Shown here: in pieces, positions 1 to 64,000 of the stretch
How the letters are laid out: every line of letters starts with the position of its first letter
Numbering within the stretch: the stretch's first letter is position 1
From: Candidatus Thorarchaeota archaeon
GTDB taxonomy: Archaea; Asgardarchaeota; Thorarchaeia; Thorarchaeales; Thorarchaeaceae
Direction of reading: 5' to 3'
DNA length: 64,000 nucleotides
Assembly (NCBI GenBank): GCA_963726195.1
Contig: CAVSBO010000003.1
Coordinates: 387,011 to 451,010 of the forward strand
Program-made: the position numbers and the translations under genes
The notes under the pieces: model-generated
What the model saw: only the letters and a program-made list of their open reading frames with translations
Told to the model about the DNA's origin: nothing
Database searches by the model: none

Positions 1-226
1 CATCTGACGTCAAAAAGAGATTGAGCCTGTAATCGGCTTCTTGAATGCCCACAATGTCTCTCAGACTCACATAGATGGCATCACCCGATTCCGGAAGGAC
101 TGCAAGATGCTCAGCGTCAATCTGGCCCTTTCCTTCACCCGAGTTTGTCTCCTTTCCTTTCTCGTTAGCTAATGAAAAACTAAGAGAACAGTCCATCTCG
201 ATAGCAGGTTGCTCTTCTTCGCCCAT
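1..226 (-). CDS. hypothetical protein, truncated by left window edge
   Basis: Minus-strand frame opens at ATG (revcomp of 224-226) and runs off the edge: MGEEEQPAIEMDCSLSFSLANEKGKETNSGEGKGQIDAEHLAVLPESGDAIYVSLRDIVGIQEADYRLNLFLTSD. Same orientation as the ABC-2 operon just upstream. No family motif recognised. Confidence 0.3.
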   Translation of the reverse strand, partial: MGEEEQPAIEMDCSLSFSLANEKGKETNSGEGKGQIDAEHLAVLPESGDAIYVSLRDIVGIQEADYRLNLFLTSD

Positions 227-345
227 GATGTTCACTCTTCGAGGTCGCGAAGCTCAACTGATACTTAAAGGTTGTAGGGAACCAATACGACCAAGACCGG
301 GAGCATATGACCTGCAAGCAATCAACCGCACACCGGATATTGTTC

Positions 346-1224
346 TCAGAACTGACTGAGTGCCCCGTGCTTCCGCACATATCTGTCGGTAGCTCGGAAG
401 AGAACCAATCCGACTGAGAGAAATATGATGTCCAGCACTATGAGAACAAGCACGGCCTCCAATATCCCTGGTACCATGAGCCCGTTCATAAGAAAGGATC
501 TGAAGGATTCCACACTCCAAGTCAGAGGACTTGAAACAGCGGCATACTGTAGAACTGGATGCAGAACCGCAATCGGGTATGATATGGGCGCTATCAACAT
601 CAACGTGCTGCCGATGAAATCGACAATCATCCAGCCTTGCTTCGCCACGAGCACAATGCACGTGATTCCGAACACGACGCCCTGCATGCCGATGAGAGCC
701 AGTCCAACTATAGCGAGTGACGGGAGAATGCCCCAGGCATTTATGGTAACCCCAAAGAGCAGTACGGAGAATAGTAGCTGAACAATTACCCCAAAACCTC
801 CTTGCAGCAGGCTGTGCAGCATCGCGCCCCAGACCAGAGTTTCCTTCTTCATCGGTGTAGTAAGCAAGGTCTCTAGCGTGCCAGTGTTCTGTTCTCGCCG
901 GAAAGTCAAACCTGAGCCCCAGAATATCGAGAAACAGAGAGCGCTGAACGCATTGCCGATGGCAACATAGCTTACCCAGTCCGTCGTGCCCGTCGTCGTA
1001 CTGAACACTGACGATTGACTAGCACCGACAGCCGCAGAACCAACAAGAACGTATGGGAGGAACCACAGGAAAGGAGATACGATGAAATACAGAAGGCTGA
1101 GAGGATAGCTAAGGTCAACTTTCCATTCTTGTATTGCCACTGCAACGGCGGCTCTCAATTCAGACCTGTAACCTTCTCTCTGCTTCATTCTGACAAAGGC
1201 ATCAGCTTTCGCGACCTTCGACAT
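346..1224 (-). CDS. ABC-2 type transporter permease
   Basis: 292-aa polytopic membrane ORF with no ATPase motifs. Its ATG directly abuts the stop of the upstream permease gene (TAG/ATG at 1225/1224). It is the last gene of a three-gene operon with the ATPase at 2143-3135. Confidence 0.8.
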   Translation of the reverse strand: MSKVAKADAFVRMKQREGYRSELRAAVAVAIQEWKVDLSYPLSLLYFIVSPFLWFLPYVLVGSAAVGASQSSVFSTTTGTTDWVSYVAIGNAFSALCFSIFWGSGLTFRREQNTGTLETLLTTPMKKETLVWGAMLHSLLQGGFGVIVQLLFSVLLFGVTINAWGILPSLAIVGLALIGMQGVVFGITCIVLVAKQGWMIVDFIGSTLMLIAPISYPIAVLHPVLQYAAVSSPLTWSVESFRSFLMNGLMVPGILEAVLVLIVLDIIFLSVGLVLFRATDRYVRKHGALSQF

Positions 1225-2124
1225 CTAGAACCCTCCCATACTGCCCCTTTCCTTCGCCCAATGTTCAGCATGCTTGAATGCCCAGAGTCCCAGACCCCAC
1301 AAGATGAGAAGCAACATGAGCATGAAGGCCACAGACTGCAAGAACGTCACGGGATTAAAGAGGCCAGTAATCGCCAGCTCTCGCACGGCGACAATCGCCA
1401 TCGTCGACGGAATCAAGTACGCAGCGTACCTTGCGCCGGTAGGCAAGACCTGCAGAGGATAGTTGACGGGAGAGACAGTGAAAACAGAAGTGCTGATGAG
1501 GTCTGTCAGAACACTCGGATCCTTGAAGACCATTATGAGACCGGCGACCATGAAGCTAAACCCATAGAGACCTAGTATCATCAATAGCATAATGACTATT
1601 ATTGGCAGAATCATCGTGACTGCATACGTGACACCGAACAAGAACATGCAAACAAAGAGAAGTATGAAAGCCGAGACCGTGGTTTGAATCGTGTCAGCAA
1701 AAGCAGCCCCAACTAGAATACTGATCCATGGCACGGGCGTAACAAAGAGAGGTTCCAAAGTCCCGGAGAATTGCTCCCACCTGAAATTGTTGCCGACTGA
1801 CCAGATGCTGGTGTCGACGTACCTGTACACGAACCAACCTATGATAGCGAACGTGAGAAAATCACTGAATCCTGAGACTTCGACGAAGTGCGCACTGGTT
1901 CCAGGTCCAGATATAGCAGTCATTAACAGAATGTAGGGAGCCAACCAGATAATGGGAATCGTTCCCCACACTATGATATTGGTTGGGTACCGAATTGCGA
2001 TAAGGAGGTTCTTCCTCATGAAGACTCGGGCTGCGGACCAGTCCATCAACTTTGGTTCGAAGGTCTCAAGGTAAGACTTCGAGGCCTGACCTTTCGAAGA
2101 TTCTGTTGACCTTGTCCCTGACAA
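1225..2124 (-). CDS. ABC-2 type transporter permease
   Basis: 299-aa polytopic membrane ORF, paralogous in layout to 346-1224. Starts 18 nt downstream of the ATPase gene stop. Confidence 0.8.
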   Translation of the reverse strand: MSGTRSTESSKGQASKSYLETFEPKLMDWSAARVFMRKNLLIAIRYPTNIIVWGTIPIIWLAPYILLMTAISGPGTSAHFVEVSGFSDFLTFAIIGWFVYRYVDTSIWSVGNNFRWEQFSGTLEPLFVTPVPWISILVGAAFADTIQTTVSAFILLFVCMFLFGVTYAVTMILPIIVIMLLMILGLYGFSFMVAGLIMVFKDPSVLTDLISTSVFTVSPVNYPLQVLPTGARYAAYLIPSTMAIVAVRELAITGLFNPVTFLQSVAFMLMLLLILWGLGLWAFKHAEHWAKERGSMGGF

Positions 2125-2142
2125 TTCCTTCGTCTCCTCTTT

Positions 2143-3135
2143 CTAATCGTCGATAGTGCGGCCTGTGAGTTGCATGAAAACGTCATCTAGAGTCGGCTCT
2201 TTGACTTCAAAGTGCTCCACTCGCGTGTTCGGATCTTGATGTAATAGGTCGAGCAACCTGTGAGCCAGTTCATAGCCATCATGTGCAGTGGCTACGAGCT
2301 CTGAATGGTCATCTGTTAGCTTCATCTGTGCGTTGATTACGTCGGGAAGGGCTCTTACAGCTTCGATGTTCGGAACACCCTTTACTGTGATGTGAAGGCT
2401 ATCGTAGTCTCTGACCCCCTCTTTCAGTTCATGCGGCGTTCCGACCTTCTTGATTTCCCCTTCGTTGAGAAGGGCAATTCGGTCACAGAGCAGATCAGCC
2501 TCATGCATGTAGTGTGTCGTGAGGAGTATGGTTTTGTCTCGAAGCTGATCTCGAATGTATGTTCTGAGGTCAGCTGCGAATGTCGGGTCCATCCCCTGTG
2601 TCGGTTCATCCAAGAGGAGTACCGGAGGATCGTGAATCAGTGCTCTCGCGAATACAATCTTCATTCTCATACCGTGACTGAGGTTTTCTGCCTTCACGTC
2701 AGCCTTGTCAAGCAGACCCATTTGACCCAGGAGTTCATCGGCCCTTTCGCGTGCTTCGTTCTTTGGCATCCTGTAGAGTCTCGCGAAGAATGTCATGTTC
2801 TCGCGGCCCGAGAGTTTCCAGTATATGCTTCTCTCGTTTCCTTGGCATACACCAATAGAGGCGCGCACATATGTCGCGTCCTTCAAGACGTCGTAACCCA
2901 TGACCCTCGCGCTACCAGAGGTAGGAAGGACAAGGGTGGCAAGCACTTTGATAAGCGTCGTCTTCCCCGCACCGTTTGGACCCAAAATACCCCAGATACG
3001 ACCATGCGGAATATCAAGTGTTATGGACTTGAGAGCCGCGACGACTTCTTTCTTGCCGGGAAATACAATCGCTCTTCTGTTCATGCTGACGAATGTTTTC
3101 GAAAGTTCGTGTATCTCAACATCATTATCTGACAT
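2143..3135 (-). CDS. ABC transporter ATP-binding protein (DrrA/CcmA-like exporter ATPase)
   Basis: Walker A GPNGAGKTT, signature LSHGMRMK, Walker B VLLLDEPTQGMD, H-loop LLTTHYMHEA. The ORF track extends to 3261, but the ATG at 3133-3135 (MSDNDVEIHELSK) is preceded by GGAGG (revcomp of 3145-3149) and gives a normal N-terminus. Confidence 0.9.
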   Translation of the reverse strand: MSDNDVEIHELSKTFVSMNRRAIVFPGKKEVVAALKSITLDIPHGRIWGILGPNGAGKTTLIKVLATLVLPTSGSARVMGYDVLKDATYVRASIGVCQGNERSIYWKLSGRENMTFFARLYRMPKNEARERADELLGQMGLLDKADVKAENLSHGMRMKIVFARALIHDPPVLLLDEPTQGMDPTFAADLRTYIRDQLRDKTILLTTHYMHEADLLCDRIALLNEGEIKKVGTPHELKEGVRDYDSLHITVKGVPNIEAVRALPDVINAQMKLTDDHSELVATAHDGYELAHRLLDLLHQDPNTRVEHFEVKEPTLDDVFMQLTGRTIDD

Positions 3136-3454
3136 GTGAAGAATCCTCCCAACTTGTGGTGAGTGTGTACTGGCGTTCTCATGTGCCCATGGACAGCATA
3201 GATTGGGCTCAAACAACTCAAAAGACGTCAGGCAGGTTCTACTGCCACAATACACCGACAAAGGTCATGAGATACACCTTCAGCTCCCCGCTCTGCTTTT
3301 TCCATATAAGTATAGCGGGGCATTGGTTCATAACGAGAGAAAACGGGCGCCGCGTCCGCAGACTGTCCTTTGCAGGAATGATCCTTGCAGACTAAACGCC
3401 GCAATTGAGTACGTTCAGATATGCCTTTAGGAGCATTGCTCTGTCGCGACCTGC

Positions 3455-4369
3455 ATGATGCAGAGCACACCCGGCTTCCTGATAGGGGTTGTAGCCGGTC
3501 TGCTAGCCGCGTTTCTGTTTGCAATTTCAGTCAATGTATACAAGTCTCAGAGCGAAGGCATCAGACCCGTCGCTGTCAGCTCGATAAAGATGTGGATATC
3601 ACTTCCTTTCATGATAGTGCTTGAGCTCTTGCTAATACCTTTCAGGACGACCCCTTACTCGGTGCCATTGGGAGCCCTGCTACCGCTATCAATCTCGATG
3701 GTTGCCGGTGCTGTTGTGGGTGATACTGCGTACTTGATTAGCCAAGATAGGATAGGCATAGCTCACGCATTTCCAATAGCTGGTGCACATCCAATCATGA
3801 CCTATCTTGTCGCGCTCGCATTCTTGGGCGAGCCTTTCGGGATTGCCAGAATGTCAGGTGTGATTCTTGCTGTCATCGGGATTGTTCTCATAACCAGAGA
3901 GCATGGAGCCAAGACAAGTGAGTTGGAGACCAAACGGAGCTTCGACCCACTCGGAATTGGGCTAGCTTTCCTGGCTCTCATCATGTTTTCTCTAGCCGCC
4001 ATCTTCGCATATCTAGGCGTAATGTCTGTCGACCCCGTGGATGCGAATCTTCCAAGAGTGATAGTCGGCTCTGCTGCGCTCGTTCCGATATACGGAGTCG
4101 CAAAACACAAGGGCATGGCTACGCCTTCAAGACACGCAACGAAGCTCAGTATCGTGGCCGGGTTTCTTGGAATGTCAGTTGGATCGATATTCTACATAAT
4201 GTCATTCAAGTATGTCGGAGCGTCAGTCGGTTCAGTGTTGGCTTCCACATCTCCTCTCTTCGCTGTGCCGATGTCGCTTGTCTTTCTGAAGGAACGGGTC
4301 TCAAGACTCGCAGTGGTCGGCATCACTGCAACAATCACGGGCGTCTTCCTAGTCCTGTTGGGATTCTAG
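3455..4369 (+). CDS. EamA/DMT-superfamily transporter
   Basis: 304-aa ORF with about 10 hydrophobic helices in two internally repeated halves, typical of EamA-domain permeases. Clear paralog of the next gene. Confidence 0.8.
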   Translation: MMQSTPGFLIGVVAGLLAAFLFAISVNVYKSQSEGIRPVAVSSIKMWISLPFMIVLELLLIPFRTTPYSVPLGALLPLSISMVAGAVVGDTAYLISQDRIGIAHAFPIAGAHPIMTYLVALAFLGEPFGIARMSGVILAVIGIVLITREHGAKTSELETKRSFDPLGIGLAFLALIMFSLAAIFAYLGVMSVDPVDANLPRVIVGSAALVPIYGVAKHKGMATPSRHATKLSIVAGFLGMSVGSIFYIMSFKYVGASVGSVLASTSPLFAVPMSLVFLKERVSRLAVVGITATITGVFLVLLGF

Positions 4370-4393
4370 CATGAGGAGGACGGCCGTCCGAAG

Positions 4394-5296
4394 GTGGCTG
4401 CGATGCAAGACATCATGCTGGGCGTAACGGCAGGGCTCCTGAGCTCTCTCTTCTACGCCGTGTCCGTTATCATATACAAGTCAGTTGCCCACGATATTAG
4501 ACCCCTTGCTGTTAGTGCCATCAAGATGTGGGTCAGCCTTGCATTCATCACCATTCTCGTCTTCGAACCTTTCAGAACCACACCGTTTTCTGTTCCACTT
4601 CAAGATGTCATCATACTCGGAGCAGCAGTCACAGTCGGCACAGTAATCGGGGATACCGCGTATCTTTTCAGTCAAGACAGAATTGGCGTGTCCCACGCGT
4701 TTCCGATAACGTCCGCATATCCCATCACAACATACATTCTGGCAATTGCGTTTTTGGGGGACCAGATTGTTCCGAGCAGAATCTTCGGAGTAGTTCTTGC
4801 AGTGGTCGGAATCTTCGTGATCTCCCGAGGTCAGAGCCATGATGCCGACACTACAGAGAGACGCGGCTCTGCTGCGGTAGGAATGTCACTGGCACTACTC
4901 GCGCTAATCATGTACTCTTTTAGCACGACATTGATGCAAGCAGGCACTTCTGGGGTTGAAGCCATTGACGCGAACTTCATCAGAATGCTAGTTGGCTCCA
5001 TAGAGCTCGCTCCGGCTTTCGCAGTCGCAAGGCACCTCGGCATGCCGCTTCCATCGAAGCGCGGCGTCAAGGTCACGGTCATCGCGTCTATCTTTGGGAT
5101 GGCTCTGGGATCGCTTCTATACTTGGCCTCCATCAAGTATGCCGGGGCGACCATCGGTGCTGTTGTTGGGTCCACCTCTCCTCTCTTCGGCGTGCCTATA
5201 GCCTATGCGTACCTGAAAGAGAGAGTGTCCAAGTTGGAAATTGCCGGAATAGCGGCAACCATGACAGGCGTGCTTCTGACAGTGTTCAGCTTCTAG
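4394..5296 (+). CDS. EamA/DMT-superfamily transporter (tandem paralog)
   Basis: 300-aa ORF collinear with 3455-4369 (shared strings IYKS, IRP.AVS.IKMW.SL, IGDTAYL.SQDRIG..HAFPI, YLKERVS). GTG start at 4394; an alternative ATG lies 9 nt downstream. Confidence 0.8.
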   Translation: MAAMQDIMLGVTAGLLSSLFYAVSVIIYKSVAHDIRPLAVSAIKMWVSLAFITILVFEPFRTTPFSVPLQDVIILGAAVTVGTVIGDTAYLFSQDRIGVSHAFPITSAYPITTYILAIAFLGDQIVPSRIFGVVLAVVGIFVISRGQSHDADTTERRGSAAVGMSLALLALIMYSFSTTLMQAGTSGVEAIDANFIRMLVGSIELAPAFAVARHLGMPLPSKRGVKVTVIASIFGMALGSLLYLASIKYAGATIGAVVGSTSPLFGVPIAYAYLKERVSKLEIAGIAATMTGVLLTVFSF

Positions 5297-5711
5297 ACGT
5301 CTTGATTGTAAGAGCAGGTTGACAGAGAGAGCCGCACTCACTCGTCCTCAGACTTATTAGCTCCGGCTCACTATCGCTCTCATCTGATGTCTTCGGTGTT
5401 TTCTCTTGCGGCCTTTTAGTTCCATACGGAAATGCTGACGGACTACTCCCTGTTATTCCATATTTGGCATCGTAGTATCTTTCCCATTTGGCCCCGTCGT
5501 AACTGTCAGCAGGATGTTCGGCCTGTTTGATCCACGGATCCTCAGGTTGCGCATACTCGTCCTTTCTCTCAGGTTCGCCAGTCCGAGCCCCCTTCTCACA
5601 TTCGCCTGTCAGACCTCCCTTGTACATGATGACCAACAGGAAAAGTAGGAACAGGAAAAAGGCCACGAGGACGAGATAATCGGACAAGTACGAAAAACCA
5701 AACTGCAGCAA
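5286..5711 (-). CDS. hypothetical single-pass membrane protein
   Basis: 141-aa ORF with one N-terminal hydrophobic helix (LVLVAFFLFLLFLLVIMY) and an acidic, Pro/Glu-rich tail. Converges on the EamA gene with an 11-nt overlap. No family recognised. Confidence 0.35.
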   Translation of the reverse strand: MLQFGFSYLSDYLVLVAFFLFLLFLLVIMYKGGLTGECEKGARTGEPERKDEYAQPEDPWIKQAEHPADSYDGAKWERYYDAKYGITGSSPSAFPYGTKRPQEKTPKTSDESDSEPELISLRTSECGSLCQPALTIKTSRS

Positions 5712-5808
5712 CTCTAGCCCCTATCATACATGTACGCAACAGCTTGTGGGCCTTTTGTCCGACATTGAGGCGGCGAGACCAAGACTGCATAACCTTGCCT
5801 TGATCTTG

Positions 5809-6775
5809 CTATGGCGAGGCCTTGAGCACTACGTAGACCTCGAATGTATCGCGCTCTCTGACGAATGTGACACGAAGCTTGGCGCCCACTTTCCTTTTGG
5901 CAATGATGCCTCTGAGCTCTTCCATGCCCACGACCTTGCTTCCGTCGATTGCCACAATGACATCTCCAGGTCTCAAACCCGCCTTGAGCGCAGGTCCCCT
6001 TTGAAGCTCAATCAATAACGCCCCTTCATCAACATTAAGTCTGATAGTGTGATGCAATCCCCTTGTTGAGAGTAACTCCAACAATGCCCATCCAAGGTGA
6101 CTGCACCGTGCCTGTTTCGATAAGCTCCTCAAATACGTCCTTGATTCGATCCACTGCAAGGGCAAAGCCAATTCCCTGGCTCCACGGTATCATGGCCGTT
6201 GGCATACCGATTAGCTTACCTTCCGTGTCCACGAGGGCTCCTCCGGAGTTGCCGGGATTGATCTGAGCAGAGGTCTGTATCAGACCCTCAAGAAAGGCCT
6301 CTTCACTCTGAATCGTTCTTTCGAGGGCGCTTATCATGCCGAATGTGACAGTGGTGCCAAGTCCTAGGGGGTTACCAACTGCTATCGCAAATTGACCAAC
6401 CTTCAACTTGCTCGATTCGCCCAACTCAATCGGAACCAGTTTCTTCGCATCTATCTTTAGAACCGCGAGGTCTCTCGATCTCGACTGACCAACCAGAACA
6501 GCCTTGAAAGCTTCTCCGTCAGACATGGTTACGCCGATGTCTCTAGCTCCTTCCACAACGTGTGCATTGGTGACAATGAAACCTTTCTCGGTCAAGACAA
6601 CACCTGAACCTTGACCTTGCACTGGGACTATCTGGGACATCTGTACGCGTGCCAGAGCGACTGTAGACACACTCACTACACTAGGAATGACTTTCTCGAC
6701 AACCTCTACGAATCTTGATTCGAGTTCCTTCATCATCGGGTCTGACATGGTTCCACTGGCAGCATGTTCCCGCAT
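5809..6775 (-). CDS. HtrA/DegP-family serine protease with PDZ domain, reading frame interrupted
   Basis: ORF 6035-6775 has the trypsin-fold triad contexts TNAHVV, DLAVLK and GNSGGALV. The PDZ domain (GLRPGDVIVAIDGSKVVGMEELRGIIAKRKVG) continues in ORF 5809-6171 in a different frame. The frames switch at about 6040-6060 (..GVTLNKGIASHYQT* versus ..HHTIRLNVDEGALLIEL). Confidence 0.8.
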
Positions 6776-6796
6776 ATTAACTTGAACATCTGCACT

Positions 6797-6885
6797 TAGG
6801 GTCTGTCAATGTGGGAGTGTAGTTTTGATAAAGATAAGAAATTAGAGAAGTATAGGGTCTGTCAATAGGGGACTCAGGGGGGAGG
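6797..6885 (+). repeat. two direct copies of motif R1 (TAGGGTCTGTCAAT, the second extended by a G-string)
   Basis: TAGGGTCTGTCAAT occurs at 6797-6810 and 6853-6866. The second copy continues AGGGGACTCAGGGGGGAGG. A third copy is at 7661-7688. The 5' half resembles the S-gene terminator hairpin arm GGGGTCTGAAAT(A/G)GAC. Confidence 0.6.
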
Positions 6886-6903
6886 AATATTCTGTCCTCA
6901 ATG

Positions 6904-6945
6904 ACTGTCCACAGGCCATGCCGACAATTGACAAGGAAGAAAAAG
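6904..6945 (+). repeat. motif R3 copy (ACTGTCCAC..GGCCATGCCGAC..TTGACAAGG)
   Basis: GGCCATGCCGAC at 6914-6925 recurs as GGCCATGCCAAC at 8605-8616. Both copies are followed by TGAC..AGGAAGAAAAAG. Weaker relatives are at about 8079-8100, about 8271-8300, and in the S1-S2 spacer (AGACATGGCCAGCACAATCTC, 12493-12513). Confidence 0.5.
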
Positions 6946-7452
6946 TGATAAGATAGAAAAAACTGGAGAGAACTGAAATGAGAAGAAGCACGTCAAGATC
7001 ATGATTATAATTGTGTGTTTGATGATAAAAAGTAAGATGTAAGAAGGGAAATAGAAGTAAAAGAAAAATAAAAAAAGGAAGGAAAAAAAAAAAAAAAGAG
7101 AAAATAAAGTAAGATAGAATGGAAAGAGAGAAGAGAAAAAAATAGAGAAAAATGTAATAGAAGGAGGAGTTAAAGAGAAAAAAGAATATGAGAGAGAGAT
7201 TAAAGGATGAGATAAAGATGAATATAAATAAGAAGAAGAGAAAGATAATAAAAAAAAAATAAAAAGAAGAGATGAATGATATGAAAAGATAAAGGAGAAA
7301 AAAAAGAAGAAATGGATAGGAGAATGAAAAAAAATAGATAAAGAAATGAATAAAAAAAAAAAAAAAAAAAAAAGGAAGTATATGAATAGGGGATAAGAAT
7401 TAGATTTATAAAAGTAAATAGTATATGAAAAGGAGATATTTGGAATATACTA

Positions 7453-7640
7453 CTATGCTCGCATAGGCATAACCTGATTGATATGACTAGTTACTTGGAC
7501 ACGTCGTTCTAATAGTGAGATATACCTACGGGGAAACAACTGATAGCGTATATTTGGTCTTAACACTAAATAAGATCAGGCAGAACTAGCATAGGAATGT
7601 TACGTGTGACAACCAATCTCGGTTAGGAGTTATAAGAGAG
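7453..7640 (+). repeat. R2 copy 1: homolog of the surface-gene 5' region, with no gene behind it
   Basis: Shares ATTGATATG (7477-7485), GACACGTCG and TACGGGGAAACAAC with the S2 upstream region (ATTGATATG 12594-12602, GACGAGTC, TACGCGGGAAACGA 12643-12656). Ends in GTGACAACCAATCTCGGTTAGGAG, which resembles the S2/S4 Shine-Dalgarno region (GTTCAGGAGAG / GTTTAGGAGAG). It is followed by an R1 copy instead of a coding sequence. Confidence 0.6.
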
Positions 7641-7660
7641 ATTAATAAGTTATATAAATA

Positions 7661-7688
7661 GAGGTCTGTCAATGGACTCAGAGGGGGA
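7661..7688 (+). repeat. R1 copy 3 (GAGGTCTGTCAATGGACTCAGAGGGGGA)
   Basis: Direct match to the 6853-6885 motif. Compare the S3 terminator GGGGTCTGAAATGGACCCTGCCTCCCC: the first 17 nt are closely similar, then the terminator's pyrimidine tail is replaced here by a purine G-string. Confidence 0.6.
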
Positions 7689-8600
7689 AAGAACAACGAA
7701 CTATCAGAGACGAAGAAAGAAAAAAGAAAAGGAATGCTGATGAGATCCTAATAAAAGAAGAAAAAGAGAAAGAAGAAGGGAAGAAAAGGAGAGGAAAAGA
7801 GAAAAATAGGAAAGAGAAAGAATAAAAAAAAAAAAGAAGAAAAAAGGGAAAAAGAGATGAGAAAGAGAAAGAGAAGGAGATGGGAAAGAAAGGAAAAGGA
7901 TATGAAAAAAAAAAGAGGTATATAGATATACTCAGAGGACTATACGCAGTGAAAAATGGGTCAAAGAAAAAGAGAAAGAAAGAAAAAAAAAAGAAAAGTA
8001 AAAAGAAGAGATATAAAAGTAAGAGAAACTAGAAATAAAAAATGAGAACACGCCGTTACTGGTGTGACTGAGCTATACCAAGGCCAAGCCAACGACAGGC
8101 TTAGCGATGAGAACACGACAAAAAAAAAAAAAAAGAAAGAAGAAGGAAAAGGAAGAAAAGGAAAGAGAAAGAAAGAAAATATAGAAAAAGGAGAAATGTA
8201 AAAGAAGAGAAAAATAAGAAAAGAAGAAAAAGAGAGATAATATAAATAAGAGTATGCCGAAGCTCTAGAATGAAACTGTCCACGCTGCTTGACAGATAAG
8301 AAAAGATGACAAATCCTATCTTCAAATAGGGATTTGAGAAGAATTGGTATTGGTAGAATATGTACCTGTGACTGAATGGCCACGGACTGATGAAATATAC
8401 CTTTGTGACAGGACTTTATGTGCTGACAGAGAAAATGGGCGCTCAATCACTGTCGGAGATGTGTCTGCAGAGATAGATAGAAAGAAAGAAGGAGTGAAAG
8501 AAAAAAAGAAGAAAAAGAGAAAGAAAGTAGGTGAAAAGAAAAGGAGAGGGAAAAGAAAAAGAAAAGAAGGGAGAAAAAAAGACAATGACAAAGATGTCAA

Positions 8601-8637
8601 ACACGGCCATGCCAACTGACGAGAGAGGAAGAAAAAG
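8601..8637 (+). repeat. motif R3 copy
   Basis: ACACGGCCATGCCAACTGACGAGAGAGGAAGAAAAAG matches 6911-6945. Confidence 0.5.
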
Positions 8638-8666
8638 CTCGGACCGTGAGAAGAGACCATGAATCT

Positions 8667-8923
8667 CTATGCTCTAGGCATAACCTTGATATACTGTGTC
8701 CTTTGACACGTCGTTCTAATTGTGGATTTCCCACGAAACAAACGAGTTAGCTTGATTCTTGCCCGAACTAGGCAAAATAAAATGAGAGAAAAGAAAAAAA
8801 AAAAGAAAAGAGAGGAGAACTAGCATTGTTCCGTGGTGACACAACCAATCTCGAGAGAGGAGACTTAGCGAGAGATGGTCTTGCTGAACATAGCATTGTT
8901 CCGTGGTGACACAACCAATCTCG
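8667..8923 (+). repeat. R2 copy 2: surface-gene 5'-region homolog with an internally duplicated 3' end
   Basis: TATGCTCTAGGCATAACCTTGATATACTGTG..GACACGTCGTTCTAAT..GATTTCCCACGAAACAAACGA is collinear with 7453-7560 and with the S2 upstream region. The unit AGCATTGTTCCGTGGTGACACAACCAATCTCGA occurs twice, ending at about 8853 and at 8923. Confidence 0.65.
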
Positions 8924-8965
<42 letters not shown>

Positions 8966-9065
8966 GTTGTTCTAACTGGGATTGACAGAAACAAATAGTC
9001 TAAGAGGAGAGAAAAAAAAAGTCAAGAGAAAGAATAGAAAAGTGAAAGGGTGACACAACGGAGAG

Positions 9066-9202
<137 letters not shown>

Positions 9203-9712
9203 ATAGAAAGAGAAAGACCAACTACCACAACAGGCACCACAACTACCTCCACAAGCAGCACAACAACGAGCACTCAGCCACCGAAGGCAAAACCCTCTAC
9301 TGAAGGAGCAGTCGGCGCCAATGAGGTCAAGCCTCTAGTGAATGCTGAAAGAAGAAGTCGTGAGGATACAGAATCGGAAGAGAGGGAACAGAAACGGGCA
9401 CAGACACAACAGACCAATGAACAAACAGACAACAGGACACAAAAGAAAGAAGGAAAGAAGAAGAAGAAAACACACAAAACAAAAAGGAAAACGGACAAAA
9501 GACATAGAACGATGAGCATGACAAACAAGGATAGCAAAATTGAAACATGGAATGAGAAACGAATCACAAAAAAAAAGAGAAGAAAAGGAAAAAAAGAAAA
9601 AGAGAGAAAAAAAAGAGAAAAAAAAAAAAGAAAGAAAAAGAAAAGGAGAAAAGAAAAGAAAAAAAAAAAAAAAAGAAAAATGAAAGAAAAAACAAATCCG
9701 GGAGAGACACAT

Positions 9713-12328
9713 ATGAAAACAAAGCACGTCATGATTGTTCTATTTGCACTCATACTCTTTCAGGCAACTTTGTTCACAGGGACACAGCTCACTGCCAGCA
9801 ACAGCCGACAGTCAGCTGGCAACACAGCAATCCAGCCTCCGGCTCAGACCTCAGGAGCAGGTGGCGAGAATCCCCTCATTACTAATGTGGTACAAGGTGG
9901 TGGCTTCGAGACAGCAGATTCCGCTGGCTCCCCCAGCTACTGGAGTTCCTGGGGTACCCAATACGCTAAAACCAACACTACGTACACAGCGATCAAATAC
10001 GGAGGCAGTTATTCTGGTGAAGCGGAGTGCAGGGGGACTTCCCAGTGGTGGGGGTCAGGCGAATTGATTTACAACGGTTACTCATCAATGCCCCATCTTG
10101 TCGCGGGACTCAACTTTACTTCCTATACCTACTTGGTATCAAATCCAGATCTGGCCAATGGCGGGAGAATCGACATTGTGGTCGAGACATACAATCCAAG
10201 CCATGCATTAATCTACTACCTTTCCTATTCGTCTTCATGGAAACCCACGAATGACTCATTCACTGCATACTTCTTGTCGAACTGGTCGATGGGCTCATGG
10301 CAAAGGTTCTCTCGGAATGTGACAGCCGATTACATGACTCGTTTCGGAACACCTCCTGCGAACTGCTACGTGACCTATACGGCATGGCAGGTCTATTCAC
10401 CCGCAAACCCCAAGGGTCTAACGGAGGTCCTTGCAGATGATCATTCTCTGACGAACAGAACTGCATACATCTACACTCCTAACGGTAACTTCGAGTCCGG
10501 AGACGGCAATCATTGGGCTATTGATGATACGTCTCCATGTAGTGTACTGCTCACCACGGACCACACGGAAGGCTCATTTGCAGCCAATATGAGTGCCAAA
10601 AGCGTCATGGCAGGCGGCTATGGTTATGCGGGCATGTCGCAGAGTTACTCCTATCCTCGTGGACTGTACGTCTCGCAGCCCGGGACCGGAGTATTGAGCT
10701 TTGATTGGAAGTACACCGAGACGTACAACGGCGGCTGGGGTCAGGATGCATACATCTACATCTATGCTCAGAACAATACGAGGTCTTTACAAGTGTACTT
10801 GATGATTGGTACAAGCTTGGATTACTTCTCGTACTCAAACTCGTCCAGCCTAATGTACATCAAAGCTTCAGGGTTCGGAAACAACGGGACTTGGCAGCAC
10901 GAAGCGATAGATCTCCATGCCCTCTTCCAAGAGTACAACGTCAGTAGCCTCGTCATAACGGATTACGAATTCGAAGTGGACATTTCAGCCAATGCGAACT
11001 CATCGTCCAACTTGTTGCTGGACAAATTCCGACTCCTGAACTATCCCACACTTGATCCAGGGTTCGAACAGTTCAGGACCTGGTCACCAAGTGACCCAGT
11101 CCCCACCTGGTGGCAGACCAACGCAGGTTATCCCTACATAAACCGGACATCGTTTGCTCACAGCGGCAACTGGGCTGCTAACATTACATCTTACGGAGGA
11201 GTGCCCGCCGGGCTCGACAGAGGACAGTACGTGAGTATCGATGGATCAATCTACACGGACTTCTGGTATCAAGTGAAGAGCACCACTTCGGCTAGCGAGA
11301 GCGTTGCCTATATCGAACTCTATTTCGATTCCGGGGTATGGATATACTACTTGCTGGCAGCAACCAGCATTTATCCCGCGACAAACAGCAGCGACTCTGT
11401 TTACTACTATGTTGATGGCTTCAACCAGACTGGCACATGGAGGAACCTTGTTCGAAACGTGAAGGCAGACTTGGAAGCGGCGTTTGCACCGACTTCATGG
11501 GTTCTCGATACCGTTGAGATGGTCTGCTATGGTGCTGTGGGAGGAACAGTATCTGTCATATTTGATGACATGAACTTCGTCGTAGATACTCATCCTCCAA
11601 CGATAAACCAAGTGCTGAGGAACCCCATAGCCCCAATGTACCATGATGCGGTGCAGGTCACAATCAACGCTACTGATGTCCTGTCGGGCGTGGCTCATGT
11701 CTATGTCTACTACCGAATAGGGACTGGCTCGTGGAGCATATTGACTGCTACCATGTCAGGAGGACTCTACCATGCATCCATTCCTACTCAGTCGTACGGA
11801 GCAAGTGTCTCCTACTATGTGAATGCCACGGACAACCTTGGCCATGTCGCCGTCGGTAGCACCTTCTCGTACGTGCTTGGCGATGACATTGCGCCTGTGA
11901 TTGACTCAATCAGCCCTATCAACAATACAGTTGTCAGCGGTTGGAAATTCGTAAACGTCACGACGCACGACCCAGGTGTTGGCTCTAGCGGCGTCTCACA
12001 CGTGGAACTCTGGTCCGGAAGTAGCCTTCTCGCGAACACCAGCTCTGCACCTTACCAGCTTCACTGGAACACTCAACTCCTGACCAACGGGACCCATACG
12101 CTCACAGTGAGAGTAATGGACAGGGCCGGGAATATGGCATCCGTCATACTTCATTATGATGTCGAGAACGCCCAGACTACCACAACTACTTCGACGACTA
12201 GTACCACGACTACTACCACGAGCGGTACTCAGACTACCACAGGTCCCCCCTTCCTACTCATTGGCGTAGTCGGCATAGTTGCAGTCATCATTGTGCTGGC
12301 TTTGGTGCTGAAGAGTAGAGCTAAGTAG
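9713..12328 (+). CDS. cell-surface glycoprotein paralog S1 (intact)
   Basis: ATG 9713 sits behind GGAGAG and aligns with the paralog starts (MK.KHVMIVLF..LFQ..LFTGT). After the signal peptide come three jelly-roll modules, each opening with a G-F-E motif (QGGGFETADS, PNGNFESGDGNHW, LDPGFEQFRTW), like CBM4/9-type domains. These are followed by Ig-like domains (DDIAPVIDSISP..GVSHVELW..APYQLHWNT..NGTHTLTVRVMDRAGN). The C-terminus has a Thr-rich linker, GPPF, a hydrophobic helix and a KSRAK tail. There are many N-x-S/T sequons. Confidence 0.85.
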   Translation: MKTKHVMIVLFALILFQATLFTGTQLTASNSRQSAGNTAIQPPAQTSGAGGENPLITNVVQGGGFETADSAGSPSYWSSWGTQYAKTNTTYTAIKYGGSYSGEAECRGTSQWWGSGELIYNGYSSMPHLVAGLNFTSYTYLVSNPDLANGGRIDIVVETYNPSHALIYYLSYSSSWKPTNDSFTAYFLSNWSMGSWQRFSRNVTADYMTRFGTPPANCYVTYTAWQVYSPANPKGLTEVLADDHSLTNRTAYIYTPNGNFESGDGNHWAIDDTSPCSVLLTTDHTEGSFAANMSAKSVMAGGYGYAGMSQSYSYPRGLYVSQPGTGVLSFDWKYTETYNGGWGQDAYIYIYAQNNTRSLQVYLMIGTSLDYFSYSNSSSLMYIKASGFGNNGTWQHEAIDLHALFQEYNVSSLVITDYEFEVDISANANSSSNLLLDKFRLLNYPTLDPGFEQFRTWSPSDPVPTWWQTNAGYPYINRTSFAHSGNWAANITSYGGVPAGLDRGQYVSIDGSIYTDFWYQVKSTTSASESVAYIELYFDSGVWIYYLLAATSIYPATNSSDSVYYYVDGFNQTGTWRNLVRNVKADLEAAFAPTSWVLDTVEMVCYGAVGGTVSVIFDDMNFVVDTHPPTINQVLRNPIAPMYHDAVQVTINATDVLSGVAHVYVYYRIGTGSWSILTATMSGGLYHASIPTQSYGASVSYYVNATDNLGHVAVGSTFSYVLGDDIAPVIDSISPINNTVVSGWKFVNVTTHDPGVGSSGVSHVELWSGSSLLANTSSAPYQLHWNTQLLTNGTHTLTVRVMDRAGNMASVILHYDVENAQTTTTTSTTSTTTTTTSGTQTTTGPPFLLIGVVGIVAVIIVLALVLKSRAK

Positions 12329-12344
12329 TGGGAAAACCGAAAGC

Positions 12345-12381
12345 GCGGGGTCTGAAATAGACCCTGCCTCCCATCCTTTTG
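12345..12381 (+). terminator. hairpin plus pyrimidine/T-run terminator after S1
   Basis: GCGGGGTC-TGAAATA-GACCCTGC forms an 8-bp stem with one G-U pair, followed by CTCCCATCCTTTT. It lies 17 nt after the S1 stop. Near-identical elements follow S3 and S4. Confidence 0.6.
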
Positions 12382-12584
12382 ACATCTCCATCTGCTGTCG
12401 AGCCGCACCCAGACCCGTCGAATTCATGATGACGATATCACTCTACCCCGATGTGGATACGAGTGCACTTGTTGGAAAATGATGTGCATGTCAGACATGG
12501 CCAGCACAATCTCACACATGGATTTTCGAGAATGAATCCCCTACGCAGTTGGCCACTAGCAACAATCGAGATAACATGTCATTT

Positions 12585-12720
12585 CTACGCAACATTGATA
12601 TGTAGGACTGTCGACGAGTCAAGTTGTAAGATTTCCACAATGTACGCGGGAAACGATTTGCCCAAACTTGACATTAGCCCATAGCCGCGGGACCGGTCTT
12701 CAAGTTCAGGAGAGATGCAT
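12585..12720 (+). promoter_or_regulatory. conserved surface-gene 5' region (candidate promoter/5' UTR) of S2
   Basis: Contains ATTGATATG (12594-12602), a possible TATA-like box about 125 nt upstream of the start, and GTTCAGGAGAGATGCAT before the ATG. Both elements are shared with S4 and with the R2 repeats. No TSS data are available. Confidence 0.35.
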
Positions 12721-15700
12721 ATGAAAGCAAAGCACGTCATGATTGTTCTGTTTATGTTTATTCTGTTTCAGGGATTTCTGTTCACGGGGACACCGTCGAC
12801 TGCCGGCACCAAAGGACAGGCAGCGGGTGGCATAGCAGTTCAGGCTCCGGTTCAGATCGCAGGAGCAGGTGGCGAGAACCCACTCGTGACCAATGTGCTG
12901 GAGGGAGGGGGCTTCGAGCAGGTCCAGAGCATGGGGTACCCTTCAGAGTGGAGCTCCTCTGGTTCTTGTGACCTCAGCCAGAATGCTTCCTATACGGGTC
13001 TCACATACGGCGGTTCGTACTCTGGTCAGATTGTTGCAAGGGGAACGCCACAGTGGGGGGGTAGCTCAGGGATGTTCTATCGTACCTATCAGCTTTCTTC
13101 AAGGCCGTATTTGACTCAGGGAATCAGCATTGACCTCTACACGTACATTGTTTCCAACCCTGATTTGGCAAGAAATGGTCAGTACTATATCCGCGCTCAG
13201 GTTTGGACCCCCAGTGGCTATCGCAACGTAGTCTACTATATGTCCTTTAGAGTTGGATATTCGCTAGGCAACAGCTCGCAAACTGTCAACTTCGCACTGA
13301 ATACCACAATCGGCTATTGGAGCCATCTGCAGAGAAACATGACCGCAGACTTTGAGTCAAGATTTGGCGCGGTTCAGAGCGGCTCCTACATCTACGAAAT
13401 TGATTGGCTAACCTATTCGCCTTATGGCTCAACAGGCCCCACGGAGGTTGTAGTAGATGAAGTCAATCTCTACAATCGAACTGCCCATGAGTTACTCCTG
13501 AACGGTGACTTCGAAGACGGTGACGGATCCCACTGGGACACAAGCTATGGCTCCCCCGGGTATGTCTATACCACTTCGGACTGTACAGAGGGCTCGCGTG
13601 CCGCCAACCTCACGGTCAGGGCTGCACAAGCAAACGCATGGGGATACGCATACATGGCGCATTGGTACAGTTATCCTCAAGGCCTGTACGCGGCAGAGCC
13701 CGGTAGCGGGGTTGTATCATTTGACTGGAACTACCGGGATACGAACAACGGCGGCTCTGGACAAGGTGCATTTCTCGAAATCGATGTGGGAAACCAGACA
13801 TACTCCTGCACCGTCTTGGTTTTCTTGGGTCAGGACCTAGACTACTTCCCCAGTGAGAACTATACCAGCACCGTATACGTGAGAGCTTCTGGGTTCGGCA
13901 GCAGAGGAACTTGGGAACATCAGTCAACCGATCTCGGTGCATTGTTACGACAGAGGAACATCACTGATGTGACAATAGAGGACTTCATGTTCTATATCCA
14001 GACCTCAAGTCGGGCGAACTCATCAGCCACATTGCTGCTCGACAGTTTTGAATTCCGGACGTATCCTACAATTGACCCTGGATTTGAACAAGACTGGTAT
14101 TGGTCAACGAGTAGTCCCGTCACAGGCTGGTGGACGAGCGGTGCTGGGTACCCGTACGTTAATCGAACATCATTCGCCCACACTGGCAATTGGGCGGCGA
14201 ACGTCACGGCGTATGGGGGCGCAGCCGGAGGACTCTATAGGACCCAATACGTCGAAGTCGATGCATCGATTTTCACAGACTTTTGGTACCAGTTAATGGA
14301 TACGACCTCGGCCAGTGGCAGCATTGCCTACATCATGCTCTATTTCTGTTCAGGGCAAACGATTTGCTACCTGCTTGCAGCAAGTAGCGATTACTCCCCG
14401 ACGAACAGCAGTGACACCGTCTTCTACTATGTCGATGGGTTCAACCAGACTGGTACATGGAGGAACCTAGTTCGCAACGTGAAGACAGACTTGAAACTGC
14501 ATTTGCTCCGACCGCATGGATTCTCGATCAAGTCAGTATCTACTGCTATGGAAGCGGAGGAGACAGACTATCTGTAATCTTTGACGACATGAATTTCGTT
14601 TCTGACACGCATGCGCCCAACTTCACATTCGTGGGCCTTGACGGACACGAACCCACGTACTACAATGAGGCCACCGTAAGGATTAACCTGACCGAATTGA
14701 GCCCCGTCACCACTGCAGTTTACTACAACAACGGATTGGGCTGGGTGAGAACGCTGGCTGCAAATATGGGCAGGGACTTCCTTGCCTACATTCCTAAAGG
14801 CCCCTACGGAACAGTGGTTCACTGGTATGCCAATGCAACCGACAACTGGGTCACAGTGCAATCGATAACAATCACGGCAGCTACTTTCATACATAATCGG
14901 AGACGACATCCCCCCTGTGATTGACTCGATTCGACCAAAGAACAGCACCGTTGTCACGGGTTTGAACATAGTGAAGGTAAACACAAGTGATCCCGGTGTT
15001 GGTTCAAGCGGCATCTCGCACGTTGAACTCTGGCTTGGGTCTAGCCTTCTTGCAAACGACAGCTCTGCACCGTACCAACTTCTATGGAATACTCGGCTAG
15101 TGGGTAATGGGACTCACACATTGACAATAAAGACAGTGGACAATGCGGGTGAGTCATCTACTGGACATCTGTATGTTGACGTTGAGAATGACGTGGCAGG
15201 GCCATCGATTTCGGGGGCGGTGGTCAACCCATCCCATCCAGAGGTTCATCAGTCGGTGACAGTCTCTGTAGGAGTAGCTGATGTTACGGGCGTTGCGAGT
15301 GTCACACTCTACTACAAGGTGGGAGCAGGAGACTGGCAGACTCTGCCAATGAGCGCATCGGGTGCACTATACAGTGCAATAATCCCGGGCGCTGACTACG
15401 GGAAATCCGTGTCATTCTACATTGTCGCAATCGATGTGTTCGGTCAGCCATCCACTTATGGGTCCGTGGTCAGCCCTCAGACTTACGGTGCTGTTGACAC
15501 GATTGATCCGACGATTGGAGTGACAGGTCCTGTGGCAGGAAGCAAGATAATAGGGCTTGTTCGCTTCAATGTGTCGGCTACGGATAGCGGAAGTGGAATT
15601 GCCAACGTGACTTTCCTAGTCGATGGCTCCGAAGTTGATATGAGCACGGCCACACCGTGGGTATACGAATGGAATACTGGCTCTGTCGCGAATGGCTTGC

Positions 15701-15909
15701 ACACGATACGATTCACGGCAGGAGACAAAGCTGGGAACGTCGTGTCAGTGTCAATTCAGTATGACATCGAGAACCCTCAAGGCCTTGATGCTGTAGGCTA
15801 CGCGCTGCAGAGTTTCATGTCCCAGTTCGGGATTGTCGTGGGAGTTGCAGCTGTTCTGGGACTGGTACTTGTGTTCAAACTGATCATGGCTAGGAGGCAG
15901 ACCAAGTAG
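12721..15909 (+). pseudogene. cell-surface glycoprotein paralog S2, frame disrupted (2 lesions)
   Basis: ORFs 12715-14577, 14457-14924 and 14917-15909 are collinear with S1. Frame switches are at about 14495 (one G missing relative to S1, GACTTGAAACTG versus GACTTGGAAGCG) and about 14888. Extra Ig-like repeats are present. The C-terminus is a TM helix plus ARRQTK. ATG 12721 aligns with the S1 start. Confidence 0.8.
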
Positions 15910-15933
15910 GATTACTCGTGGAGGAAAAAAAGA

Positions 15934-18900
15934 ATGAGAAAGCACGCTATTGTCTTATTGATGGCTCTGGTTATCGTGATACAAGGAGTTCTCGTCACCG
16001 GAATTGTCCAGCCGAAAGCCGGTTCCCTGACGCAGAACGTGCCTCAACACGAGAACGTCTACCAATCAGCAGGCTTGCCTGGTGAGAAGCCTTTGCTGGC
16101 CAACGTACTTCCCAATCCAGGATTCGAGCAAGTTGACTCCTACGGAGGACCGCTCCAGTGGAATTACTATGGCTCGGCCTATACTGGATCAAACGCTTCC
16201 TATACGGGACTAACCTACGGCGGATCCTACTCCGGTCTGTTGGAGGCAATGGGAACACAGCAATGGGGAACGGATGCGTACATGTACCGTTACTTGACAA
16301 GTGCGCCCTTTGCTATGCTTTCGCAGCGTATTATTCTCAACCTGTTCTGGGACGTCCGTCAGAATCCGGATATTGCAAGGTGGGCTTATGCATACATACG
16401 ACTCGAAATGTATAACGGCTCGACTGGTTCTACATCTACTATGCGCTCTCTTTCGGCAATAACGTCGGTTCCAACAGCACGCACTCCTCATGGATACGCC
16501 TTAACAACACCCTTGATGCTTGGCATCAATTGAACAGGAATGTCACCTCCGACTTTGAGAAATGCTTCCTTATGCCAGTACCAACGAACATGATGCTCTA
16601 TGACATGTTCTTCTATGCCGTATCACCCCAACAAGCCACTGGAAAAATAACCATGGTAATAGACGAAATCAGTCTCAGGAATTCGACACTATACGAGTAC
16701 TTGCTCGATAGCAATGGCAACTTCGAGATGGGAAATGGTGCCAACTGGAATACGAAATCGTCGTATGACCCGGCCCGAGTTGCCTTGACCGCCGAGCATA
16801 CCGAAGGGAATCATGCGGTGAACATGTCCTGTTCTGCAAGTGGCAGCGGGTTGAATCGCTATGCTTCTCTCTACCAGTATTCCTACCGTGGGCTCTTCAC
16901 CGAACCGGATGGCTTGGTCGTTCAGTTTGACTACATGTACAAAGATGCTCAAGGAGGGGGAACGGGTCAGTATGCCTACGTGTACGTTTCCTACTCCAAC
17001 AGGAGTATCAGTGGGAACGTCTTTTGGTACTTGGGCAGGGGCTCAGACCTCTTTGATGACGTCAATTCGACGTACTATTGCTACACGAGGGCTGATGGTT
17101 TCGGCTCACGAGGCGTTTGGCATCATGTCACAGCAGACGTCGGAAGCCTTCTCAAACAGAATCATATAACGAACGTTGCCGTTCAATATCTCACGTTCTA
17201 CGTCAACGCGGGTTCAAGTGCCAATTCCTCGGTCCAACTCTTGGTCGACAGGGTCTCGGTCGTGACGGACCCTCTCGGGGATCCGGGCTTCGAACAGGAC
17301 ACGAATCTGTACTTCGGTCCCGTACCATCATGGGATATCTGGAGTGGAGGGGCACCAACGTCAGTCAGACTGCGAGCGCTCGGACCGGGAAATGGGACGC
17401 GAACTTGACTGCCTATGGCGGAACTTCAGCAGCCATCTACCGATCGATGTGGCTGGAAATGGATTCATCCGTGTTCACAGATTTCTACTGGAAACTCGAT
17501 TCTTCGCCATATGCCTCGTCTACCTATGTCGTGGTGAGGCTCAGTTTCCAGGGAGGCTATGAGGTCAACTATGTGCTGGCGAACGTGGGCGGCTCCTACT
17601 CTAATAGCAGTTGGCAGGCAACATACTATGCCTCAGGGCTGAATCAGACAGGAGTCTGGAACAGACTATACAGAAATCTCACTTTGGATTTCACGTCGGT
17701 CTTTGGCACGCCTGTCTCGAGCTGGAATCTGACACAGTGTGTTCTCGACGCATATGGCGGCAGTTCTGGCGGAAAGATTCAGTCCTGTTCGACGACATGA
17801 ACTTCCTTGACAAACAGGGTCCCACTATACGTCAAGTCTTGAGAACCCAATAGTTCCGATGTATCATGACGTAGTCAAGGTGACAGTCAATGCGACCGAC
17901 AACTTGGCAGGCGTAGGCCAAGTCTGGCTGTATTATCGTCAAGGCGCTGGCCCGTACACCGTCGCTAGTGCTGTGAAGTCCGGGGGACTCTACCAGGCGT
18001 TCATACCTCCTGAGTCATACGGTATTCCCATCTATTACTACGCCAATGCAACTGACAAATGCGGCTCAATCACTACGACTAGCAGCTTCTCGTATGTGCC
18101 CGGCGACGATGTCGCCCCTCATGTCGAAATCCTGTCACCCGATCAGAGCGATGTGCTGACAGGGACTGTGGTCATTAATGCAAGCGCCTATGATGCTGGC
18201 AGCGGGGTGGCTTACGTGCTTTTCCGGGTTGACGGAAACCTCATCGCCAACATTTCAGCAGCACCGTACGAGTATGCTTGGAACAGCCGTCTGGTCACGA
18301 ACAGCATGCACACTATCCAACTAACAGCCTACGATGTCGCTGGCCTGCCTTCGTCCACCTCGGTGGGCATCTCAACCGCGAACGACTTCTCGCCCCCAAT
18401 GCTATCAGGAGTACATCTCAACCCGGCAGTTCCTCAGTACGGCCAAAACGTTGTGGTCTACGTTGCAGTCACTGACCAATCCGGTGTGCATAGCGTGGTC
18501 CTTCATCACAGGATAGATTCTGGATCCTGGACAGCTACTGCAATGAGCGCATCAGGCGCCCTCTACGAGGCTGTCCTAGGCTCGGACGTCTACGGGACCA
18601 GGGTGGAATACTACGTAGTCGCGATGGACGTCTACAACGCCTCTGTCTCGATCGGTTCTCAGAGTTCGCCAATGTTCTACATCGTTGGCGACACCACGAA
18701 CCCAACAATCAGTGTCAGCGGACCGTCAACAGGCACCCCGCTTGGGGGCACAGTGTGGTTCAGCGTGTCCGCAAATGACGGAATCGGCGGAGCAAGCGGC
18801 TTGGGCAGATTCCTGTTCTTTGTAGACGGCACACTGGCTGGGAATAGCTCGACTGTTCCAAGCAACTTCACTTGGGCTACGACATCCGTGTCAAACGGAT

Positions 18901-19121
18901 ACCATACCCTCACGTTCCGTGTCGTTGATCGCGCAGGCAATCCCGCATCTGTCAATCTAACGTACTATGTGGCCAACGGGGTAATTGACTTCGGACCCGT
19001 CATGTCCTCTTACGGATTCTTCATCGGAGCAGGCGGCACTATCGCAGTCATAATAGTGGTCAGCATTCTATTGAAGAGAAGAGCGCGAAGTAAGACAAAC
19101 GATCCAGAAAGCGGGGTCTGA
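15934..19121 (+). pseudogene. cell-surface glycoprotein paralog S3, frame disrupted (4 lesions)
   Basis: ORFs 15934-16533, 16530-17408, 17117-17800, 17611-17853 and 17859-19121 are collinear with S1/S2. Frame switches are at about 16420, 17350, 17778 and 17844 (AGAACCCA where AGAAACCCA is needed). The gene starts 24 nt after the S2 stop, behind GGAGG. The C-terminus is a TM helix plus KRRARSK. Confidence 0.8.
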
Positions 19122-19147
19122 AATGGACCCTGCCTCCCCTCTTTTTG
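19111..19147 (+). terminator. hairpin plus T-run terminator after S3
   Basis: GCGGGGTC-TGAAATG-GACCCTGC followed by CTCCCCTCTTTTT. The S3 stop codon (GGGGTCTGA) lies inside the 5' arm. Confidence 0.6.
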
Positions 19148-19195
19148 ACATTTTCATCCATCAATTCAACAGTCTTCCACCGACTTTCATACGCT

Positions 19196-19329
19196 TGACG
19201 CAATCTTGATATGTCATGTTCGATTAGCGTGATTCTGTTACCATATTGGCATTGCAGTATGAGAGTAGCCTTGCCAATACCAAGGTTTTCCTTGGTGGAG
19301 TAGTCTCTAAGTTTAGGAGAGAATGCTAC
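19196..19329 (+). promoter_or_regulatory. conserved surface-gene 5' region of S4
   Basis: CTTGATATG at 19205-19213 and GTTTAGGAGAGAATGCTAC before GTG 19330, homologous to the S2 5' region and to the R2 repeats. Confidence 0.35.
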
Positions 19330-21901
19330 GTGAAAGCAAAGCACGTCATCATTGTTCTGTTCATATTCATGCTCTTTCAGGGAACTCTGTTTACGGGAAC
19401 ACCGTTGACTGCCACCAGCGGGCGACAGCCAGCCGGCAACACAGCAATTCAATCTCCGGTTCACACCGCCGGGGCGGGTGGAGAGAATCCCCTAATCACC
19501 AACGTAGTATCCGGAGGAGGCTTCGAGGAAGTGATATATAATGGCGCTCCTTACGACTGGAGCTGGTATTCCACCGGATATGGAAACCAGAGTGCCGCCT
19601 ACACGGCACGTAGGCACAGCGGAAACTACGCGGGCGAACTTGAAGCCGAAGGAACCGCCCAGCAGTGGGGCTATTCCTATATGTACTACTACCCGACGTA
19701 TGGTCCGAAAGTATATCTGACTCAGGGAATCATTTTCGACTTCTACAACTACTTAGTAGTCCAACCCCAATCGTATTGCTGGTGGCAACGCTTACGTAAG
19801 GGTCTATTTGTACGACGCAGGTTAAACAGACTACTTCGTCTACTACTATCTGTCTTACCCTAACTCAGGCCTACCTTCCAACAGCTCACAATACACCTAT
19901 TTCGGACTAAACGAGACCTTAGGGATGTGGTATGGGATTCATAGGAATATCACGGCTGATTTCCGGACTAGCTTTGGAACTCCCAGTCCGACACGCTACG
20001 TATACGAAATCATGTGGGAAGTGGACTCGCCTCGTTCCCCGACGGGGCTAACGAAGACCGTTCTTGACGACGTAAGTATCACCAACCGTACAGCCCATGA
20101 GTTCGCTGATAACGGTGACTTTGAAAGCGGGAACGGCGTTCACTGGGGTTCAAGCGGACTAACGAGCCCAGGCGTACATTTACACAACGTCCGACTGCAC
20201 AGAAGGCACACGGGCCGCGAATGTCAGCTGCAAGGCCATTGCACCGTATAGCAATGGTTACGCATACTTAGGCGAAGTTCTTTGACTATCCTCAGGGGCT
20301 GTATGCAGCGCAGCCTGCCAATGGCATTGTGGAATTTGACTGGAAATACTATGATACCCACAATGGTGGCTCCCAACAATTCGCATACCTGTACATCTAC
20401 GCCACGAACGAGTCGTTCTACTGCTTCGTGGACGTATATCTAGGCCGGGACCTCAACAGCAATTCCCAGACGAACTATACAAACGACATATCCATGAATG
20501 CAACGGGGTTTGGCAATAGAGGAAGTTGGCAGCACGAAGTGCTTGACCTTGGGCTGCTGTTCCAGCAGCTGAATATCCGTAATGTTGCAATAGAGCAGAT
20601 ACTCTTCGGGGTCGACCTCGGAGAGCAGGATAATTCCTCGGTTACTCTTCTGGTTGACAATTTTCAGTTTCGAACTTACCCCACGATCGACCCTGGATTC
20701 GAACAGGATTGGTATTGGTCGGCCTCAAGTCCAGTAACTGGTTGGTGGACGGACGGCTGGTCGTACCCGTACGTCAATCGTACATCAGATCATCACAGCG
20801 GGAAGTGGGCGGCCAATATCACCGTCTACAATACTTACTATGCAGGACTCTACCGGACTCAGTTTGTGAAGATTGATCAGTCCATTTTCACAGACTTCTG
20901 GTTCAAGGCTGAATGGCATCACATCCGTCGGCGAAAACGCAGCCTTCATCAAGCTCATGTTCGATGGCGGATTCGCTATCACTTACGTGGTTGCCGCAAG
21001 CAGCGCATACTCTCCGGGGAACTCGAGTAGTGATACCTACTACTTTGTGAATGGTTTCAACCAGACCGGAACCTGGAGGAACATCGTACGGAACGTTCAG
21101 GCAGACCTTGAAGCGCGGTTCAGTCATCATTCTTGGAATCTTACCGAGGTGGAGGTCTACGCTGCGACTGGGGGAGGAGGAAGTGTATCCGTTATCTTCG
21201 ATGACATGAATTTCGTCCGCGATACGCATGCTCCAACGGTAACTCAAGTGCAAAGGAATCCCACGAGCCCTATGTACTATTCCACGGTCCAGGTTTCAGC
21301 CAGTGCTTCTGACAATCTGGCTGGCGTTGAGAGTGTCTATGTCTATTATCATCAAGGCACCGGCCCGTGGAGCAAACTGAACGCCACCTTGTCAGGAGGG
21401 CTCTACCGTGCATCAATTCCTACTGAGTCCTATGGCGTGAGCGTCTACTACTACGTGAATGCTACAGACAATTGTGGCAACATCGCCGTCAGCAGCACCG
21501 ACTCATATGTACCCGGCGACGACATTGCTCCTGTGGTTGACTCAATCAGTGCGAACAACAACACTGTTGTCACGGGCTGGAACTACGTGAATGTCAGCGC
21601 GCATGACCCCGGCGTTGGCTCAAGTGGTGTTTCACGTGTCGAGCTATGGTTCGGGTCAACCCTTCTCGCCAATGGCAGCTCTGGACCCTACCAGCTTCAC
21701 TGGAATAGTGGCCTATTGGCCAACGGGAATCACACCCTCACGTTGAGGGTAGTGGACAACGCTGGGAATACAGCCTCCACCTCACTACGGTACGACATCG
21801 AGAATCCCGTAAGTATTCTCACCCTAGTACTTGGGGCAGGCATTGTGATCGCGGTTGTCGTTGCGCTGGCCTTCGTGTGCATGAAAGGACGTCACAAGTA
21901 G
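19330..21901 (+). pseudogene. cell-surface glycoprotein paralog S4, frame disrupted (5 lesions)
   Basis: GTG 19330 aligns with the S1/S2 ATG (VKAKHVIIVLF). ORFs 19246-19863, 19925-20251, 20329-21030 and 20873-21901 are collinear with S1. Frame switches are at about 19759, 20174, 20277 and 20910. There is also an in-frame TAA at 19823-19825. The C-terminus is a TM helix plus KGRHK. Confidence 0.8.
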
Positions 21902-21917
21902 CTCGATAATCGAAAAT

Positions 21918-21955
21918 GCGGGGTCTGAAATAGACCCTGCTTCTCTCCTTTTTTC
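21918..21955 (+). terminator. hairpin plus T-run terminator after S4
   Basis: GCGGGGTC-TGAAATA-GACCCTGC followed by TTCTCTCCTTTTTT, 17 nt after the S4 stop. Confidence 0.6.
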
Positions 21956-22130
21956 ACATTTCAATCCGGGAGAACACTTGCAGGAAACACAGTCCCAAAT
22001 CCGACCTTACATTCAACAACAATGCGGGGGTCAAATACTAGCGGTAGTTGATTGCGCGGTCTCTGGTTCCAGTTCGTTAGTTCAAGTCATTGAGAAAGGT
22101 ATTTGACCGGTTGTCGGGCGCTATCCGGTC

Positions 22131-22994
22131 ATGGTATCTGTAAGCCCATTCGTTCGTGATGGCAAGTATCTTGTCAGCAAGGTGCATGCAACCTCTGATC
22201 TCCATGCTTCAGTAAAGAGAGCAGTGGACCTCATTGGAGGCCTCGACAAGGCCATCGCTCCCGGCGACACGGTTACGATCAAGCCGAACCTAAACACTGG
22301 AGATCCCTTTCCCGGCTAGCAGTGACGCCAGACTTCATAGAAGCCTTAGGCCGCAACATTCTGGATGCCGGGGCGGAGAAGCTACAGATTATTGACAGAC
22401 TCAATGGTAACGGCTTCGACAAGGGAGATTGCTAGTAAGACCGGGCTGAGCGAGGTTGCGCAAGGACTTGGGGCCGACCTCATTTTTCTCGAGGAGCACC
22501 CCTACACCAAGGTGAAGATACCGAATGGCAAGTTTCTGAAGGAGACTCGCATCGGCAAGCCATTGCTCGACATCGGTAAGTTGGTACTTGCTCCTTGTCT
22601 GAAGACACACAAATATGCGCGATTTACCGCGAGCATGAAACTGTTCGTGGGCTGGATGAACCGACAGGACAGGATTAAGATGCACATGGGCCACCTAGAG
22701 GAGAAGGTGGTCGAGCTGGCATCATTCTTCCATCCGGTCCTCATTGTCATGGATGCAAGAAAGGTGTTCGTGACGGCAGGCCCGGCCTCGGGCCGCGTCG
22801 AGGAACCAGGAATCATTTTGGCAAGCGGAGACATGGTGTCAATCGACGTCGAGGGCATACGCATTCTTCAAAGCTTCAAGGCAGACAACAATCTAAACAC
22901 GAACGTCTGGGACCTGCCTCAGATAGGGCATGCGAGGGAATTGGGAGTCGGCGCACAAAGCGACGAGGACATAGATGTCATCGAGGAAGACTAG
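22131..22994 (+). CDS. DUF362-domain protein, reading frame interrupted twice
   Basis: ORF 22131-22319 (..GDTVTIKPNLNTGDPFPG*) continues in a second frame (AVTPDFIEALGRNILDAGAEKLQIIDR). It then continues in ORF 22365-22994 (..LAPCLKTHKYARFTASMK..IVMDARKVFVTAGP..). Frame switches are at about 22305-22320 and 22390-22405. The family call rests on the IKPN and CLKTH-type motifs. Confidence 0.6.
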
Positions 22995-24997
22995 TCGGTC
23001 TTGCTCGCTTTCGGGAACCATATTCTGAACTCTGCCCCCATCTCTTCGCGACCCGGCACCCTATCTAGAATCTCTATCTTGCCGCCGTATTTCTCGACGA
23101 TTTGGTAGGACTGATGTATGCCCATCCCTCCAAACCGTCTGGCAACGTCGAAGAGAATTGCCTTAGAAGAATCCGGAATACCGGGCCCATTGTCTGCAAT
23201 GGAAACTACATAGAACTGACCCTCGTCTTTCAAGCCAACCCAAACATGCTTGTTTGAACTTGGATTGTGCTCGACCGCATTTACCAGCAGGTTGGAAAGC
23301 AGCAGTTCAAGGTAGTCGTCAGCATAAACCCAAGCGCCCTCCACATCGTATGCGGCTTCAAAGACTGCATCTGACGCACGGCCGGATATGGCTTGGACAC
23401 ATCCTTTGAGAGCGGCATTCAACGGACGCTCTGACAGAGGGATACTCATTAGCTGTTCGGTGGCTCTGACTTCCTCAATCAGTCTGGAGCATCTCTGAAC
23501 AGCGTTCTCTATGACCTCTAGAAGCGATGACTTTCGCTTGTCATCTTGTGCGATACGCAACAGCGCTGCACTGTTAACTACAACTTGCAGCTGATTCTTC
23601 AAGTCATGCCCCATCAAATCAAGATAGAACGAAGCCCTATCCTTCGTGACGTCTGTTGCTCTCTCTACTTTCAGTCGTTCCGTTACGTCAACAATCATTG
23701 TCTGGATTGCTTGGTTGCCCTCATACTCAATCGGACTTGAGAATGCTTCGACCCAGCAGATCTCTCCATCTTTGCGAACAAGACGATACTGATACCTAGG
23801 AGGCACTGCCGTTCGCGCGAAGAGGTTTTGAAGATGCGTCATCACGACGGGCTGGTCTTCAGGATGAATCAGATCCCATATCTCGATCATGTTCATTTTC
23901 ATTAATTCGTCAACGGAAAACCCCACCATTTGGGCGAACGCCTTGTTGACATACACGAAACCCTCGTCACCTATTATCATCATTCCTTGGCTTGACTGTT
24001 CAGCTAGCGCACGGTATTTTGCCTCTGAAGCAAGCAGGTCGGCGTCTTTCTCCACTCGCTCGGTTATGTCAATCAAGAGAATCTGTGATGCAGAAGTTCC
24101 TTCGAAGTCAGTTGATGTGACAAAGGCCTCTACCCAACGGATGGACCCGCCACGAGCAACCAAACGATAGACATAGTGAGAAGGAACGCCCTTGCCCGCC
24201 TTGCGGTTTGCTGCGTATTGCCGCAGAGTCACTTGATCGTCAGGGTGTACCAGAGACCATGCCTTGCTCGAGGACATCCCAACTATCTCGCTTGGTGAGT
24301 AACCAACCATGTTTGCGAAGGCCCCGTTCACATAGACATACTTGTCATTCTGTACGATGACTAGGCCTTGAGTCAACTCTTCTGCCAAAGCCCGGTACTT
24401 CGCTTCTGACTTCTTCAAGGCATCTTCCATCTTTCGATGCTCAGATATGTCGAACACAACCGCAAACGAGCCTTGTCGTGCACCGCTAGCATCGATCAAA
24501 GGAGCACCCGACACGAGAGTTGTAGCCTTGTTTCCTGACTTCGTGGTCCATTCGAGCTCATACTGTGACGAAAGACCCCTAGCCCTCTTGGTGAGCTGTT
24601 TGTCCAGAATCTCTCTGTTGCTCTTGTCCAAGAACTCGTGAATGTCTTGGCTCAAGATTTCTTCAGCTTTATATCCCAGCATTTCGCAGAGGCGTTTGTT
24701 CACGTAAACGAACTTGGCGTCAAGATTCACTACGGTGAATCCTTCGTTCATGCTGTCAACGAGAGCGTGATATCGCAGAATCTCTTCCTGCGCATCTATG
24801 CCACGGCTCTTTGGGGTGTTACTTCGACTCTTCATCAGGCTACAAACCTCGGCGCGCACACCGAATCTTTGGTTAACTGCTCTGCCAAGTCGGTTCATGG
24901 TGCGTACGTACTTGTCTGTTGTGTTGATGTCTCCAGCAACCGCAAAGTGCCCCTTGCCCCTGTTTCCACTGGCACTTGATACACCCATATCCAGCAT
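22991..24997 (-). CDS. multi-PAS sensor histidine kinase
   Basis: There are three to four PAS-like repeats (recurring FVYVNK.F..M.GY..EE and HP.D..). H-box is MGHDLKNQL. The ATPase motifs are NAVEHN, DNGPGIP and GMGIHQSY. The start is uncertain: an alternative ATG at 24835 gives MKSRSNT... The stop overlaps the DUF362 stop (CTAG). Confidence 0.8.
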   Translation of the reverse strand: MLDMGVSSASGNRGKGHFAVAGDINTTDKYVRTMNRLGRAVNQRFGVRAEVCSLMKSRSNTPKSRGIDAQEEILRYHALVDSMNEGFTVVNLDAKFVYVNKRLCEMLGYKAEEILSQDIHEFLDKSNREILDKQLTKRARGLSSQYELEWTTKSGNKATTLVSGAPLIDASGARQGSFAVVFDISEHRKMEDALKKSEAKYRALAEELTQGLVIVQNDKYVYVNGAFANMVGYSPSEIVGMSSSKAWSLVHPDDQVTLRQYAANRKAGKGVPSHYVYRLVARGGSIRWVEAFVTSTDFEGTSASQILLIDITERVEKDADLLASEAKYRALAEQSSQGMMIIGDEGFVYVNKAFAQMVGFSVDELMKMNMIEIWDLIHPEDQPVVMTHLQNLFARTAVPPRYQYRLVRKDGEICWVEAFSSPIEYEGNQAIQTMIVDVTERLKVERATDVTKDRASFYLDLMGHDLKNQLQVVVNSAALLRIAQDDKRKSSLLEVIENAVQRCSRLIEEVRATEQLMSIPLSERPLNAALKGCVQAISGRASDAVFEAAYDVEGAWVYADDYLELLLSNLLVNAVEHNPSSNKHVWVGLKDEGQFYVVSIADNGPGIPDSSKAILFDVARRFGGMGIHQSYQIVEKYGGKIEILDRVPGREEMGAEFRIWFPKASKTD

Positions 24998-25051
24998 CTT
25001 ATATCGCTGTCGAGCAATCGACCAGTCAAACTAGGAGGAAGAAGAATCTCA

Positions 25052-25621
25052 ATGACTGACGAAGTTAAGGTGCAACAAGGTCCGGACTGGAAGAGGTTCT
25101 TGAGGAAGCACTGGAAGGTAGTCGCCATATTCGCAATAGCAGGCGTTTCGGTACTAATCGGAGCAATCTACGTCTTTCTATGGTTTGTAGGGCAAGCTCA
25201 AACAACTGATCTGGTACCATCAAGCTTGGGCCTCTGGACAATGGGAAACATAGTCATGTTCATTTTGTACGCGGTTTTCTGGGAACTAGTCTTCATTGGC
25301 ATTCCAGCAGCCATAGGCGCAGCAGTAGGTTGGCAATGGTGGAGGATGCTGCCGGAAGAAGAGAAGAGAGAATACACTTTCACTGGCAGACGTAACAGTT
25401 CTGGGAGAGCAGGAGGAGCAATAGGTCCACTGCTTTTCATAGCATTCGCGTTCAAGGTCTATTTTGACGGGAACTGGAGTGTCGCCATTTCTACATGGAC
25501 CCTAGACTATGTCGTGAGTTCATTGGTCACCATACTGATCTGGATGGCGATCATATTCGGGATTCCAATGGCGATTGGAGGCCTCTGGTGGCTACGCCAC
25601 GAGATGAACAAAGAAACCTAG
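25052..25621 (+). CDS. hypothetical 4-TM membrane protein
   Basis: 189-aa ORF with four hydrophobic helices and Trp-rich loops. Divergent from the histidine kinase gene. No family recognised. Confidence 0.5.
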   Translation: MTDEVKVQQGPDWKRFLRKHWKVVAIFAIAGVSVLIGAIYVFLWFVGQAQTTDLVPSSLGLWTMGNIVMFILYAVFWELVFIGIPAAIGAAVGWQWWRMLPEEEKREYTFTGRRNSSGRAGGAIGPLLFIAFAFKVYFDGNWSVAISTWTLDYVVSSLVTILIWMAIIFGIPMAIGGLWWLRHEMNKET

Positions 25622-25875
25622 ATTTCGGAGAAGAGCAAAGGTCTTTGCGGTGTGAAATCGCCAGATTGTCAGGGGGTTCGAATCCGACCCCCTGCACTCT
25701 TGTGAGCAGAATTGAAGGGGGTCAAACAGGGCACTGCATCTTGGTCGTTTGTACGATACATTCTCCTTTTTGCGAAGAAAGAGCAGCAGTCTAAGTCCAA
25801 AACGAACTCTCCCACTCAGTTCCATTATGCAGATAAGCGACCTCGACAATCTAGTACTGTTGGAGGAGTTGGACT

Positions 25876-26781
25876 GTGCCTAGCACTGACAGAGACTCTG
25901 TGCTCCCGGTAATCAGGATTACTACCCGAATTTCCAAGCCAGTTGCGGAGGTGTGGAATACGTTCCTGGATCCGGTGATTATGCTGCAGTGGCTAGGCAA
26001 CGAGGTTACATCCGACATAAGGAAAGGTGGTTTTGTCACATTCCGAGGGAAGAATGCTCCGACAAACTCAGAAATTGGGGACACTTGGAGCATAACGAAG
26101 TTCTCCAAGTATAAGGCCATCCTCTGTAGCTGGAGCATAATAGGTGTAGAGACTCTTTTTGTCCTGACGTTCAGTGAAGTTGCTACTGGAGCCCAGCTAG
26201 AACTCAAGCACGGTGCCATCCCTGTTTCTGCAAGCAGGCTTCACTTACCTGAACACTGGAATGTGCTCATGGCGAACTTCAAGTCAGTCACAGAGCTCAG
26301 CGAACCCGCTGTGCGTTTCGACTACTCCGACTACCGCCCTCTTAGAATCACGCGCTACGATCCCAAGGAGGTCCGACAGAGCGTGCTGATACGGGCACCG
26401 CCCTCTCTGCCCTTCGATGTTTGGACCAATCCCGAAAAGCTGCGCCACTTCGTTAGGGCCCCGGAGGCCAAAGTGGACCCCCAGTATGCAGGCATCTACA
26501 CATGGTGGGCAGAAGGTCGAGGTCCAGTGCTCTTGAGGAAGATGGTGCCAGAAAAGGAAATTGAGTTCTCATGGGTATATGAAGACGAGCCAGAGACCAT
26601 AGTCAATGTCAGATTCGACCCTGCTCAGGACTACACTGTAGTCAACCTCCATCACCACGGCTTCCGACAGCCAGAAGACGCTGTGGGATACGATATTGGT
26701 TGGACAAGTATTCTGTGTGAACTCAAACTCGTATGCGAACTGGGCGAATCGGGCATAATGAGATACAGTGACTGGAAGTAG
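25876..26781 (+). CDS. tandem SRPBCC (AHSA1/START-like) domain protein
   Basis: 301 aa in two roughly 140-aa halves, each with an AHSA1-like pattern (I.AP...V/FW......L..W; second half EIEFSWVYEDEPETIVNVRFDP..TVVNLHHHGF). GTG start. Confidence 0.5.
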   Translation: MPSTDRDSVLPVIRITTRISKPVAEVWNTFLDPVIMLQWLGNEVTSDIRKGGFVTFRGKNAPTNSEIGDTWSITKFSKYKAILCSWSIIGVETLFVLTFSEVATGAQLELKHGAIPVSASRLHLPEHWNVLMANFKSVTELSEPAVRFDYSDYRPLRITRYDPKEVRQSVLIRAPPSLPFDVWTNPEKLRHFVRAPEAKVDPQYAGIYTWWAEGRGPVLLRKMVPEKEIEFSWVYEDEPETIVNVRFDPAQDYTVVNLHHHGFRQPEDAVGYDIGWTSILCELKLVCELGESGIMRYSDWK

Positions 26782-26801
26782 AAGCCGCCCATCCATCCCA
26801 G

Positions 26802-27564
26802 TCACGGCAGCAACAATGGTGTTGCTGGAAAGATCAGAAACCAAGCCAGAAAGGCCGTTACCAAGGGAATCAGAAAATTGTCTGTCCAGCTGACGCTCGC
26901 TGCTTCGACGACAGAAACTGCGAGTGCGATGGCAAGAATCTGCGGAATCACCAAGAGGGGTTGCGTGTCGACAGAGTAGATTGCCATAGCGACAATTAGC
27001 GACATGGCTGAGAAAACGAATACTGCCCGCGCTCCCTTCGACAGACTTTCCCCGAAAGCGTTTCCTGACCATAGAGCCTCCAATAGTCCTTCCGAATACT
27101 TCTCCTGCGGCATCGCCCCAGGAGACCGCAAGAATCGCGGCGACAAATATCTCCGGACGGGAATAGAACACAAAGAATACAACAGCGAATGACACGAGCC
27201 CCGCGAAGTTAGCAAAGAACGTACCGAATCTGCTCCCTGAGTCCCTAGTGCCGGCTGCCAACAGCTTGGAAATGCTGTCTTTGTTGTAAACCCATGAGCA
27301 GAGCAAAGCTAAGGCAAAGAGAGCGACCGCGAGGATTGGACCGCTTAGATTGGAGTAAACCACCAATGTGAAACCGATAATGGTTCCCAATGTGGCGTGG
27401 ACCAGCTTTCGAGCAACCCATCGTGACCCGCTGTTTCTTGAAATCAAGTACGCAGTCCCAACCGTGATGCATGCAGCGGCGCCAGTAAACCCCGCGAGCA
27501 CGATGTCTAGTGTTGTGAGCACACCAAGGTAAAGCCCGATCATCTTCTGTGCCTCATTAGCCAA
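26802..27564 (-). CDS. dolichol/polyprenol kinase-like (CTP-transferase-1 family) membrane protein, reading frame interrupted
   Basis: Polytopic N-terminal part with RFRGKSVEGSAG (GKS.EGS motif of dolichol/phytol kinases) in ORF 26569-27564. The hydrophobic C-terminal part (..AVFVFSAMSLIVAMAIY..) is in ORF 26802-27215. The frame switches at about 27024-27032. The long read-through to 26569 overlaps the convergent gene and is spurious. Confidence 0.5.
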
Positions 27565-27789
27565 TTAGCAGCATATCTATTTTCCCCGTAGCACCCACAT
27601 AGAACCGTTCGATAATATCTGAACTGACCGACCGAAAGCATACCAATCTCGACAAGGTGGCATTTTCAAGCATCACGTGTCAGTGGAAGTTAATAGGTGG
27701 AACCAATTCTACTGGCTCGACCGAACACATATTCAGACTTCGTCAGACAAGTCTTTCTGGAATAACCTGCGAAACGAGGTATTCTCAAC

Positions 27790-29073
27790 ATGGACCTAGT
27801 CGGTGCACTTGTCATCGTCGTCTTCATTGTCACATACACTGCGATAACCACTGAGAAAGTCAACAGGACTGCGATGTCGCTGACTGGTATGGCAATTGTC
27901 GCTCTGATCCTTTGGGCCTCGGGGGTCACGTTCCAAGCACTCACCGAGCTCATTACATGGACTGCTGTGCTATTCATAACTGGTCAGATGATAATCGTCG
28001 GCGTATCCCGTGCTTCAGGCATGTACGAGTACCTAGCACTCAAGATTGCATTGCCCAGTGGCGGCAACCCCCCGCGTCTGTTCACTATGTTGCTAGTCTT
28101 TGATTTCTTCATTTCGATGTTTTTCGACACTACATCAACTATGCTCATAATAGGACCGATTACGATCGAGCTGTGCAAGGCCCTAGACCTTGACATCAAG
28201 TCGTTCCTTGTCTCCGAGGCCATCGTTGCAAACTTCGCCTCGATACCTTCGATTGTTGGTGATGTGCCAAACCTAGTAGTGTTCACTGCAACGGGTTTCA
28301 ACCCGGGCTTCCAGTTTGTCGTTCTATTTCCTCTGTCTTTCATTTTGCTGCTCGTGTCTCTGCCCTTGCTGCGCCGCTTCTACCGACACTCCTTCGCCGC
28401 AGGTAACAAAGACACAGCGGAGGAGGTGCTCAAGATAGACCCATCGACCCTCATTCGTTCAAGGCTTGAGTTTTACATGTCGATTGTAGCCATGATTGCG
28501 CTCATACTGGCCTTCACGGTAGGAGTCGCCGCGGGATTAGAGGCGAGCTTGGCGTCCATCACAATCGCCGCAGTCATGCTTCTGGTCACCAGGCGTGATG
28601 TAGACAGGATTCTCAAAGACGTTGGGTGGGGCACTGTCTTCTTCGTAATCGGAATCTTCGGAATTGTCGCTGCATTGGAGTCAACCGGTGTGCTCTCTGA
28701 CATGGTTTCATGGGCGGGCGTAGTCATTGGTGGCGGGGGCAAGATTATGTCTACGTTGTTCATGGTATGGTTTCCTGGCCTGTTGTCATCGGTCATCGAC
28801 AACGTACCGATAGCTGCTTTGTTGGCCCCTCTAGCTGTCAGTGCAGAACTAGCCGGTCCTATGTCTCCTCTTGCGCTTGTCTTCGGCGTTAATGTCGGTG
28901 CTTTTATTCTTCCAATAGGTTCTCCAGCGAATATAATCGCTCTCGCGCTTTCTGAGGCTGAACACGATCCAATCGGGATGAAGGGCTTCGCGAGAGTCGC
29001 GACTCCAATTGCACTACTAATGATGGTTATTGGTACTGGCTGGATTCTGATGCTGGCACTGCTGCTTCCATGA
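27790..29073 (+). CDS. ArsB/NhaD-superfamily permease
   Basis: 427-aa polytopic ORF collinear with 42640-43908 and 44573-45850 (shared strings DNVPIAALLAP-like / GSPANI-like, WGTVFF.IG.FG.V). Family assignment is by overall pattern only. Confidence 0.6.
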   Translation: MDLVGALVIVVFIVTYTAITTEKVNRTAMSLTGMAIVALILWASGVTFQALTELITWTAVLFITGQMIIVGVSRASGMYEYLALKIALPSGGNPPRLFTMLLVFDFFISMFFDTTSTMLIIGPITIELCKALDLDIKSFLVSEAIVANFASIPSIVGDVPNLVVFTATGFNPGFQFVVLFPLSFILLLVSLPLLRRFYRHSFAAGNKDTAEEVLKIDPSTLIRSRLEFYMSIVAMIALILAFTVGVAAGLEASLASITIAAVMLLVTRRDVDRILKDVGWGTVFFVIGIFGIVAALESTGVLSDMVSWAGVVIGGGGKIMSTLFMVWFPGLLSSVIDNVPIAALLAPLAVSAELAGPMSPLALVFGVNVGAFILPIGSPANIIALALSEAEHDPIGMKGFARVATPIALLMMVIGTGWILMLALLLP

Positions 29074-29151
29074 CAAGGGGTCCATCTCATCGAACCGCTC
29101 TTCAACCGTCAACAGAAAAACCGAATAGACACCTCGTGCCCCTCAAAGAGC

Positions 29152-30393
29152 ATGCTTGAGCTGACCGCCGAAGAGGCTCGCAAGTTCATCTTGCATGCTC
29201 AAGGACTTAGAACGCGAAGACCTTCGAAATCAGTCGTCGAAGCAGTCCGCCGGGTCCACAGTGTTCAGATTGACACAATCTCAGTTGTAGCGAGAAGTCA
29301 CGACCTAATACTGTACAACCGCTTGCCAGGATACAAGATTGACGCGGTCTGGGAATGGGAGAGAAAGGGGGACCTATTCGAGTACTGGGATCACATGATG
29401 TGTCTACTACCCATTGAAGACTACCCCTACTGTGCTTGGGCGATGACCAAATACACCGAGAAGACATGGGGCTCACTGGAAAAGTGGGCTGCCAAGAACA
29501 GGGAGCTGGTTGATTCGGTATACTCCAAGATCAAGAGAGACGGAGCGATGTCAAGCTCAGACTTCGGCGGGAGAAGAGAGAGAGGCACTGGATGGTGGGA
29601 CTGGAAAGACGAGAAGAATGCACTCGAATACCTGTATTATGGCGGCCGCCTCATGATCGCGTATAGGGACGGTTTCCAGAAGTACTACGACCTCACAGAG
29701 AGGGTTCTTCCATCCAACGTGAGTCAAGAACCGATGCCAGAAGATGAGGTGCCGCGTTTTGTGACTTCTACAACTCTGTCATCCCTCGGGCTCGCATCGG
29801 CTGAGGACCTGAGACTCTACCGGGGCAGGTTTCCCTCGCACGTTCTTTGGCATGGAAAGAAGACCGAGATTGAGAAGTACCTCGACGTTTTGCGGAAAGA
29901 AGGGCTCGTAGAGGAAGTGTCCGTGGAAGGCATAGACCAGCGATTCTTCATTCTGGCCTCAAATCTGAGAGAACTGAAAAGGGTCATCGAACAGCCCGAC
30001 GAGGATGTGCCCGTCAAGCTCCTCAGCCCATTCGACAACGTAGTTCGCGAGCGTCATCTCCCGAGAGTACTGTGGGGGTTCAATTACAAAATGGAAGCGT
30101 TTGTCCCTGCAGACAAGAGGACGCGGGGATACTATGTGCTTCCCATACTTGATGGATGCAGATTCGTCGGAGGCATCGATGCTAAAGCACATCGGAAAGA
30201 AAGCATTCTCGAGCTGAAGCTCGTCTATCTTGAGAAGTCGCAAGAAAATAGAGAAGGACTCGCAGACCGGCTCGCAGAGGGTTTGAAAGCGTTTGCCAGT
30301 TTCCACAGTTGCGGCAGTATCAAACTGGGTCAGGTGAAACCTCGCGTGTTTGGAAGAGAGCTGGAACTGGCTCTGGGCCTTCTGAAAGCGTGA
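29152..30393 (+). CDS. YcaQ/AlkZ-like winged-helix protein (DUF1006)
   Basis: The N-terminus LTAEEARKFILHAQGL....SVVEAVRRVHSVQIDTISVVARSHDLILYNRLPGY matches the pattern remembered for the crosslink-repair glycosylase YcaQ family. 413 aa. Confidence 0.65.
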   Translation: MLELTAEEARKFILHAQGLRTRRPSKSVVEAVRRVHSVQIDTISVVARSHDLILYNRLPGYKIDAVWEWERKGDLFEYWDHMMCLLPIEDYPYCAWAMTKYTEKTWGSLEKWAAKNRELVDSVYSKIKRDGAMSSSDFGGRRERGTGWWDWKDEKNALEYLYYGGRLMIAYRDGFQKYYDLTERVLPSNVSQEPMPEDEVPRFVTSTTLSSLGLASAEDLRLYRGRFPSHVLWHGKKTEIEKYLDVLRKEGLVEEVSVEGIDQRFFILASNLRELKRVIEQPDEDVPVKLLSPFDNVVRERHLPRVLWGFNYKMEAFVPADKRTRGYYVLPILDGCRFVGGIDAKAHRKESILELKLVYLEKSQENREGLADRLAEGLKAFASFHSCGSIKLGQVKPRVFGRELELALGLLKA

Positions 30394-30565
30394 TTTCTGG
30401 GAGGCCCAGTAGACTTATCTTCTCAGTGTCCTGTTCGTGGTACAGTCGTGAACCGCCGGGGAATCAATAACAGCCATTCAGAAAGAGATATGACTGCAAC
30501 GAAATGCCTGCCACAGCGCAGCGTCAGGGAGATATTTGCCTCTAACAAGACGGTGATGACGACCA

Positions 30566-31150
30566 ATGAAGAAACAAGATGACGGCAGCAAGATTCTGAA
30601 AGCAGTCCTCATTGGAGATGGTGCCGTAGGCAAGACAAGCATGCGACGCAATTATCTGGGAGAAGACTTCATCGAGGGGCACATCGCGACCATAGGCGTC
30701 GACCTTGCAACAAAGCGGATTCTCTTCGAGGGCGATGTCGTGAAGTTCATCGTATGGGACTTGGCAGGACAGCCTACGTTCGAGAAAGTTAGGGGACATT
30801 ACTACCGAGGCTGTAACGGGATTATCCTTGTGTATTCCGTGATTGACCGTAGGTCATTCGAGAATGCATCCAAATGGCTTGTCGAAGCTTATCGCAACAT
30901 GGGAGAGCTGCCGCCAACGGTAATAGTAGGAAACAAGATAGACCTCAGATCCGAGCTTTCTGCGAAGGATGCGGTCAGTTTCGAGGAGGGGCAGAAATTC
31001 GCGGAGTACTTCAAAGCGAAACTCAACGTGCCCGCATACTTCATCGAAACATCTGCCAAAACAGGCGAGAACATTCAGCATACGTTCACAGAGTTGCTAC
31101 GAATGATGAAGCAGGCCGAAACCGGAGAAAGCAACTTGTTCGTAGGCTAA
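30566..31150 (+). CDS. Rab/Ras-like small GTPase
   Basis: G1 GDGAVGKT, switch I ATIGVD, G3 WDLAGQ, G4 GNKIDL, G5 ETSAK. 194 aa. The C-terminus ..ETGESNLFVG has no Cys prenylation motif. Confidence 0.9.
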   Translation: MKKQDDGSKILKAVLIGDGAVGKTSMRRNYLGEDFIEGHIATIGVDLATKRILFEGDVVKFIVWDLAGQPTFEKVRGHYYRGCNGIILVYSVIDRRSFENASKWLVEAYRNMGELPPTVIVGNKIDLRSELSAKDAVSFEEGQKFAEYFKAKLNVPAYFIETSAKTGENIQHTFTELLRMMKQAETGESNLFVG

Positions 31151-31254
31151 GTCGTCGATCTGCCATAGCCCCTGAGCTCGATTTCATCGAACCCAAACCG
31201 TTATTAGCGTAGCAGTTTCACTATAGTTAAGGAACAAAGGAGAAAGGGGTCCAG

Positions 31255-33898
31255 ATGAGTACTCAATCGAACGAGGTTGAAACAAAATCACGCATGTCCC
31301 TGAAGATAGAGGGTATGCATTGCGCCTCGTGCGTTGCCACAGTTGAGAAGTCTCTGCTCAAGCAACAGGGTGTTGTGAGCGCAACCGTGAGCCTGCTAGA
31401 CGAGAAAGCAGTAATCGAATATGAGCTAGGCAAGGTAAATCGTTCAGTTCTCGAGCAAGCAGTGAATTCAACAGGTTACCGAGCCAGAAGACCGACCGCG
31501 GCACTCACGCTTAGTCCTCATCCGGAACAACAAGAGTGGGAGTCAATATCAGAGAAAGTCAAAGGTCTCGATGGAATCATCAGCGTAAGAAGTTACCCAG
31601 ATTCGGGGCGACTCATGGTTGAATACGATGATGACTTAGTTACGCCGAGAATCGTGAAACGAACCCTGAAGAGCGTGGGGTATGAGGCAACCGAGAACTT
31701 CCGCGTCACGGGCGGACAGAGAGTCTCTAGCGAGAGAGAAGGAGATCCGGTTCTACTCAAGACTGCTGGCTTTCTCCGCGATACTTACAGTACCTGTCAT
31801 GCTAATCATGTTTGGAGTACTGACGCCATTCCTTCCACCAGTGCTGACGCCGGACTTGGCCATGTTCATGCTGACGACGCCAGTCCAGTTCGTGGCCGGG
31901 TATCCGTTCTACAGGTCGAGTCTCAGGGTCATGAGACATGGCAAGACCAACATGGACACACTCATCATGCTGGGCACGAGCGCGGCTTACTTCTACTCGG
32001 TTGCGGCCACATTTGTACTTACAGGGTATAGCACATTCTATGATACTGCAGCCGCCCTAATCACGTTCATACTGCTGGGAAGGACACTCGAAGCAATCGC
32101 GAAGGGACGGACATCCCGGGCAGTTCGGAGTCTCATGGACCTTCAGGCTCAAGTCGCAATTGTCGAAAGAAACGGCCAAGAGACAACAATCCCAGCAGAG
32201 GATGTTGAGGTTGGAGATGTTGTCGTCGTGAGACCTGGGGACAAGGTTCCAGTAGATGGGATAGTCATTGGCGGCGAATCTACGGTGGACGAGTCCATGG
32301 TCACAGGAGAATCGATGCCTGTTAGCAAGACCTCCGGCGATACTGCAATAGGTGCTACAATCAACAAGGGCGGAGTACTCAGAATAAGGGCAAACAAAGT
32401 GGGACGAGATACTGTTCTATCCCAGATTGTGAAGCTTGTCGAAGATGCTCAGACGCAGAAGCCTCCGATTCAGAGGAGAGCAGACGCCATCGCAGAGGTA
32501 TTCGTACCAGCCGTATTGACAATCGCAGCTGCCACTTTCATCTTCTGGACTGTCTTCATGTATTCGACTTGGGTAAGAGCTCTCAGTTTCACAATCGCGG
32601 TGTTGGTCGCAGCATGTCCATGTGCACTAGGGCTCGCGACGCCTACAGCGATTATGGTTGGAATAGGAAGAGGAGCGAAGCAAGGCATATTATTCAAAAC
32701 CGGTACTGGTCTAGAACTGATTCCAAAGGTCGACACGGTTGTATTCGACAAGACAGGAACTCTGACCGTAGGCAGACCCACGGTTACTGATATCATCTGT
32801 GCATCAGGTGTGGAATCGGCGCATGCACTTCAGCTGGTCGCCTCGATAGAGAAGAACAGCGAACATCCCCTTGCTGAGGCTATTGTTCGTTATGCTCAGG
32901 AAGAAAACGTCGAGTTTCTCGAGACTGAGAAGTTCAGTTCCGAATCCGGGAAAGGTGTCCGAGCAATAGTGGACAATTCGGAGATCCTAGTCGGCAATGA
33001 CAGATACATGATGGAAAACTCTGTGGATATCTCTGAAATCGAATCCCACAGCGATATGCTTGGGGCACAAGGCAAGACTGTTGTGTACGCTGCCCAAGAC
33101 GGCAGGCCACTCGCATTGATGGCAGTGGCTGATGTGCCCAAGGAGACTTCAGCTCAGGCGATCAAGATGCTGCGAGAGATGAATCTTGACGTCTGGATGA
33201 TTAGTGGAGACAAGGAGAGAACCGCAAGAGCTATCGCAAAGGGTCTTGGCATCGAAAACGTGCTGGCAGAGGTGCTGCCATCGGACAAGGCCATGCAAGT
33301 CAAAGCTCTCCAGATGAAAGGTCATACGGTCGCGATGGTTGGGGACGGAGTCAATGATGCGCCTGCTTTGGCTCAAGCCGACGTGGGAATAGCGCTCGGC
33401 TCAGGCACTGCAGTATCAGTTGAGACCGGAGACATTGTGCTTGTCAAAAACGATCTGATGGATGTCGTAACAGGCATCGAACTCGGACGCAAGACCATGG
33501 CGAAGATCAAGCAGGGATTCTTCTGGGCTTTCATATACAACTTGGCTTTGTTGCCCATTGCAGCAGGCATCCTGTTTCCATTCACAGGCTTGGTTCTCAG
33601 ACCTGAATACGCTGGTTTGGCCATGTCGATGTCCAGCGTCAGTGTCGTTACGAATGCATTAATGCTGGGCAGATTCAAACCCAAGACCGCTCAAATGGAA
33701 GCCTCATCAGTGCTTCCCATTGATACTCAGAAGAAGAACGTAGCCATCGACCCCATATGTAAGATGGAAGTGGATGTCGAGACAGCAGAACTGTATAGCG
33801 ACTTCATGGGAAAGCGGTACTATTTCTGTGCTCCTCACTGCAAGCAGACTTTTGATAGCGATCCCGAAGCCTACCGGGACCAAGATGTCAGAGCGTAG
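31255..33898 (+). CDS. copA: copper-translocating P1B-type ATPase with N-terminal HMA and C-terminal TRASH/YHS domain, reading frame interrupted
   Basis: HMA domain GMHCASCV, CPC motif AACPCALGLATP, DKTGTLT, GDGVNDAP, and C-terminal CKMEV...YYFCAPHCKQTF. ORF 31255-32031 holds the HMA domains and ORF 31682-33898 holds the pump core. The frames switch at about 31700-31725. Confidence 0.9.
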
Positions 33899-33961
33899 GA
33901 TGTTTCTATTCTGATTCGTGTGTGCCATACGATTGTTATCTCTGCTTTACGTATGGCTTAA

Positions 33962-35380
33962 ATGGGGGCTGAGGCATCCCGGTTTGGATTTGCATTCCGC
34001 CAACGGACCTTGTTGGAGGTCATTCTGCAAATGATGCTGTCAATGTCCAAGAAGATCGCTTATGGTATGGGGCGGTTCGGGTCGTCTTTTCTTTTGAGCT
34101 TGACTGCCCTCACCACTTTCTACATCTATGGGGAGTACTTCACACTCAACTGGTTGCTTGCAGGAATTGCCCTTGCTACTTCATACGTCGTCATAGGTCT
34201 GACGAGTTGGCTGATTGGCTACCTTAGTGATGGTGCAGAAACCAGATGGGGACGCAGAAAACCCTTTGTCATCATCGGAGCACCCGGTCTTGCGGTAACG
34301 GGCTTCTTGCTTTTCGTGCCGAACTGGTTCTTTCTCACGACAGGTCCCAGTCAGCAGGCAACTCTCTTCTTTTACTACCTCATTGTGCTGTGTTCCTTCA
34401 AGTTCTTCTATGCCTTCCTGACCACACCATTTCAATCATGGCTGCCTGAGATTACTGATGAGGACGAGAGACCACTTGTCTCAAGCATGCAGAACACATC
34501 AAACTGGGTAGCTAACGGGCTAGGTGTTGTTCTCGGCTTCATAACGCCGCAGTTATTCATTACATCTCCAGCTCCTGCGGTGAGTCAACTCGGACTTCTC
34601 ATAGTTGTGATCTTTGCAATTATAACAATCCTGTTCTACTTACCCTCAATAATCTGGGTCCGCGAAAAGCCTAACATAGTTGTTCCAAAGAGGAGCTTAG
34701 TCCAAGAGACGGCGATTGTCCTGAGAAATCGAACTTACGTTGGATGGATGATCGCAGTCGGGTTTCTGTCATTCTCTTTGGCGGCCGTTAACGCGCAAGT
34801 AGTTGGATTTGCACAGAAGGTCCTTCTCCTGAATACCCTCCCGTTGCTGCTCCCTCCCGCAATCTCATTGCTTGTTGCGACGATAATCTTCCTCTATGTC
34901 TGGATAAAGCTGATTCGGAGAGTTGGAAAAGGGCGTTCGACCACTATTGCAATGGCATTTCTTGCGGTATTGCTTGCCACGACTCCATTTCTCAATCTAC
35001 TCAGCCCAACCATACCGACTATGTTTGTCGCAATCATATTCTTCATTCCGGTGGCAGCCTGCATAGCAGTCTACTACCTGATGAGCTACGTTGTCCCAGC
35101 TGACATAGCCCAAGTGGACGAAATCGAGACAGGACAAAGCCGCTCAGGCATGTACACCGGTTTCATAGGTGTGCCGCTCAACTTCTTCCAAGCGGCCTCA
35201 GCCTTGCTGCTTGGGTGGTTGATGGATTACTCTGTGGCAAGCTACGGGAGCAATGTGTGGGGCCTCATGTGGTGGGGACCTCTCTTCGCGCCATTTCTCA
35301 TAGTGGCAGCCATCATTCTGCACTACGTCAACATCGACCCAGATTTCAAGGCACTCTGGGCAAAGAAGACGGGCGCGTAG
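33962..35380 (+). CDS. MFS transporter (GPH/MelB-like)
   Basis: 472-aa ORF with about 12 TM helices and RWGRRKPF (the D/RxGRRKP loop typical of GPH/MFS). The probable true start is the ATG at 34031 or 34043 (MMLSMSKKIAYGMGRFG). Confidence 0.65.
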   Translation: MGAEASRFGFAFRQRTLLEVILQMMLSMSKKIAYGMGRFGSSFLLSLTALTTFYIYGEYFTLNWLLAGIALATSYVVIGLTSWLIGYLSDGAETRWGRRKPFVIIGAPGLAVTGFLLFVPNWFFLTTGPSQQATLFFYYLIVLCSFKFFYAFLTTPFQSWLPEITDEDERPLVSSMQNTSNWVANGLGVVLGFITPQLFITSPAPAVSQLGLLIVVIFAIITILFYLPSIIWVREKPNIVVPKRSLVQETAIVLRNRTYVGWMIAVGFLSFSLAAVNAQVVGFAQKVLLLNTLPLLLPPAISLLVATIIFLYVWIKLIRRVGKGRSTTIAMAFLAVLLATTPFLNLLSPTIPTMFVAIIFFIPVAACIAVYYLMSYVVPADIAQVDEIETGQSRSGMYTGFIGVPLNFFQAASALLLGWLMDYSVASYGSNVWGLMWWGPLFAPFLIVAAIILHYVNIDPDFKALWAKKTGA

Positions 35381-35533
35381 GGTGTGGCATGTGCGCTCTC
35401 GAGGCGGCTATCCGGTTTACAAATGGAATCGGTTTAGTCTCATGACAAGGGCGGTGCCTCTTCGCACGAAAAGCGCGGAGGACCGCTCGCCCATCTTTTC
35501 CTCGCCTCGTCAGATTCGCGGCGTGAGGATGGC

Positions 35534-36443
35534 CTAGCTGCTCTCATCTTTGCTTCTGACGTATAGCCGACCCTCAGCGACGAGTCTTACCTTGCCAGAC
35601 ACAAACACTTCGCGAGGAGACTTGTCACCGATTACCTCAACATCGAGCCTGCTCGGCCTCCGGATCTCGTATCCCTGTTCGATGGTGATCTTGCGTTGTG
35701 GTTGCGAGCCGGGCAAGAGACCGTGCATTGTCAGATAGGCTCCGAGTGGACCCGCGGCACTGCCTGTTGCAGGGTCTTCGAGCACGCCCACTTCTGGAGC
35801 AAACATCCTCACATGGACATCTGAGTCGGAGTTAACGTGCTCAGTTGTAAAGAAAACAATGTCCTGTGATGGCTGACCATCAAGCGCCTTGAGTATTAGA
35901 GCAGGATTCGGAACAGCTCGCTGGAGGGCCTTGAGCGATTTCACCGGCACGATTAGAAACGGCAGACCCGTTGACACGAACTCCATCGGTGAAGCATCAG
36001 ATATCTCATCGGCTCTCAGCCCGACAGACTCAGCGATTGCCTGCTTCTGCGTCCATGTCTTCATAAACTTGGGGCGACCTTGGGCCATCTGAATATGGTC
36101 ATCAGGCAGATACTTCACCTTAATCGGTCCGACACCGAGTTCGAGCTGTATCTCGCTATCAGTAGGACTCACCAGCCGCTTGTATCTTAGTACATATGCT
36201 GAGCCAAGAGTCGGATGCCCAGCAAATGAGATTTCCATTCCTGGAGTAAAGATGCGAACCTTCGAAGAGCAATTGGAGACGCTGGGAGCGAAAAGGAAGG
36301 TCGTCTCCGAATGCTGCATCTCGAGGGCTATTCCCTGCATATCCTCAACGGCGAGACCGGAGTTCAGAATATGATCCCAAAATGTAGCTGAGCTGATTCC
36401 CGCTGAAGGAATATCTCTCGTCAACAAAGACGCTGGTTTGCAT
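35534..36443 (-). CDS. PhzF-family isomerase, reading frame interrupted near the N-terminus
   Basis: SETTFLF, GHPTLGSAYV and EDPATGSAAGPLGAYL lie in ORF 35534-36427. The family N-terminus MQTSVFVDERYSFSGNQLSYIL is encoded from ATG 36443 in another frame. The frames switch at about 36370-36385. Confidence 0.75.
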
Positions 36444-36588
36444 GAATGGTATTGCTCGCACGCTTGCTCCTTCTGGAGATTGCTGTTCTTGAACTTCGCG
36501 GCGTGCCTATTTCAAGACTGCTAAGGGCTGAACAATGCCCGGAGATTGTGCGTCACAGACCCCGGGCGCTTGTTCCCAAATATGATTC

Positions 36589-37378
36589 CTAGTAGGCGAG
36601 CCAGCCGCCGTCCACCGCGAGCGTGTGACCCGTTATGTACTTCGCATCATCACTTGCCAAGAAACACATAGCGCCCCGAATCCATTCATTCTGGGCCATC
36701 AACCGGCCACCGGTCTTTGAATCGAACAGGGCGGTCCTGGGCTCAATGTAGGTCTCTCGAAGCTTCTTGTCCGTTAGGGCTTGAATGGACATGTCCGTCG
36801 GGAAGAAGCCAGGCGCGATAGCATTGACACGGATACTGTACTTGCCAAGCTCCACGGCGAGAGCTTTCGTCATCGCTATCAGCCCACCTTTCGAAGAATA
36901 ATAACCCACTTCTGTGAATTCCGTCGCACCAAGTCCGAACGTGGATGAGATGTTAATAATGCACCCTGATTTCTTCGGAATCATAACTTTCGCGACCTCT
37001 CTTGATGCTAGAAAGGCCGAGGTCAGACACACATTCATGACTTGATTCCAATCAGCTAGTGTCTGCTCAATCAAGGGTTTGAATACGTACACTCCTGCGT
37101 TGTTGATCAAGATATCCACCGTGCCGAGTTTCTTGACAGACTGTGTCTACCATCTTGATAACGTCAGATTCCTTGGTGACATCCGTGGCAATTGGTATTG
37201 CCTTGACATTATGAGCGCGAGAAACCTCGTCAGCTATCTTCTGCATCTTGTCAAGGGTCCGAGCTGCAAGAACAACATTCGCCCCTGATTCGGCTAGGGC
37301 TCTCACGAACTGCTCACCGAGACCGCGTGACGCTCCAGTCACTATCGCAACCTTTCCGCTTAGATTGTACTTAGTCAT
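36589..37378 (-). CDS. short-chain dehydrogenase/reductase (FabG-like), reading frame interrupted
   Basis: TGASRGLG cofactor motif in ORF 37067-37378. NNAG and the catalytic YSSKGG (Y-x3-K) are in ORF 36589-37119. The frames switch at about 37135-37142 (..VDTV / KKLGTVDILINNAG). Confidence 0.85.
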
Positions 37379-37450
37379 GTGAATAGGACCTTCTCAAAGT
37401 CGTTGGAGAATCAACGAAGAAGGTCCGGCATATAACGATTAATGTTAGTA

Positions 37451-38068
37451 CTATTCAACAGGTTGCCGAATGACAGTCTTGAGTCTCTCAGGTGCCGTCC
37501 TTCGAGGATCACCAAGGTAGATTTCGTGGTGCTTTCCACGGAGTTTGTATCCGGATTCCTTGGCGAATGTGTGGAGGTTCTCTATTGTCGGGCCTTCCGC
37601 GGAGTAAGGACCGAAATACATTATCTGGACCGAGAGACCCTCATGAAAGGCCTCGAATCTCATCTTCGAAAGAGCAGGAGGATTTCTCTTCTTTCGCAGC
37701 TCTTCAACAGCCTTTGCTATCCATGTCTTGGTCACAGGTTCAGGCTGAACAATCATTGAGGTCCATTGCCACTTGCTCTTGTTGCTCAAATCGATAGCAG
37801 TCTGACCGGGCATCCACCACAAACCTTCAAGCGGCATCACGGCGAAGTCAGCTCCAACCTCTTTCTTGAGCATGAACTTCACAGTAAATGACACGCCATA
37901 TAGAGCCTCCAATGCTGCTTGGTATTCCTTGGACGTGTTTGGATCCCCGGCACCATCAATCATGACAAAGTTGAATGATGGCACATCAACAATCGAGGGT
38001 TTCTTGGCTGAAGGTACATACAGCTCTTTGAACTCTTTTTTGAGGTCGGTCTTCAAGAACGCACCCAC
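37451..38068 (-). CDS. GyrI-like small-molecule-binding domain protein
   Basis: 205 aa, pattern ..FVMIDGAGDPNTS..Y..A..ALY......K.......DF.V.PLEGLWW..... ..FHEG..VQIMYFGPY..EGPTI..LH.F..E.GY...G.HHEIYL.DPRRT.PE.LKT.IR.PV, as in GyrI-like/SOUL-type effector-binding domains. Confidence 0.6.
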   Translation of the reverse strand: MGAFLKTDLKKEFKELYVPSAKKPSIVDVPSFNFVMIDGAGDPNTSKEYQAALEALYGVSFTVKFMLKKEVGADFAVMPLEGLWWMPGQTAIDLSNKSKWQWTSMIVQPEPVTKTWIAKAVEELRKKRNPPALSKMRFEAFHEGLSVQIMYFGPYSAEGPTIENLHTFAKESGYKLRGKHHEIYLGDPRRTAPERLKTVIRQPVE

Positions 38069-38196
38069 AAAGAGTCAGACATGTTAACAACAAAAAGCTG
38101 CCTGAATGCCAAATGCGTTCTCGCTGGCCGCAATTCCATTCACACATATTTGGCATGTCCTGAAAGCTCGGTTTAAGAGCCGACAGTGCCAAGTGG

Positions 38197-39525
38197 ATGA
38201 TTAAGCAGTCTCAGGGACAGACTGCGACCGGGGCTGTTCGTAGAATGCAGTACGAGTGCATCAAGGCGAAATCCCTTCTTTCCAAGCCCATCGTGGCGGA
38301 CAGCTGGTTCCATGTGAATCGGTCTCTTAACGCCTACAAAGGATGTGAGCACGGTTGCGTCTACTGTGATGGCATGTCCGAAGGATATCACGTTGACGAT
38401 TTCTTTACCTGTGTACGCGTCAAGGAAAACGCTCCCGAGGTACTCCAACGCGAACTGAAGAAGGATGGCTTCCTCCCCAAGTCAGAGCTGAGCTCACAGT
38501 CTCTGTTGTCGTTTCTCGATAAGGACGACGCTGCTAGACTCGCACAGCAGGGGCCGAGGAAACAGGTCATTGGTGTATGTGGAGGAGTCTCGGACGGTTA
38601 TCAACCAGCTGAGAGACAGTACAAAGTGACACAGAAGAATCTGGAGGTCCTTCGGGATTTTGGCATGCCCGTCTTTGTTCTAACGAAATCCGACCTCGTA
38701 CTCCGAGACCTTGACATCCTCAAGGAGATTCACAAACAAGCCTTTGCGAACGTCACTTTCACAATCACACTCCATGATGAGCAGACAAAGCAAGTGTTCG
38801 AGCCCAAGTCTGCATCCACGTCTGAGAGATTCGATGCACTCAAAGAAGTGAGGAAAGCCGGACTATTCGGGGGAGTAATGGCAGTACCACTTATCTCGGG
38901 CATAGGCGACACGTACGAGAACATCACCGGTCTCGTGAAGGAAGCAAAACGAGCTGGAGCAGAATCTATCGTATTCGGTGGGCTTACACTGAAACCGGGA
39001 CGACAGAAAGAGTACTTTCTCAATGTCGTCAAGAAGCATTTCCCTGAACAGCATGACCTACTTGCAAGGATTTACTCGAACAATGACAAGTACGGACGCC
39101 CGGATTACACGCAGAAACCAGTGAGTGTGATGCTTCGTGGGCATCAGATATGCAAGGAAGTAGGTGTCAGTGACAGATCAGTTAGGCACAAGATGTCGGG
39201 CGAACATGACTCGAACAACAAGGTTCTGGGCGTCCTGCTTGACATGATTTTCTACCAGGTCTATGCTCTCGGACTTCCTTGGTATAAGAGCAGACGTTAC
39301 CAGGAACTGGCTGCAACTCTAGAACAAGGAGTGGAGGACCTAGCGCTGTTGAGGAAACAGGGAACACTACAGGAGCGACTTCATGTAAGTGCAGAGATTG
39401 CGTCCCTAGTCGAGAGCATAATGGACCGCGGAACCTGTCAGCAGTTGGAAGAAATCGAGAAGTCGCTGACCTCCATGGAATCTGGGAGGGGTCAGGTCTT
39501 TACTGCATGGGAGAAGGTCAACTGA
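38197..39525 (+). CDS. radical SAM protein (SplB/COG1533-like)
   Basis: C-x3-C-x2-C cluster motif CEHGCVYCDG near the N-terminus. 442 aa with a long helical C-terminal extension. Confidence 0.7.
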   Translation: MIKQSQGQTATGAVRRMQYECIKAKSLLSKPIVADSWFHVNRSLNAYKGCEHGCVYCDGMSEGYHVDDFFTCVRVKENAPEVLQRELKKDGFLPKSELSSQSLLSFLDKDDAARLAQQGPRKQVIGVCGGVSDGYQPAERQYKVTQKNLEVLRDFGMPVFVLTKSDLVLRDLDILKEIHKQAFANVTFTITLHDEQTKQVFEPKSASTSERFDALKEVRKAGLFGGVMAVPLISGIGDTYENITGLVKEAKRAGAESIVFGGLTLKPGRQKEYFLNVVKKHFPEQHDLLARIYSNNDKYGRPDYTQKPVSVMLRGHQICKEVGVSDRSVRHKMSGEHDSNNKVLGVLLDMIFYQVYALGLPWYKSRRYQELAATLEQGVEDLALLRKQGTLQERLHVSAEIASLVESIMDRGTCQQLEEIEKSLTSMESGRGQVFTAWEKVN

Positions 39526-39628
39526 ACGCAGACAGGACCCCAGTCAAGGCGTCAACCGCTCACTTTCAGGTCAAGCTACTGGGACAAGCAATCGACAAGG
39601 GAGGCCAGAAGTGAGTTGCTCAGTTCAC

Positions 39629-40591
39629 CTATTCCGAAGATGGCACAACACACTTTTCGGTCTCAGCATCGATTCTCTTTGTTCTTCGCGATTGTATGAT
39701 ACTTACCAGTGCGGCCGGAATCACAATCAAAAGCCAAATAGTAACATCGCCGACTGCATCCATCAGAGGATTGACCCCCGAGGGGTCTAACCATGTCTTG
39801 CCAAGCTGTGCCATGTTAACCAATGGATAGACCAAGATGACACCAAAAGCTTGTTTGAGGCGGACGGCATCGACATGGCAGACTAGCTTTGGTCCGATTT
39901 GCGCTCCAATAACCATGCCTATGCTCAGAGTAATGCTATAGAAGACGCTGATCTCACTCGTCAGATAGTTCAACGCCGTGCCAGAAGTAGCAGTGAATAT
40001 CATCGTGAGCATCGAAGTGGCCACCGCCGCGTGCATGGGCAGCCCCATTAACATGTTGAACACAGGCACCATCAGTATTCCTCCCCCTATCCCGAGGAGA
40101 CCTGACAGAGCACCCGCACAGAAGGAGCCCAACAATGAAGAGAGCCGCCTTCGCTTAGAGACCTGAGAGAATGTGAACGAACTGACCTCAGCGGCCATGT
40201 CAGCCTTACCCTTCCTCTTGGTGAAGAGCATCCTGATAGCGATGGGAAGAAGAATGACAGCAAAGAGCAGCCTCAGAAGGAAGTCAGTCGGAATTAGCAG
40301 TCTCAGCCACACACCGAACAATGAACCCGGGACGCTGGTCGCCGCTAGGAACAACCCCGCTTTAACGACTACCGGACTCGGTTTCTGACGAAGGTACGCG
40401 AAGGAACCTGCTATCGCAGCAAAGAGAGCGGCCACAAGGGTCGTGGCCGGTGCCAGCTTTGCAGAGAAGCCGAATACAATGACCAAAATCGGCATCAGGA
40501 TTATTCCGCCGCCTATACCAAGCATTGACGCGAGCGTTCCCACGCCGACTGCGAATACGATGAGCAAGAGGGCTTCAATGAGAATGTCCAT
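39629..40591 (-). CDS. TauE/SafE-family anion exporter
   Basis: 320 aa, 8 or more TM helices, duplicated G-rich motifs (MLGIGGGIILMPILV and LLGIGGGILMVPVFN). Confidence 0.8.
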   Translation of the reverse strand: MDILIEALLLIVFAVGVGTLASMLGIGGGIILMPILVIVFGFSAKLAPATTLVAALFAAIAGSFAYLRQKPSPVVVKAGLFLAATSVPGSLFGVWLRLLIPTDFLLRLLFAVILLPIAIRMLFTKRKGKADMAAEVSSFTFSQVSKRRRLSSLLGSFCAGALSGLLGIGGGILMVPVFNMLMGLPMHAAVATSMLTMIFTATSGTALNYLTSEISVFYSITLSIGMVIGAQIGPKLVCHVDAVRLKQAFGVILVYPLVNMAQLGKTWLDPSGVNPLMDAVGDVTIWLLIVIPAALVSIIQSRRTKRIDAETEKCVVPSSE

Positions 40592-40663
40592 TGTCTGTTG
40601 CGTCCCACGTTTGTTCGAGTTGTGCTGTACTTAAGGCGAGCTGTGAAGACCTGCAATCTCACA

Positions 40664-41123
40664 TCACAAAGGAGTCTTGCGACGGCCTATGTAATAGCAG
40701 CCTGCCATTATCGAGAGAAAGCCTATGAGTATCATCCCAACGGTGACGTTTTCCACATCCATGTTTCCATGGAATATGACCAAGGTCAGATAAGAAATCA
40801 CAACAACTGCGAGGCCTGCTTCTGCCGCATAACGGCCTGGCTTCGTGTTGAACTTCAGGAATTCTGGTTCCTCTTCCTTGGTCGGTATGGAAGGGTGTTC
40901 TGAGAACTCTTGCGCCATCTTGGAAGAACCTCATTCCATCTTCAGTTATTCGGCCCTTCAAAACTCCTTGTTCAAGGAGCTCTTGCAGCATCGTTCTGAC
41001 CTCGTCTTGACTCACACCGACCTCGTCACTCATGACTTCGATGGAACTAAGATTCTCATCTTTCACCATGTGAGCCAGACGATCCTTCTGGGCAGACACC
41101 GCTATTACCCCTACAACTCCCAT
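40664..41123 (-). CDS. hypothetical winged-helix plus two-TM protein, reading frame interrupted
   Basis: The N-terminal wHTH-like part (SSIEVMSDEVGVSQDEVRTMLQELLEQGVLKGRITEDGMRFF) is in ORF 40659-41123. The membrane part (..GRYAAEAGLAVVVISYLTLVIF..VGMILIGFLSIMAGCYYI) is in ORF 40664-40918. The frames switch at about 40915-40925. Confidence 0.45.
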
Positions 41124-41221
41124 CTATCACGGCAATAAATGCATTGCAGAAACAGCAGCAATGCCGGCAGCACACGGTCACTCTTGGTGCACCTTGCTGA
41201 CCCCAATTGCTGGTGATAGGC

Positions 41222-42331
41222 TCATTTCTTGTGTGCTTTCTTGCCTATCGAAAGCTTTCCCGGGGCTTGAATTTCGTAAAAGTACTTCCCCTTTGAGTAG
41301 ATTACCTCATCACCCGCAGTGACCTCGCCGTTGAGCATTGTCTTGATCATGTCCACATGTACGGCACTTTGATTTGTTCCATTGTTTTCCTTGTATGCAT
41401 TGCCCAAGGCGCAATGGATTGTGTCGCCCATTTTCTCATCAAAAAGCATGTTGAGAGTGGATTGCTTAATCCCACGGTTCGTGCCAATCGCCATCTCGCC
41501 GAGCCGTCTAGACCCTGCATCTGTATCCAATATAGACTTCAGAGTTTCTTGGCCCTTTTCGGCGGAGAAATCGACTACTTCACCCCTCTGGAATCTGAGC
41601 CTCACCCCTTCGATGACTCGGCCCTGCTGCAGGAAAGGCACATCGAACAGTATCTTCCCTTCAACGGTAGTCTCGACAGGTGCAGTGAATACCTCTCCGC
41701 TTGGCATGTTGTGCTTGCCATCGGATGCGACCCAGATTCGTCCTTCAGTTGATGCATGAAGGTCAGTTTCCGGGCCGACGAATCTGATATCCTTGTGCTG
41801 TTCAAGATGCTCCTTCATTAGGTAGAGGTTCTTACTCTCTGCCTTCCAGTCAATCAGGGTCGCGCCGTAGACAAAGTTCTGGTACTCCTCAAGGCTCATG
41901 TTGGCCTGCTGAGCAAGTGCCCTGCACGGATGGACCGTCAGGCACCAGCGTTTCGACAGTCTCAGGTCTGCAATCTTCTGAGTCGTCCTGCTATAGGATA
42001 TGATTCTCTTGGAGTCCACATTGGCAAGTGCCCGGGTGTTGACCGGGGCACTGAGTGTGATGAAAACATCACAGGCCTTGACAAGCGATTCCTGATGCCT
42101 CGGAAACAACGTAATCGTGTCTTCGGCGGCTCCATCAAAGAAAGCACGGGTAATCTCTTCGCTCGCCATGATTGTGAACGGACTCCCACCGGCTCTTGCT
42201 ACTTCCCTTGTGACTGCGACAGCCAATTCGTGAGCTTCAGGGGAGGCACTGATGATGACCATATCGCCCTTCTTCACTTCGGTGCTCCAGTCAACGAGAA
42301 TCTTGGCATGCTGTTCGATTCTTGGATCCAT
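41222..42331 (-). CDS. M29-family aminopeptidase (AmpS/PepS-like)
   Basis: GEVFTAPVETTVEGKILFD, LGEMAIGTN, LFDEKMGDTIHCALGNAY, GTNQSAVHVDMI. The start is set at ATG 42329-42331 (MDPRIEQHAKILVDWS); the ORF track extends to 42373. Confidence 0.85.
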   Translation of the reverse strand: MDPRIEQHAKILVDWSTEVKKGDMVIISASPEAHELAVAVTREVARAGGSPFTIMASEEITRAFFDGAAEDTITLFPRHQESLVKACDVFITLSAPVNTRALANVDSKRIISYSRTTQKIADLRLSKRWCLTVHPCRALAQQANMSLEEYQNFVYGATLIDWKAESKNLYLMKEHLEQHKDIRFVGPETDLHASTEGRIWVASDGKHNMPSGEVFTAPVETTVEGKILFDVPFLQQGRVIEGVRLRFQRGEVVDFSAEKGQETLKSILDTDAGSRRLGEMAIGTNRGIKQSTLNMLFDEKMGDTIHCALGNAYKENNGTNQSAVHVDMIKTMLNGEVTAGDEVIYSKGKYFYEIQAPGKLSIGKKAHKK

Positions 42332-42518
42332 AGAATCATCGACCGCGTCCTGACTGCAGGTTGCGTGTGACACTTATCTATTGCGAATTCTGCGCGCTAG
42401 GGCTGCAAACAGAACCGTCCCGTCGTGACACCACAAATAGACTCGTGATTGAGAAGGTCTTTCTGCTTGCGACGCGACTCTCAGAGGAGTCTCACACATA
42501 CCTCTTGCGACTGCCCGA

Positions 42519-42639
42519 TTGAGAACACATGCACTGCCCAGCAATATAGGATACCTTCTTATCCGGGTAGTCAGGTGCCTTAGCCAGACCCATACCACTA
42601 AGATGGCACATCGGACTCGCAGAAAGGAACGCGTTCTAC
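42519..42639 (+). promoter_or_regulatory. conserved 5' leader of the ArsB/NhaD permease gene (copy A)
   Basis: 121 nt, about 85-90 percent identical by eye to 44453-44572. Potential helices are GGATA/TATCC, AGTC..GTGCCTT / AAG..GGCAC..GACT and CGC/GCG around AAAGGA. It ends at the GTG start. Confidence 0.4.
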
Positions 42640-43908
42640 GTGGAGATTGCCGGTATTATATGCTTGATCATATTCATTGTCACAGTTGCAGTGCTCGTGA
42701 TTGGGAAATTCGATGACACGGCAGTTGTGCTCTTCTCTATGGCACTCGCAGCTGCTGTCCTGTATGGAGTTGGTGGATATGGATTCACTACGATGCTGAA
42801 TGCTATGGGCTGGGACACGATCCTGTTTGTCATGGCAATGATGATCATAATATCGGTCGTGGGTTCCTCTGGCATGTTCCAGTATGCGGCCCTTGTCCTT
42901 GCAAAACGCACGAAGGGTAACCCGCGCAATGTCTTCCTCGTGTTCATGGCCATCGTGTTTGTCATGTCTCCTTTCATTCCTCCTCTTCCTACGATTATCA
43001 TAATGGCTACGTTCACGGTTGAGATCTGTCGTGGTCTCGGGATCGATTTCAGACCGTTCCTGATCGGAGAAATCATAGTGGCAAGTGTCGCCTGCCTCCC
43101 CACGCCTTTTGGTAGCATCCCGAACCTGCTGATTGTTAGACTCGCCAATCTGAACGTCGCGTCCATGTTCATCATCCTTATGCCTCTGTCAGCCATCCTA
43201 TTGCTCGTGACCATTGCATTCTTGCTGAGGTACTACAAGGATGTCTTGGTGCAAGGTAGGGCTGACGAGACGAGTGAGCTCTTCCAAATTGACCCCAGAG
43301 TAATGATCAAGTCCCGTTTTGACTTCTATCTCTCCATTTTCACCATGGGCGTCCTTATGGCAGGGCTTATCCTTGTGCCCAATCAATCCGCCATAGTCGC
43401 AGTTCTTGTTGCTTCTGCACTGCTGGTGATATCGTTCGACAGAGCGAAAGACCTCCTTCAGCAGCTGTCTTGGGACACCGTCTTCTTCGTGGTTGGACTC
43501 CTTGGTCTTGTCGCGTCTCTGTCGGTAACGAACGTTGTCACCGACCTAGTGAGCGGAATGATTGCTCTTGTTGGTGGCAACATGTACATTGCTGCATTCA
43601 TGTTCATATGGGTGCCAGGTCTTGCATTGGGAATTCTGGACCCCACCGCAGTTGGCGCGTTGATGGCCCCTGTGGCCGCGGGATTCCCCGGAGGAAGTCC
43701 CATTGTCGCAACATCGCTCGTGGCCGGTGTGAACATGGGAATCATACCCATTGGTGGTGCACCCGACGTGTACATTGTCTCATTGGCCGAGAAGAATGAG
43801 AGCCATATTTCATGGGTCGAATTCACAAAGGTGGCTATGATTGTAGGTTTGATACACCTCGTAATCGCAACTGTCTACATGTTCATCATAATACCATTCT
43901 GGGCATAG
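42640..43908 (+). CDS. ArsB/NhaD-superfamily permease (duplicate A)
   Basis: 422-aa polytopic ORF with a GTG start. Roughly 90 percent identical in protein to 44573-45850 by eye. Confidence 0.65.
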   Translation: MEIAGIICLIIFIVTVAVLVIGKFDDTAVVLFSMALAAAVLYGVGGYGFTTMLNAMGWDTILFVMAMMIIISVVGSSGMFQYAALVLAKRTKGNPRNVFLVFMAIVFVMSPFIPPLPTIIIMATFTVEICRGLGIDFRPFLIGEIIVASVACLPTPFGSIPNLLIVRLANLNVASMFIILMPLSAILLLVTIAFLLRYYKDVLVQGRADETSELFQIDPRVMIKSRFDFYLSIFTMGVLMAGLILVPNQSAIVAVLVASALLVISFDRAKDLLQQLSWDTVFFVVGLLGLVASLSVTNVVTDLVSGMIALVGGNMYIAAFMFIWVPGLALGILDPTAVGALMAPVAAGFPGGSPIVATSLVAGVNMGIIPIGGAPDVYIVSLAEKNESHISWVEFTKVAMIVGLIHLVIATVYMFIIIPFWA

Positions 43909-43929
43909 CAACTGTCCACTCTCTGATTG

Positions 43930-44452
43930 CCGTCCGTCATGCCTCTTGTCGTAATGCGCTACCCTGCGCTTGTATTCCTCGAAGCCGACCATGAGCCTCT
44001 CGACAAAACCATGGTCACACATGTCTCTCTTGATCATCTCATTCGCAATGCCAAGGGCTAGGGCCGCATCTGTTCAGGGTCTGATGGTTGTGTAGATGTC
44101 GGCTATCTTTCCAGGGGGAGTCTTGCGAGGATTTACGACAATCAGCTTTGCACAGTGGTCAATCGCTTCTTTAATGACTCTCTTCGAATGGATACTAGAT
44201 TCGAACTTGTTTGTCCCCCATACTAAGACACATCGCGAGTTCGCCCAGTCACTTAGCTCGTGAGGCGGAAAGGGACCGACTTTGAAACGAGCGCCCTCAT
44301 ATGCGCCTTCAAAACATATCTCGACAATTCCCGGAATCATTCGGCAGCCAAGTGCGTTCGCGAATCGAGCAGCGTACTTCGAAGCTAGTCCTCATTGCCT
44401 GAACCCGAGTACACACCCACACACTGTGCCCAGAATTCTTTGCGAGCGCCCA
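43930..44452 (-). pseudogene. internal fragment of a molybdopterin oxidoreductase (duplicate of part of 45894-48272)
   Basis: ORFs 44074-44340 (MIPGIVEICFEGAYEGARFKVGPFPPHELSDWANSRC..) and 43810-44037 (..GFEEYKRRVAHYDKR) match residues about 105-265 of the full-length gene. Both ends are missing, and there is a 1-nt deletion (AATGAGGACTAG versus AATGATGGACTAG). Confidence 0.85.
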
Positions 44453-44572
44453 TGGAGAACGCGTGGCTTGTCTAGCGAAATAGGATACCTTATTATCCGG
44501 GTGGTCAGGTGCCTTAGCCGGACCTACACCAGAAGATGGCACTTCGGACTCGCACAAAGGAGCGCGTTCTAC
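44453..44572 (+). promoter_or_regulatory. conserved 5' leader of the ArsB/NhaD permease gene (copy B)
   Basis: See 42519-42639. The ORF track runs through it (44282-45850) only because this copy has no stop codon. Confidence 0.4.
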
Positions 44573-45850
44573 GTGGAGATTGCCGGCATTATTTGTCTAA
44601 TCATATTCATCATCACACTCATAGTGCTCTTGACCGGGAAATTCGACGACACAGCGGTTGTGCTGTTCTCCATGGCACTTGCAGCTGCAGTATTGTATGC
44701 AGTTGGTGGATATGGATTCACTGCGATGTTGAACGCCATGGGCTGGGATACGATACTGTTTGTCATGGCAATGATGATCATAATATCGGTCGTGGGCTCC
44801 TCGGGCATGTTCCAGTATGCAGCCCTTGTCCTCGCAAAACGTACGAGGGGTAACCCGCGCAACGTCTTCCTCGTGTTCATGGCCATCGTGTTCATCATGT
44901 CGCCTTTCATTCCTCCTCTTCCCACGATCATCATAATGGCGACGTTCACGGTTGAGGTCTGTCGTGGTCTCGGAATCGATTTCAGACCGTTCCTCATCGG
45001 GGAGATCATCGTGGCAGACCTCGGCTCCTTTCCTACGCCTATTGGTAGCATCCCGAACCTGCTGATTGTTCGTCTCGCCAATCTGAATGTTGCGTCCATG
45101 TTTATCATCCTGATGCCTCTCTCAGCCATTCTCTTGGTTGTGACCATTGGGTTCTTGCTGAGGTACTACAAGGATGTATTAGTGCCAGGCAAGGCTGACG
45201 AGACGAGTGAGCTCTTCCAAATCGACCCGAGAGTGATGATTAAGTCTCGTTTTGACTTCTACCTCTCGATAGTCACTATGGCTGTTCTCATGGCAGGGCT
45301 CATACTTGTTCCCAACGAATCCGCCATCGTCGCAGTTCTTGTTGCTTCTGCACTACTGGTGATATCGTTTGACAGAGCGAAGGATCTCCTTCAACAACTA
45401 TCTTGGGACACCGTCTTTTTTGTGGTTGGGCTTCTTGGTCTTGTCGCATCTCTGTCAGTCACGAACGTTGTCACTGACCTAGTGAGCGCAATGATTGGTC
45501 TTGTTGGTGGCAACATGTACATTGCCGCATTCATCTTCATATGGGTGCCAGGTTTTGCGTTGGGAATTCTGGATACCACCGCAGTTGGCGCGTTGATGGC
45601 GCCTGTGGCCGCGGGATTCCCCGGTAAGACTGGCACCATAGTTGCAACGTCGCTCGTCGCAGGTGTGAACATGGGAGGCTACACCATACCCTTTGGTGAT
45701 GCACCCAATATGTACGTCGTCTCAATAGCGGAGAAGAACGAGAGTCGTATTTCATGGGCAGAGTTCACAAAGGTGGCTATGATTGTAGGTTTGATACACC
45801 TTGTAATCGCAACCATTTACATGTTCATTATAGTTCCACTCTGGGCATAA
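44573..45850 (+). CDS. ArsB/NhaD-superfamily permease (duplicate B)
   Basis: GTG 44573 aligns with the GTG start of copy A (V/MEIAGIICLIIFI). 425 aa. Confidence 0.65.
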   Translation: MEIAGIICLIIFIITLIVLLTGKFDDTAVVLFSMALAAAVLYAVGGYGFTAMLNAMGWDTILFVMAMMIIISVVGSSGMFQYAALVLAKRTRGNPRNVFLVFMAIVFIMSPFIPPLPTIIIMATFTVEVCRGLGIDFRPFLIGEIIVADLGSFPTPIGSIPNLLIVRLANLNVASMFIILMPLSAILLVVTIGFLLRYYKDVLVPGKADETSELFQIDPRVMIKSRFDFYLSIVTMAVLMAGLILVPNESAIVAVLVASALLVISFDRAKDLLQQLSWDTVFFVVGLLGLVASLSVTNVVTDLVSAMIGLVGGNMYIAAFIFIWVPGFALGILDTTAVGALMAPVAAGFPGKTGTIVATSLVAGVNMGGYTIPFGDAPNMYVVSIAEKNESRISWAEFTKVAMIVGLIHLVIATIYMFIIVPLWA

Positions 45851-45893
45851 CAGTCTGTCCCGCTCCGATTGCGATCCATCATGCTTGTGGCTG

Positions 45894-48272
45894 CTAGGCC
45901 CGGTAGCCTGAACTGGAAACTCTTACAAGAACCGAGTTAAAGCCCGGCGTGTACCCGAACGCCGTGTGCTTGTCATCGGTCAGCAGGTTAATGTTGCCGT
46001 CTCTGTCCCACCAACCGTCGGATGCCCACACAACCCTCGGGTCAATGTCTTCCGTCACTTCAAGCCGGACGCGATCAAGTGACCCCCTGACAGACTCGAT
46101 ACGGACCAAGTCACCATCGGAGAGATGAAGCCCTCTAGCTGTCACAGGATTCATCATCAGAAACATCCGACGCGTTTGGGTCTCGGCCATCACGGGCATT
46201 CTGATTGGCTCCGTCACAACTTTGAATGGACAGATGTCTAGATTACACTCTCTGCACCCTATGCACTTGTCAGGATCCCATATGGGCACTTGGAGTCCAG
46301 TCATGCTGTCGGGAATAGCTATCACTCTCTCTGAGCCACTGACTGCAAGTCCTTTCACTGTCTCACTTAGCTTTTCACGCATCTTGGCATGCGTCTCCGG
46401 ATTCTCGCTCGAAATCCGGTGAATCATCTCAACACTGGGAGACCGCATAGATATCGCCTCGTCCTTGCAGTCTTTGACACACTTCTGACAAGTTGTACAT
46501 TCAGAATAGGTCTTGGCCTCAGCGCCAACCTCCACAGTGGTGTACTGTGAATGCAGTCTGTTCCGCAGCCTTCCGGAAATCATAATCAATGGGTAATTCT
46601 TGAAGACCTCAGGTGTAGATACTGGACTCTCAGCGGGCTCCTCATGGTATGGCAAGGGGTCAAAGCCCGCATCCGCCAAGGTCTTGGAGTAGAGCTCGAC
46701 TTTGCCGGAAGGTGTAAGAAAGCGGCGATCTGCGAAAGGAAGTGCTGCACTCTTCGTTCTCGTGCCGCCCGGATGCCGCTTGAGTTCATCGAGTGTAATC
46801 CCTTCACAATCATGACTTTGCAGTGCAAGCTTTATCGCATCAAGCTCGGTTAGTCTGAAGAACTTGCCAAGCCCAAGGTTCTCTGCGATGCCTTTCCAGA
46901 TTTCCAGCTCGTTCCTCGCCTCGCCCTGTGGCTCTACAATCTTCGGAGCATATTGAACAATCCTGTGGAGTTCGCTGTGCATCAGGTTGTGATGTTCGAA
47001 CAACGTTGTTGCCGGAAGTACAATGTCACACATCCGGGCCGTGTCGGTCATCTCGATATCGATGCAGACCTTGAAAGGAACGCGCTCAAGCGCAGCCTTC
47101 GTCTTCCTCGTATTCGGCCATTGGGTCATGAGACTTGCCGCTTGAATGATGAAAACCTTCAGAGGTGATTCCTCATGACTCAACACGTATTCTGGGATCC
47201 GGGTTCCCGACTCAACTACGGGTTTAACGGAGCTCGGGAGCATGTCAGCGAGCGTTATCGAAGAACTTTGGAAAGGACCACAGTCGGATGAGATATACTG
47301 AAAGCCGCCCCCCGACACCCCCAAGTATCCACAAATCGCAAGAAGACTGTGCACCGCTCTGGCAGCCCACGTTCCGTTAGTATAGTGATTCAAGCCAGCT
47401 GGAGCAGTCATTATGAGGCTGGGCCCGTGAGTCGCGAATGTGTGAGCTATCGCTTCGATTGTGTTGGGGTCTACCCAAGTTATCTCGCTGACAGTCCTCT
47501 TGTCGTACTCCGCTACCCTCCGCTTGTATTCCTCGAAGCCGACCACGTACCTATCAACAAAGTCCCGATTATACAACTCTCTCTTGACTATCTCATTCGC
47601 AATGCCAAGAGCAAGAGCTGCATCTGTTCCAGGCCTGATAGTTGTGTAAATATCAGCAATCTTTGCATAGGGGATCTTGCGAGGATCTATGACAATCAGT
47701 TTCGCGCCGCGGTCTACAGCCTCTTTGATAACTCTCTTCGAGTGGATGCTGGATTCGAACTTGTTCGTTCCCCATACTATGATACATCGCGAGTTCGCCC
47801 AGTCGCTCAGCTCATGAGGCGGAAAGGGGCCCACGTTGAAACGAGCACCCTCATATGCGCCTTCAAAACATATCTCGGCTATTCCGGGGATCATGCGACA
47901 GCCAAGCACATTTGCGAATCGAGCAGCGTACTTCGGAGCTAGTCCATCATTGCCCGAACCCGAGTACACGCCTACAGATTGCGCACCGAATTCCTTGCGA
48001 GCCCCATCAATATGAGAGGCAATTTCGAAAAGTGCCTCGTCCCAAGAGATCCGTGTGAATGTACCATCAGTCTGTCGCCGCTGAGGATAGAGGAGCCTGT
48101 CTTGTGAGTAGAGCCTCAACACATGTGCGTAACCCTTGGGACAACATCTACCCTGGGTGTAAGGATGGTTGTTGTCCCCCTCCAGCCTTACGACACGACC
48201 GGCCTCCACGTGAACCACGAACGCGCAGATGTCAGGGCAATTTAACGAGCAGGCAGAGTAGTGTTTCTTCAC
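45894..48272 (-). CDS. molybdopterin/tungstopterin oxidoreductase (DMSO-reductase superfamily) with an inserted 2x[4Fe-4S] ferredoxin module
   Basis: N-terminal 4Fe-4S motif CSLNCPDICAF..(x)..GRCCPKG. A long molybdopterin domain. Insert with CTTCQKCVKDC and CIGCRECNLDICP. The C-terminal dinucleotide-binding barrel (GDLVRIESVRGSL..) follows. 792 aa. Confidence 0.85.
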   Translation of the reverse strand: MKKHYSACSLNCPDICAFVVHVEAGRVVRLEGDNNHPYTQGRCCPKGYAHVLRLYSQDRLLYPQRRQTDGTFTRISWDEALFEIASHIDGARKEFGAQSVGVYSGSGNDGLAPKYAARFANVLGCRMIPGIAEICFEGAYEGARFNVGPFPPHELSDWANSRCIIVWGTNKFESSIHSKRVIKEAVDRGAKLIVIDPRKIPYAKIADIYTTIRPGTDAALALGIANEIVKRELYNRDFVDRYVVGFEEYKRRVAEYDKRTVSEITWVDPNTIEAIAHTFATHGPSLIMTAPAGLNHYTNGTWAARAVHSLLAICGYLGVSGGGFQYISSDCGPFQSSSITLADMLPSSVKPVVESGTRIPEYVLSHEESPLKVFIIQAASLMTQWPNTRKTKAALERVPFKVCIDIEMTDTARMCDIVLPATTLFEHHNLMHSELHRIVQYAPKIVEPQGEARNELEIWKGIAENLGLGKFFRLTELDAIKLALQSHDCEGITLDELKRHPGGTRTKSAALPFADRRFLTPSGKVELYSKTLADAGFDPLPYHEEPAESPVSTPEVFKNYPLIMISGRLRNRLHSQYTTVEVGAEAKTYSECTTCQKCVKDCKDEAISMRSPSVEMIHRISSENPETHAKMREKLSETVKGLAVSGSERVIAIPDSMTGLQVPIWDPDKCIGCRECNLDICPFKVVTEPIRMPVMAETQTRRMFLMMNPVTARGLHLSDGDLVRIESVRGSLDRVRLEVTEDIDPRVVWASDGWWDRDGNINLLTDDKHTAFGYTPGFNSVLVRVSSSGYRA

Positions 48273-48322
48273 GGCGCTGTTCGCGAGACCATCACTGTCA
48301 GGGTGAATAACTGTTGCTGTTG

Positions 48323-51313
48323 TCAGGGAGCATATCCCTGTTCAAATGCAGAAATAAGCTCTAACCCGGCTAGACCCAGAGCTGCGGCCAAGTTCCTCTC
48401 GATAACTTTTGATTCGTTTGGTGTCAATCCGGACAGAGGCAGTACCCTGCCTTCGATTGGCACCAATCGTTGGTCAGCACTCGCTATGACCGATGAGGAA
48501 TAGTGCTTGCCGGCCTCTCTGAGCACTCGGCCAAGATGTGTCCTTCCTAGAATGATGTCGTACACTAGCTCTTTCTCGTCATTGTTGAACTTGCCTTTCC
48601 AGACAGCTAGATGTGCATCGCGGTCTTTCATGTCGGGAGACAGAATTGTAGTGAGCTCCCGTGCCGCATTCACCACTCGTGGGAGCTCCTTATCAATGAC
48701 AGACATCAGAGTACGATAGGATGGCCCCCGCATCCTTTCCACGATTCGGGAAAGGAATCTGCATTCCGTGCCTCCCTGAATACGTTGCTCATTCAGGTCA
48801 AGAACCAAGTACGTTGGGGGAAGTTCATCGATTCCTAGCCGTGTCGTACCTGTAATCTCAAACGTGCCCAATGTCTCACTCGTGAGAGTACCCTCGTAGC
48901 CTGCGCGGACCTCCTTCAAAGGAGAGGCAACCTCCTTCAGAAAGTCAACTGCAAACTGTGCCTGCAGAGCTGGCCCCACGATTACTAGCGGATACAGCCC
49001 AGTTAGCGCCGCATGCATGGCCCTTTCGAGCCCTCTCCTCATGCCGATTCCGAGGATAACTGCTGAGACGGAGATTGGCATACCAATGACGAAGACAGAG
49101 CCGTTCTGATATGAACCCAGAACTCTGTCCTCCACTTCTATCTGGCCATCGAAGAGCTCCGTTAACGTGCGCACCACTGACAAGCCAAGGCCGGTTCCCG
49201 TTGCTCCTTCCATGAAGCGACTGAACAACCTCCTTTTCGTCTCCGGATCGATTCCACTGCCGTAGTCGATCACGCGAACTGACCAAGAGTCCTTGCCCCG
49301 AAGAACGGCAGGGGTTATCTCAACATCAATTCGCTTTTGGCCTGGGGAATGCTGTACCGCGTTACGAAAGAGATTCACGAATAGATCGGTAAGGAGACTG
49401 TTCGCATCAACGTAGAAGCGCTCATTGTGGTTGAAGAGAAGGTGAGATTCGAGTTCTGGAGTGCTCGCCGACACTTGGTTCATTACCTCCGTAATACACC
49501 CGGCAAGATCTATGGGAGCCAGCTCGATTCTCCGCGCCACATCGGCCCTTGAAAGCTGTCTGACTGTACTGGCAAGCTGCACGGCTTGGCCCAAGGCAAG
49601 GCGAGCTTCAGTTATTGCCCGGTCGCCAACATCTGGAGAGAGACCCTGCGTTTCGAGTAGTTCGAGCGCGCTAAGTATGGCTTGGTGGTAGTTCCCAATA
49701 TCATGTACCAGAATGTCTCCGTAGAGCGTTGCCTTTTTTCGAGATTCCTCTGCTTGGACATACGACTCCATGTACATTGCTCCAAGAAGGGCTGGCCCGG
49801 CAAGCATCCCCAGTAACAGTAGAATCTCTGCGATCCACCAACCTGCAGTCCACGCCGGGTAAATGGCCCTGAGAATGTTTGGCACAATCCATAGTGATAG
49901 AAAGCCAACCGCCCTTACCTCTACCGGGAAAAGAATGGCAGACACTCTTAGTATCAAGAGGATGAGATAGAGAAACCCAAAGACATTGACCAGATTTGTA
50001 ACGAGCAGAATCACAGGACCTATGGGACTCCCCGCTAACCAAGGAATGCACGAAAACGCCAGCCGTCGCACTCCTTCCCCAAGAATGCACAGAAGCATCA
50101 CCAAGACAAGAGAGGCCAAGACCCAAGAACCGGTTCGGTTGTCTCGTGACGGTGGTTTGATGATCCACCTTATGGCAAGGAAGAGACCAACAGATACAGT
50201 AGCACTGCCGACGATATATGGTACGTACGACGAGGCACCGCCTATGGGCATGATTATAGTTAGCAATAGTCCAAGTGACTCGACGAATGCCTGAGTTAGG
50301 AAAAGCAGTATGAGCGGATTATGGCTCCAAGCGGGCTTCCTCCGTGAGTATAACATCAGGAGTTGGGCCATCACACAAAAAACCGCTGCAATGCCAACCT
50401 GCGATGTCGCGTATGCTCCGAAATCAACCATAATGAATCCCGGCACGACTGTCTCCACGCAGACGGTCACTAGGAAAGGTGCAACGACAAGAATAGAAAT
50501 GGAATAGGCGATAGCGTAGGCGCGCCTTCGAGTAATGTTCAATCCTCTTAGGATTGGCATTGCCATGGCCAAGTACAGAACAAAGAACGCCGCCATCTGT
50601 AGCAGTGCTGAGATAATCCACACATTCGTTGGGTCACCCAATGAAACCATCAAAGGGATGACAGATAGCGCCAAGAGGACCGGTCCGAATAGCAGGCGAT
50701 ATCTGTCGGTTGTATATGGATAAGAGAGATGTCTGAAGAGCAGTATTCCAGATACAGTCAAAGCAGCTATGGCCACCGCCCCAGCAAAGTAGCCCACTGA
50801 GAGAACCGGCCAAGCCCAGACTCTGGTCGACCATTCAACTAGGATACATAAACCGAATGAGAGAAGCGTAATGCAAAGGGCAATGGAATACAGGACACGT
50901 CTTGAAGCCCTCGAGAGCCTCCGTTCGAGACAGACACCGATGAGGATTGCGATTCCTATGACGCTCAACTCAATCATGTCAAAGCCTGTTTCAATCAATG
51001 TCAGTTCTTGGATTGCTAGCGAGCCGGCCATGAGGATCTCAATGGAATCGACCATGTGAATAATAGCTGCGAAGAGAAAGGCCGACAGCAGGAGAACATT
51101 GAGTGGAGAGCGATTCTCTCTAGTTTGAAATAAGGACGCAGATGCACATGAAATGGCAAGGAACGATACTACTGCGTGGTAACCAACATTCGTTTGGTAG
51201 GCATTCCAAGCCGACGAAGTAACAAGATAGAAACCAATCGCAATGGCAGTGACGACACTTCCTTCCTTTGCGAGCCTTTTCAAGAACAATGCACTCAACG
51301 GTTCCCCCGTCAT
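48323..51313 (-). CDS. polytopic membrane sensor histidine kinase with a C-terminal extension
   Basis: About 500 aa of consecutive hydrophobic helices. H-box ILVHDIGNYHQ. ATPase motifs NAVQHS, DYGSGI and GTGLGLS. About 260 further residues have no recognised motif. Confidence 0.7.
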   Translation of the reverse strand: MTGEPLSALFLKRLAKEGSVVTAIAIGFYLVTSSAWNAYQTNVGYHAVVSFLAISCASASLFQTRENRSPLNVLLLSAFLFAAIIHMVDSIEILMAGSLAIQELTLIETGFDMIELSVIGIAILIGVCLERRLSRASRRVLYSIALCITLLSFGLCILVEWSTRVWAWPVLSVGYFAGAVAIAALTVSGILLFRHLSYPYTTDRYRLLFGPVLLALSVIPLMVSLGDPTNVWIISALLQMAAFFVLYLAMAMPILRGLNITRRRAYAIAYSISILVVAPFLVTVCVETVVPGFIMVDFGAYATSQVGIAAVFCVMAQLLMLYSRRKPAWSHNPLILLFLTQAFVESLGLLLTIIMPIGGASSYVPYIVGSATVSVGLFLAIRWIIKPPSRDNRTGSWVLASLVLVMLLCILGEGVRRLAFSCIPWLAGSPIGPVILLVTNLVNVFGFLYLILLILRVSAILFPVEVRAVGFLSLWIVPNILRAIYPAWTAGWWIAEILLLLGMLAGPALLGAMYMESYVQAEESRKKATLYGDILVHDIGNYHQAILSALELLETQGLSPDVGDRAITEARLALGQAVQLASTVRQLSRADVARRIELAPIDLAGCITEVMNQVSASTPELESHLLFNHNERFYVDANSLLTDLFVNLFRNAVQHSPGQKRIDVEITPAVLRGKDSWSVRVIDYGSGIDPETKRRLFSRFMEGATGTGLGLSVVRTLTELFDGQIEVEDRVLGSYQNGSVFVIGMPISVSAVILGIGMRRGLERAMHAALTGLYPLVIVGPALQAQFAVDFLKEVASPLKEVRAGYEGTLTSETLGTFEITGTTRLGIDELPPTYLVLDLNEQRIQGGTECRFLSRIVERMRGPSYRTLMSVIDKELPRVVNAARELTTILSPDMKDRDAHLAVWKGKFNNDEKELVYDIILGRTHLGRVLREAGKHYSSSVIASADQRLVPIEGRVLPLSGLTPNESKVIERNLAAALGLAGLELISAFEQGYAP

Positions 51314-51448
51314 ATGCAGAATATGAGGTCAGCCTGACAAAAAACCTTTGCCCAGATGTCGTGCTCAGCACACTTGCAGTTGCGTATTGCGACTTACCAA
51401 TGGCATATATGAGGAAGCATAATCGCTAGCAATGCCGAATTCAGGAGA

Positions 51449-54400
51449 GTGACTTCACAGATGTCTGAGGAATTGCCTCTGGAAATCCGAGAATACAGTC
51501 CCGAACTTGCAGAATCACTAGCAGAGATGTACAACACTTGGGATCCACTCTGGCCGGGAGGCTTCACTGAAGGTGTACCATTCACGGCTGAGAGAGTGAA
51601 GAAACAGTACGAGTCCATGCGGGCTCTGGGGATTCTCATAGCCATGGATACTGCAAACCAGCGTCCCGTCGGATCGGTGACCCTTCTCTCACACTGGAGA
51701 GATTCCGAGGCAGCCTATGTCGGAACCTTGGGCGTGAGCCCCGAAGCGTTGAGCAAGAAAGTGGGGAAGCATCTCCTGTTGAAATGCTTTGATATTGCCA
51801 TTCAGAAAGGGTACACTAGAGTCGACCTAAACACATGGGCAGGGAATCTTAGAGCAGTACCACTGTACAAGAAAATGGGGCTCATGTGGGATCCGGAAGG
51901 TCAGGGAGTCGAAATGGAGAGCTTTATTCCCGAGATACTTCATCATCCATTGTGCGCCCCGTTTTTCTCGACCCATCCTGATCGAAGTGCATGGTATGGC
52001 ATGCAGCGAAGAGACCTGACTCAAGCTCCGGACGATTACACTGAGCACGGAATGGCTGTCTATCCGTACAGTTTTGGAGACGGCAAGAATAGTCTGCGTG
52101 TCATAGTGGATCGTTTAGCCAGGTCAATTACTGGTATTGAGCGAGTCATGCCTGAAGGACGGCTTGCTGTAAAGGCACTGGTGGGCGAACATCTCACTCT
52201 CTGTGGAATTCCATCGGTCTACGAACTCACATTCGAGAACGGGACAGGAAAGGACATAGATCTCACCGTTGCCCTTGATGGTTTCAAGGGTCTCCATTTC
52301 GATTCAAAGGTTGAAACTTCAGCACGAGTAAAAGCCAAGAAGACATTCACCTGGTCTGTTCGCTTCAACCTTTCGCCAGATGCTCCTCAATTCCGCAAGT
52401 ACATTAAGGCGCCTTTGATTGTCACGAAGCTCAAGGTCAACAAACAGGAGTGCACGCTGCGCACAGGTCTGAGGGTGAAGCCAGTTGCTGAGATCCAGAC
52501 AAGATGGAGAGAATGTCGCATCATGCAATCTGGGACAGTGACCGTACCCATCACCGTGGTTAACAACTCGTCCAAGAAACTAACAGGCAGACTCGTGTTT
52601 GAAGATACCGGCCAAGACGTTACTGTTACACCATCCGAGTGCGAGTTGGACTTGGCGCCAGAAGGTCTGGGAGGAGCTACGGTTGTAGTAAGGACAAGCC
52701 CTGACATTTCCCCTGGTACACACGACCTCTGGGCCTGCATGGTTCTCTCGTATGTGGATGATAGTGGCCAGAAAAGGGAAGTCAAGACGGGTAGGCATCG
52801 GTTGCCTCTCTTTTGTCTCCAAGGAGGCCGGGTCACCACAGGTGAAGATGACCGCTCTCGCGAGGTGCTAGTCGTTGGCCCTACCTACACTGCGCGACTT
52901 CTACGAGAAGGTGCAGTACTCAGATTATCAAATGCTTGCGGTGGCCCAACCACCTCGATAGCAGTATCCACAGAGATAGGTCCACCGTTCGGACGAAGTC
53001 CGTTCCGCTTCTTTGAGAGAGAAATCAAGGTGCGCGAGACAGAGTCGGGTGTAATCGTGTCGGCTTTTGTCAATCATCCCGAGAGACCGCTCATGATAGA
53101 AGATCGCTGGGTGGCTCTCAATTCATCGCCTCAGCTCAAGCATGAGGTATGGGTGACGAACACGAGCGAAGAGAGTCATGAATTCCAAGTCAGACTCAAT
53201 GGGAGGGGAGAGGGCCTATCCCTCAGCTTTGAGCGGACGTTCATTCCGCTTTCTTCCGGCATTGTTCAAGCACCCACTGGCAACTTGCTCATGAGCTACC
53301 CGTCGGTTCCCAGTGAACCTGACGCCTTCTCAGAAGAGTGGGTTGCTACAGTAGGCTCGCTTGGAGCATCGGGCCAGATTTGGAAGCCAGGTAACTTGGA
53401 ATCGGTCGCCCTTGCTTTGGGTCAGGTCCATCATATTGTGTACAAGCCAGTTATCCTCAAGGGAAAGGAAACCCGATGCGTGTCAGAGTTGTGGAACGTC
53501 GCTGCGGCCGGCAATTGGCGTGAGATACAGAGAATATGGAAGGCAAACGTTAGGGGAGAATATGAGAATGCACAGCAGCAACTATCGTGTCAGCCCACAG
53601 AGCCAATGATATCGATCAAGAGCAGGCCTGTCATCATTCCTGACAGTCAAACCGTGACAACGGATTTTGTTGTCCGGAACATGGTAAGTGCGCCTCTTCC
53701 AGGAAGAATAATGGTGGACCCTCCAGAAGGCTGGGAAAGCGAGACTATGCAGCCAAATGCATCAGCGGATGCGCAGGGAAGTGAATCGCCGCCGGAGTCA
53801 ATCATCCAGGGCTCTCTTCAATGTAGGCTGAAACTGACACCTTCCGGGACGGCAAAGACCGGGTTCTCAGTTAGCCAAGGACTCATTCGGGTGCAGACGC
53901 CCATGGAGTTCTCCAGAAACTTCACGCTGGTCCAGCTCGGGACTGCCGAATCCAAAGTCACAGTCTCTGAAGGAACTGAGAAGGGTCTTAGGGTGTTACG
54001 GGTGAACAACGGAACCCTTGAGTTCGCTGTGTCGCCCGATTACGGAGGGTGTTTGTTCTCCCTCAAGAACAACAGCGCGACCGAGCTCATGTGTTCTGCC
54101 TTCCCGACCCCTTCGCCCAAGCTGGTTCTCGACAACTATTACGGTGGTGTCCAACCCTTAGTGTGGGATGACGTCACGGGAGAGAACCCCTTCAGCGTGA
54201 AGACGAACAATGAGAAGATGACGGCCAAACCCTGCGAGCCAGGCGGAGTGTGGAAGGGGGTTCAAGTAGACTGGACCGGCCAACTCCAGCAGTCATGCAG
54301 AGGAGTGCAGTTCAAGCTCCAGTATCTAACGGCTCCAGGCAGTCCTATAGTTCTCATCAACTTGCTCATCAAGAACTCGACGAAAGCACCAGTCTCTTTC

Positions 54401-54775
54401 TGGCCCTCTCTGTTCGTGAATCCAGGGTTCAATGGTGTCTTCACAGGCACAACCTTGGTTACGCGTTGGGGAGGTGATATGGTGAATCTCAAGGACTTAC
54501 CGATCCCAGCACTCGTCACACCTGATACAAACTCAGTGTTGCTGAGAAGAGGCGAGAGTTTGCAGAACCATGAGGGACTTGGCGTCCTATGGGCAGGGTC
54601 GGATCCCGGCTCTGTTGCCATCTGCATCGAGGATTTGGCCGTGTGCGGCGGGACGGATGGAAGATGCTGGCTGATGCCGGGCGACGAAAGGGTTGTCAGA
54701 GCATGCCTCTTCGTGGACCCGCCGAGCTATGAGGAACTGGAGATGGTACAAGCCACACTCGGCGAAATGCTGTAG
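51449..54775 (+). CDS. GNAT acetyltransferase fused to a large uncharacterised beta-rich region
   Basis: The N-terminal 150 aa or so have a GNAT layout (..VGTLGVSPEALSKKVGKHLLLKCFDIAIQKGYTRVDLNTWAGNLRAVPLYKKMG). The remaining 950 aa or so have no signal peptide or TM helix and no motif I can name. The C-terminal part is reminiscent of mutarotase-like folds (weak). Confidence 0.55.
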   Translation: MTSQMSEELPLEIREYSPELAESLAEMYNTWDPLWPGGFTEGVPFTAERVKKQYESMRALGILIAMDTANQRPVGSVTLLSHWRDSEAAYVGTLGVSPEALSKKVGKHLLLKCFDIAIQKGYTRVDLNTWAGNLRAVPLYKKMGLMWDPEGQGVEMESFIPEILHHPLCAPFFSTHPDRSAWYGMQRRDLTQAPDDYTEHGMAVYPYSFGDGKNSLRVIVDRLARSITGIERVMPEGRLAVKALVGEHLTLCGIPSVYELTFENGTGKDIDLTVALDGFKGLHFDSKVETSARVKAKKTFTWSVRFNLSPDAPQFRKYIKAPLIVTKLKVNKQECTLRTGLRVKPVAEIQTRWRECRIMQSGTVTVPITVVNNSSKKLTGRLVFEDTGQDVTVTPSECELDLAPEGLGGATVVVRTSPDISPGTHDLWACMVLSYVDDSGQKREVKTGRHRLPLFCLQGGRVTTGEDDRSREVLVVGPTYTARLLREGAVLRLSNACGGPTTSIAVSTEIGPPFGRSPFRFFEREIKVRETESGVIVSAFVNHPERPLMIEDRWVALNSSPQLKHEVWVTNTSEESHEFQVRLNGRGEGLSLSFERTFIPLSSGIVQAPTGNLLMSYPSVPSEPDAFSEEWVATVGSLGASGQIWKPGNLESVALALGQVHHIVYKPVILKGKETRCVSELWNVAAAGNWREIQRIWKANVRGEYENAQQQLSCQPTEPMISIKSRPVIIPDSQTVTTDFVVRNMVSAPLPGRIMVDPPEGWESETMQPNASADAQGSESPPESIIQGSLQCRLKLTPSGTAKTGFSVSQGLIRVQTPMEFSRNFTLVQLGTAESKVTVSEGTEKGLRVLRVNNGTLEFAVSPDYGGCLFSLKNNSATELMCSAFPTPSPKLVLDNYYGGVQPLVWDDVTGENPFSVKTNNEKMTAKPCEPGGVWKGVQVDWTGQLQQSCRGVQFKLQYLTAPGSPIVLINLLIKNSTKAPVSFWPSLFVNPGFNGVFTGTTLVTRWGGDMVNLKDLPIPALVTPDTNSVLLRRGESLQNHEGLGVLWAGSDPGSVAICIEDLAVCGGTDGRCWLMPGDERVVRACLFVDPPSYEELEMVQATLGEML

Positions 54776-55001
54776 GATGACTCGCTTGTGCTGGTGCGTT
54801 CGCCATCCCGCAAGTTCAATAGATGGATGTGCGACACACTCTTGGAATCAGAGAGCACCAGACAAGAATGCGAGAGTACAGACATGCTCGAGCAGCCAAG
54901 AGACTTCATCGGAAACATCCTAGCAGTTCTGACATCAAAGCCGCTCGCCCGGCCGGACTTCAAGGCGGCAGCCACCAAATAGAAGAAGGTGGGTAGCGGA
55001 C

Positions 55002-56222
55002 ATGTCTGACTCCGAACAGGCCAATGCTGAGATGAGACCACGATCCAGATTGCTTGAGAGTGCGGCCTACGTACTCCTCTTAGTCGGACCCTTCATCATG
55101 AATGGGATGTTGGTTCTTTTCGGGTCTCTGTCGCAAGAGTTCGTTGTCAACCCGAGTGAACTAATGATTGCGATTCCTGCCTTCATGTTTCCATTCGCGA
55201 TACTGCAGCTGTTCTCAGGGGCCATTTCAGATGTGACAGGAAGAGCACCTGTCATCATGGGCGGTGTATCGATGTCTGCGGCCGGATTGGCAATAGCGGC
55301 AACATCCACATCGGTAGTAACCTTTGCTACAGCACACCTCATCATGGGAATCGGCTGGGGATTCATCAACCCGGTTGTGATTGCACTTGTGACAGACCTC
55401 ACACTTCCTCGAAATGTCCCAGTGAAGATGGGGATAATTGGTGCAGTCGGCTCGATTGGTGTGGCATTAGGACCTTTCGCCGCAGGCCTAATCGTCAGGT
55501 TCGGATGGCGGTGGTTCTATGCCTCGCTGTTGGCCGTGTCGTTCCTGGTGCTGCCAACAATCGCCCTTGCAAAGAAACCTATGCATGCGCCACAGGCTAA
55601 ATCAGGCATGAGAGTCTTCGCCTCTCACATAGTACAGGAATGGCGCCGACCTGCGGTGCTACTGCTGATGCTCATGGGGTTCATGTTCGCCCAAACCTAT
55701 CTGGCAACGGTAGTATGGACATCAAGAGCCCTCACCGGTCTCATCAGCGACCAGACACTGGGAAACCTTCTGATGGCCTCAGGCCTCGCTGCTGCTGTTG
55801 TTGGTGTGATTGCAGGCCAGCTCACAAAACGCAACGGAGTGCGATCCCCTCTCATAGTAGGTGTAGCTGCATTGATTCTCTCAGGTTTTGTTCTGACGAG
55901 CATAGACGACCTCGGGAATCCGTCCAGCTTACCGAGCATCACAGTTGCGCTGCTCGCAGTTGCGGTCGCTGCAGGAATGCTTTATCCAGTATCGATCTAC
56001 TATAGCCAATTGCTCTCTCCTGAGAGACGCGGCGCCTTGGCAGGCCTTCTTATGTCCGCTCAGTTCATTGGTAATGCACTCCTTCCGACGATATACGAGC
56101 CCTTCTTCAGAGTCGGACCGCGAACACTATTTGAGGCAATTCTGGGCGCATCCATGGTATATCTTGTCGTTGCGGCTGCACTCTACAAAAAGGCCCCTCT
56201 CAAATCACAGAAGCAGTCCTGA
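55002..56222 (+). CDS. MFS transporter
   Basis: 406 aa, 12 hydrophobic helices, G-x3-D-x2-GR loop (GAISDVTGRAP). Confidence 0.75.
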   Translation: MSDSEQANAEMRPRSRLLESAAYVLLLVGPFIMNGMLVLFGSLSQEFVVNPSELMIAIPAFMFPFAILQLFSGAISDVTGRAPVIMGGVSMSAAGLAIAATSTSVVTFATAHLIMGIGWGFINPVVIALVTDLTLPRNVPVKMGIIGAVGSIGVALGPFAAGLIVRFGWRWFYASLLAVSFLVLPTIALAKKPMHAPQAKSGMRVFASHIVQEWRRPAVLLLMLMGFMFAQTYLATVVWTSRALTGLISDQTLGNLLMASGLAAAVVGVIAGQLTKRNGVRSPLIVGVAALILSGFVLTSIDDLGNPSSLPSITVALLAVAVAAGMLYPVSIYYSQLLSPERRGALAGLLMSAQFIGNALLPTIYEPFFRVGPRTLFEAILGASMVYLVVAAALYKKAPLKSQKQS

Positions 56223-56419
56223 ACTGGACACACTCTCCTGCTACTTAATCTTGATGGCATCTCTTGTACACGCGCTCGCACAGTCGAAACAGTGTGTGGA
56301 GAGGTCAGTGAATTCGACGGCCCTCCGTCTTGAGAGCGACATGCCGCATTGTGCATAACGTTGAGATATATCCATCCTCGGCGTATGTATCCAACTAGTT
56401 AGGAGGTACCTAGACCAAG

Positions 56420-58212
56420 ATGAGTAAGATACTGAGAGTCAACATGAATGACCTCAGCTTCAAATGGGAGAAGGTCAAGCCTGAGCAGGAGCAGCTTGCT
56501 GGCCGTGCTTTCACTTCGACAATCGTGTCTACGGAAGTTGATCCCACGTGCCATCCGCTTCGCGAACGCAACAAGTGAGTTGTTGCGCCGGGTCTGCTCG
56601 CTGGGTCAGCCGCACCTTCGTCCGGGAGGCTGAGCGTCGGCGCGAAGTCACCGCTCACCAGCGGGATAAAAGAGTCTAATGCAGGCGGCATCACAGCAAC
56701 TAAGCTGGGCTGCATTGGAGTGAAGGGTATCATCATTGAGGGCGCCCCGCCCAAAGGTACGACTGATTGGTACAGCCTCTTTGTGGGCAAGGACAAGGCC
56801 GAGATTCTGAAGAAGAATGAGTATGCCGGATTGGGGTGCTACGACCTGATAACGAAAGTCTGGAAGGACTTCCCATCGAAACCGGGCGTTATCGGATGCG
56901 GAATTGCCGGACAGCGCTTGATGAAAGCAGCTGGCATCTTTGGGAACAACGTTGAGAACACCGACCCCGGCAGGTATGCAGGTCGTGGCGGCATGGGTGC
57001 GGTGCTTGGTTCGAAGCGGATTGTCGCAATCATAAGTGACGACACGGGAGGAACATTACCGGCGCCCAAGGACAAGGCCCTCTTCGATAGCGGGAGAAAG
57101 CTCTTGCTAAGGCGCTCGATGCTCAAGCAGTAACGGGGATTCTAAAGGATGCTAAGGGCAAACCGTTCGGTGCGCTCAAGAATTACGGGACGAATGTACT
57201 TCAGAACATTCTCAACGAAGCTGGTGCTCTTCCAACCAGAGCTTTCAGTGCCGGGCGTTTCGAGAATGCGGCCAAAATCAGTGGAGAAGCCGTACATGAG
57301 CTTGTTGACAAAACGAATGCGAAATTCGGTGCCAAGGCAGAAGGCAAGTATGGTCACCCCTGCCATGTCGGTTGCATAATGGCTTGCTCCAATGCTGTCC
57401 CATATGAGGATACAGGCAAGATGCATGTCTCGCCGCTTGAGTACGAGACTGCATGGGCCTTGGGCAGCAACCTCGGCATCGGCGTCTTGCAGGACGTAGC
57501 AGAATTGAACCGGCTATGCAACGACCTCGGGTTGGACACAATTGAGACTGGAAACACGCTTGCTATGTTTATGGAATCAGGAATGATCAAGTTCGGCGAT
57601 GGACCAGCTGCTATTGCCGCCCTGAAAGAAGCATACAATCCCAAGTCCTACCTTGGAAGATTGGTATCCTCCGGCGCCTCAAGCGCTGGTCACGTGCTGG
57701 GAGTGACACGGATTCCTGTAGTTAAGGGACAGTCATTGCCTGCGTACGACCCGAGACCAATACGTGGCATCGGTGTGACCTATGCGACTACTCCGATGGG
57801 AGCAGACCACACCTCAGGCTACACGATAGCCGCGGAGATACTCGGAATCAAAGGTAAGGTTACTGACCCCAGAGAACTCAAGAAGGCAGACCTCTCGCGC
57901 GCGTTCCAAGCCACTACTGCATACATCGATTCCAGCGGCTACTGCTTATTCATTGCGTTCGCGGTCCTCGATATTGACGAGGGATTCAAGGGAATGACAG
58001 ACAGCGTGGACGCGTTCCTCGGTAAGAAGATCGATGTGACGGAGTATGGAATGAAGGTATTGAAGGCTGAGCGCGACTTCAACAAGCGAGCAGGGTTCAC
58101 GGAGCGTGACGACCGTCTACCTGAGTTCTTCCGAACAGAGAAGCTTCCACCCCATAACGTCACATTCGATGTCTCCGATGCAGATATCGACGCAGTCTAC
58201 AAGGGAACATAG
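56420..58212 (+). pseudogene. aor: tungsten-type aldehyde:ferredoxin oxidoreductase (AOR family), disrupted by an in-frame TGA and one frameshift
   Basis: ATG 56420 sits behind AGGAGG. Motifs are AAPSSGRLSVGAKSPLTSG, IGCGIAGQ, RYAGRGGMGAVLGSKR, KNYGTNVLQNILNEAGALPTRAF, GHPCHVGCIMAC, EYETAWALGSNLG and LGLDTIETG. The in-frame TGA is at 56576-56578. The frame switches at about 57090-57100 (ORF 56720-57133 to the frame of ORF 57379-58212). Confidence 0.85.
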
Positions 58213-58349
58213 TCTAGTACTGAAGAGGGGGCACTTCAACCCCTCTTTCTTCCTTTCTGACCCACTATATCCACAAGCTTATTCTCTTATTTGAGGCTAG
58301 ACTCCATGTCCATTGGGACCATCTGACAAGTCATGCAAGGAACACAATC

Positions 58350-58670
58350 ATGAGCGCGAGACGCATAGAGGTTCATCTCTATGGCACATTACGGTCCTTG
58401 GTTCCGGGGAGTCGGCCGGATGAGGACACGGTGTTACGGCTCGACAGCCTGCCGGGTGAGACGTTCGGCAGCCTCACTGCACGATTAGGCCTGAATTCGA
58501 AGGACCTGGGAGACTGCTTCATTGATGGTACTCTTGCGAAGTCTTCAGACCTCATTCCGGAAGGAGCTCGTGTAGGTCTCTTCCCGTTCAACATGGTCCT
58601 TCTTTGTGGAGGACAGCATCTGAAGGGACACGGTTACACCCATACTGATGTGGATGTGGACTACTACTAG
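58350..58670 (+). CDS. ThiS/MoaD-like beta-grasp protein with an 18-aa tail after an internal Gly-Gly
   Basis: 106 aa. The pattern IEVHLYGTLRSL...LRL......FGSL...LGL......FIDG......DLIPEGARVGLFP....LLCGG follows the MoaD/ThiS layout and then continues QHLKGHGYTHTDVDVDYY. Confidence 0.5.
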   Translation: MSARRIEVHLYGTLRSLVPGSRPDEDTVLRLDSLPGETFGSLTARLGLNSKDLGDCFIDGTLAKSSDLIPEGARVGLFPFNMVLLCGGQHLKGHGYTHTDVDVDYY

Positions 58671-58673
58671 GCG

Positions 58674-58928
58674 ATGGGGATGCAGGTTAACGTCAAACTC
58701 TATGCAACACTTCGTCAGTTTGCGCCGCCTGGTACCGCGATAGGGGAGTCCTTCAAAGTAGAGGTGATGGAAGGCAATATCTCTGAGATAATTGCTAGAC
58801 TTCGTTTTCCACCCGATCAGGCACGTATAATCTTCGTCAATGGCGTCCGCACTTTTGACCTGAATCAAAGACTGTCCGATGACGATCTCGTCGTCTTCTT
58901 TCCTCCCGTCGGCGGAGGCAGTGCTTAG
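58674..58928 (+). CDS. MoaD/ThiS-family beta-grasp protein ending GGGSA
   Basis: 84 aa: VNVKLYATLRQF......FKVEV.EGNISEII..L.........IFVNG......QRLSDDDLVVFFPPVGGGSA. It starts 3 nt after the preceding stop. Confidence 0.65.
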   Translation: MGMQVNVKLYATLRQFAPPGTAIGESFKVEVMEGNISEIIARLRFPPDQARIIFVNGVRTFDLNQRLSDDDLVVFFPPVGGGSA

Positions 58929-59911
58929 TCAACCATATGCGTTGTCGGTCTCATGTTGTCAGACAGACTCGATGTGTGCACACATTTGTGCCCTGGCCAT
59001 CCACGTATCTTTGAACTGAGACACTAATGGCTCACTGTGTCGTGAAGAATGCCAGCAAGCGCCCCCTCGGAGTCCGACCTCGCCATAGTTGCGGGCGATT
59101 GTATACGATGCGATTACTCGCGGGACGAAGCGGATAACGTCCCGATGTCGATGAACAGGCGGGTAAAGCTTTATTAGCATTCGATACATACATGTTAGTG
59201 AAGGCGATACTGCCTCAACATGATACATCGTATCTACCACAATTGAATCGGGGAGTACGGATTTCGACTATGGGCTTTCAGCTCGTTGAGTCGGATCCCC
59301 GTCTTGCCGACGTGTCGATACACGCCTATCTCAATCGCAGATGGTAGCACTGCGGATTCGTGTTGGCATGTTCGTGCTGACATGAATACATTACAGCAGT
59401 CCGCTTTCTATCATGCCATGGAGGTGAGATAGGTAGTGGGCAAACACAACAATCACACCAGCAGGTCTCGTGGTGACAGGCGCAACCGTCAGAACTCGGA
59501 GCAACCGACCGCGACGCACAGTACTGCGCCAAGGTCTGGTCAGAACCAGGGTTCGACCACGAGAACACAGCCAACTAGTCGACGGGCATAGTGAGTAGGA
59601 CAATCCGATCTCACAGCTCGTAACTAGAGCTGCAAGGTCAGCTAGTGGCTCATCGAGCCGCTAGTTCCTCAAGCATCTGCGGGCCCAGCGATGAGCAATC
59701 GTTGGGTCTGCTGATGCTGCTTTTTCTATTTCGTGTACGTTGCATCGGTGGCTCGCAGTTTCTGGTTTGTTGTTCTTTTGCGCCGACAGAGCTGAACAAC
59801 CTCCGATGATGAGTGTCGGAAACAATATATCCCGGAGAAGGATAAATCAGGACTTTGCGTGGGCTGGCTTCTTGACAGGGAGACAGACTAAGTGAGACAC
59901 TAGGCATACTC

Positions 59912-62900
59912 ATGTCAGACTTTAGGAAACAACGAGTCAAGGGCAGCATCGCAAGTCTCGCATTTCTGGCTTGCTTTTTGATGGTATTCACTGTGATCCC
60001 GCCTGCTGCGGCGGCCACTGGCAGTTACTCTGAGAACTTCACTACCGGAACGTACCGGGATACTGGGGCTACTAATGCCACCGGCTGGGGCAGCGGATCT
60101 GTCAAGCTCCCCAACAAGTCGGCCACCGTGGTCGGCACCTGTGGCACCAGCGAAACGCGGGAGGTAGCGGTGCAGGGCGCCTATGCTTACGCGGCCGACT
60201 ATCACTCGGGATTGCGAATCATCAATATCACAAACCCAAAGGCGCCCAGCATCGTGGGCACTTGTCCAACCACCCAAGCAGAGGGGGTAGCGGTGTCGGG
60301 CTGCTACGCTTACGTCGCCGACCACGACTCGGGGTTGCGAATCATTAATGTCACTAACCCCAAGGATCCTACCCTCGTGGGCACCTGCTCCACAAACGGG
60401 GCAATGGGGGTGGCTGTGGCGGGCTGCTATGCCTATGTCACCGTCGGGAACCAGGGTTTGCGGGTCATTAACATCACCAATCCGAAGGCTCCGACCATCG
60501 TCGGCACCTGTCTTACCATCTGGGCGATGAAAGTAGCGGTGGAAGGTTGTTATGCCTACGTCGCCGACTTTCTCTCTGGGGGAGGTCTGAAAATCATCAA
60601 TATCACGAGTCCAAAGGCTCCTACGCTCGTCGGGACCTGTACCCTCAGCGGCGCGGCAGTAGGGGTGGCTGTGGCGGGCTGCTATGCCTACGTCGCCGAT
60701 GAAAACGTGGGGTTGCGGGTCATCAATGTTACCAATCCCCTGATTCCCACGATTATCGGCACTTGTCCAACCACCTATGCGTATGGTGTAGATGTGGCGG
60801 GCTGCTACGCTTACGTCGCCGACTGGGACTCGGGGTTGCGAATCATCAATGTCACCAACCCCAAGAATCCTATTCTCATCAGGACCTGTCTGACCACCGA
60901 GGCACAAGGGGTGGCTGTGGCGGGCTGCTATGCCTACGTCGCCGACGGCACCGGCGGATTCTGCGTAGTGCAGATTGCAGACCTCGTTCCGCCTGCCTTA
61001 GAGGGCACCAAGGCCGTTACTGGCGTTCTCGTATGCCGTGTCGGTGTCGGGCCACTACGCCTACATTGCTAACGATGACAGGGGCCTGCGCGTCATGAAT
61101 GTAACCGATCCCAAGTATCCCACGGTCCTCGGTACTTACAACAGCCCGGGCCTTGCGCGGGCAGTTTGGGCGGACGGACGCTATGCCTACCTCGGGGATG
61201 CTGGCATAGGGTTGCACGTCGTAAATGTTACCAACCCCATGAGCCCCACCAAGATTGGCACCTGTACCACTAACGGCACGGCGTATGGCGTGTTTGTGGA
61301 GGGCCACTATGCCTATGTCGCTGAAGGAACCAAAGGGTTACGAGTAATCAACGTCACCGACCCGCGCAATCCCACTCTCGTGGGCACATGTGCCACCACT
61401 AGCGCGACAATCTCAGTGTGGGTGGCGGGTCACTACGCATATGTCACTGATTCCAGCTATGGGTTGCAGGTGGTCAACGTCACCGATCCTCGGCACCCCA
61501 TACTCCTCAGCAGCTCCCCCATGTCTGGCACTGCCCGGGGCGTATGCGTGCAGGGTCAGTATGCCTACGTCGCATGTGACGATGCTGGGCTGCGCGTGTA
61601 CAATGTTACCAATCCCAAGAAACCGGTCGGTATTGGCTGGTACGATACTCTAGGTCACGCATACAAGGTCTGGGTGGCTGGCAGGCAAGCTTACGTTGCA
61701 GACTATGACCAGGGCCTGGCGGTAGTGAACGTAACCGACCCTAGGCACCTCACCTTCCTTGGCGGCCTCAACATAGCTGGCAGCTTGGCGCGGGGGGTCG
61801 TTGTGGCTGGTGACCACGCTTACTTGGCTGATGAGAGTTACGGATTGGTCGTGGCGGAGGTGCAACGCAATCGGTGTCGACAATGCGAAGCACTAGCGAT
61901 CGCCCAGTCCGTGACGGTCTTCACGGCGACCGGTTCAGCTTCCCTAGCACGCGCTACGCTGACGTGCACCCAGAGCCTGCCCAGCAGCACCACCATCGCT
62001 TACTACTTGTCACCGGATGCGGGCGCCCATTGGGAGGCCGTGACAGCCGGCGTCGAGCACGTCTTCATCAACGTGGGCCATCAGCTGAAGTGGCGGGCAG
62101 TCCTAATCACAGCGGACACGCTGCAGACGCCGACCCTGACTAGCTTGGCCATCACGTACAAGACATGCTTGGACGCGCCCATTCTTATCTCACCTGGCGA
62201 CGGAGTGGGCACGAACGATAACAAGCCGACTCTCCAATGGACACCTCTGACTGGGGCCGCCAATTATCTGCTACAGGTGGACACCGTGATTACTTTCAAC
62301 TCCGGCAGTCTCCGGAACGTGACGGTGCCCGGGGGCACAACAAGCTACACTCCAATCTTGTCCTTAGCGGATGGCACTTGGTATTGGCGCGTTGCGGCTA
62401 TCGACTCGGCAGGCGATCTGGGCTATTGGTGCACCTATCGCACCCTTCTCATCGACACGGCTGAGCCGACTTGGGATCAGACACCCACGGATCTGGCTGT
62501 AGAGTTCGGAAGCGGCTTCCGATACGATCTGAACGCTTCTGACGTATCCGGCATCGACCACTATTCGGTGAACGACACATCCCACTTTGCCATTGATGGG
62601 GTTGGCCTTATCACAAACAAGACTGCATTGTCGGTAGGCGTATACGGACTGGAGGTGCGTGCCTATGATCCGTACACGAATTACTGCACTGCAAAGGTCA
62701 AGATCACCGTACACGATAGTCAAGGGCCCACCTGGGTCATCATCCCTAGTGACCAGCTTCTGATTTATGGACAGGCGCTGAAGTACCAGCTACAAGCTTG
62801 GGATCTGTCCGGCATTGACCACTGGAGCATCAATGACACAGTACACTTTGCCATCAGCAGCGCAGGCCTCATCACAAACGCCTCCAAGCTGGCGGTCGGC

Positions 62901-63131
62901 CACTACGGGCTCACAGTCACAGCCTACGACCCGTACAGCAATCCGAGGAGTGCCTCATTGAGTATCGTTGTCCAAGCCCAGACTACCACGACCACTACGA
63001 CCACCACTACTGTGACCTCCACGACAAGTACAACGGCTCCCCCGGGCATTCCGTTTATCATCTATTTGGGAATTGGTCTCGGAGCCGTAGTAGCAATCAT
63101 CATAGTGATTCTCCTGCGCCGGAAGGGTTAG
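59912..63131 (+). CDS. LVIVD-repeat (double beta-propeller) surface protein with Ig-like domains, Thr-rich linker and C-terminal anchor; reading frame interrupted
   Basis: Signal/anchor helix SLAFLACFLMVFTVIPPAAAA. There are 14 repeats of about 43 aa (VGTC.T...A.GVAV.G.YAYVAD...GLRIINVTNPK.P). Repeated Ig-like modules (SGIDH.S.ND..HFAI...GLITN) follow. The C-terminus is QAQTTTTTTTTTVTSTTSTTAPPGIPF plus a TM helix plus RRKG. ORFs 59912-61072 and 61038-63131 join with a frame switch at about 61020-61030. Confidence 0.8.
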
Positions 63132-63182
63132 TGCAGCACACTTGACCTAAGGTTGAAACGGTCTTAGAGTTGTGCAAACGAA

Positions 63183-63215
63183 GGAAGCCCTACGGGGCTT
63201 CCCCTCCTTTTGTTT
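63183..63215 (+). terminator. hairpin plus T-run terminator after the LVIVD gene
   Basis: GGAAGCCC-TACG-GGGCTTCC is a perfect 8-bp stem with a UACG tetraloop, followed by CCTCCTTTTGTTT. It lies about 50 nt after the stop. Confidence 0.65.
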
Positions 63216-63448
63216 CACGGAAGCAACGGACCTTTGGCCGGTTGACCTGTCACACCCCTCAAAACAAGAGACCGCCACTTGCTTCCTGAAACGATTGTGT
63301 CGTCAGGGTGCGGAAATCCTTGACACCGCTGGCTCTGTTCTTTCTGTTGTGTAATCGCGTCATTCGCCGTTCGGAGGGCTTATTAGAAAGAGCTACCAAT
63401 CAGAAGCATTGGCAAGGAGAGCCGAGTCGGTTGCTATTTAATAGCAGA

Positions 63449-64000
63449 ATGCGCACAATGCTGCTTGGAATCGCTCTAGTCGTGTTGATATCGTTTTGTT
63501 ATCCCGTCCTACCGGCAGCTGGTCTTGGAGGTAGCATAGAGAAGAATGGTCCCTCTGTTGACAAGATTGTCTACAAGGTGATGTCAGGAGCCGACCAAGA
63601 AGTACAGGCCCTACTGAATAACCAGATTGACATGATTGGGGAGACTATTGATCCTCAGTATCTGTTAACCCTTCAGGCAGCACAGAATATCTCTGTCGCC
63701 CAGCAACCCAGAAACGGCTACGGTTTCATTACCATGAAGTGCAACAAATACCCGCTCAACATCACGAACTTCAGACGGGCACTCGCCTTTGCGATTGACA
63801 AGAATGCAATCTCGGATCAAGTGTGGGCAGGTCTATCCGCACCGCAGGATTCCTGTGTACCAAGGGTGAACCCATTCACAGTAGAGGGTTTAATGCCTTA
63901 CACTTACTACGAGTCGAACATGCCACTGGCCAATCAGCTTCTGAATCAGTCCGGTTTCTATGATGTGAACCTCGATGGATGGAGAGAGGCTCCCAACGGC
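63449..64000 (+). CDS. ABC transporter substrate-binding protein, family 5 (peptide/nickel type), truncated by right window edge
   Basis: ATG 63449, signal helix LLGIALVVLISFCYPVL. Then KIVYKV......QALLNNQIDMIGE.IDPQYL..L.....I.V....RNGYGFITMKCNKYPLNITNFRRALAFAIDKNAI, typical of the OppA/DppA-like fold. The frame is open to position 64000. Confidence 0.75.
   Translation, partial: MRTMLLGIALVVLISFCYPVLPAAGLGGSIEKNGPSVDKIVYKVMSGADQEVQALLNNQIDMIGETIDPQYLLTLQAAQNISVAQQPRNGYGFITMKCNKYPLNITNFRRALAFAIDKNAISDQVWAGLSAPQDSCVPRVNPFTVEGLMPYTYYESNMPLANQLLNQSGFYDVNLDGWREAPNG

Follow-up and report, generated by a model that had tools for sequence, protein, structure and literature searches.

Split genes across a Thorarchaeota genome are very probably consensus errors clustered at a few short sequence motifs

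In pseudogene-rich genomes, such as those of Mycobacterium leprae and recent endosymbionts, many genes are interrupted by frameshifts and stop codons; decaying genomes keep their core genes intact, carry lesions of many kinds and sizes, and have their broken genes under relaxed selection. Frame disruptions can also originate in the assembly itself. In unpolished Flye drafts of nanopore data, insertions predominate (one genome had 14,394 of them, against 439 deletions and 738 mismatches; PMC8011154), and about 70% of nanopore consensus errors were located in Dcm motifs when the basecaller had not been trained on methylation (PMC6591954). Indel frameshifts in long-read metagenome-assembled genomes (MAGs) have likewise been described, together with tools to handle them (PMC9262707; proovframe preprint, 10.1101/2021.08.23.457338).

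The genome under study (G000), a Thorarchaeota (Asgard) MAG, consists of 19 contigs of up to 916 kb and has a marker completeness of 88.9%. The window is the whole stretch of 64,000 nt that was analyzed (CAVSBO010000003.1:387011-451010); it includes an A run of 135 nt, and another contig, C8, carries 1,531 consecutive T followed by 47 consecutive C. Three same-genus genomes were used for comparison: Thorarchaeota OWC5 (G002), OWC3 (G003) and G001. An earlier note on this DNA had described nine unrelated genes in the window whose reading frame is broken. All nine are indeed split, at or near where the note had placed the breaks, and each break is read through in a single frame by an intact orthologue from one of these genomes or from a close metagenome relative. 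The note's observation that both halves carry the family parts in the right order also holds, with Pfam assigning successive parts of the same families to either side: Trypsin_2 and then PDZ in HtrA, HMA and then E1-E2 ATPase, Hydrolase and YHS in copA, positions 1-75 and then 79-191 of adh_short in the SDR gene, AFOR_N and then AFOR_C in AOR, and LVIVD repeats on both sides in the LVIVD protein. Its total of 22 lesions becomes 23, including those of three paralogues in a surface-protein island (10 frame changes and the in-frame TAA at 19823). Rfam and tRNA scans of the window returned nothing.

Most of these breaks consist of one extra base, visible directly in codon-level comparison with OWC5. 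In the HtrA-type protease gene (5809-6775, minus strand), the Trypsin_2 part is in one frame and the PDZ part in another, with the change at 6038-6043 (about 6040), where the gene strand reads CAGaCT and OWC5 reads CAGCT. The DUF362 gene (22131-22994, plus strand) is split as the earlier note had said, with three +1 insertions rather than two lesions within 22300-22401: GAGAtC for the GAGAC of OWC5 at about 22304, and CAGaCT at about 22332 and again at about 22399. Their net shift is +3, and therefore the first and last open reading frames (ORFs) share a frame. The dolichol-kinase-like membrane gene (about 26820-27546, minus strand), a name that is the note's own since Pfam gives no family for either piece, has an extra base at 27026-27028 in the G run of GCGCgGGC on the gene strand; no other frameshift outside the island lies within a short homopolymer. 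In the copA P-type ATPase gene (31255-33898, plus strand), an extra A at 31696 (lesion 31693-31698) turns GAGAC into GAGAAC. The PhzF-like gene (35534-36470, minus strand) has an extra base at 36386-36396 (about 36389), with CAGCTCaGCT on the gene strand against CAGCTGGCC in OWC5, consistent with TAGCT misread as TcAGCT. In the SDR gene (36589-37390, minus strand), the gene strand reads CAGtCTG at 37137-37142 (about 37140) where OWC5 has CTGCTG, and the original sequence was probably CAGCTG. The winged-helix/TM gene (40673-41099, minus strand; lesion 40902-40907, about 40904) has GTtCTC on the gene strand against GTCTC in OWC5, and the same GTtCTC form breaks the LVIVD-repeat surface protein gene (59912-63131, plus strand) at 61025-61030, a junction that an 88%-identical JGI protein (P0265) crosses in a single frame as ...KAVTGVSYAV.... 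The AOR gene (56414-58209, plus strand) differs from the rest: it has an in-frame TGA at 56576-56578 and, at 57095-57101, lacks one base in GGGAGAAAGCTCTT, adjoining AGCT; no other lesion outside the island is net -1.

Splitting of this extent exceeds chance, because the same OWC5 query genes gave 0 frame changes in 10,532 aligned residues of G001 and OWC3 DNA but 7 in 11,781 aligned residues of the window, one of which lies in the upstream extension of a stop-to-stop query ORF and is not a lesion. This control replaced a reciprocal one, in which ORFs of the genome under study were compared with OWC5 DNA; the latter was confounded because wrong-frame tails of those ORFs match wrong frames of OWC5.

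The load is not special to the window. When OWC5 ORFs from a 729-kb sample were aligned to the genome under study (579 genes, 192,129 aligned residues, 576 kb of coding DNA), 99 of the 579 genes contained 115 frame changes between them, or 0.20 per kb. The rate was even across the eight contigs for which 3,000 or more residues were aligned (0.16-0.29 per kb), and 93 of the changes (81%) were net +1 and 22 net -1. We consider it very probable that the frame disruptions are not part of the organism's DNA but arose as consensus errors in an error-prone long-read assembly, where they cluster at a few motifs. The profile of this genome, with about 0.2 one-base indels per kb of coding DNA throughout and four fifths of them insertions, is that of an under-polished long-read assembly, and the errors are systematic rather than random, concentrated at a few short sequence contexts. 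The sequencing platform was probably nanopore-like.

The earlier note had associated the shifts with short homopolymers, an association that does not survive at the scale of the genome: runs of at least 3 occur at 15% of insertion sites versus 19% of control coding positions. By contrast, 60 of the 93 insertions (65%) lie within 5 nt of an AGCT-type or GAGAC/GTCTC-type form, versus 6.1% of control positions. An unbiased k-mer scan showed enrichment of AGCTGA/TCAGCT (20-fold, p=3e-20), GAGAAC/GTTCTC (14-fold) and CAGACT/AGTCTG (12-fold). The AGCT class, a hypothesis formed on a first batch of events and then tested on a second, was replicated there (28/53 vs 5.4%, p=8e-22). AGCT is read as AGaCT or AGtCT, TAGCT/AGCTA as TcAGCT/AGCTgA, and GAGAC/GTCTC as GAGaAC/GTtCTC. 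For each motif, only about 1-3% of instances are affected, too few to give power to a test for depletion of AGCT and the other motifs relative to OWC5.

Other assemblies of the same DNA point in the same direction. A Logan contig (L076) from the public run ERR10755944, for which a literature search by accession found no paper, matches window positions 31178-34465 over 3,286 nt, without a mismatch and with two one-base gaps. It does not contain the A at 31696 that breaks copA, the one window lesion to which this comparison applies, and for copA it bears out the error reading of the earlier note. Less comfortably for consensus error, L076 has a frameshift of its own, as it also lacks the C at 31922 in GAGTCTC; an intact, 92%-identical JGI protein (P0255) breaks once against each assembly, at these two different sites. 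Similarly, an ENA-sourced HtrA variant (P0124), 99.4% identical before its shift and 100% after it, is frameshifted at about 6212, in an AGCTA site that is in frame in the window. In exact-protein look-ups, the other window gene products were recorded only from the MAG's own 916-kb contig, an absence that is uninformative because intact genes are also absent from the Logan contigs. The 25-kb JGI contig of a >90%-identical relative did not come up in a metagenome scan, whose best locus was only 78% identical.

These motifs may be error-prone through DNA modification. Known restriction-modification systems of the AluI and BsmAI types recognize AGCT and GTCTC, and the genome encodes 16 matches to PF01555 (N6/N4 methyltransferase) at about 11 loci, plus one C5-methyltransferase-like gene. 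A k-mer bias of the basecaller or polisher without any modification would give the same picture. A bolder reading, which we hold only tentatively and regard as possible but somewhat doubtful, would make the error pattern a methylation footprint (AGCT with TAGCT/AGCTA, and GAGAC/GTCTC, modified by some of the genome's many N6/N4 or C5 enzymes); independently of this, the island paralogues may be genuine recent pseudogenes of a surface-protein family. If the footprint were real, the misassembled sites would map an Asgard archaeal methylome that nobody meant to measure.

The surface-protein island fits uniform consensus error less well. Its three paralogues (12691-21898, plus strand) of an intact Big_7/DUF7743 surface-protein gene (true start at about 9714, end at 12328) have 10 frame changes and one stop, TAA 19823, in 9.2 kb. 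This corresponds to about 1.1 lesions per kb, some 5 times the genome mean of 0.2 per kb, and the mix of signs also differs, half of the changes being net -1 versus 19% genome-wide. Additionally, only some of these lesions are located at error motifs, and the 15-kb island is not found in the syntenic parts of OWC5 and OWC3. It is therefore conceivable, albeit rather unlikely in our estimate, that most lesions are artefacts whereas the three paralogues are genuine decaying duplicates of the intact 9714-12328 gene. Several island lesions nevertheless show the CAGACT or GAGAAC forms (14486, 17366, 17841 and 19827), and the island adjoins low-quality sequence (the 135-nt A run and purine-rich junk), where the local consensus may simply be worse. 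Moreover, island lesions were localized against a paralogue of 33-55% identity, a guide too imprecise to assign their contexts reliably.

True gene decay throughout, with hundreds of real pseudogenes in a reduced genome or one under relaxed selection, appears very improbable. The deposited sequence does contain the lesions, and two of them are stop codons, as decay would have it. However, decay should spare essential single-copy genes, and the only SRP54 gene, of which the genome has no second copy, is split inside its GTPase domain (C16:78629), and breaks also affect primase PriL, a methionine aminopeptidase (M24) and two genes resembling UvrA and NuoD. Decay should also leave broken genes under relaxed selection, whereas their amino-acid identity is 83.8% versus 84.8% in unbroken genes (p=0.12). 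Events per gene follow a Poisson distribution by length (450, 80 and 14 genes with 0, 1 and at least 2 events, versus 449, 84 and 11 expected). As with artefacts, lesions are spread evenly over the genome, without regard to how important a gene is. Two observations lean the other way: lesions are somewhat less frequent in the most conserved third of genes (88-99% identity; 0.14 vs 0.22 per kb), and the ratio of mismatches at positions 1+2 to those at position 3 is slightly higher in broken than in unbroken genes (0.258 vs 0.219, p=0.007). Both sit awkwardly with consensus error; they may arise partly from misalignment near the junctions, and a small share of the broken genes may be true pseudogenes. 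Against decay also stand the nature of the lesions, nearly all one-base indels at a few motifs, the three compensating +1 insertions that lie within 95 nt in the DUF362 gene, the absence of the copA lesion from an independent contig that is mismatch-free over 3.3 kb, and the different frameshifts in other assemblies of the same DNA. The preference of the earlier note for indel-type sequencing error over decay is thus strengthened by the evenness of the load, its dependence on gene length and the breakage of conserved genes.

The in-frame stops, TAA 19823 in an island paralogue and TGA 56576 in AOR, had been regarded as two substitutions that fit sequencing error less well. Both are present, and they belong to a minor class. 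Genome-wide, tblastn alignments suggest 111-158 in-frame stops, a flood that is mostly not real, since the majority fall where a stop-to-stop query ORF extends beyond the gene at its 5' end or where a short patch is aligned out of frame. The alignment is good on either side of only 44 of them, most of which are close to the beginning of the query ORF; this leaves few in-gene nonsense changes; true nonsense substitutions within genes thus appear rare in this genome. At two stops elsewhere (C3:731554 and C3:547980), OWC5 has CTAG and the genome under study TGAG, which resembles the loss of one base and the gain of another within an error-prone motif more than a pair of substitutions.

Programmed recoding, in which the extra bases would be real and the ribosome would shift +1 at a signal, as in Euplotes or prfB, with selenocysteine at the AOR TGA, could draw on the 81% of net +1 shifts and their recurrent short motifs, but its probability is close to nil: the motifs are found in sense and in antisense alike (8 sense vs 10 antisense for GAGAAC, 12 vs 11 for AGCTGA) and therefore are not a translational signal, no more than about 1-3% of their instances are shifted, the original-frame stop is not adjacent, with original-frame ORFs continuing for between tens and more than 100 codons (in copA, the upstream ORF extends 110 codons beyond the site), the extra copA base is missing from another contig of the same DNA, and the OWC5 codon at the AOR TGA is TTT (Phe), not Cys.

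If the disruptions are consensus errors, about 1 in 6 genes of this Asgard MAG are split by them, which extrapolates to about 500 frameshifts in 2.9 Mb. The significance is then a caveat on the genome and not a piece of biology: gene calls, domain architectures, "truncated" or "fused" proteins, pseudogene counts, completeness and apparent recoding should not be taken here at face value, and further false "split gene" findings are to be expected elsewhere in the same genome. The motif signature AGaCT, TcAGCT and GAGaAC offers a cheap way to recognize such artefacts and, if modification-linked, would provide candidate methylation motifs in an Asgard archaeon.

Compared with decay of the Mycobacterium leprae type, this genome has a similarly large fraction of interrupted genes, whereas the sparing of core genes, the variety of lesions and relaxed selection are all absent. 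It is closer to published frameshifts in nanopore MAGs, where one-base indels split conserved genes genome-wide and lower marker completeness (here 88.9%, in 19 contigs); however, those accounts stress homopolymers, which show no enrichment here, and two thirds of the insertions in this genome occur in AGCT-, GAGAC- and GTCTC-type contexts. In this respect it resembles modification-mediated nanopore errors at Dcm CCWGG sites, which are also concentrated in a short motif on both strands. Unlike in the Dcm case, the modification is here one that we infer, the motifs are AGCT, TAGCT and GAGAC/GTCTC, and the errors are one-base insertions.

Each of the nine genes that the earlier note had listed as split is indeed interrupted in the window. 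When long ORFs translated from syntenic DNA of three same-genus genomes (G002, G003 and G001) were compared with the window by tblastn, the claimed genes were found in one open frame in a relative, whereas the window needs two: HtrA passes from frame -1 to -2 near 6041-6066, the dolichol-kinase-like gene (a name carried over from the earlier note, Pfam having given no family) from -2 to -3 near 27013-27104, copA from 1 to 2 at 31697, the phzF-like gene from -3 to -1 near 36387-36403, SDR from -1 to -2 near 37130-37140, the wHTH-TM gene from -3 to -1 near 40893-40903, and AOR from 2 to 1 at 57094-57112, with one in-frame stop in addition. The LVIVD gene has no orthologue in G002; other genomes of its genus and family have single ORFs (1,172-1,461 aa) that extend across the junction, as does the JGI protein P0265 (88% identical). 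In DUF362, tblastn returned one frame only, with four stops, and reading three frames revealed three successive +1 shifts (~22304, ~22332 and ~22399), so that the claimed split stands but the claimed count of two lesions does not. Since the halves of the split genes are consecutive parts of the same Pfam families and relatives have one frame, the observation of split genes is correct. Counting the paralogues of the surface-protein island (see below), the window holds 23 lesions (frame changes and in-frame stops).

The window is not special in its frameshift load. It occupies C3:387011-451010 of a 2.92-Mb genome (G000; 19 contigs, 88.9% complete), whose nearest named relatives are the Thorarchaeota MAGs OWC5 (G002) and OWC3 (G003), which identifies it as an Asgard archaeon; window 3.4-6.8 kb and 22-59.7 kb are syntenic with contig C35 of G002. 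Comparison of the long ORFs from 729 kb of G002 with the whole G000 genome yielded 115 frame changes in 99 of 579 orthologue-like genes (17%; 192,129 aligned residues), or 0.20 per kb, a lower bound because shifts in close succession, like the three in DUF362, escape detection by this approach. The rate was 0.16-0.29 per kb on the eight G000 contigs for which 3,000 or more residues could be aligned. In a control comparison, the same G002 genes showed no frame changes in 10,532 residues of G001/G003 DNA, versus 7 in 11,781 residues of the window, one of these 7 being an artefact of the upstream extension of the query ORF.

Gene decay, by which the frames would be broken in the organism itself, does not fit as the cause, because the single SRP54 gene is interrupted within its GTPase domain (beyond it, the family search matched only an FtsY-like paralogue with 30% identity), and it is well established that a free-living cell cannot do without SRP54. 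Also broken are primase PriL, an M24 methionine aminopeptidase, and one UvrA-like and one NuoD-like gene. Genes with 0, 1 and at least 2 events numbered 450, 80 and 14, against 449, 84 and 11 expected from a Poisson distribution by length, and 0.14 events per kb are still present in the most conserved third of genes. Identity to G002 was 83.8% for broken and 84.8% for unbroken genes (p=0.12), and a non-synonymous proxy showed only a small rise in the broken genes. The lesions are very probably sequencing or assembly errors, a reading already favored in the earlier note and now borne out by the genome-wide load, the Poisson distribution by length, the SRP54 hit and the absence of the copA lesion from a second assembly.

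The mechanism first proposed for such errors, indels in short homopolymers, was not upheld: once each frame change had been placed by frameshift-aware protein-to-DNA alignment, the insertions lay in homopolymers no more often than control coding positions did, and proved to be motif-specific instead. The net change is +1 in 93 of the 115 cases and -1 in 22. An unbiased k-mer scan around the lesions, with 40,000 coding positions as controls, found AGCTGA/TCAGCT enriched 20-fold (p=3e-20), GAGAAC/GTTCTC 14-fold, ACAGAC 15-fold and CAGACT 12-fold. At well-conserved sites, the extra bases (lower case) could be read from codon-by-codon comparison of G002 with G000: CAG CTT becomes CAG aCTT (AGCT to AGaCT), GTA GCT and AGC TAC become GTC aGCT and AGC tGAC (TAGCT/AGCTA to TcAGCT/AGCTgA), and GAG ACC and CGT CTC become GAG aACC and CGT tCTC (GAGAC/GTCTC to GAGaAC/GTtCTC). 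Such a motif form lies within 5 nt of 60 of the 93 insertions, versus 6.1% of controls; the AGCT class, derived from a first batch of events, was replicated in the second (28 of 53 versus 5.4%). Only ~1-3% of motif instances are affected, and at least 9 of the 11 window frameshifts outside the island belong to these classes. A translational signal is ruled out by the equal frequency of non-palindromic forms sense and antisense to the gene (8 and 10; 12 and 11), which points to a cause in the DNA or the sequencing.

In agreement with sequencing or assembly error, two comparisons show that three reconstructions of the same DNA disagree only at these motifs, and there by single bases. A search with a copA fragment retrieved a 655-aa product, identical to the window, that is encoded on a Logan contig of 3,286 nt (run ERR10755944). 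Aligned to window 31178-34465, this contig has no mismatches, and its only differences are two gaps of one base each. The copA lesion, an A at 31696, is missing from it (GAGAC, versus GAGAAC in the window), as is the C at 31922 (GAGTTC, versus GAGTCTC), where the Logan copA is broken instead; the intact 867-aa JGI relative P0255 (92% identical) shows one break against each assembly, at these two different sites. The HtrA variant P0124, which is listed from ENA and lies on a contig of 13.6 kb, shares 99.4% identity with the window before its shift and 100% after it. It loses its frame at window ~6212, directly 3' of AAGCT in AAGCTAATCGG, a site at which the window keeps its frame. Separately, the 442-aa product of window 38197-39525 is 99.5% identical to the Logan-derived P0130 (441 aa), and position-by-position comparison loses register from residue 140 onward. 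This suggests a one-residue indel, in which case the two reconstructions would in places be unequal by entire codons as well.

Most stops in the genome-wide alignments are artefacts of stop-to-stop query ORFs, and genuine nonsense changes within genes are few. In two of these, G002 CTAG corresponds to G000 TGAG, a pattern that resembles the loss of one base paired with the gain of another at a motif containing TAG. G002 has TTT (Phe) at the position of the TGA in AOR, which is therefore not a selenocysteine candidate.

True decay is a reasonable possibility in the island paralogues only. This 15-kb island (window 6.8-22 kb; 6800-22060) was not found in the syntenic parts of G002 contig C35 and G003 contig C83. 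Of its four paralogous Big_7/DUF7743 surface-protein genes, one is intact, and the other three together have 10 frame changes and one TAA stop (~1.1 lesions per kb, 5x the genome mean). Around the 14495 lesion of paralogue 1, CAGACT hexamers occur at 14446, 14486 and 14564 (three in 125 nt, ~0.1 expected), which suggests that several motif errors are stacked there. Upstream, window 6800-9713 is a 2.9-kb non-coding, purine-rich (A/G), low-complexity segment whose poly(A) tracts are 22, 38 and 135 nt long (the longest at 9066-9200), interrupted by two short repeated unique modules, GGGTCTGTCAAT...GACTCAG (~6801, ~6856 and ~7663) and CTAGCATTGTTCCGTGGTGACACAACCAATCTCGA (~8821 and ~8890). No such segment was found in 729 kb of G002, and this one is probably, at least in part, junk from the assembly. 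The adjoining 1,092-aa ORF (9050-12328) is inflated, its first ~220 codons being translated poly(A)/purine-rich tract; its likeness to the paralogues starts at ~9640-9700, and its real start is most likely ATG 9714 (MKTKHVMIVLFALILF, signal-peptide-like). Elsewhere, window 42607-48272 holds an apparent tandem duplication, which may be real or arise from assembly: a single G002 gene matches both 42607-43905 and 44540-45847 at 85-87% identity, and 43924-44391, which contains one stop, duplicates a fragment from the N-terminal part of the gene at 45891-48272.

Assembly quality can also be judged from contig C8, where 1,531 consecutive T residues lead straight into 47 consecutive C residues (114800-116377), an obvious assembly artefact, indicating that the assembly was not quality-filtered. 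G000 has 16 matches to PF01555 (N6/N4 DNA methyltransferase) at ~11 loci, and one C5-methyltransferase-like gene with five internal stops, probably reflecting several frameshifts. Examples among these methyltransferase genes are C15:113951-114556, C10:20759-21361, C4:214699-215599 and C16:149769-150515, and the one on C4 is itself frame-broken relative to G002. We infer both the sequencing platform and a link of the errors to DNA modification. In unpolished Flye drafts of nanopore data, insertions typically dominate the errors (PMC8011154), and consensus errors are documented to concentrate in methylation motifs that the basecaller does not know (PMC6591954).

What the first reader, a model, noticed from the sequence alone, without database searches (positions are those of the whole stretch)
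9713..21955. Four tandem paralogs of a large sequon-rich surface protein: the first is intact and the other three carry 11 frame lesions
- S1-S4 share a near-identical signal peptide.
- They share three G-F-E jelly-roll modules, Ig-like domains and a C-terminal anchor.
- S1 (872 aa from ATG 9713) is uninterrupted.
- S2 has 2 frame switches, at about 14495 and 14888.
- S3 has 4, at about 16420, 17350, 17778 and 17844.
- S4 has 4, at about 19759, 20174, 20277 and 20910, plus an in-frame TAA at 19823-19825. Its start codon is GTG where the others have ATG.
- This is roughly one lesion per 0.8 kb across S2-S4. By my count the rest of the window has roughly one per 5 kb.
- Either these are genuinely decaying or silent copies, or the paralogous repeats were the hardest part of the assembly to polish.
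Basis: seen in the sequence. Interest (0 to 1): 0.8.

Follow-up and report, generated by a model that had tools for sequence, protein, structure and literature searches.

The report
Assembly errors break Asgard surface-protein paralogs
The tandem surface-protein genes are real and belong to an Asgard (Thorarchaeota-like) archaeon, but the frame breaks in three of them are almost certainly single-base errors of a noisy long-read assembly, not gene decay.

Summary
S1 is open, and S2-S4 are diverged paralogs (38-54% aa) broken at the listed sites.

The decay reading does not hold.
- Two other public contigs of the same locus (ENA ERZ25039515 contig_64252 and contig_64251) are near-identical over S1 to mid-S3.
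- Every one of the 13 lesions is absent from at least one of them.
- Each contig has its own private indels, which break different genes.
- Differences among the three contigs pile up at AGCT: 19 of 52 events against 1 expected, p=1.5e-19. GATC sites also recur. This is the pattern of methylation-motif consensus errors in nanopore assemblies.
- Single-copy genes elsewhere in the window are broken too (HtrA-like, DUF362, Cu-ATPase, SDR, AFOR, LVIVD).

After repair, S2-S4 are open at 1065, 1054 and 855 aa. They keep 70-71 of 72 family-invariant residues and show dN/dS of 0.2-0.4. Relatives from other assemblies carry intact tandem arrays.

The A-rich tract upstream of S1 (6776-9712) is a garbled fifth paralog.

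The family is an uncharacterised Asgard surface glycoprotein: three CBM-like jelly rolls, Ig-like domains and a transmembrane anchor.

The parts
6776..9712 (+). S0: a garbled fifth paralog. A 53%, C 10%, with poly-A runs up to about 160 nt. Start near ATG 6979; Thr-rich linker at about 9218-9280.
   Evidence: Colinear at 67-81% identity with L003 1077-4381. That stretch has normal base composition and encodes a family member (MQKKHVIIMIIL..., GGFEQ, DPGFEQ, IFDDMN). In the aligned blocks A and G are kept, but about 40% of C and T read as A. The stretch also holds islands about 99% identical to the S0-less spacer of L001.
9713..12328 (+). S1: intact 871-aa surface glycoprotein. Signal peptide, three CBM-like jelly rolls, two Ig-like domains, Thr-rich linker, transmembrane anchor.
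   Evidence: Open frame. 100% identical to P0001 on L001. Pfam Big_7 and DUF7743. AF2 models.
12721..15909 (+). S2: 1065 aa after repair (counted from ATG 12715). Broken in the window by 1-nt deletions at 14493, 14847 and 14886.
   Evidence: Both L001 and L003 have the missing base at all three sites. The repaired frame is open. 71 of 72 family-invariant residues are kept.
15934..19121 (+). S3: 1054 aa after repair, with the true stop at 19091-19093. Broken by 1-nt deletions at 16424, 17358, 17779, 17845 and 19083.
   Evidence: L001 has an uninterrupted 1054-aa ORF. L003 also has the base at four of the five sites; it shares only the 17845 deletion, which lies in a GAGAGA context. dN/dS against L001 is 0.22.
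19330..21901 (+). S4: 855 aa after repair, GTG start. Broken by 1-nt insertions at 19759, 20173, 20273 and 20907, and by TAA at 19823-19825.
   Evidence: The L001 S4 ORF is open across the parts corresponding to all five sites, up to the end of that contig. At the TAA, L003 reads CAA and L001 reads TAT. dN/dS against L001 is 0.36. 70 of 72 invariant residues are kept.

Best explanation
The window comes from a 916-kb contig of a Thorarchaeota-like Asgard archaeon. The contig was built from error-prone long reads, most likely nanopore. It carries a tandem array of five paralogous genes (S0-S4) for membrane-anchored, N-glycosylated surface proteins. Each protein has three CBM-like jelly-roll modules, two to several Ig-like domains, and a C-terminal transmembrane helix with a basic tail.

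All five genes are most likely functional in the cell. The 13 lesions in S2-S4 are residual consensus errors: single-base indels and one miscall. About half sit in or next to AGCT or GATC, as expected where methylated motifs are miscalled.

Errors are denser here because the locus is structurally and allelically polymorphic among co-occurring strains (S0 present or absent; swapped blocks in S3 and S4). The consensus was therefore built from mixed or thin read support. Upstream of S1 the same problem turned S0 into A-rich garbage.

Shown here: absence of each lesion in another contig, the motif association, broken genes elsewhere in the window, and conservation of the repaired genes. Inferred: the sequencing platform, methylation as the cause, and mixed haplotypes as the reason for the local excess.
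For: - Independent contigs. L001 and L003 (ENA ERZ25039515 contig_64252 and contig_64251) match the window at 98.6-98.9% over 9.4 kb. Together they lack all 13 lesions.
- Private errors in every contig. L003 breaks S1 at 9787, 9935-9938 and 9951. L001 breaks the S2 N-terminus at 12820 and 13063. The window is open at all of these.
- Error-like spectrum. In 12.7-17.7 kb the window has 6 private indels against 8 private substitutions, and all the indels are 1 nt.
- Motif association. AGCT is the top 4-mer of 256, with 19 of 52 difference events against 1.0 expected (p=1.5e-19). A further 7 of 12 window-L001 differences outside that stretch are also at AGCT, including the HtrA frameshift at 6040. 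Motif-linked consensus errors are documented for nanopore assemblies (PMC6591954).
- Single-copy genes are broken elsewhere: HtrA-like near 6040, DUF362 (stops clustered near 22320-22360), hyp258 near 27040, Cu-ATPase near 31720, SDR near 37130, AFOR (stop at 56576 plus a shift near 57100), LVIVD near 61050.
- The repaired genes look functional. They are open, keep 70-71 of 72 invariant residues (S1 keeps 69), and keep the sequon density. dN/dS is 0.22 and 0.36.
- Relatives are intact. In L002 (four copies in tandem), L004, L011 and others, every homolog aligns in a single frame.
- A 916-kb contig points to long-read assembly.
Against: - No reads are available, so no lesion was re-called directly.
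- The window may come from the same read pool as L001 and L003. If not, it could be a separate strain.
- S1 has zero differences over 2.6 kb while its neighbours are riddled with them (P=0.025 at the S2-S4 rate). This is unexplained.
- The 17845 deletion is shared by the window and L003.
- The TAA at 19823 lies in a block where the haplotypes truly differ, so it cannot be settled.
- AGCT to AACT changes could in principle be real 5mC deamination, though deamination would not produce indels.
- AGCT density is not higher in S2-S4, so the motif alone does not explain the local excess.
Confidence: 0.85

Rival explanations
1. S2-S4 are true, very recent pseudogenes in the strain represented by the window. 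Only S1 is made, and the other strains (L001, L003) keep intact copies.
For: The window is a distinct haplotype in places, with 44 private, transition-rich substitutions in 17693-18693. S1 is flawless while S2-S4 are not. The lesion density is about 8 times that of the rest of the window.
Against: - It needs 12 independent 1-nt indels in genes otherwise about 99.9% identical to intact copies, with almost no accompanying substitutions.
- About half the lesions sit at AGCT or GATC, where the other contigs also show private errors.
- Invariant residues and sequons are fully retained.
- Unrelated single-copy genes in the window are broken in the same way.
Confidence: 0.07
2. Most lesions are errors, but one or two are real strain-specific knock-outs. 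The candidates are the TAA at 19823 in S4 and the 17845 deletion shared with L003.
For: The 17845 deletion appears in two contigs. The TAA lies in a truly divergent block where L003 has CAA, and L001 and L002 have Tyr, so a single real substitution would suffice.
Against: The 17845 site lies in a GAGAGA repeat and breaks the conserved VLR[ND]P motif. L003 is itself error-rich. The window also has a stop codon inside the single-copy AFOR gene.
Confidence: 0.12
3. The frame switches are a regulatory device that controls which paralog is expressed, either phase variation at contingency repeats or programmed ribosomal frameshifting.
For: A tandem family of surface proteins is the classic setting for phase variation.
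Against: None of the 12 indel sites is in a homopolymer or simple-sequence tract long enough to slip (contexts). Sites and directions differ between genes. No shared slippery motif is present. Other contigs have ordinary open frames.
Confidence: 0.02

Closest known systems
Methylation-motif and low-coverage consensus errors in nanopore (meta)genome assemblies (for example Dcm-site errors; Wick et al. 2019, PMC6591954)
   Same: Residual errors are 1-nt indels and miscalls that concentrate on a short palindromic motif. They fragment ORFs and differ between separately built consensus sequences of the same DNA.
   Different: The motif here is AGCT, with GATC second, rather than CCWGG. Neither the platform nor methylation was verified. 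The local excess over the rest of the contig needs an extra cause, probably mixed haplotypes.
Archaeal cell-surface (S-layer-type) glycoproteins with a Ser/Thr-rich stalk and C-terminal membrane anchor (for example the Haloferax volcanii S-layer glycoprotein, a PGF-CTERM/ArtA substrate)
   Same: Sec-type signal peptide, many N-glycosylation sequons, all-beta ectodomain, Thr-rich linker (in S1 and S0), and a C-terminal hydrophobic helix followed by basic residues.
   Different: No sequence homology. No PGF-CTERM or other sorting-signal model matched. Lattice formation is unknown. The family appears restricted to Asgard MAGs.
Multi-module bacterial adhesins and glycan-binding surface proteins built from CBM-like jelly rolls plus Ig/FN3-like stalk domains (SraP binding region 4m00; CBM22 tandem 4xup; CBM16, CBM61, CBM4)
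   Same: Module 3 (pLDDT 86) matches the beta-jelly-roll folds of CBM61, CBM16, CBM30, CBM11 and CBM4 at Foldseek E about 1e-5 to 1e-4 and TM 0.45-0.59. The Ig-like part matches Big_7/FN3-like modules by sequence.
   Different: The fold similarity is only moderate and no ligand-binding residues were tested. The jelly rolls match no Pfam CBM family and no PDB chain by sequence.

Membership tests
Decaying pseudogene copies of a paralog family | Lesions are fixed in the organism, i.e. reproducible in independent sequence of the same locus | tested here: not met
   All 13 lesions are absent from L001 and/or L003.
Decaying pseudogene copies of a paralog family | Relaxed constraint: loss of invariant residues, dN/dS near 1, mixed lesion types and sizes | tested here: not met
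   70-71 of 72 invariant residues are kept. dN/dS is 0.22 and 0.36. Lesions are 12 indels of exactly 1 nt plus one stop.
Long-read (nanopore-type) consensus error | Errors are private to each consensus and also occur in unrelated single-copy genes | tested here: met
   The window, L001 and L003 each have private indels. HtrA-like, DUF362, Cu-ATPase, SDR, AFOR and LVIVD genes are broken in the window.
Long-read (nanopore-type) consensus error | Errors cluster at a specific short motif (methylation-type systematic error) | tested here: met
   AGCT: 19 of 52 events against 1.0 expected, p=1.5e-19, the top 4-mer of 256. A further 7 of 12 differences elsewhere are also at AGCT.
Long-read (nanopore-type) consensus error | Raw reads or accurate reads contradict the consensus base | not testable with these tools
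   No read data are available. The platform is inferred from the 916-kb contig and Flye-style contig names.
PGF-CTERM / archaeosortase-sorted surface proteins | A match to a curated C-terminal sorting-signal model (PGF-, PEF-CTERM and the like) | tested here: not met
   The NCBIfam scan of S1 at E<=1 returned only a weak OmpL47-type hit. The tail has GPPF, a transmembrane helix and KSRAK, which is a resemblance only.
Carbohydrate-binding-module (beta-jelly-roll) fold | Structural match of a confident model to solved CBMs | tested here: met
   Module 3 model has pLDDT 86 and pTM 0.86. CBM61, CBM16, CBM30, CBM11 and CBM4 are among the top hits, at E 2e-5 to 5e-4 and TM 0.45-0.59.
Carbohydrate-binding-module (beta-jelly-roll) fold | Sequence membership in a curated CBM family, or demonstrated glycan binding | tested here: not met
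   No Pfam CBM hit. No PDB sequence hit outside the Ig-like domain. Binding cannot be tested here.
Big_7 / FN3-like Ig domains | Pfam match above the gathering threshold | tested here: met
   PF17957 scores 41.9 bits against a cut-off of 24.1. DUF7743 scores 38.1 against 27.
S-layer protein | Forms a 2-D lattice and is the dominant envelope protein | not testable with these tools
   This needs imaging or proteomics.

The most novel reading that the evidence does not exclude
Behind the errors may sit a truly hypervariable surface-protein cassette in an Asgard population. The supporting observations are these:
- Co-occurring haplotypes differ by presence or absence of a whole paralog (S0).
- Blocks are swapped between haplotypes. 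The S4 N-terminal module differs by 20-35% between haplotypes, and each version has its own counterpart in a related species.
- Two haplotype contigs whose flanks differ by 12-18% share an essentially identical 8-kb block from S1 to mid-S3. That would mean recent exchange of envelope genes between diverged populations, for example under virus or partner-recognition pressure.

A second prediction follows from the error pattern: this archaeon methylates AGCT and GATC.
Probability: 0.35. Interest if true: 0.5.

Novelty: new member of a known kind. Interest (0 to 1): 0.2.

Why it matters
The main value is cautionary. In this MAG roughly one gene in five is split by consensus errors. Strain-variable loci fare worst, so counts of pseudogenes, gene decay or silent cassettes taken from such assemblies would be wrong.

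Repairing the frames recovers five full-length members of an uncharacterised, Asgard-restricted family of large N-glycosylated envelope proteins. Very little is known about Asgard cell surfaces, so these are reasonable candidates for the outer protein coat or for glycan and cell-contact binding.

The AGCT and GATC error signature gives a testable prediction of the organism's DNA methylation.

Tried and rejected
- Exact-protein look-ups for other window genes (AlkZ-like, molybdopterin oxidoreductase, Ras-like GTPase, the S2 fragment, P0158, P0282) found no contig on record. I therefore could not get an independent copy of the rest of the window, or the name of the source record.
- A close-relative scan of GTDB genomes with S1 found nothing. 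The profile scan found only distant (about 30% aa) homologs, in Heimdall- and Thorarchaeota MAGs.
- Paralogy as the cause of poor polishing is rejected. The copies share only 65-78% nucleotide identity.
- Higher AGCT density as the cause of the local excess is rejected. S2-S4 have 2.7 sites/kb against 4.0/kb in the rest of the window.
- Slipped-strand phase variation is rejected. No lesion lies in a repeat tract.
- A DGR-type adenine-mutagenesis reading of the S0 pattern (window A against any base in L003) is rejected. The stretch is 3 kb long, holds poly-A runs, compares alleles rather than a template/variable repeat pair, and no reverse transcriptase was seen among the ORFs scanned.
- Foldseek with the full-length S1 model gave only generic multi-domain beta-sandwich hits. 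The single-module model was more informative.
- The paper search for the source study was unproductive.
Full report
**What is in the sequence**

S1 (9713-12328) is an open 871-aa frame. tblastn with S1 finds three further copies immediately downstream, each aligned in several frames. After repair the copies are 38-54% identical to S1 and to one another at the protein level, so they are old paralogs rather than near-identical repeats.

Upstream lies a 2.9-kb purine-rich stretch (6776-9712) with poly-A runs up to about 160 nt.

Pfam recognises only the C-terminal Ig-like part of S1: Big_7 and DUF7743.

The window also encodes a Ras/Arf-type small GTPase. The closest homolog of its PAS kinase from another organism is a Thorarchaeota MAG protein at 79% identity. 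Profile-based scans find the S family only in Heimdall- and Thorarchaeota-type MAGs. The source is therefore an Asgard archaeon. Its contig is 916,088 bp long and held by both NCBI and ENA.

**Independent copies of the locus**

The S1 protein occurs 100% identical on ENA ERZ25039515 contig_64252 (L001, 13.6 kb). There S3 is an uninterrupted 1054-aa ORF, S2 a 952-aa ORF, and S4 is open to the contig end.

A sister contig, contig_64251 (L003, 16.1 kb), carries the same genes.

Both contigs span window positions from about 5200-5700 to about 21360. They look like the two arms of a haplotype bubble.

A three-way alignment over S1-S3 and over S4 gives the lesion list:

| Gene | Window lesions | State in the other contigs |
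|---|---|---|
| S2 | 1-nt deletions at 14493, 14847, 14886 | Base present in L001 and L003 |
| S3 | 1-nt deletions at 16424, 17358, 17779 | Base present in L001 and L003 |
| S3 | 1-nt deletion at 17845 | Base present in L001; deletion shared with L003 |
| S3 | 1-nt deletion at 19083 (reads through the true stop at 19091-19093) | Base present in L001 and L003 |
| S4 | 1-nt insertion at 19759 | Extra base absent from L001; L003 is noisy at this site |
| S4 | 1-nt insertions at 20173, 20273, 20907 | Extra base absent from L001 and L003 |
| S4 | TAA at 19823-19825 | L003 reads CAA, L001 reads TAT |

Every lesion is absent from at least one other contig. Repairing them gives open frames of 1065, 1054 and 855 aa.

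**Why these are errors and not mutations**

1. Each contig has its own private indels, and they break different genes. L003 breaks S1 at 9787, 9935-9938 and 9951. L001 breaks the S2 N-terminus at 12820 and 13063. The window is open at all of these sites.
2. Across 12.7-17.7 kb the three contigs are otherwise near-identical. There the window has 6 private 1-nt indels against 8 private substitutions. That ratio is typical of long-read consensus noise, not of evolution in coding DNA.
3. The differences are tied to a motif.
   - Of 52 difference events in 9693-17693, 19 lie within 1 nt of AGCT, against 1.0 expected (p=1.5e-19).
   - AGCT is the top 4-mer of all 256. The next-ranked ones overlap it or its error products.
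   - Seven of 12 further window-L001 differences, in the HtrA-like gene and the 3' part of S4, are also at AGCT, and one is at GATC.
   - Lesions 14493, 14847, 16424 and 20907 are at AGCT sites, and so is the HtrA-like frameshift at 6040. Lesion 14886 lies 4 nt from one. Lesion 17779 is in GATC.
   - Motif-linked consensus errors are a documented property of nanopore assemblies of native, methylated DNA (PMC6591954).
4. Single-copy genes elsewhere in the window are broken in the same way:
   - the HtrA-like protease, near 6040;
   - DUF362, with a cluster of stops near 22320-22360;
   - a conserved hypothetical gene (hyp258), near 27040;
   - the Cu-ATPase, near 31720;
   - an SDR, near 37130;
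   - aldehyde:ferredoxin oxidoreductase (AFOR), with a stop at 56576 and a shift near 57100;
   - an LVIVD-repeat protein, near 61050.
   
5. The repaired genes show no decay.
   - They keep 70-71 of 72 residues that are invariant in eight family members from other organisms. S1 keeps 69.
   - Their sequon density equals that of S1.
   - Where the window and L001 truly differ, dN/dS in the repaired frame is 0.22 for S3 (103 substitutions) and 0.36 for S4 (195 substitutions).
6. In relatives from other assemblies, every family member aligns in one frame. L002 has four copies in tandem with conserved downstream synteny. L004 (a MEGAHIT-style contig), L011 and L013 each have two.

**Why the errors are denser here**

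The excess is real: 1.4 lesions/kb against about 0.18/kb elsewhere, p=3e-8.

Two candidate causes fail. AGCT density is not raised. Cross-mapping between paralogs is unlikely at 65-78% nucleotide identity.

What marks the stretch is polymorphism:
- L001 and L003 differ by about 12% in the HtrA-like gene and about 18% in S4.
- The window matches L003 in 18693-19939 and matches L001 in 20236-21360. In 17693-18693 it is unique, with 44 transition-rich private substitutions.
- L003 carries a fifth paralog, S0, between the protease gene and S1. L001 has only 304 bp there.

The window's A-rich tract is colinear with S0 at 67-81% identity. In the aligned blocks A and G are preserved, but about 40% of C and T read as A. 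The tract also holds islands about 99% identical to the S0-less spacer of L001. It looks like a consensus forced through reads of two structural haplotypes.

I infer that thin or mixed read support over the whole bubble raised the residual error rate. This step is an inference. It does not explain why S1 itself is flawless (P=0.025 at the S2-S4 rate).

**What the genes encode**

The AF2 model of S1 has mean pLDDT 70, with 80-90 inside the domains. It shows, in order:
- a signal peptide;
- three beta-sandwich modules, each opening with a G-F-E motif (GGGFE, NGNFESGDG, DPGFEQ);
- two Ig-like domains;
- a Thr-rich linker;
- a transmembrane helix with a basic tail.

S2 and S3 carry extra Ig-like domains.

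The three modules are homologous to one another. Module 3 modelled alone (pLDDT 86) has CBM61, CBM16, CBM30, CBM11 and CBM4-type jelly rolls among its best matches, at moderate TM of 0.45-0.59. By sequence, only the Ig-like part matches solved structures. No C-terminal sorting-signal model matched.

A profile search of 1.84 billion cluster representatives returns many full-length members of 850-1200 aa. It also returns thousands of hits to the Ig-like domain alone.

My best functional reading is inferred, not tested. These are membrane-anchored, heavily N-glycosylated envelope proteins whose CBM-like modules bind glycans or mediate cell contact.

**Verdict**

The biological reading, decay or silencing, is very unlikely. 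The assembly-error reading is right, with strain polymorphism and motif-linked miscalls as the likely causes rather than paralogy.

Interest in the finding as stated is low. The residual interest lies in an uncharacterised Asgard surface-protein family at a strain-variable locus, and in the predicted AGCT and GATC methylation.

Noticed in passing
window 6776-9712: The purine-rich, poly-A-laden tract is a garbled fifth paralog (S0). It is colinear with the normal-composition S0 gene of L003. A and G are preserved, but about 40% of C and T are replaced by A. Islands about 99% identical to the S0-less spacer of L001 are embedded in it. The cause of this strand-specific garbling is unknown.
   Followed up: partly
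window 5200-21360; L001 and L003 whole: L001 and L003 differ by about 12% in the HtrA-like gene and about 18% in S4. Apart from errors, they are identical across about 8 kb from S1 to mid-S3. This means either recent exchange of the cassette between diverged populations, or collapse or chimerism in the assembly graph.
   Followed up: partly
window 19330-19940 against L001 11564-12200 and L002 genes 2 and 4: The S4 N-terminal module exists as two very different alleles (dS about 1.2 over the first 100 codons). The window/L003 version resembles the N-terminus of L002 gene 4. The L001 version resembles L002 gene 2. Gene order in the array is not conserved between the window and L002.
   Followed up: partly
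whole window and L001/L003: Consensus disagreements concentrate at AGCT and to a lesser extent at GATC. This predicts AluI-type and Dam-type DNA methylation in this archaeon. I did not look for a methyltransferase gene.
   Followed up: partly
window 56420-58209 (+): The aldehyde:ferredoxin oxidoreductase gene is split by an in-frame TGA at 56576-56578 and a frameshift near 57100. This shows that clusters of lesions also hit single-copy metabolic genes.
   Followed up: yes
window 59912-63131 (+): Two overlapping ORFs, both full of LVIVD repeats, with a Big_13 Ig-like domain in the second. Sequon density is high (about 2 per 100 aa) and local GC reaches 59%. This is probably one large secreted beta-propeller protein split by a frameshift near 61050.
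   Followed up: partly
window 22991-24997 (-) and 25052-25621 (+): A PAS/PAS/PAS histidine kinase and a 189-aa ORF with no Pfam hit occupy the position where the relatives L002 and L004 carry a MaoC-dehydratase gene. This is a local break in synteny just downstream of the array.
   Followed up: no
window 51449-54775 (+): A 1108-aa ORF with an N-terminal GNAT acetyltransferase domain followed by a long region with only a faint Ig-like (FixG_C) hit and 11 sequons. This is an unusual architecture, or two genes fused by an error that removed a stop codon.
   Followed up: no
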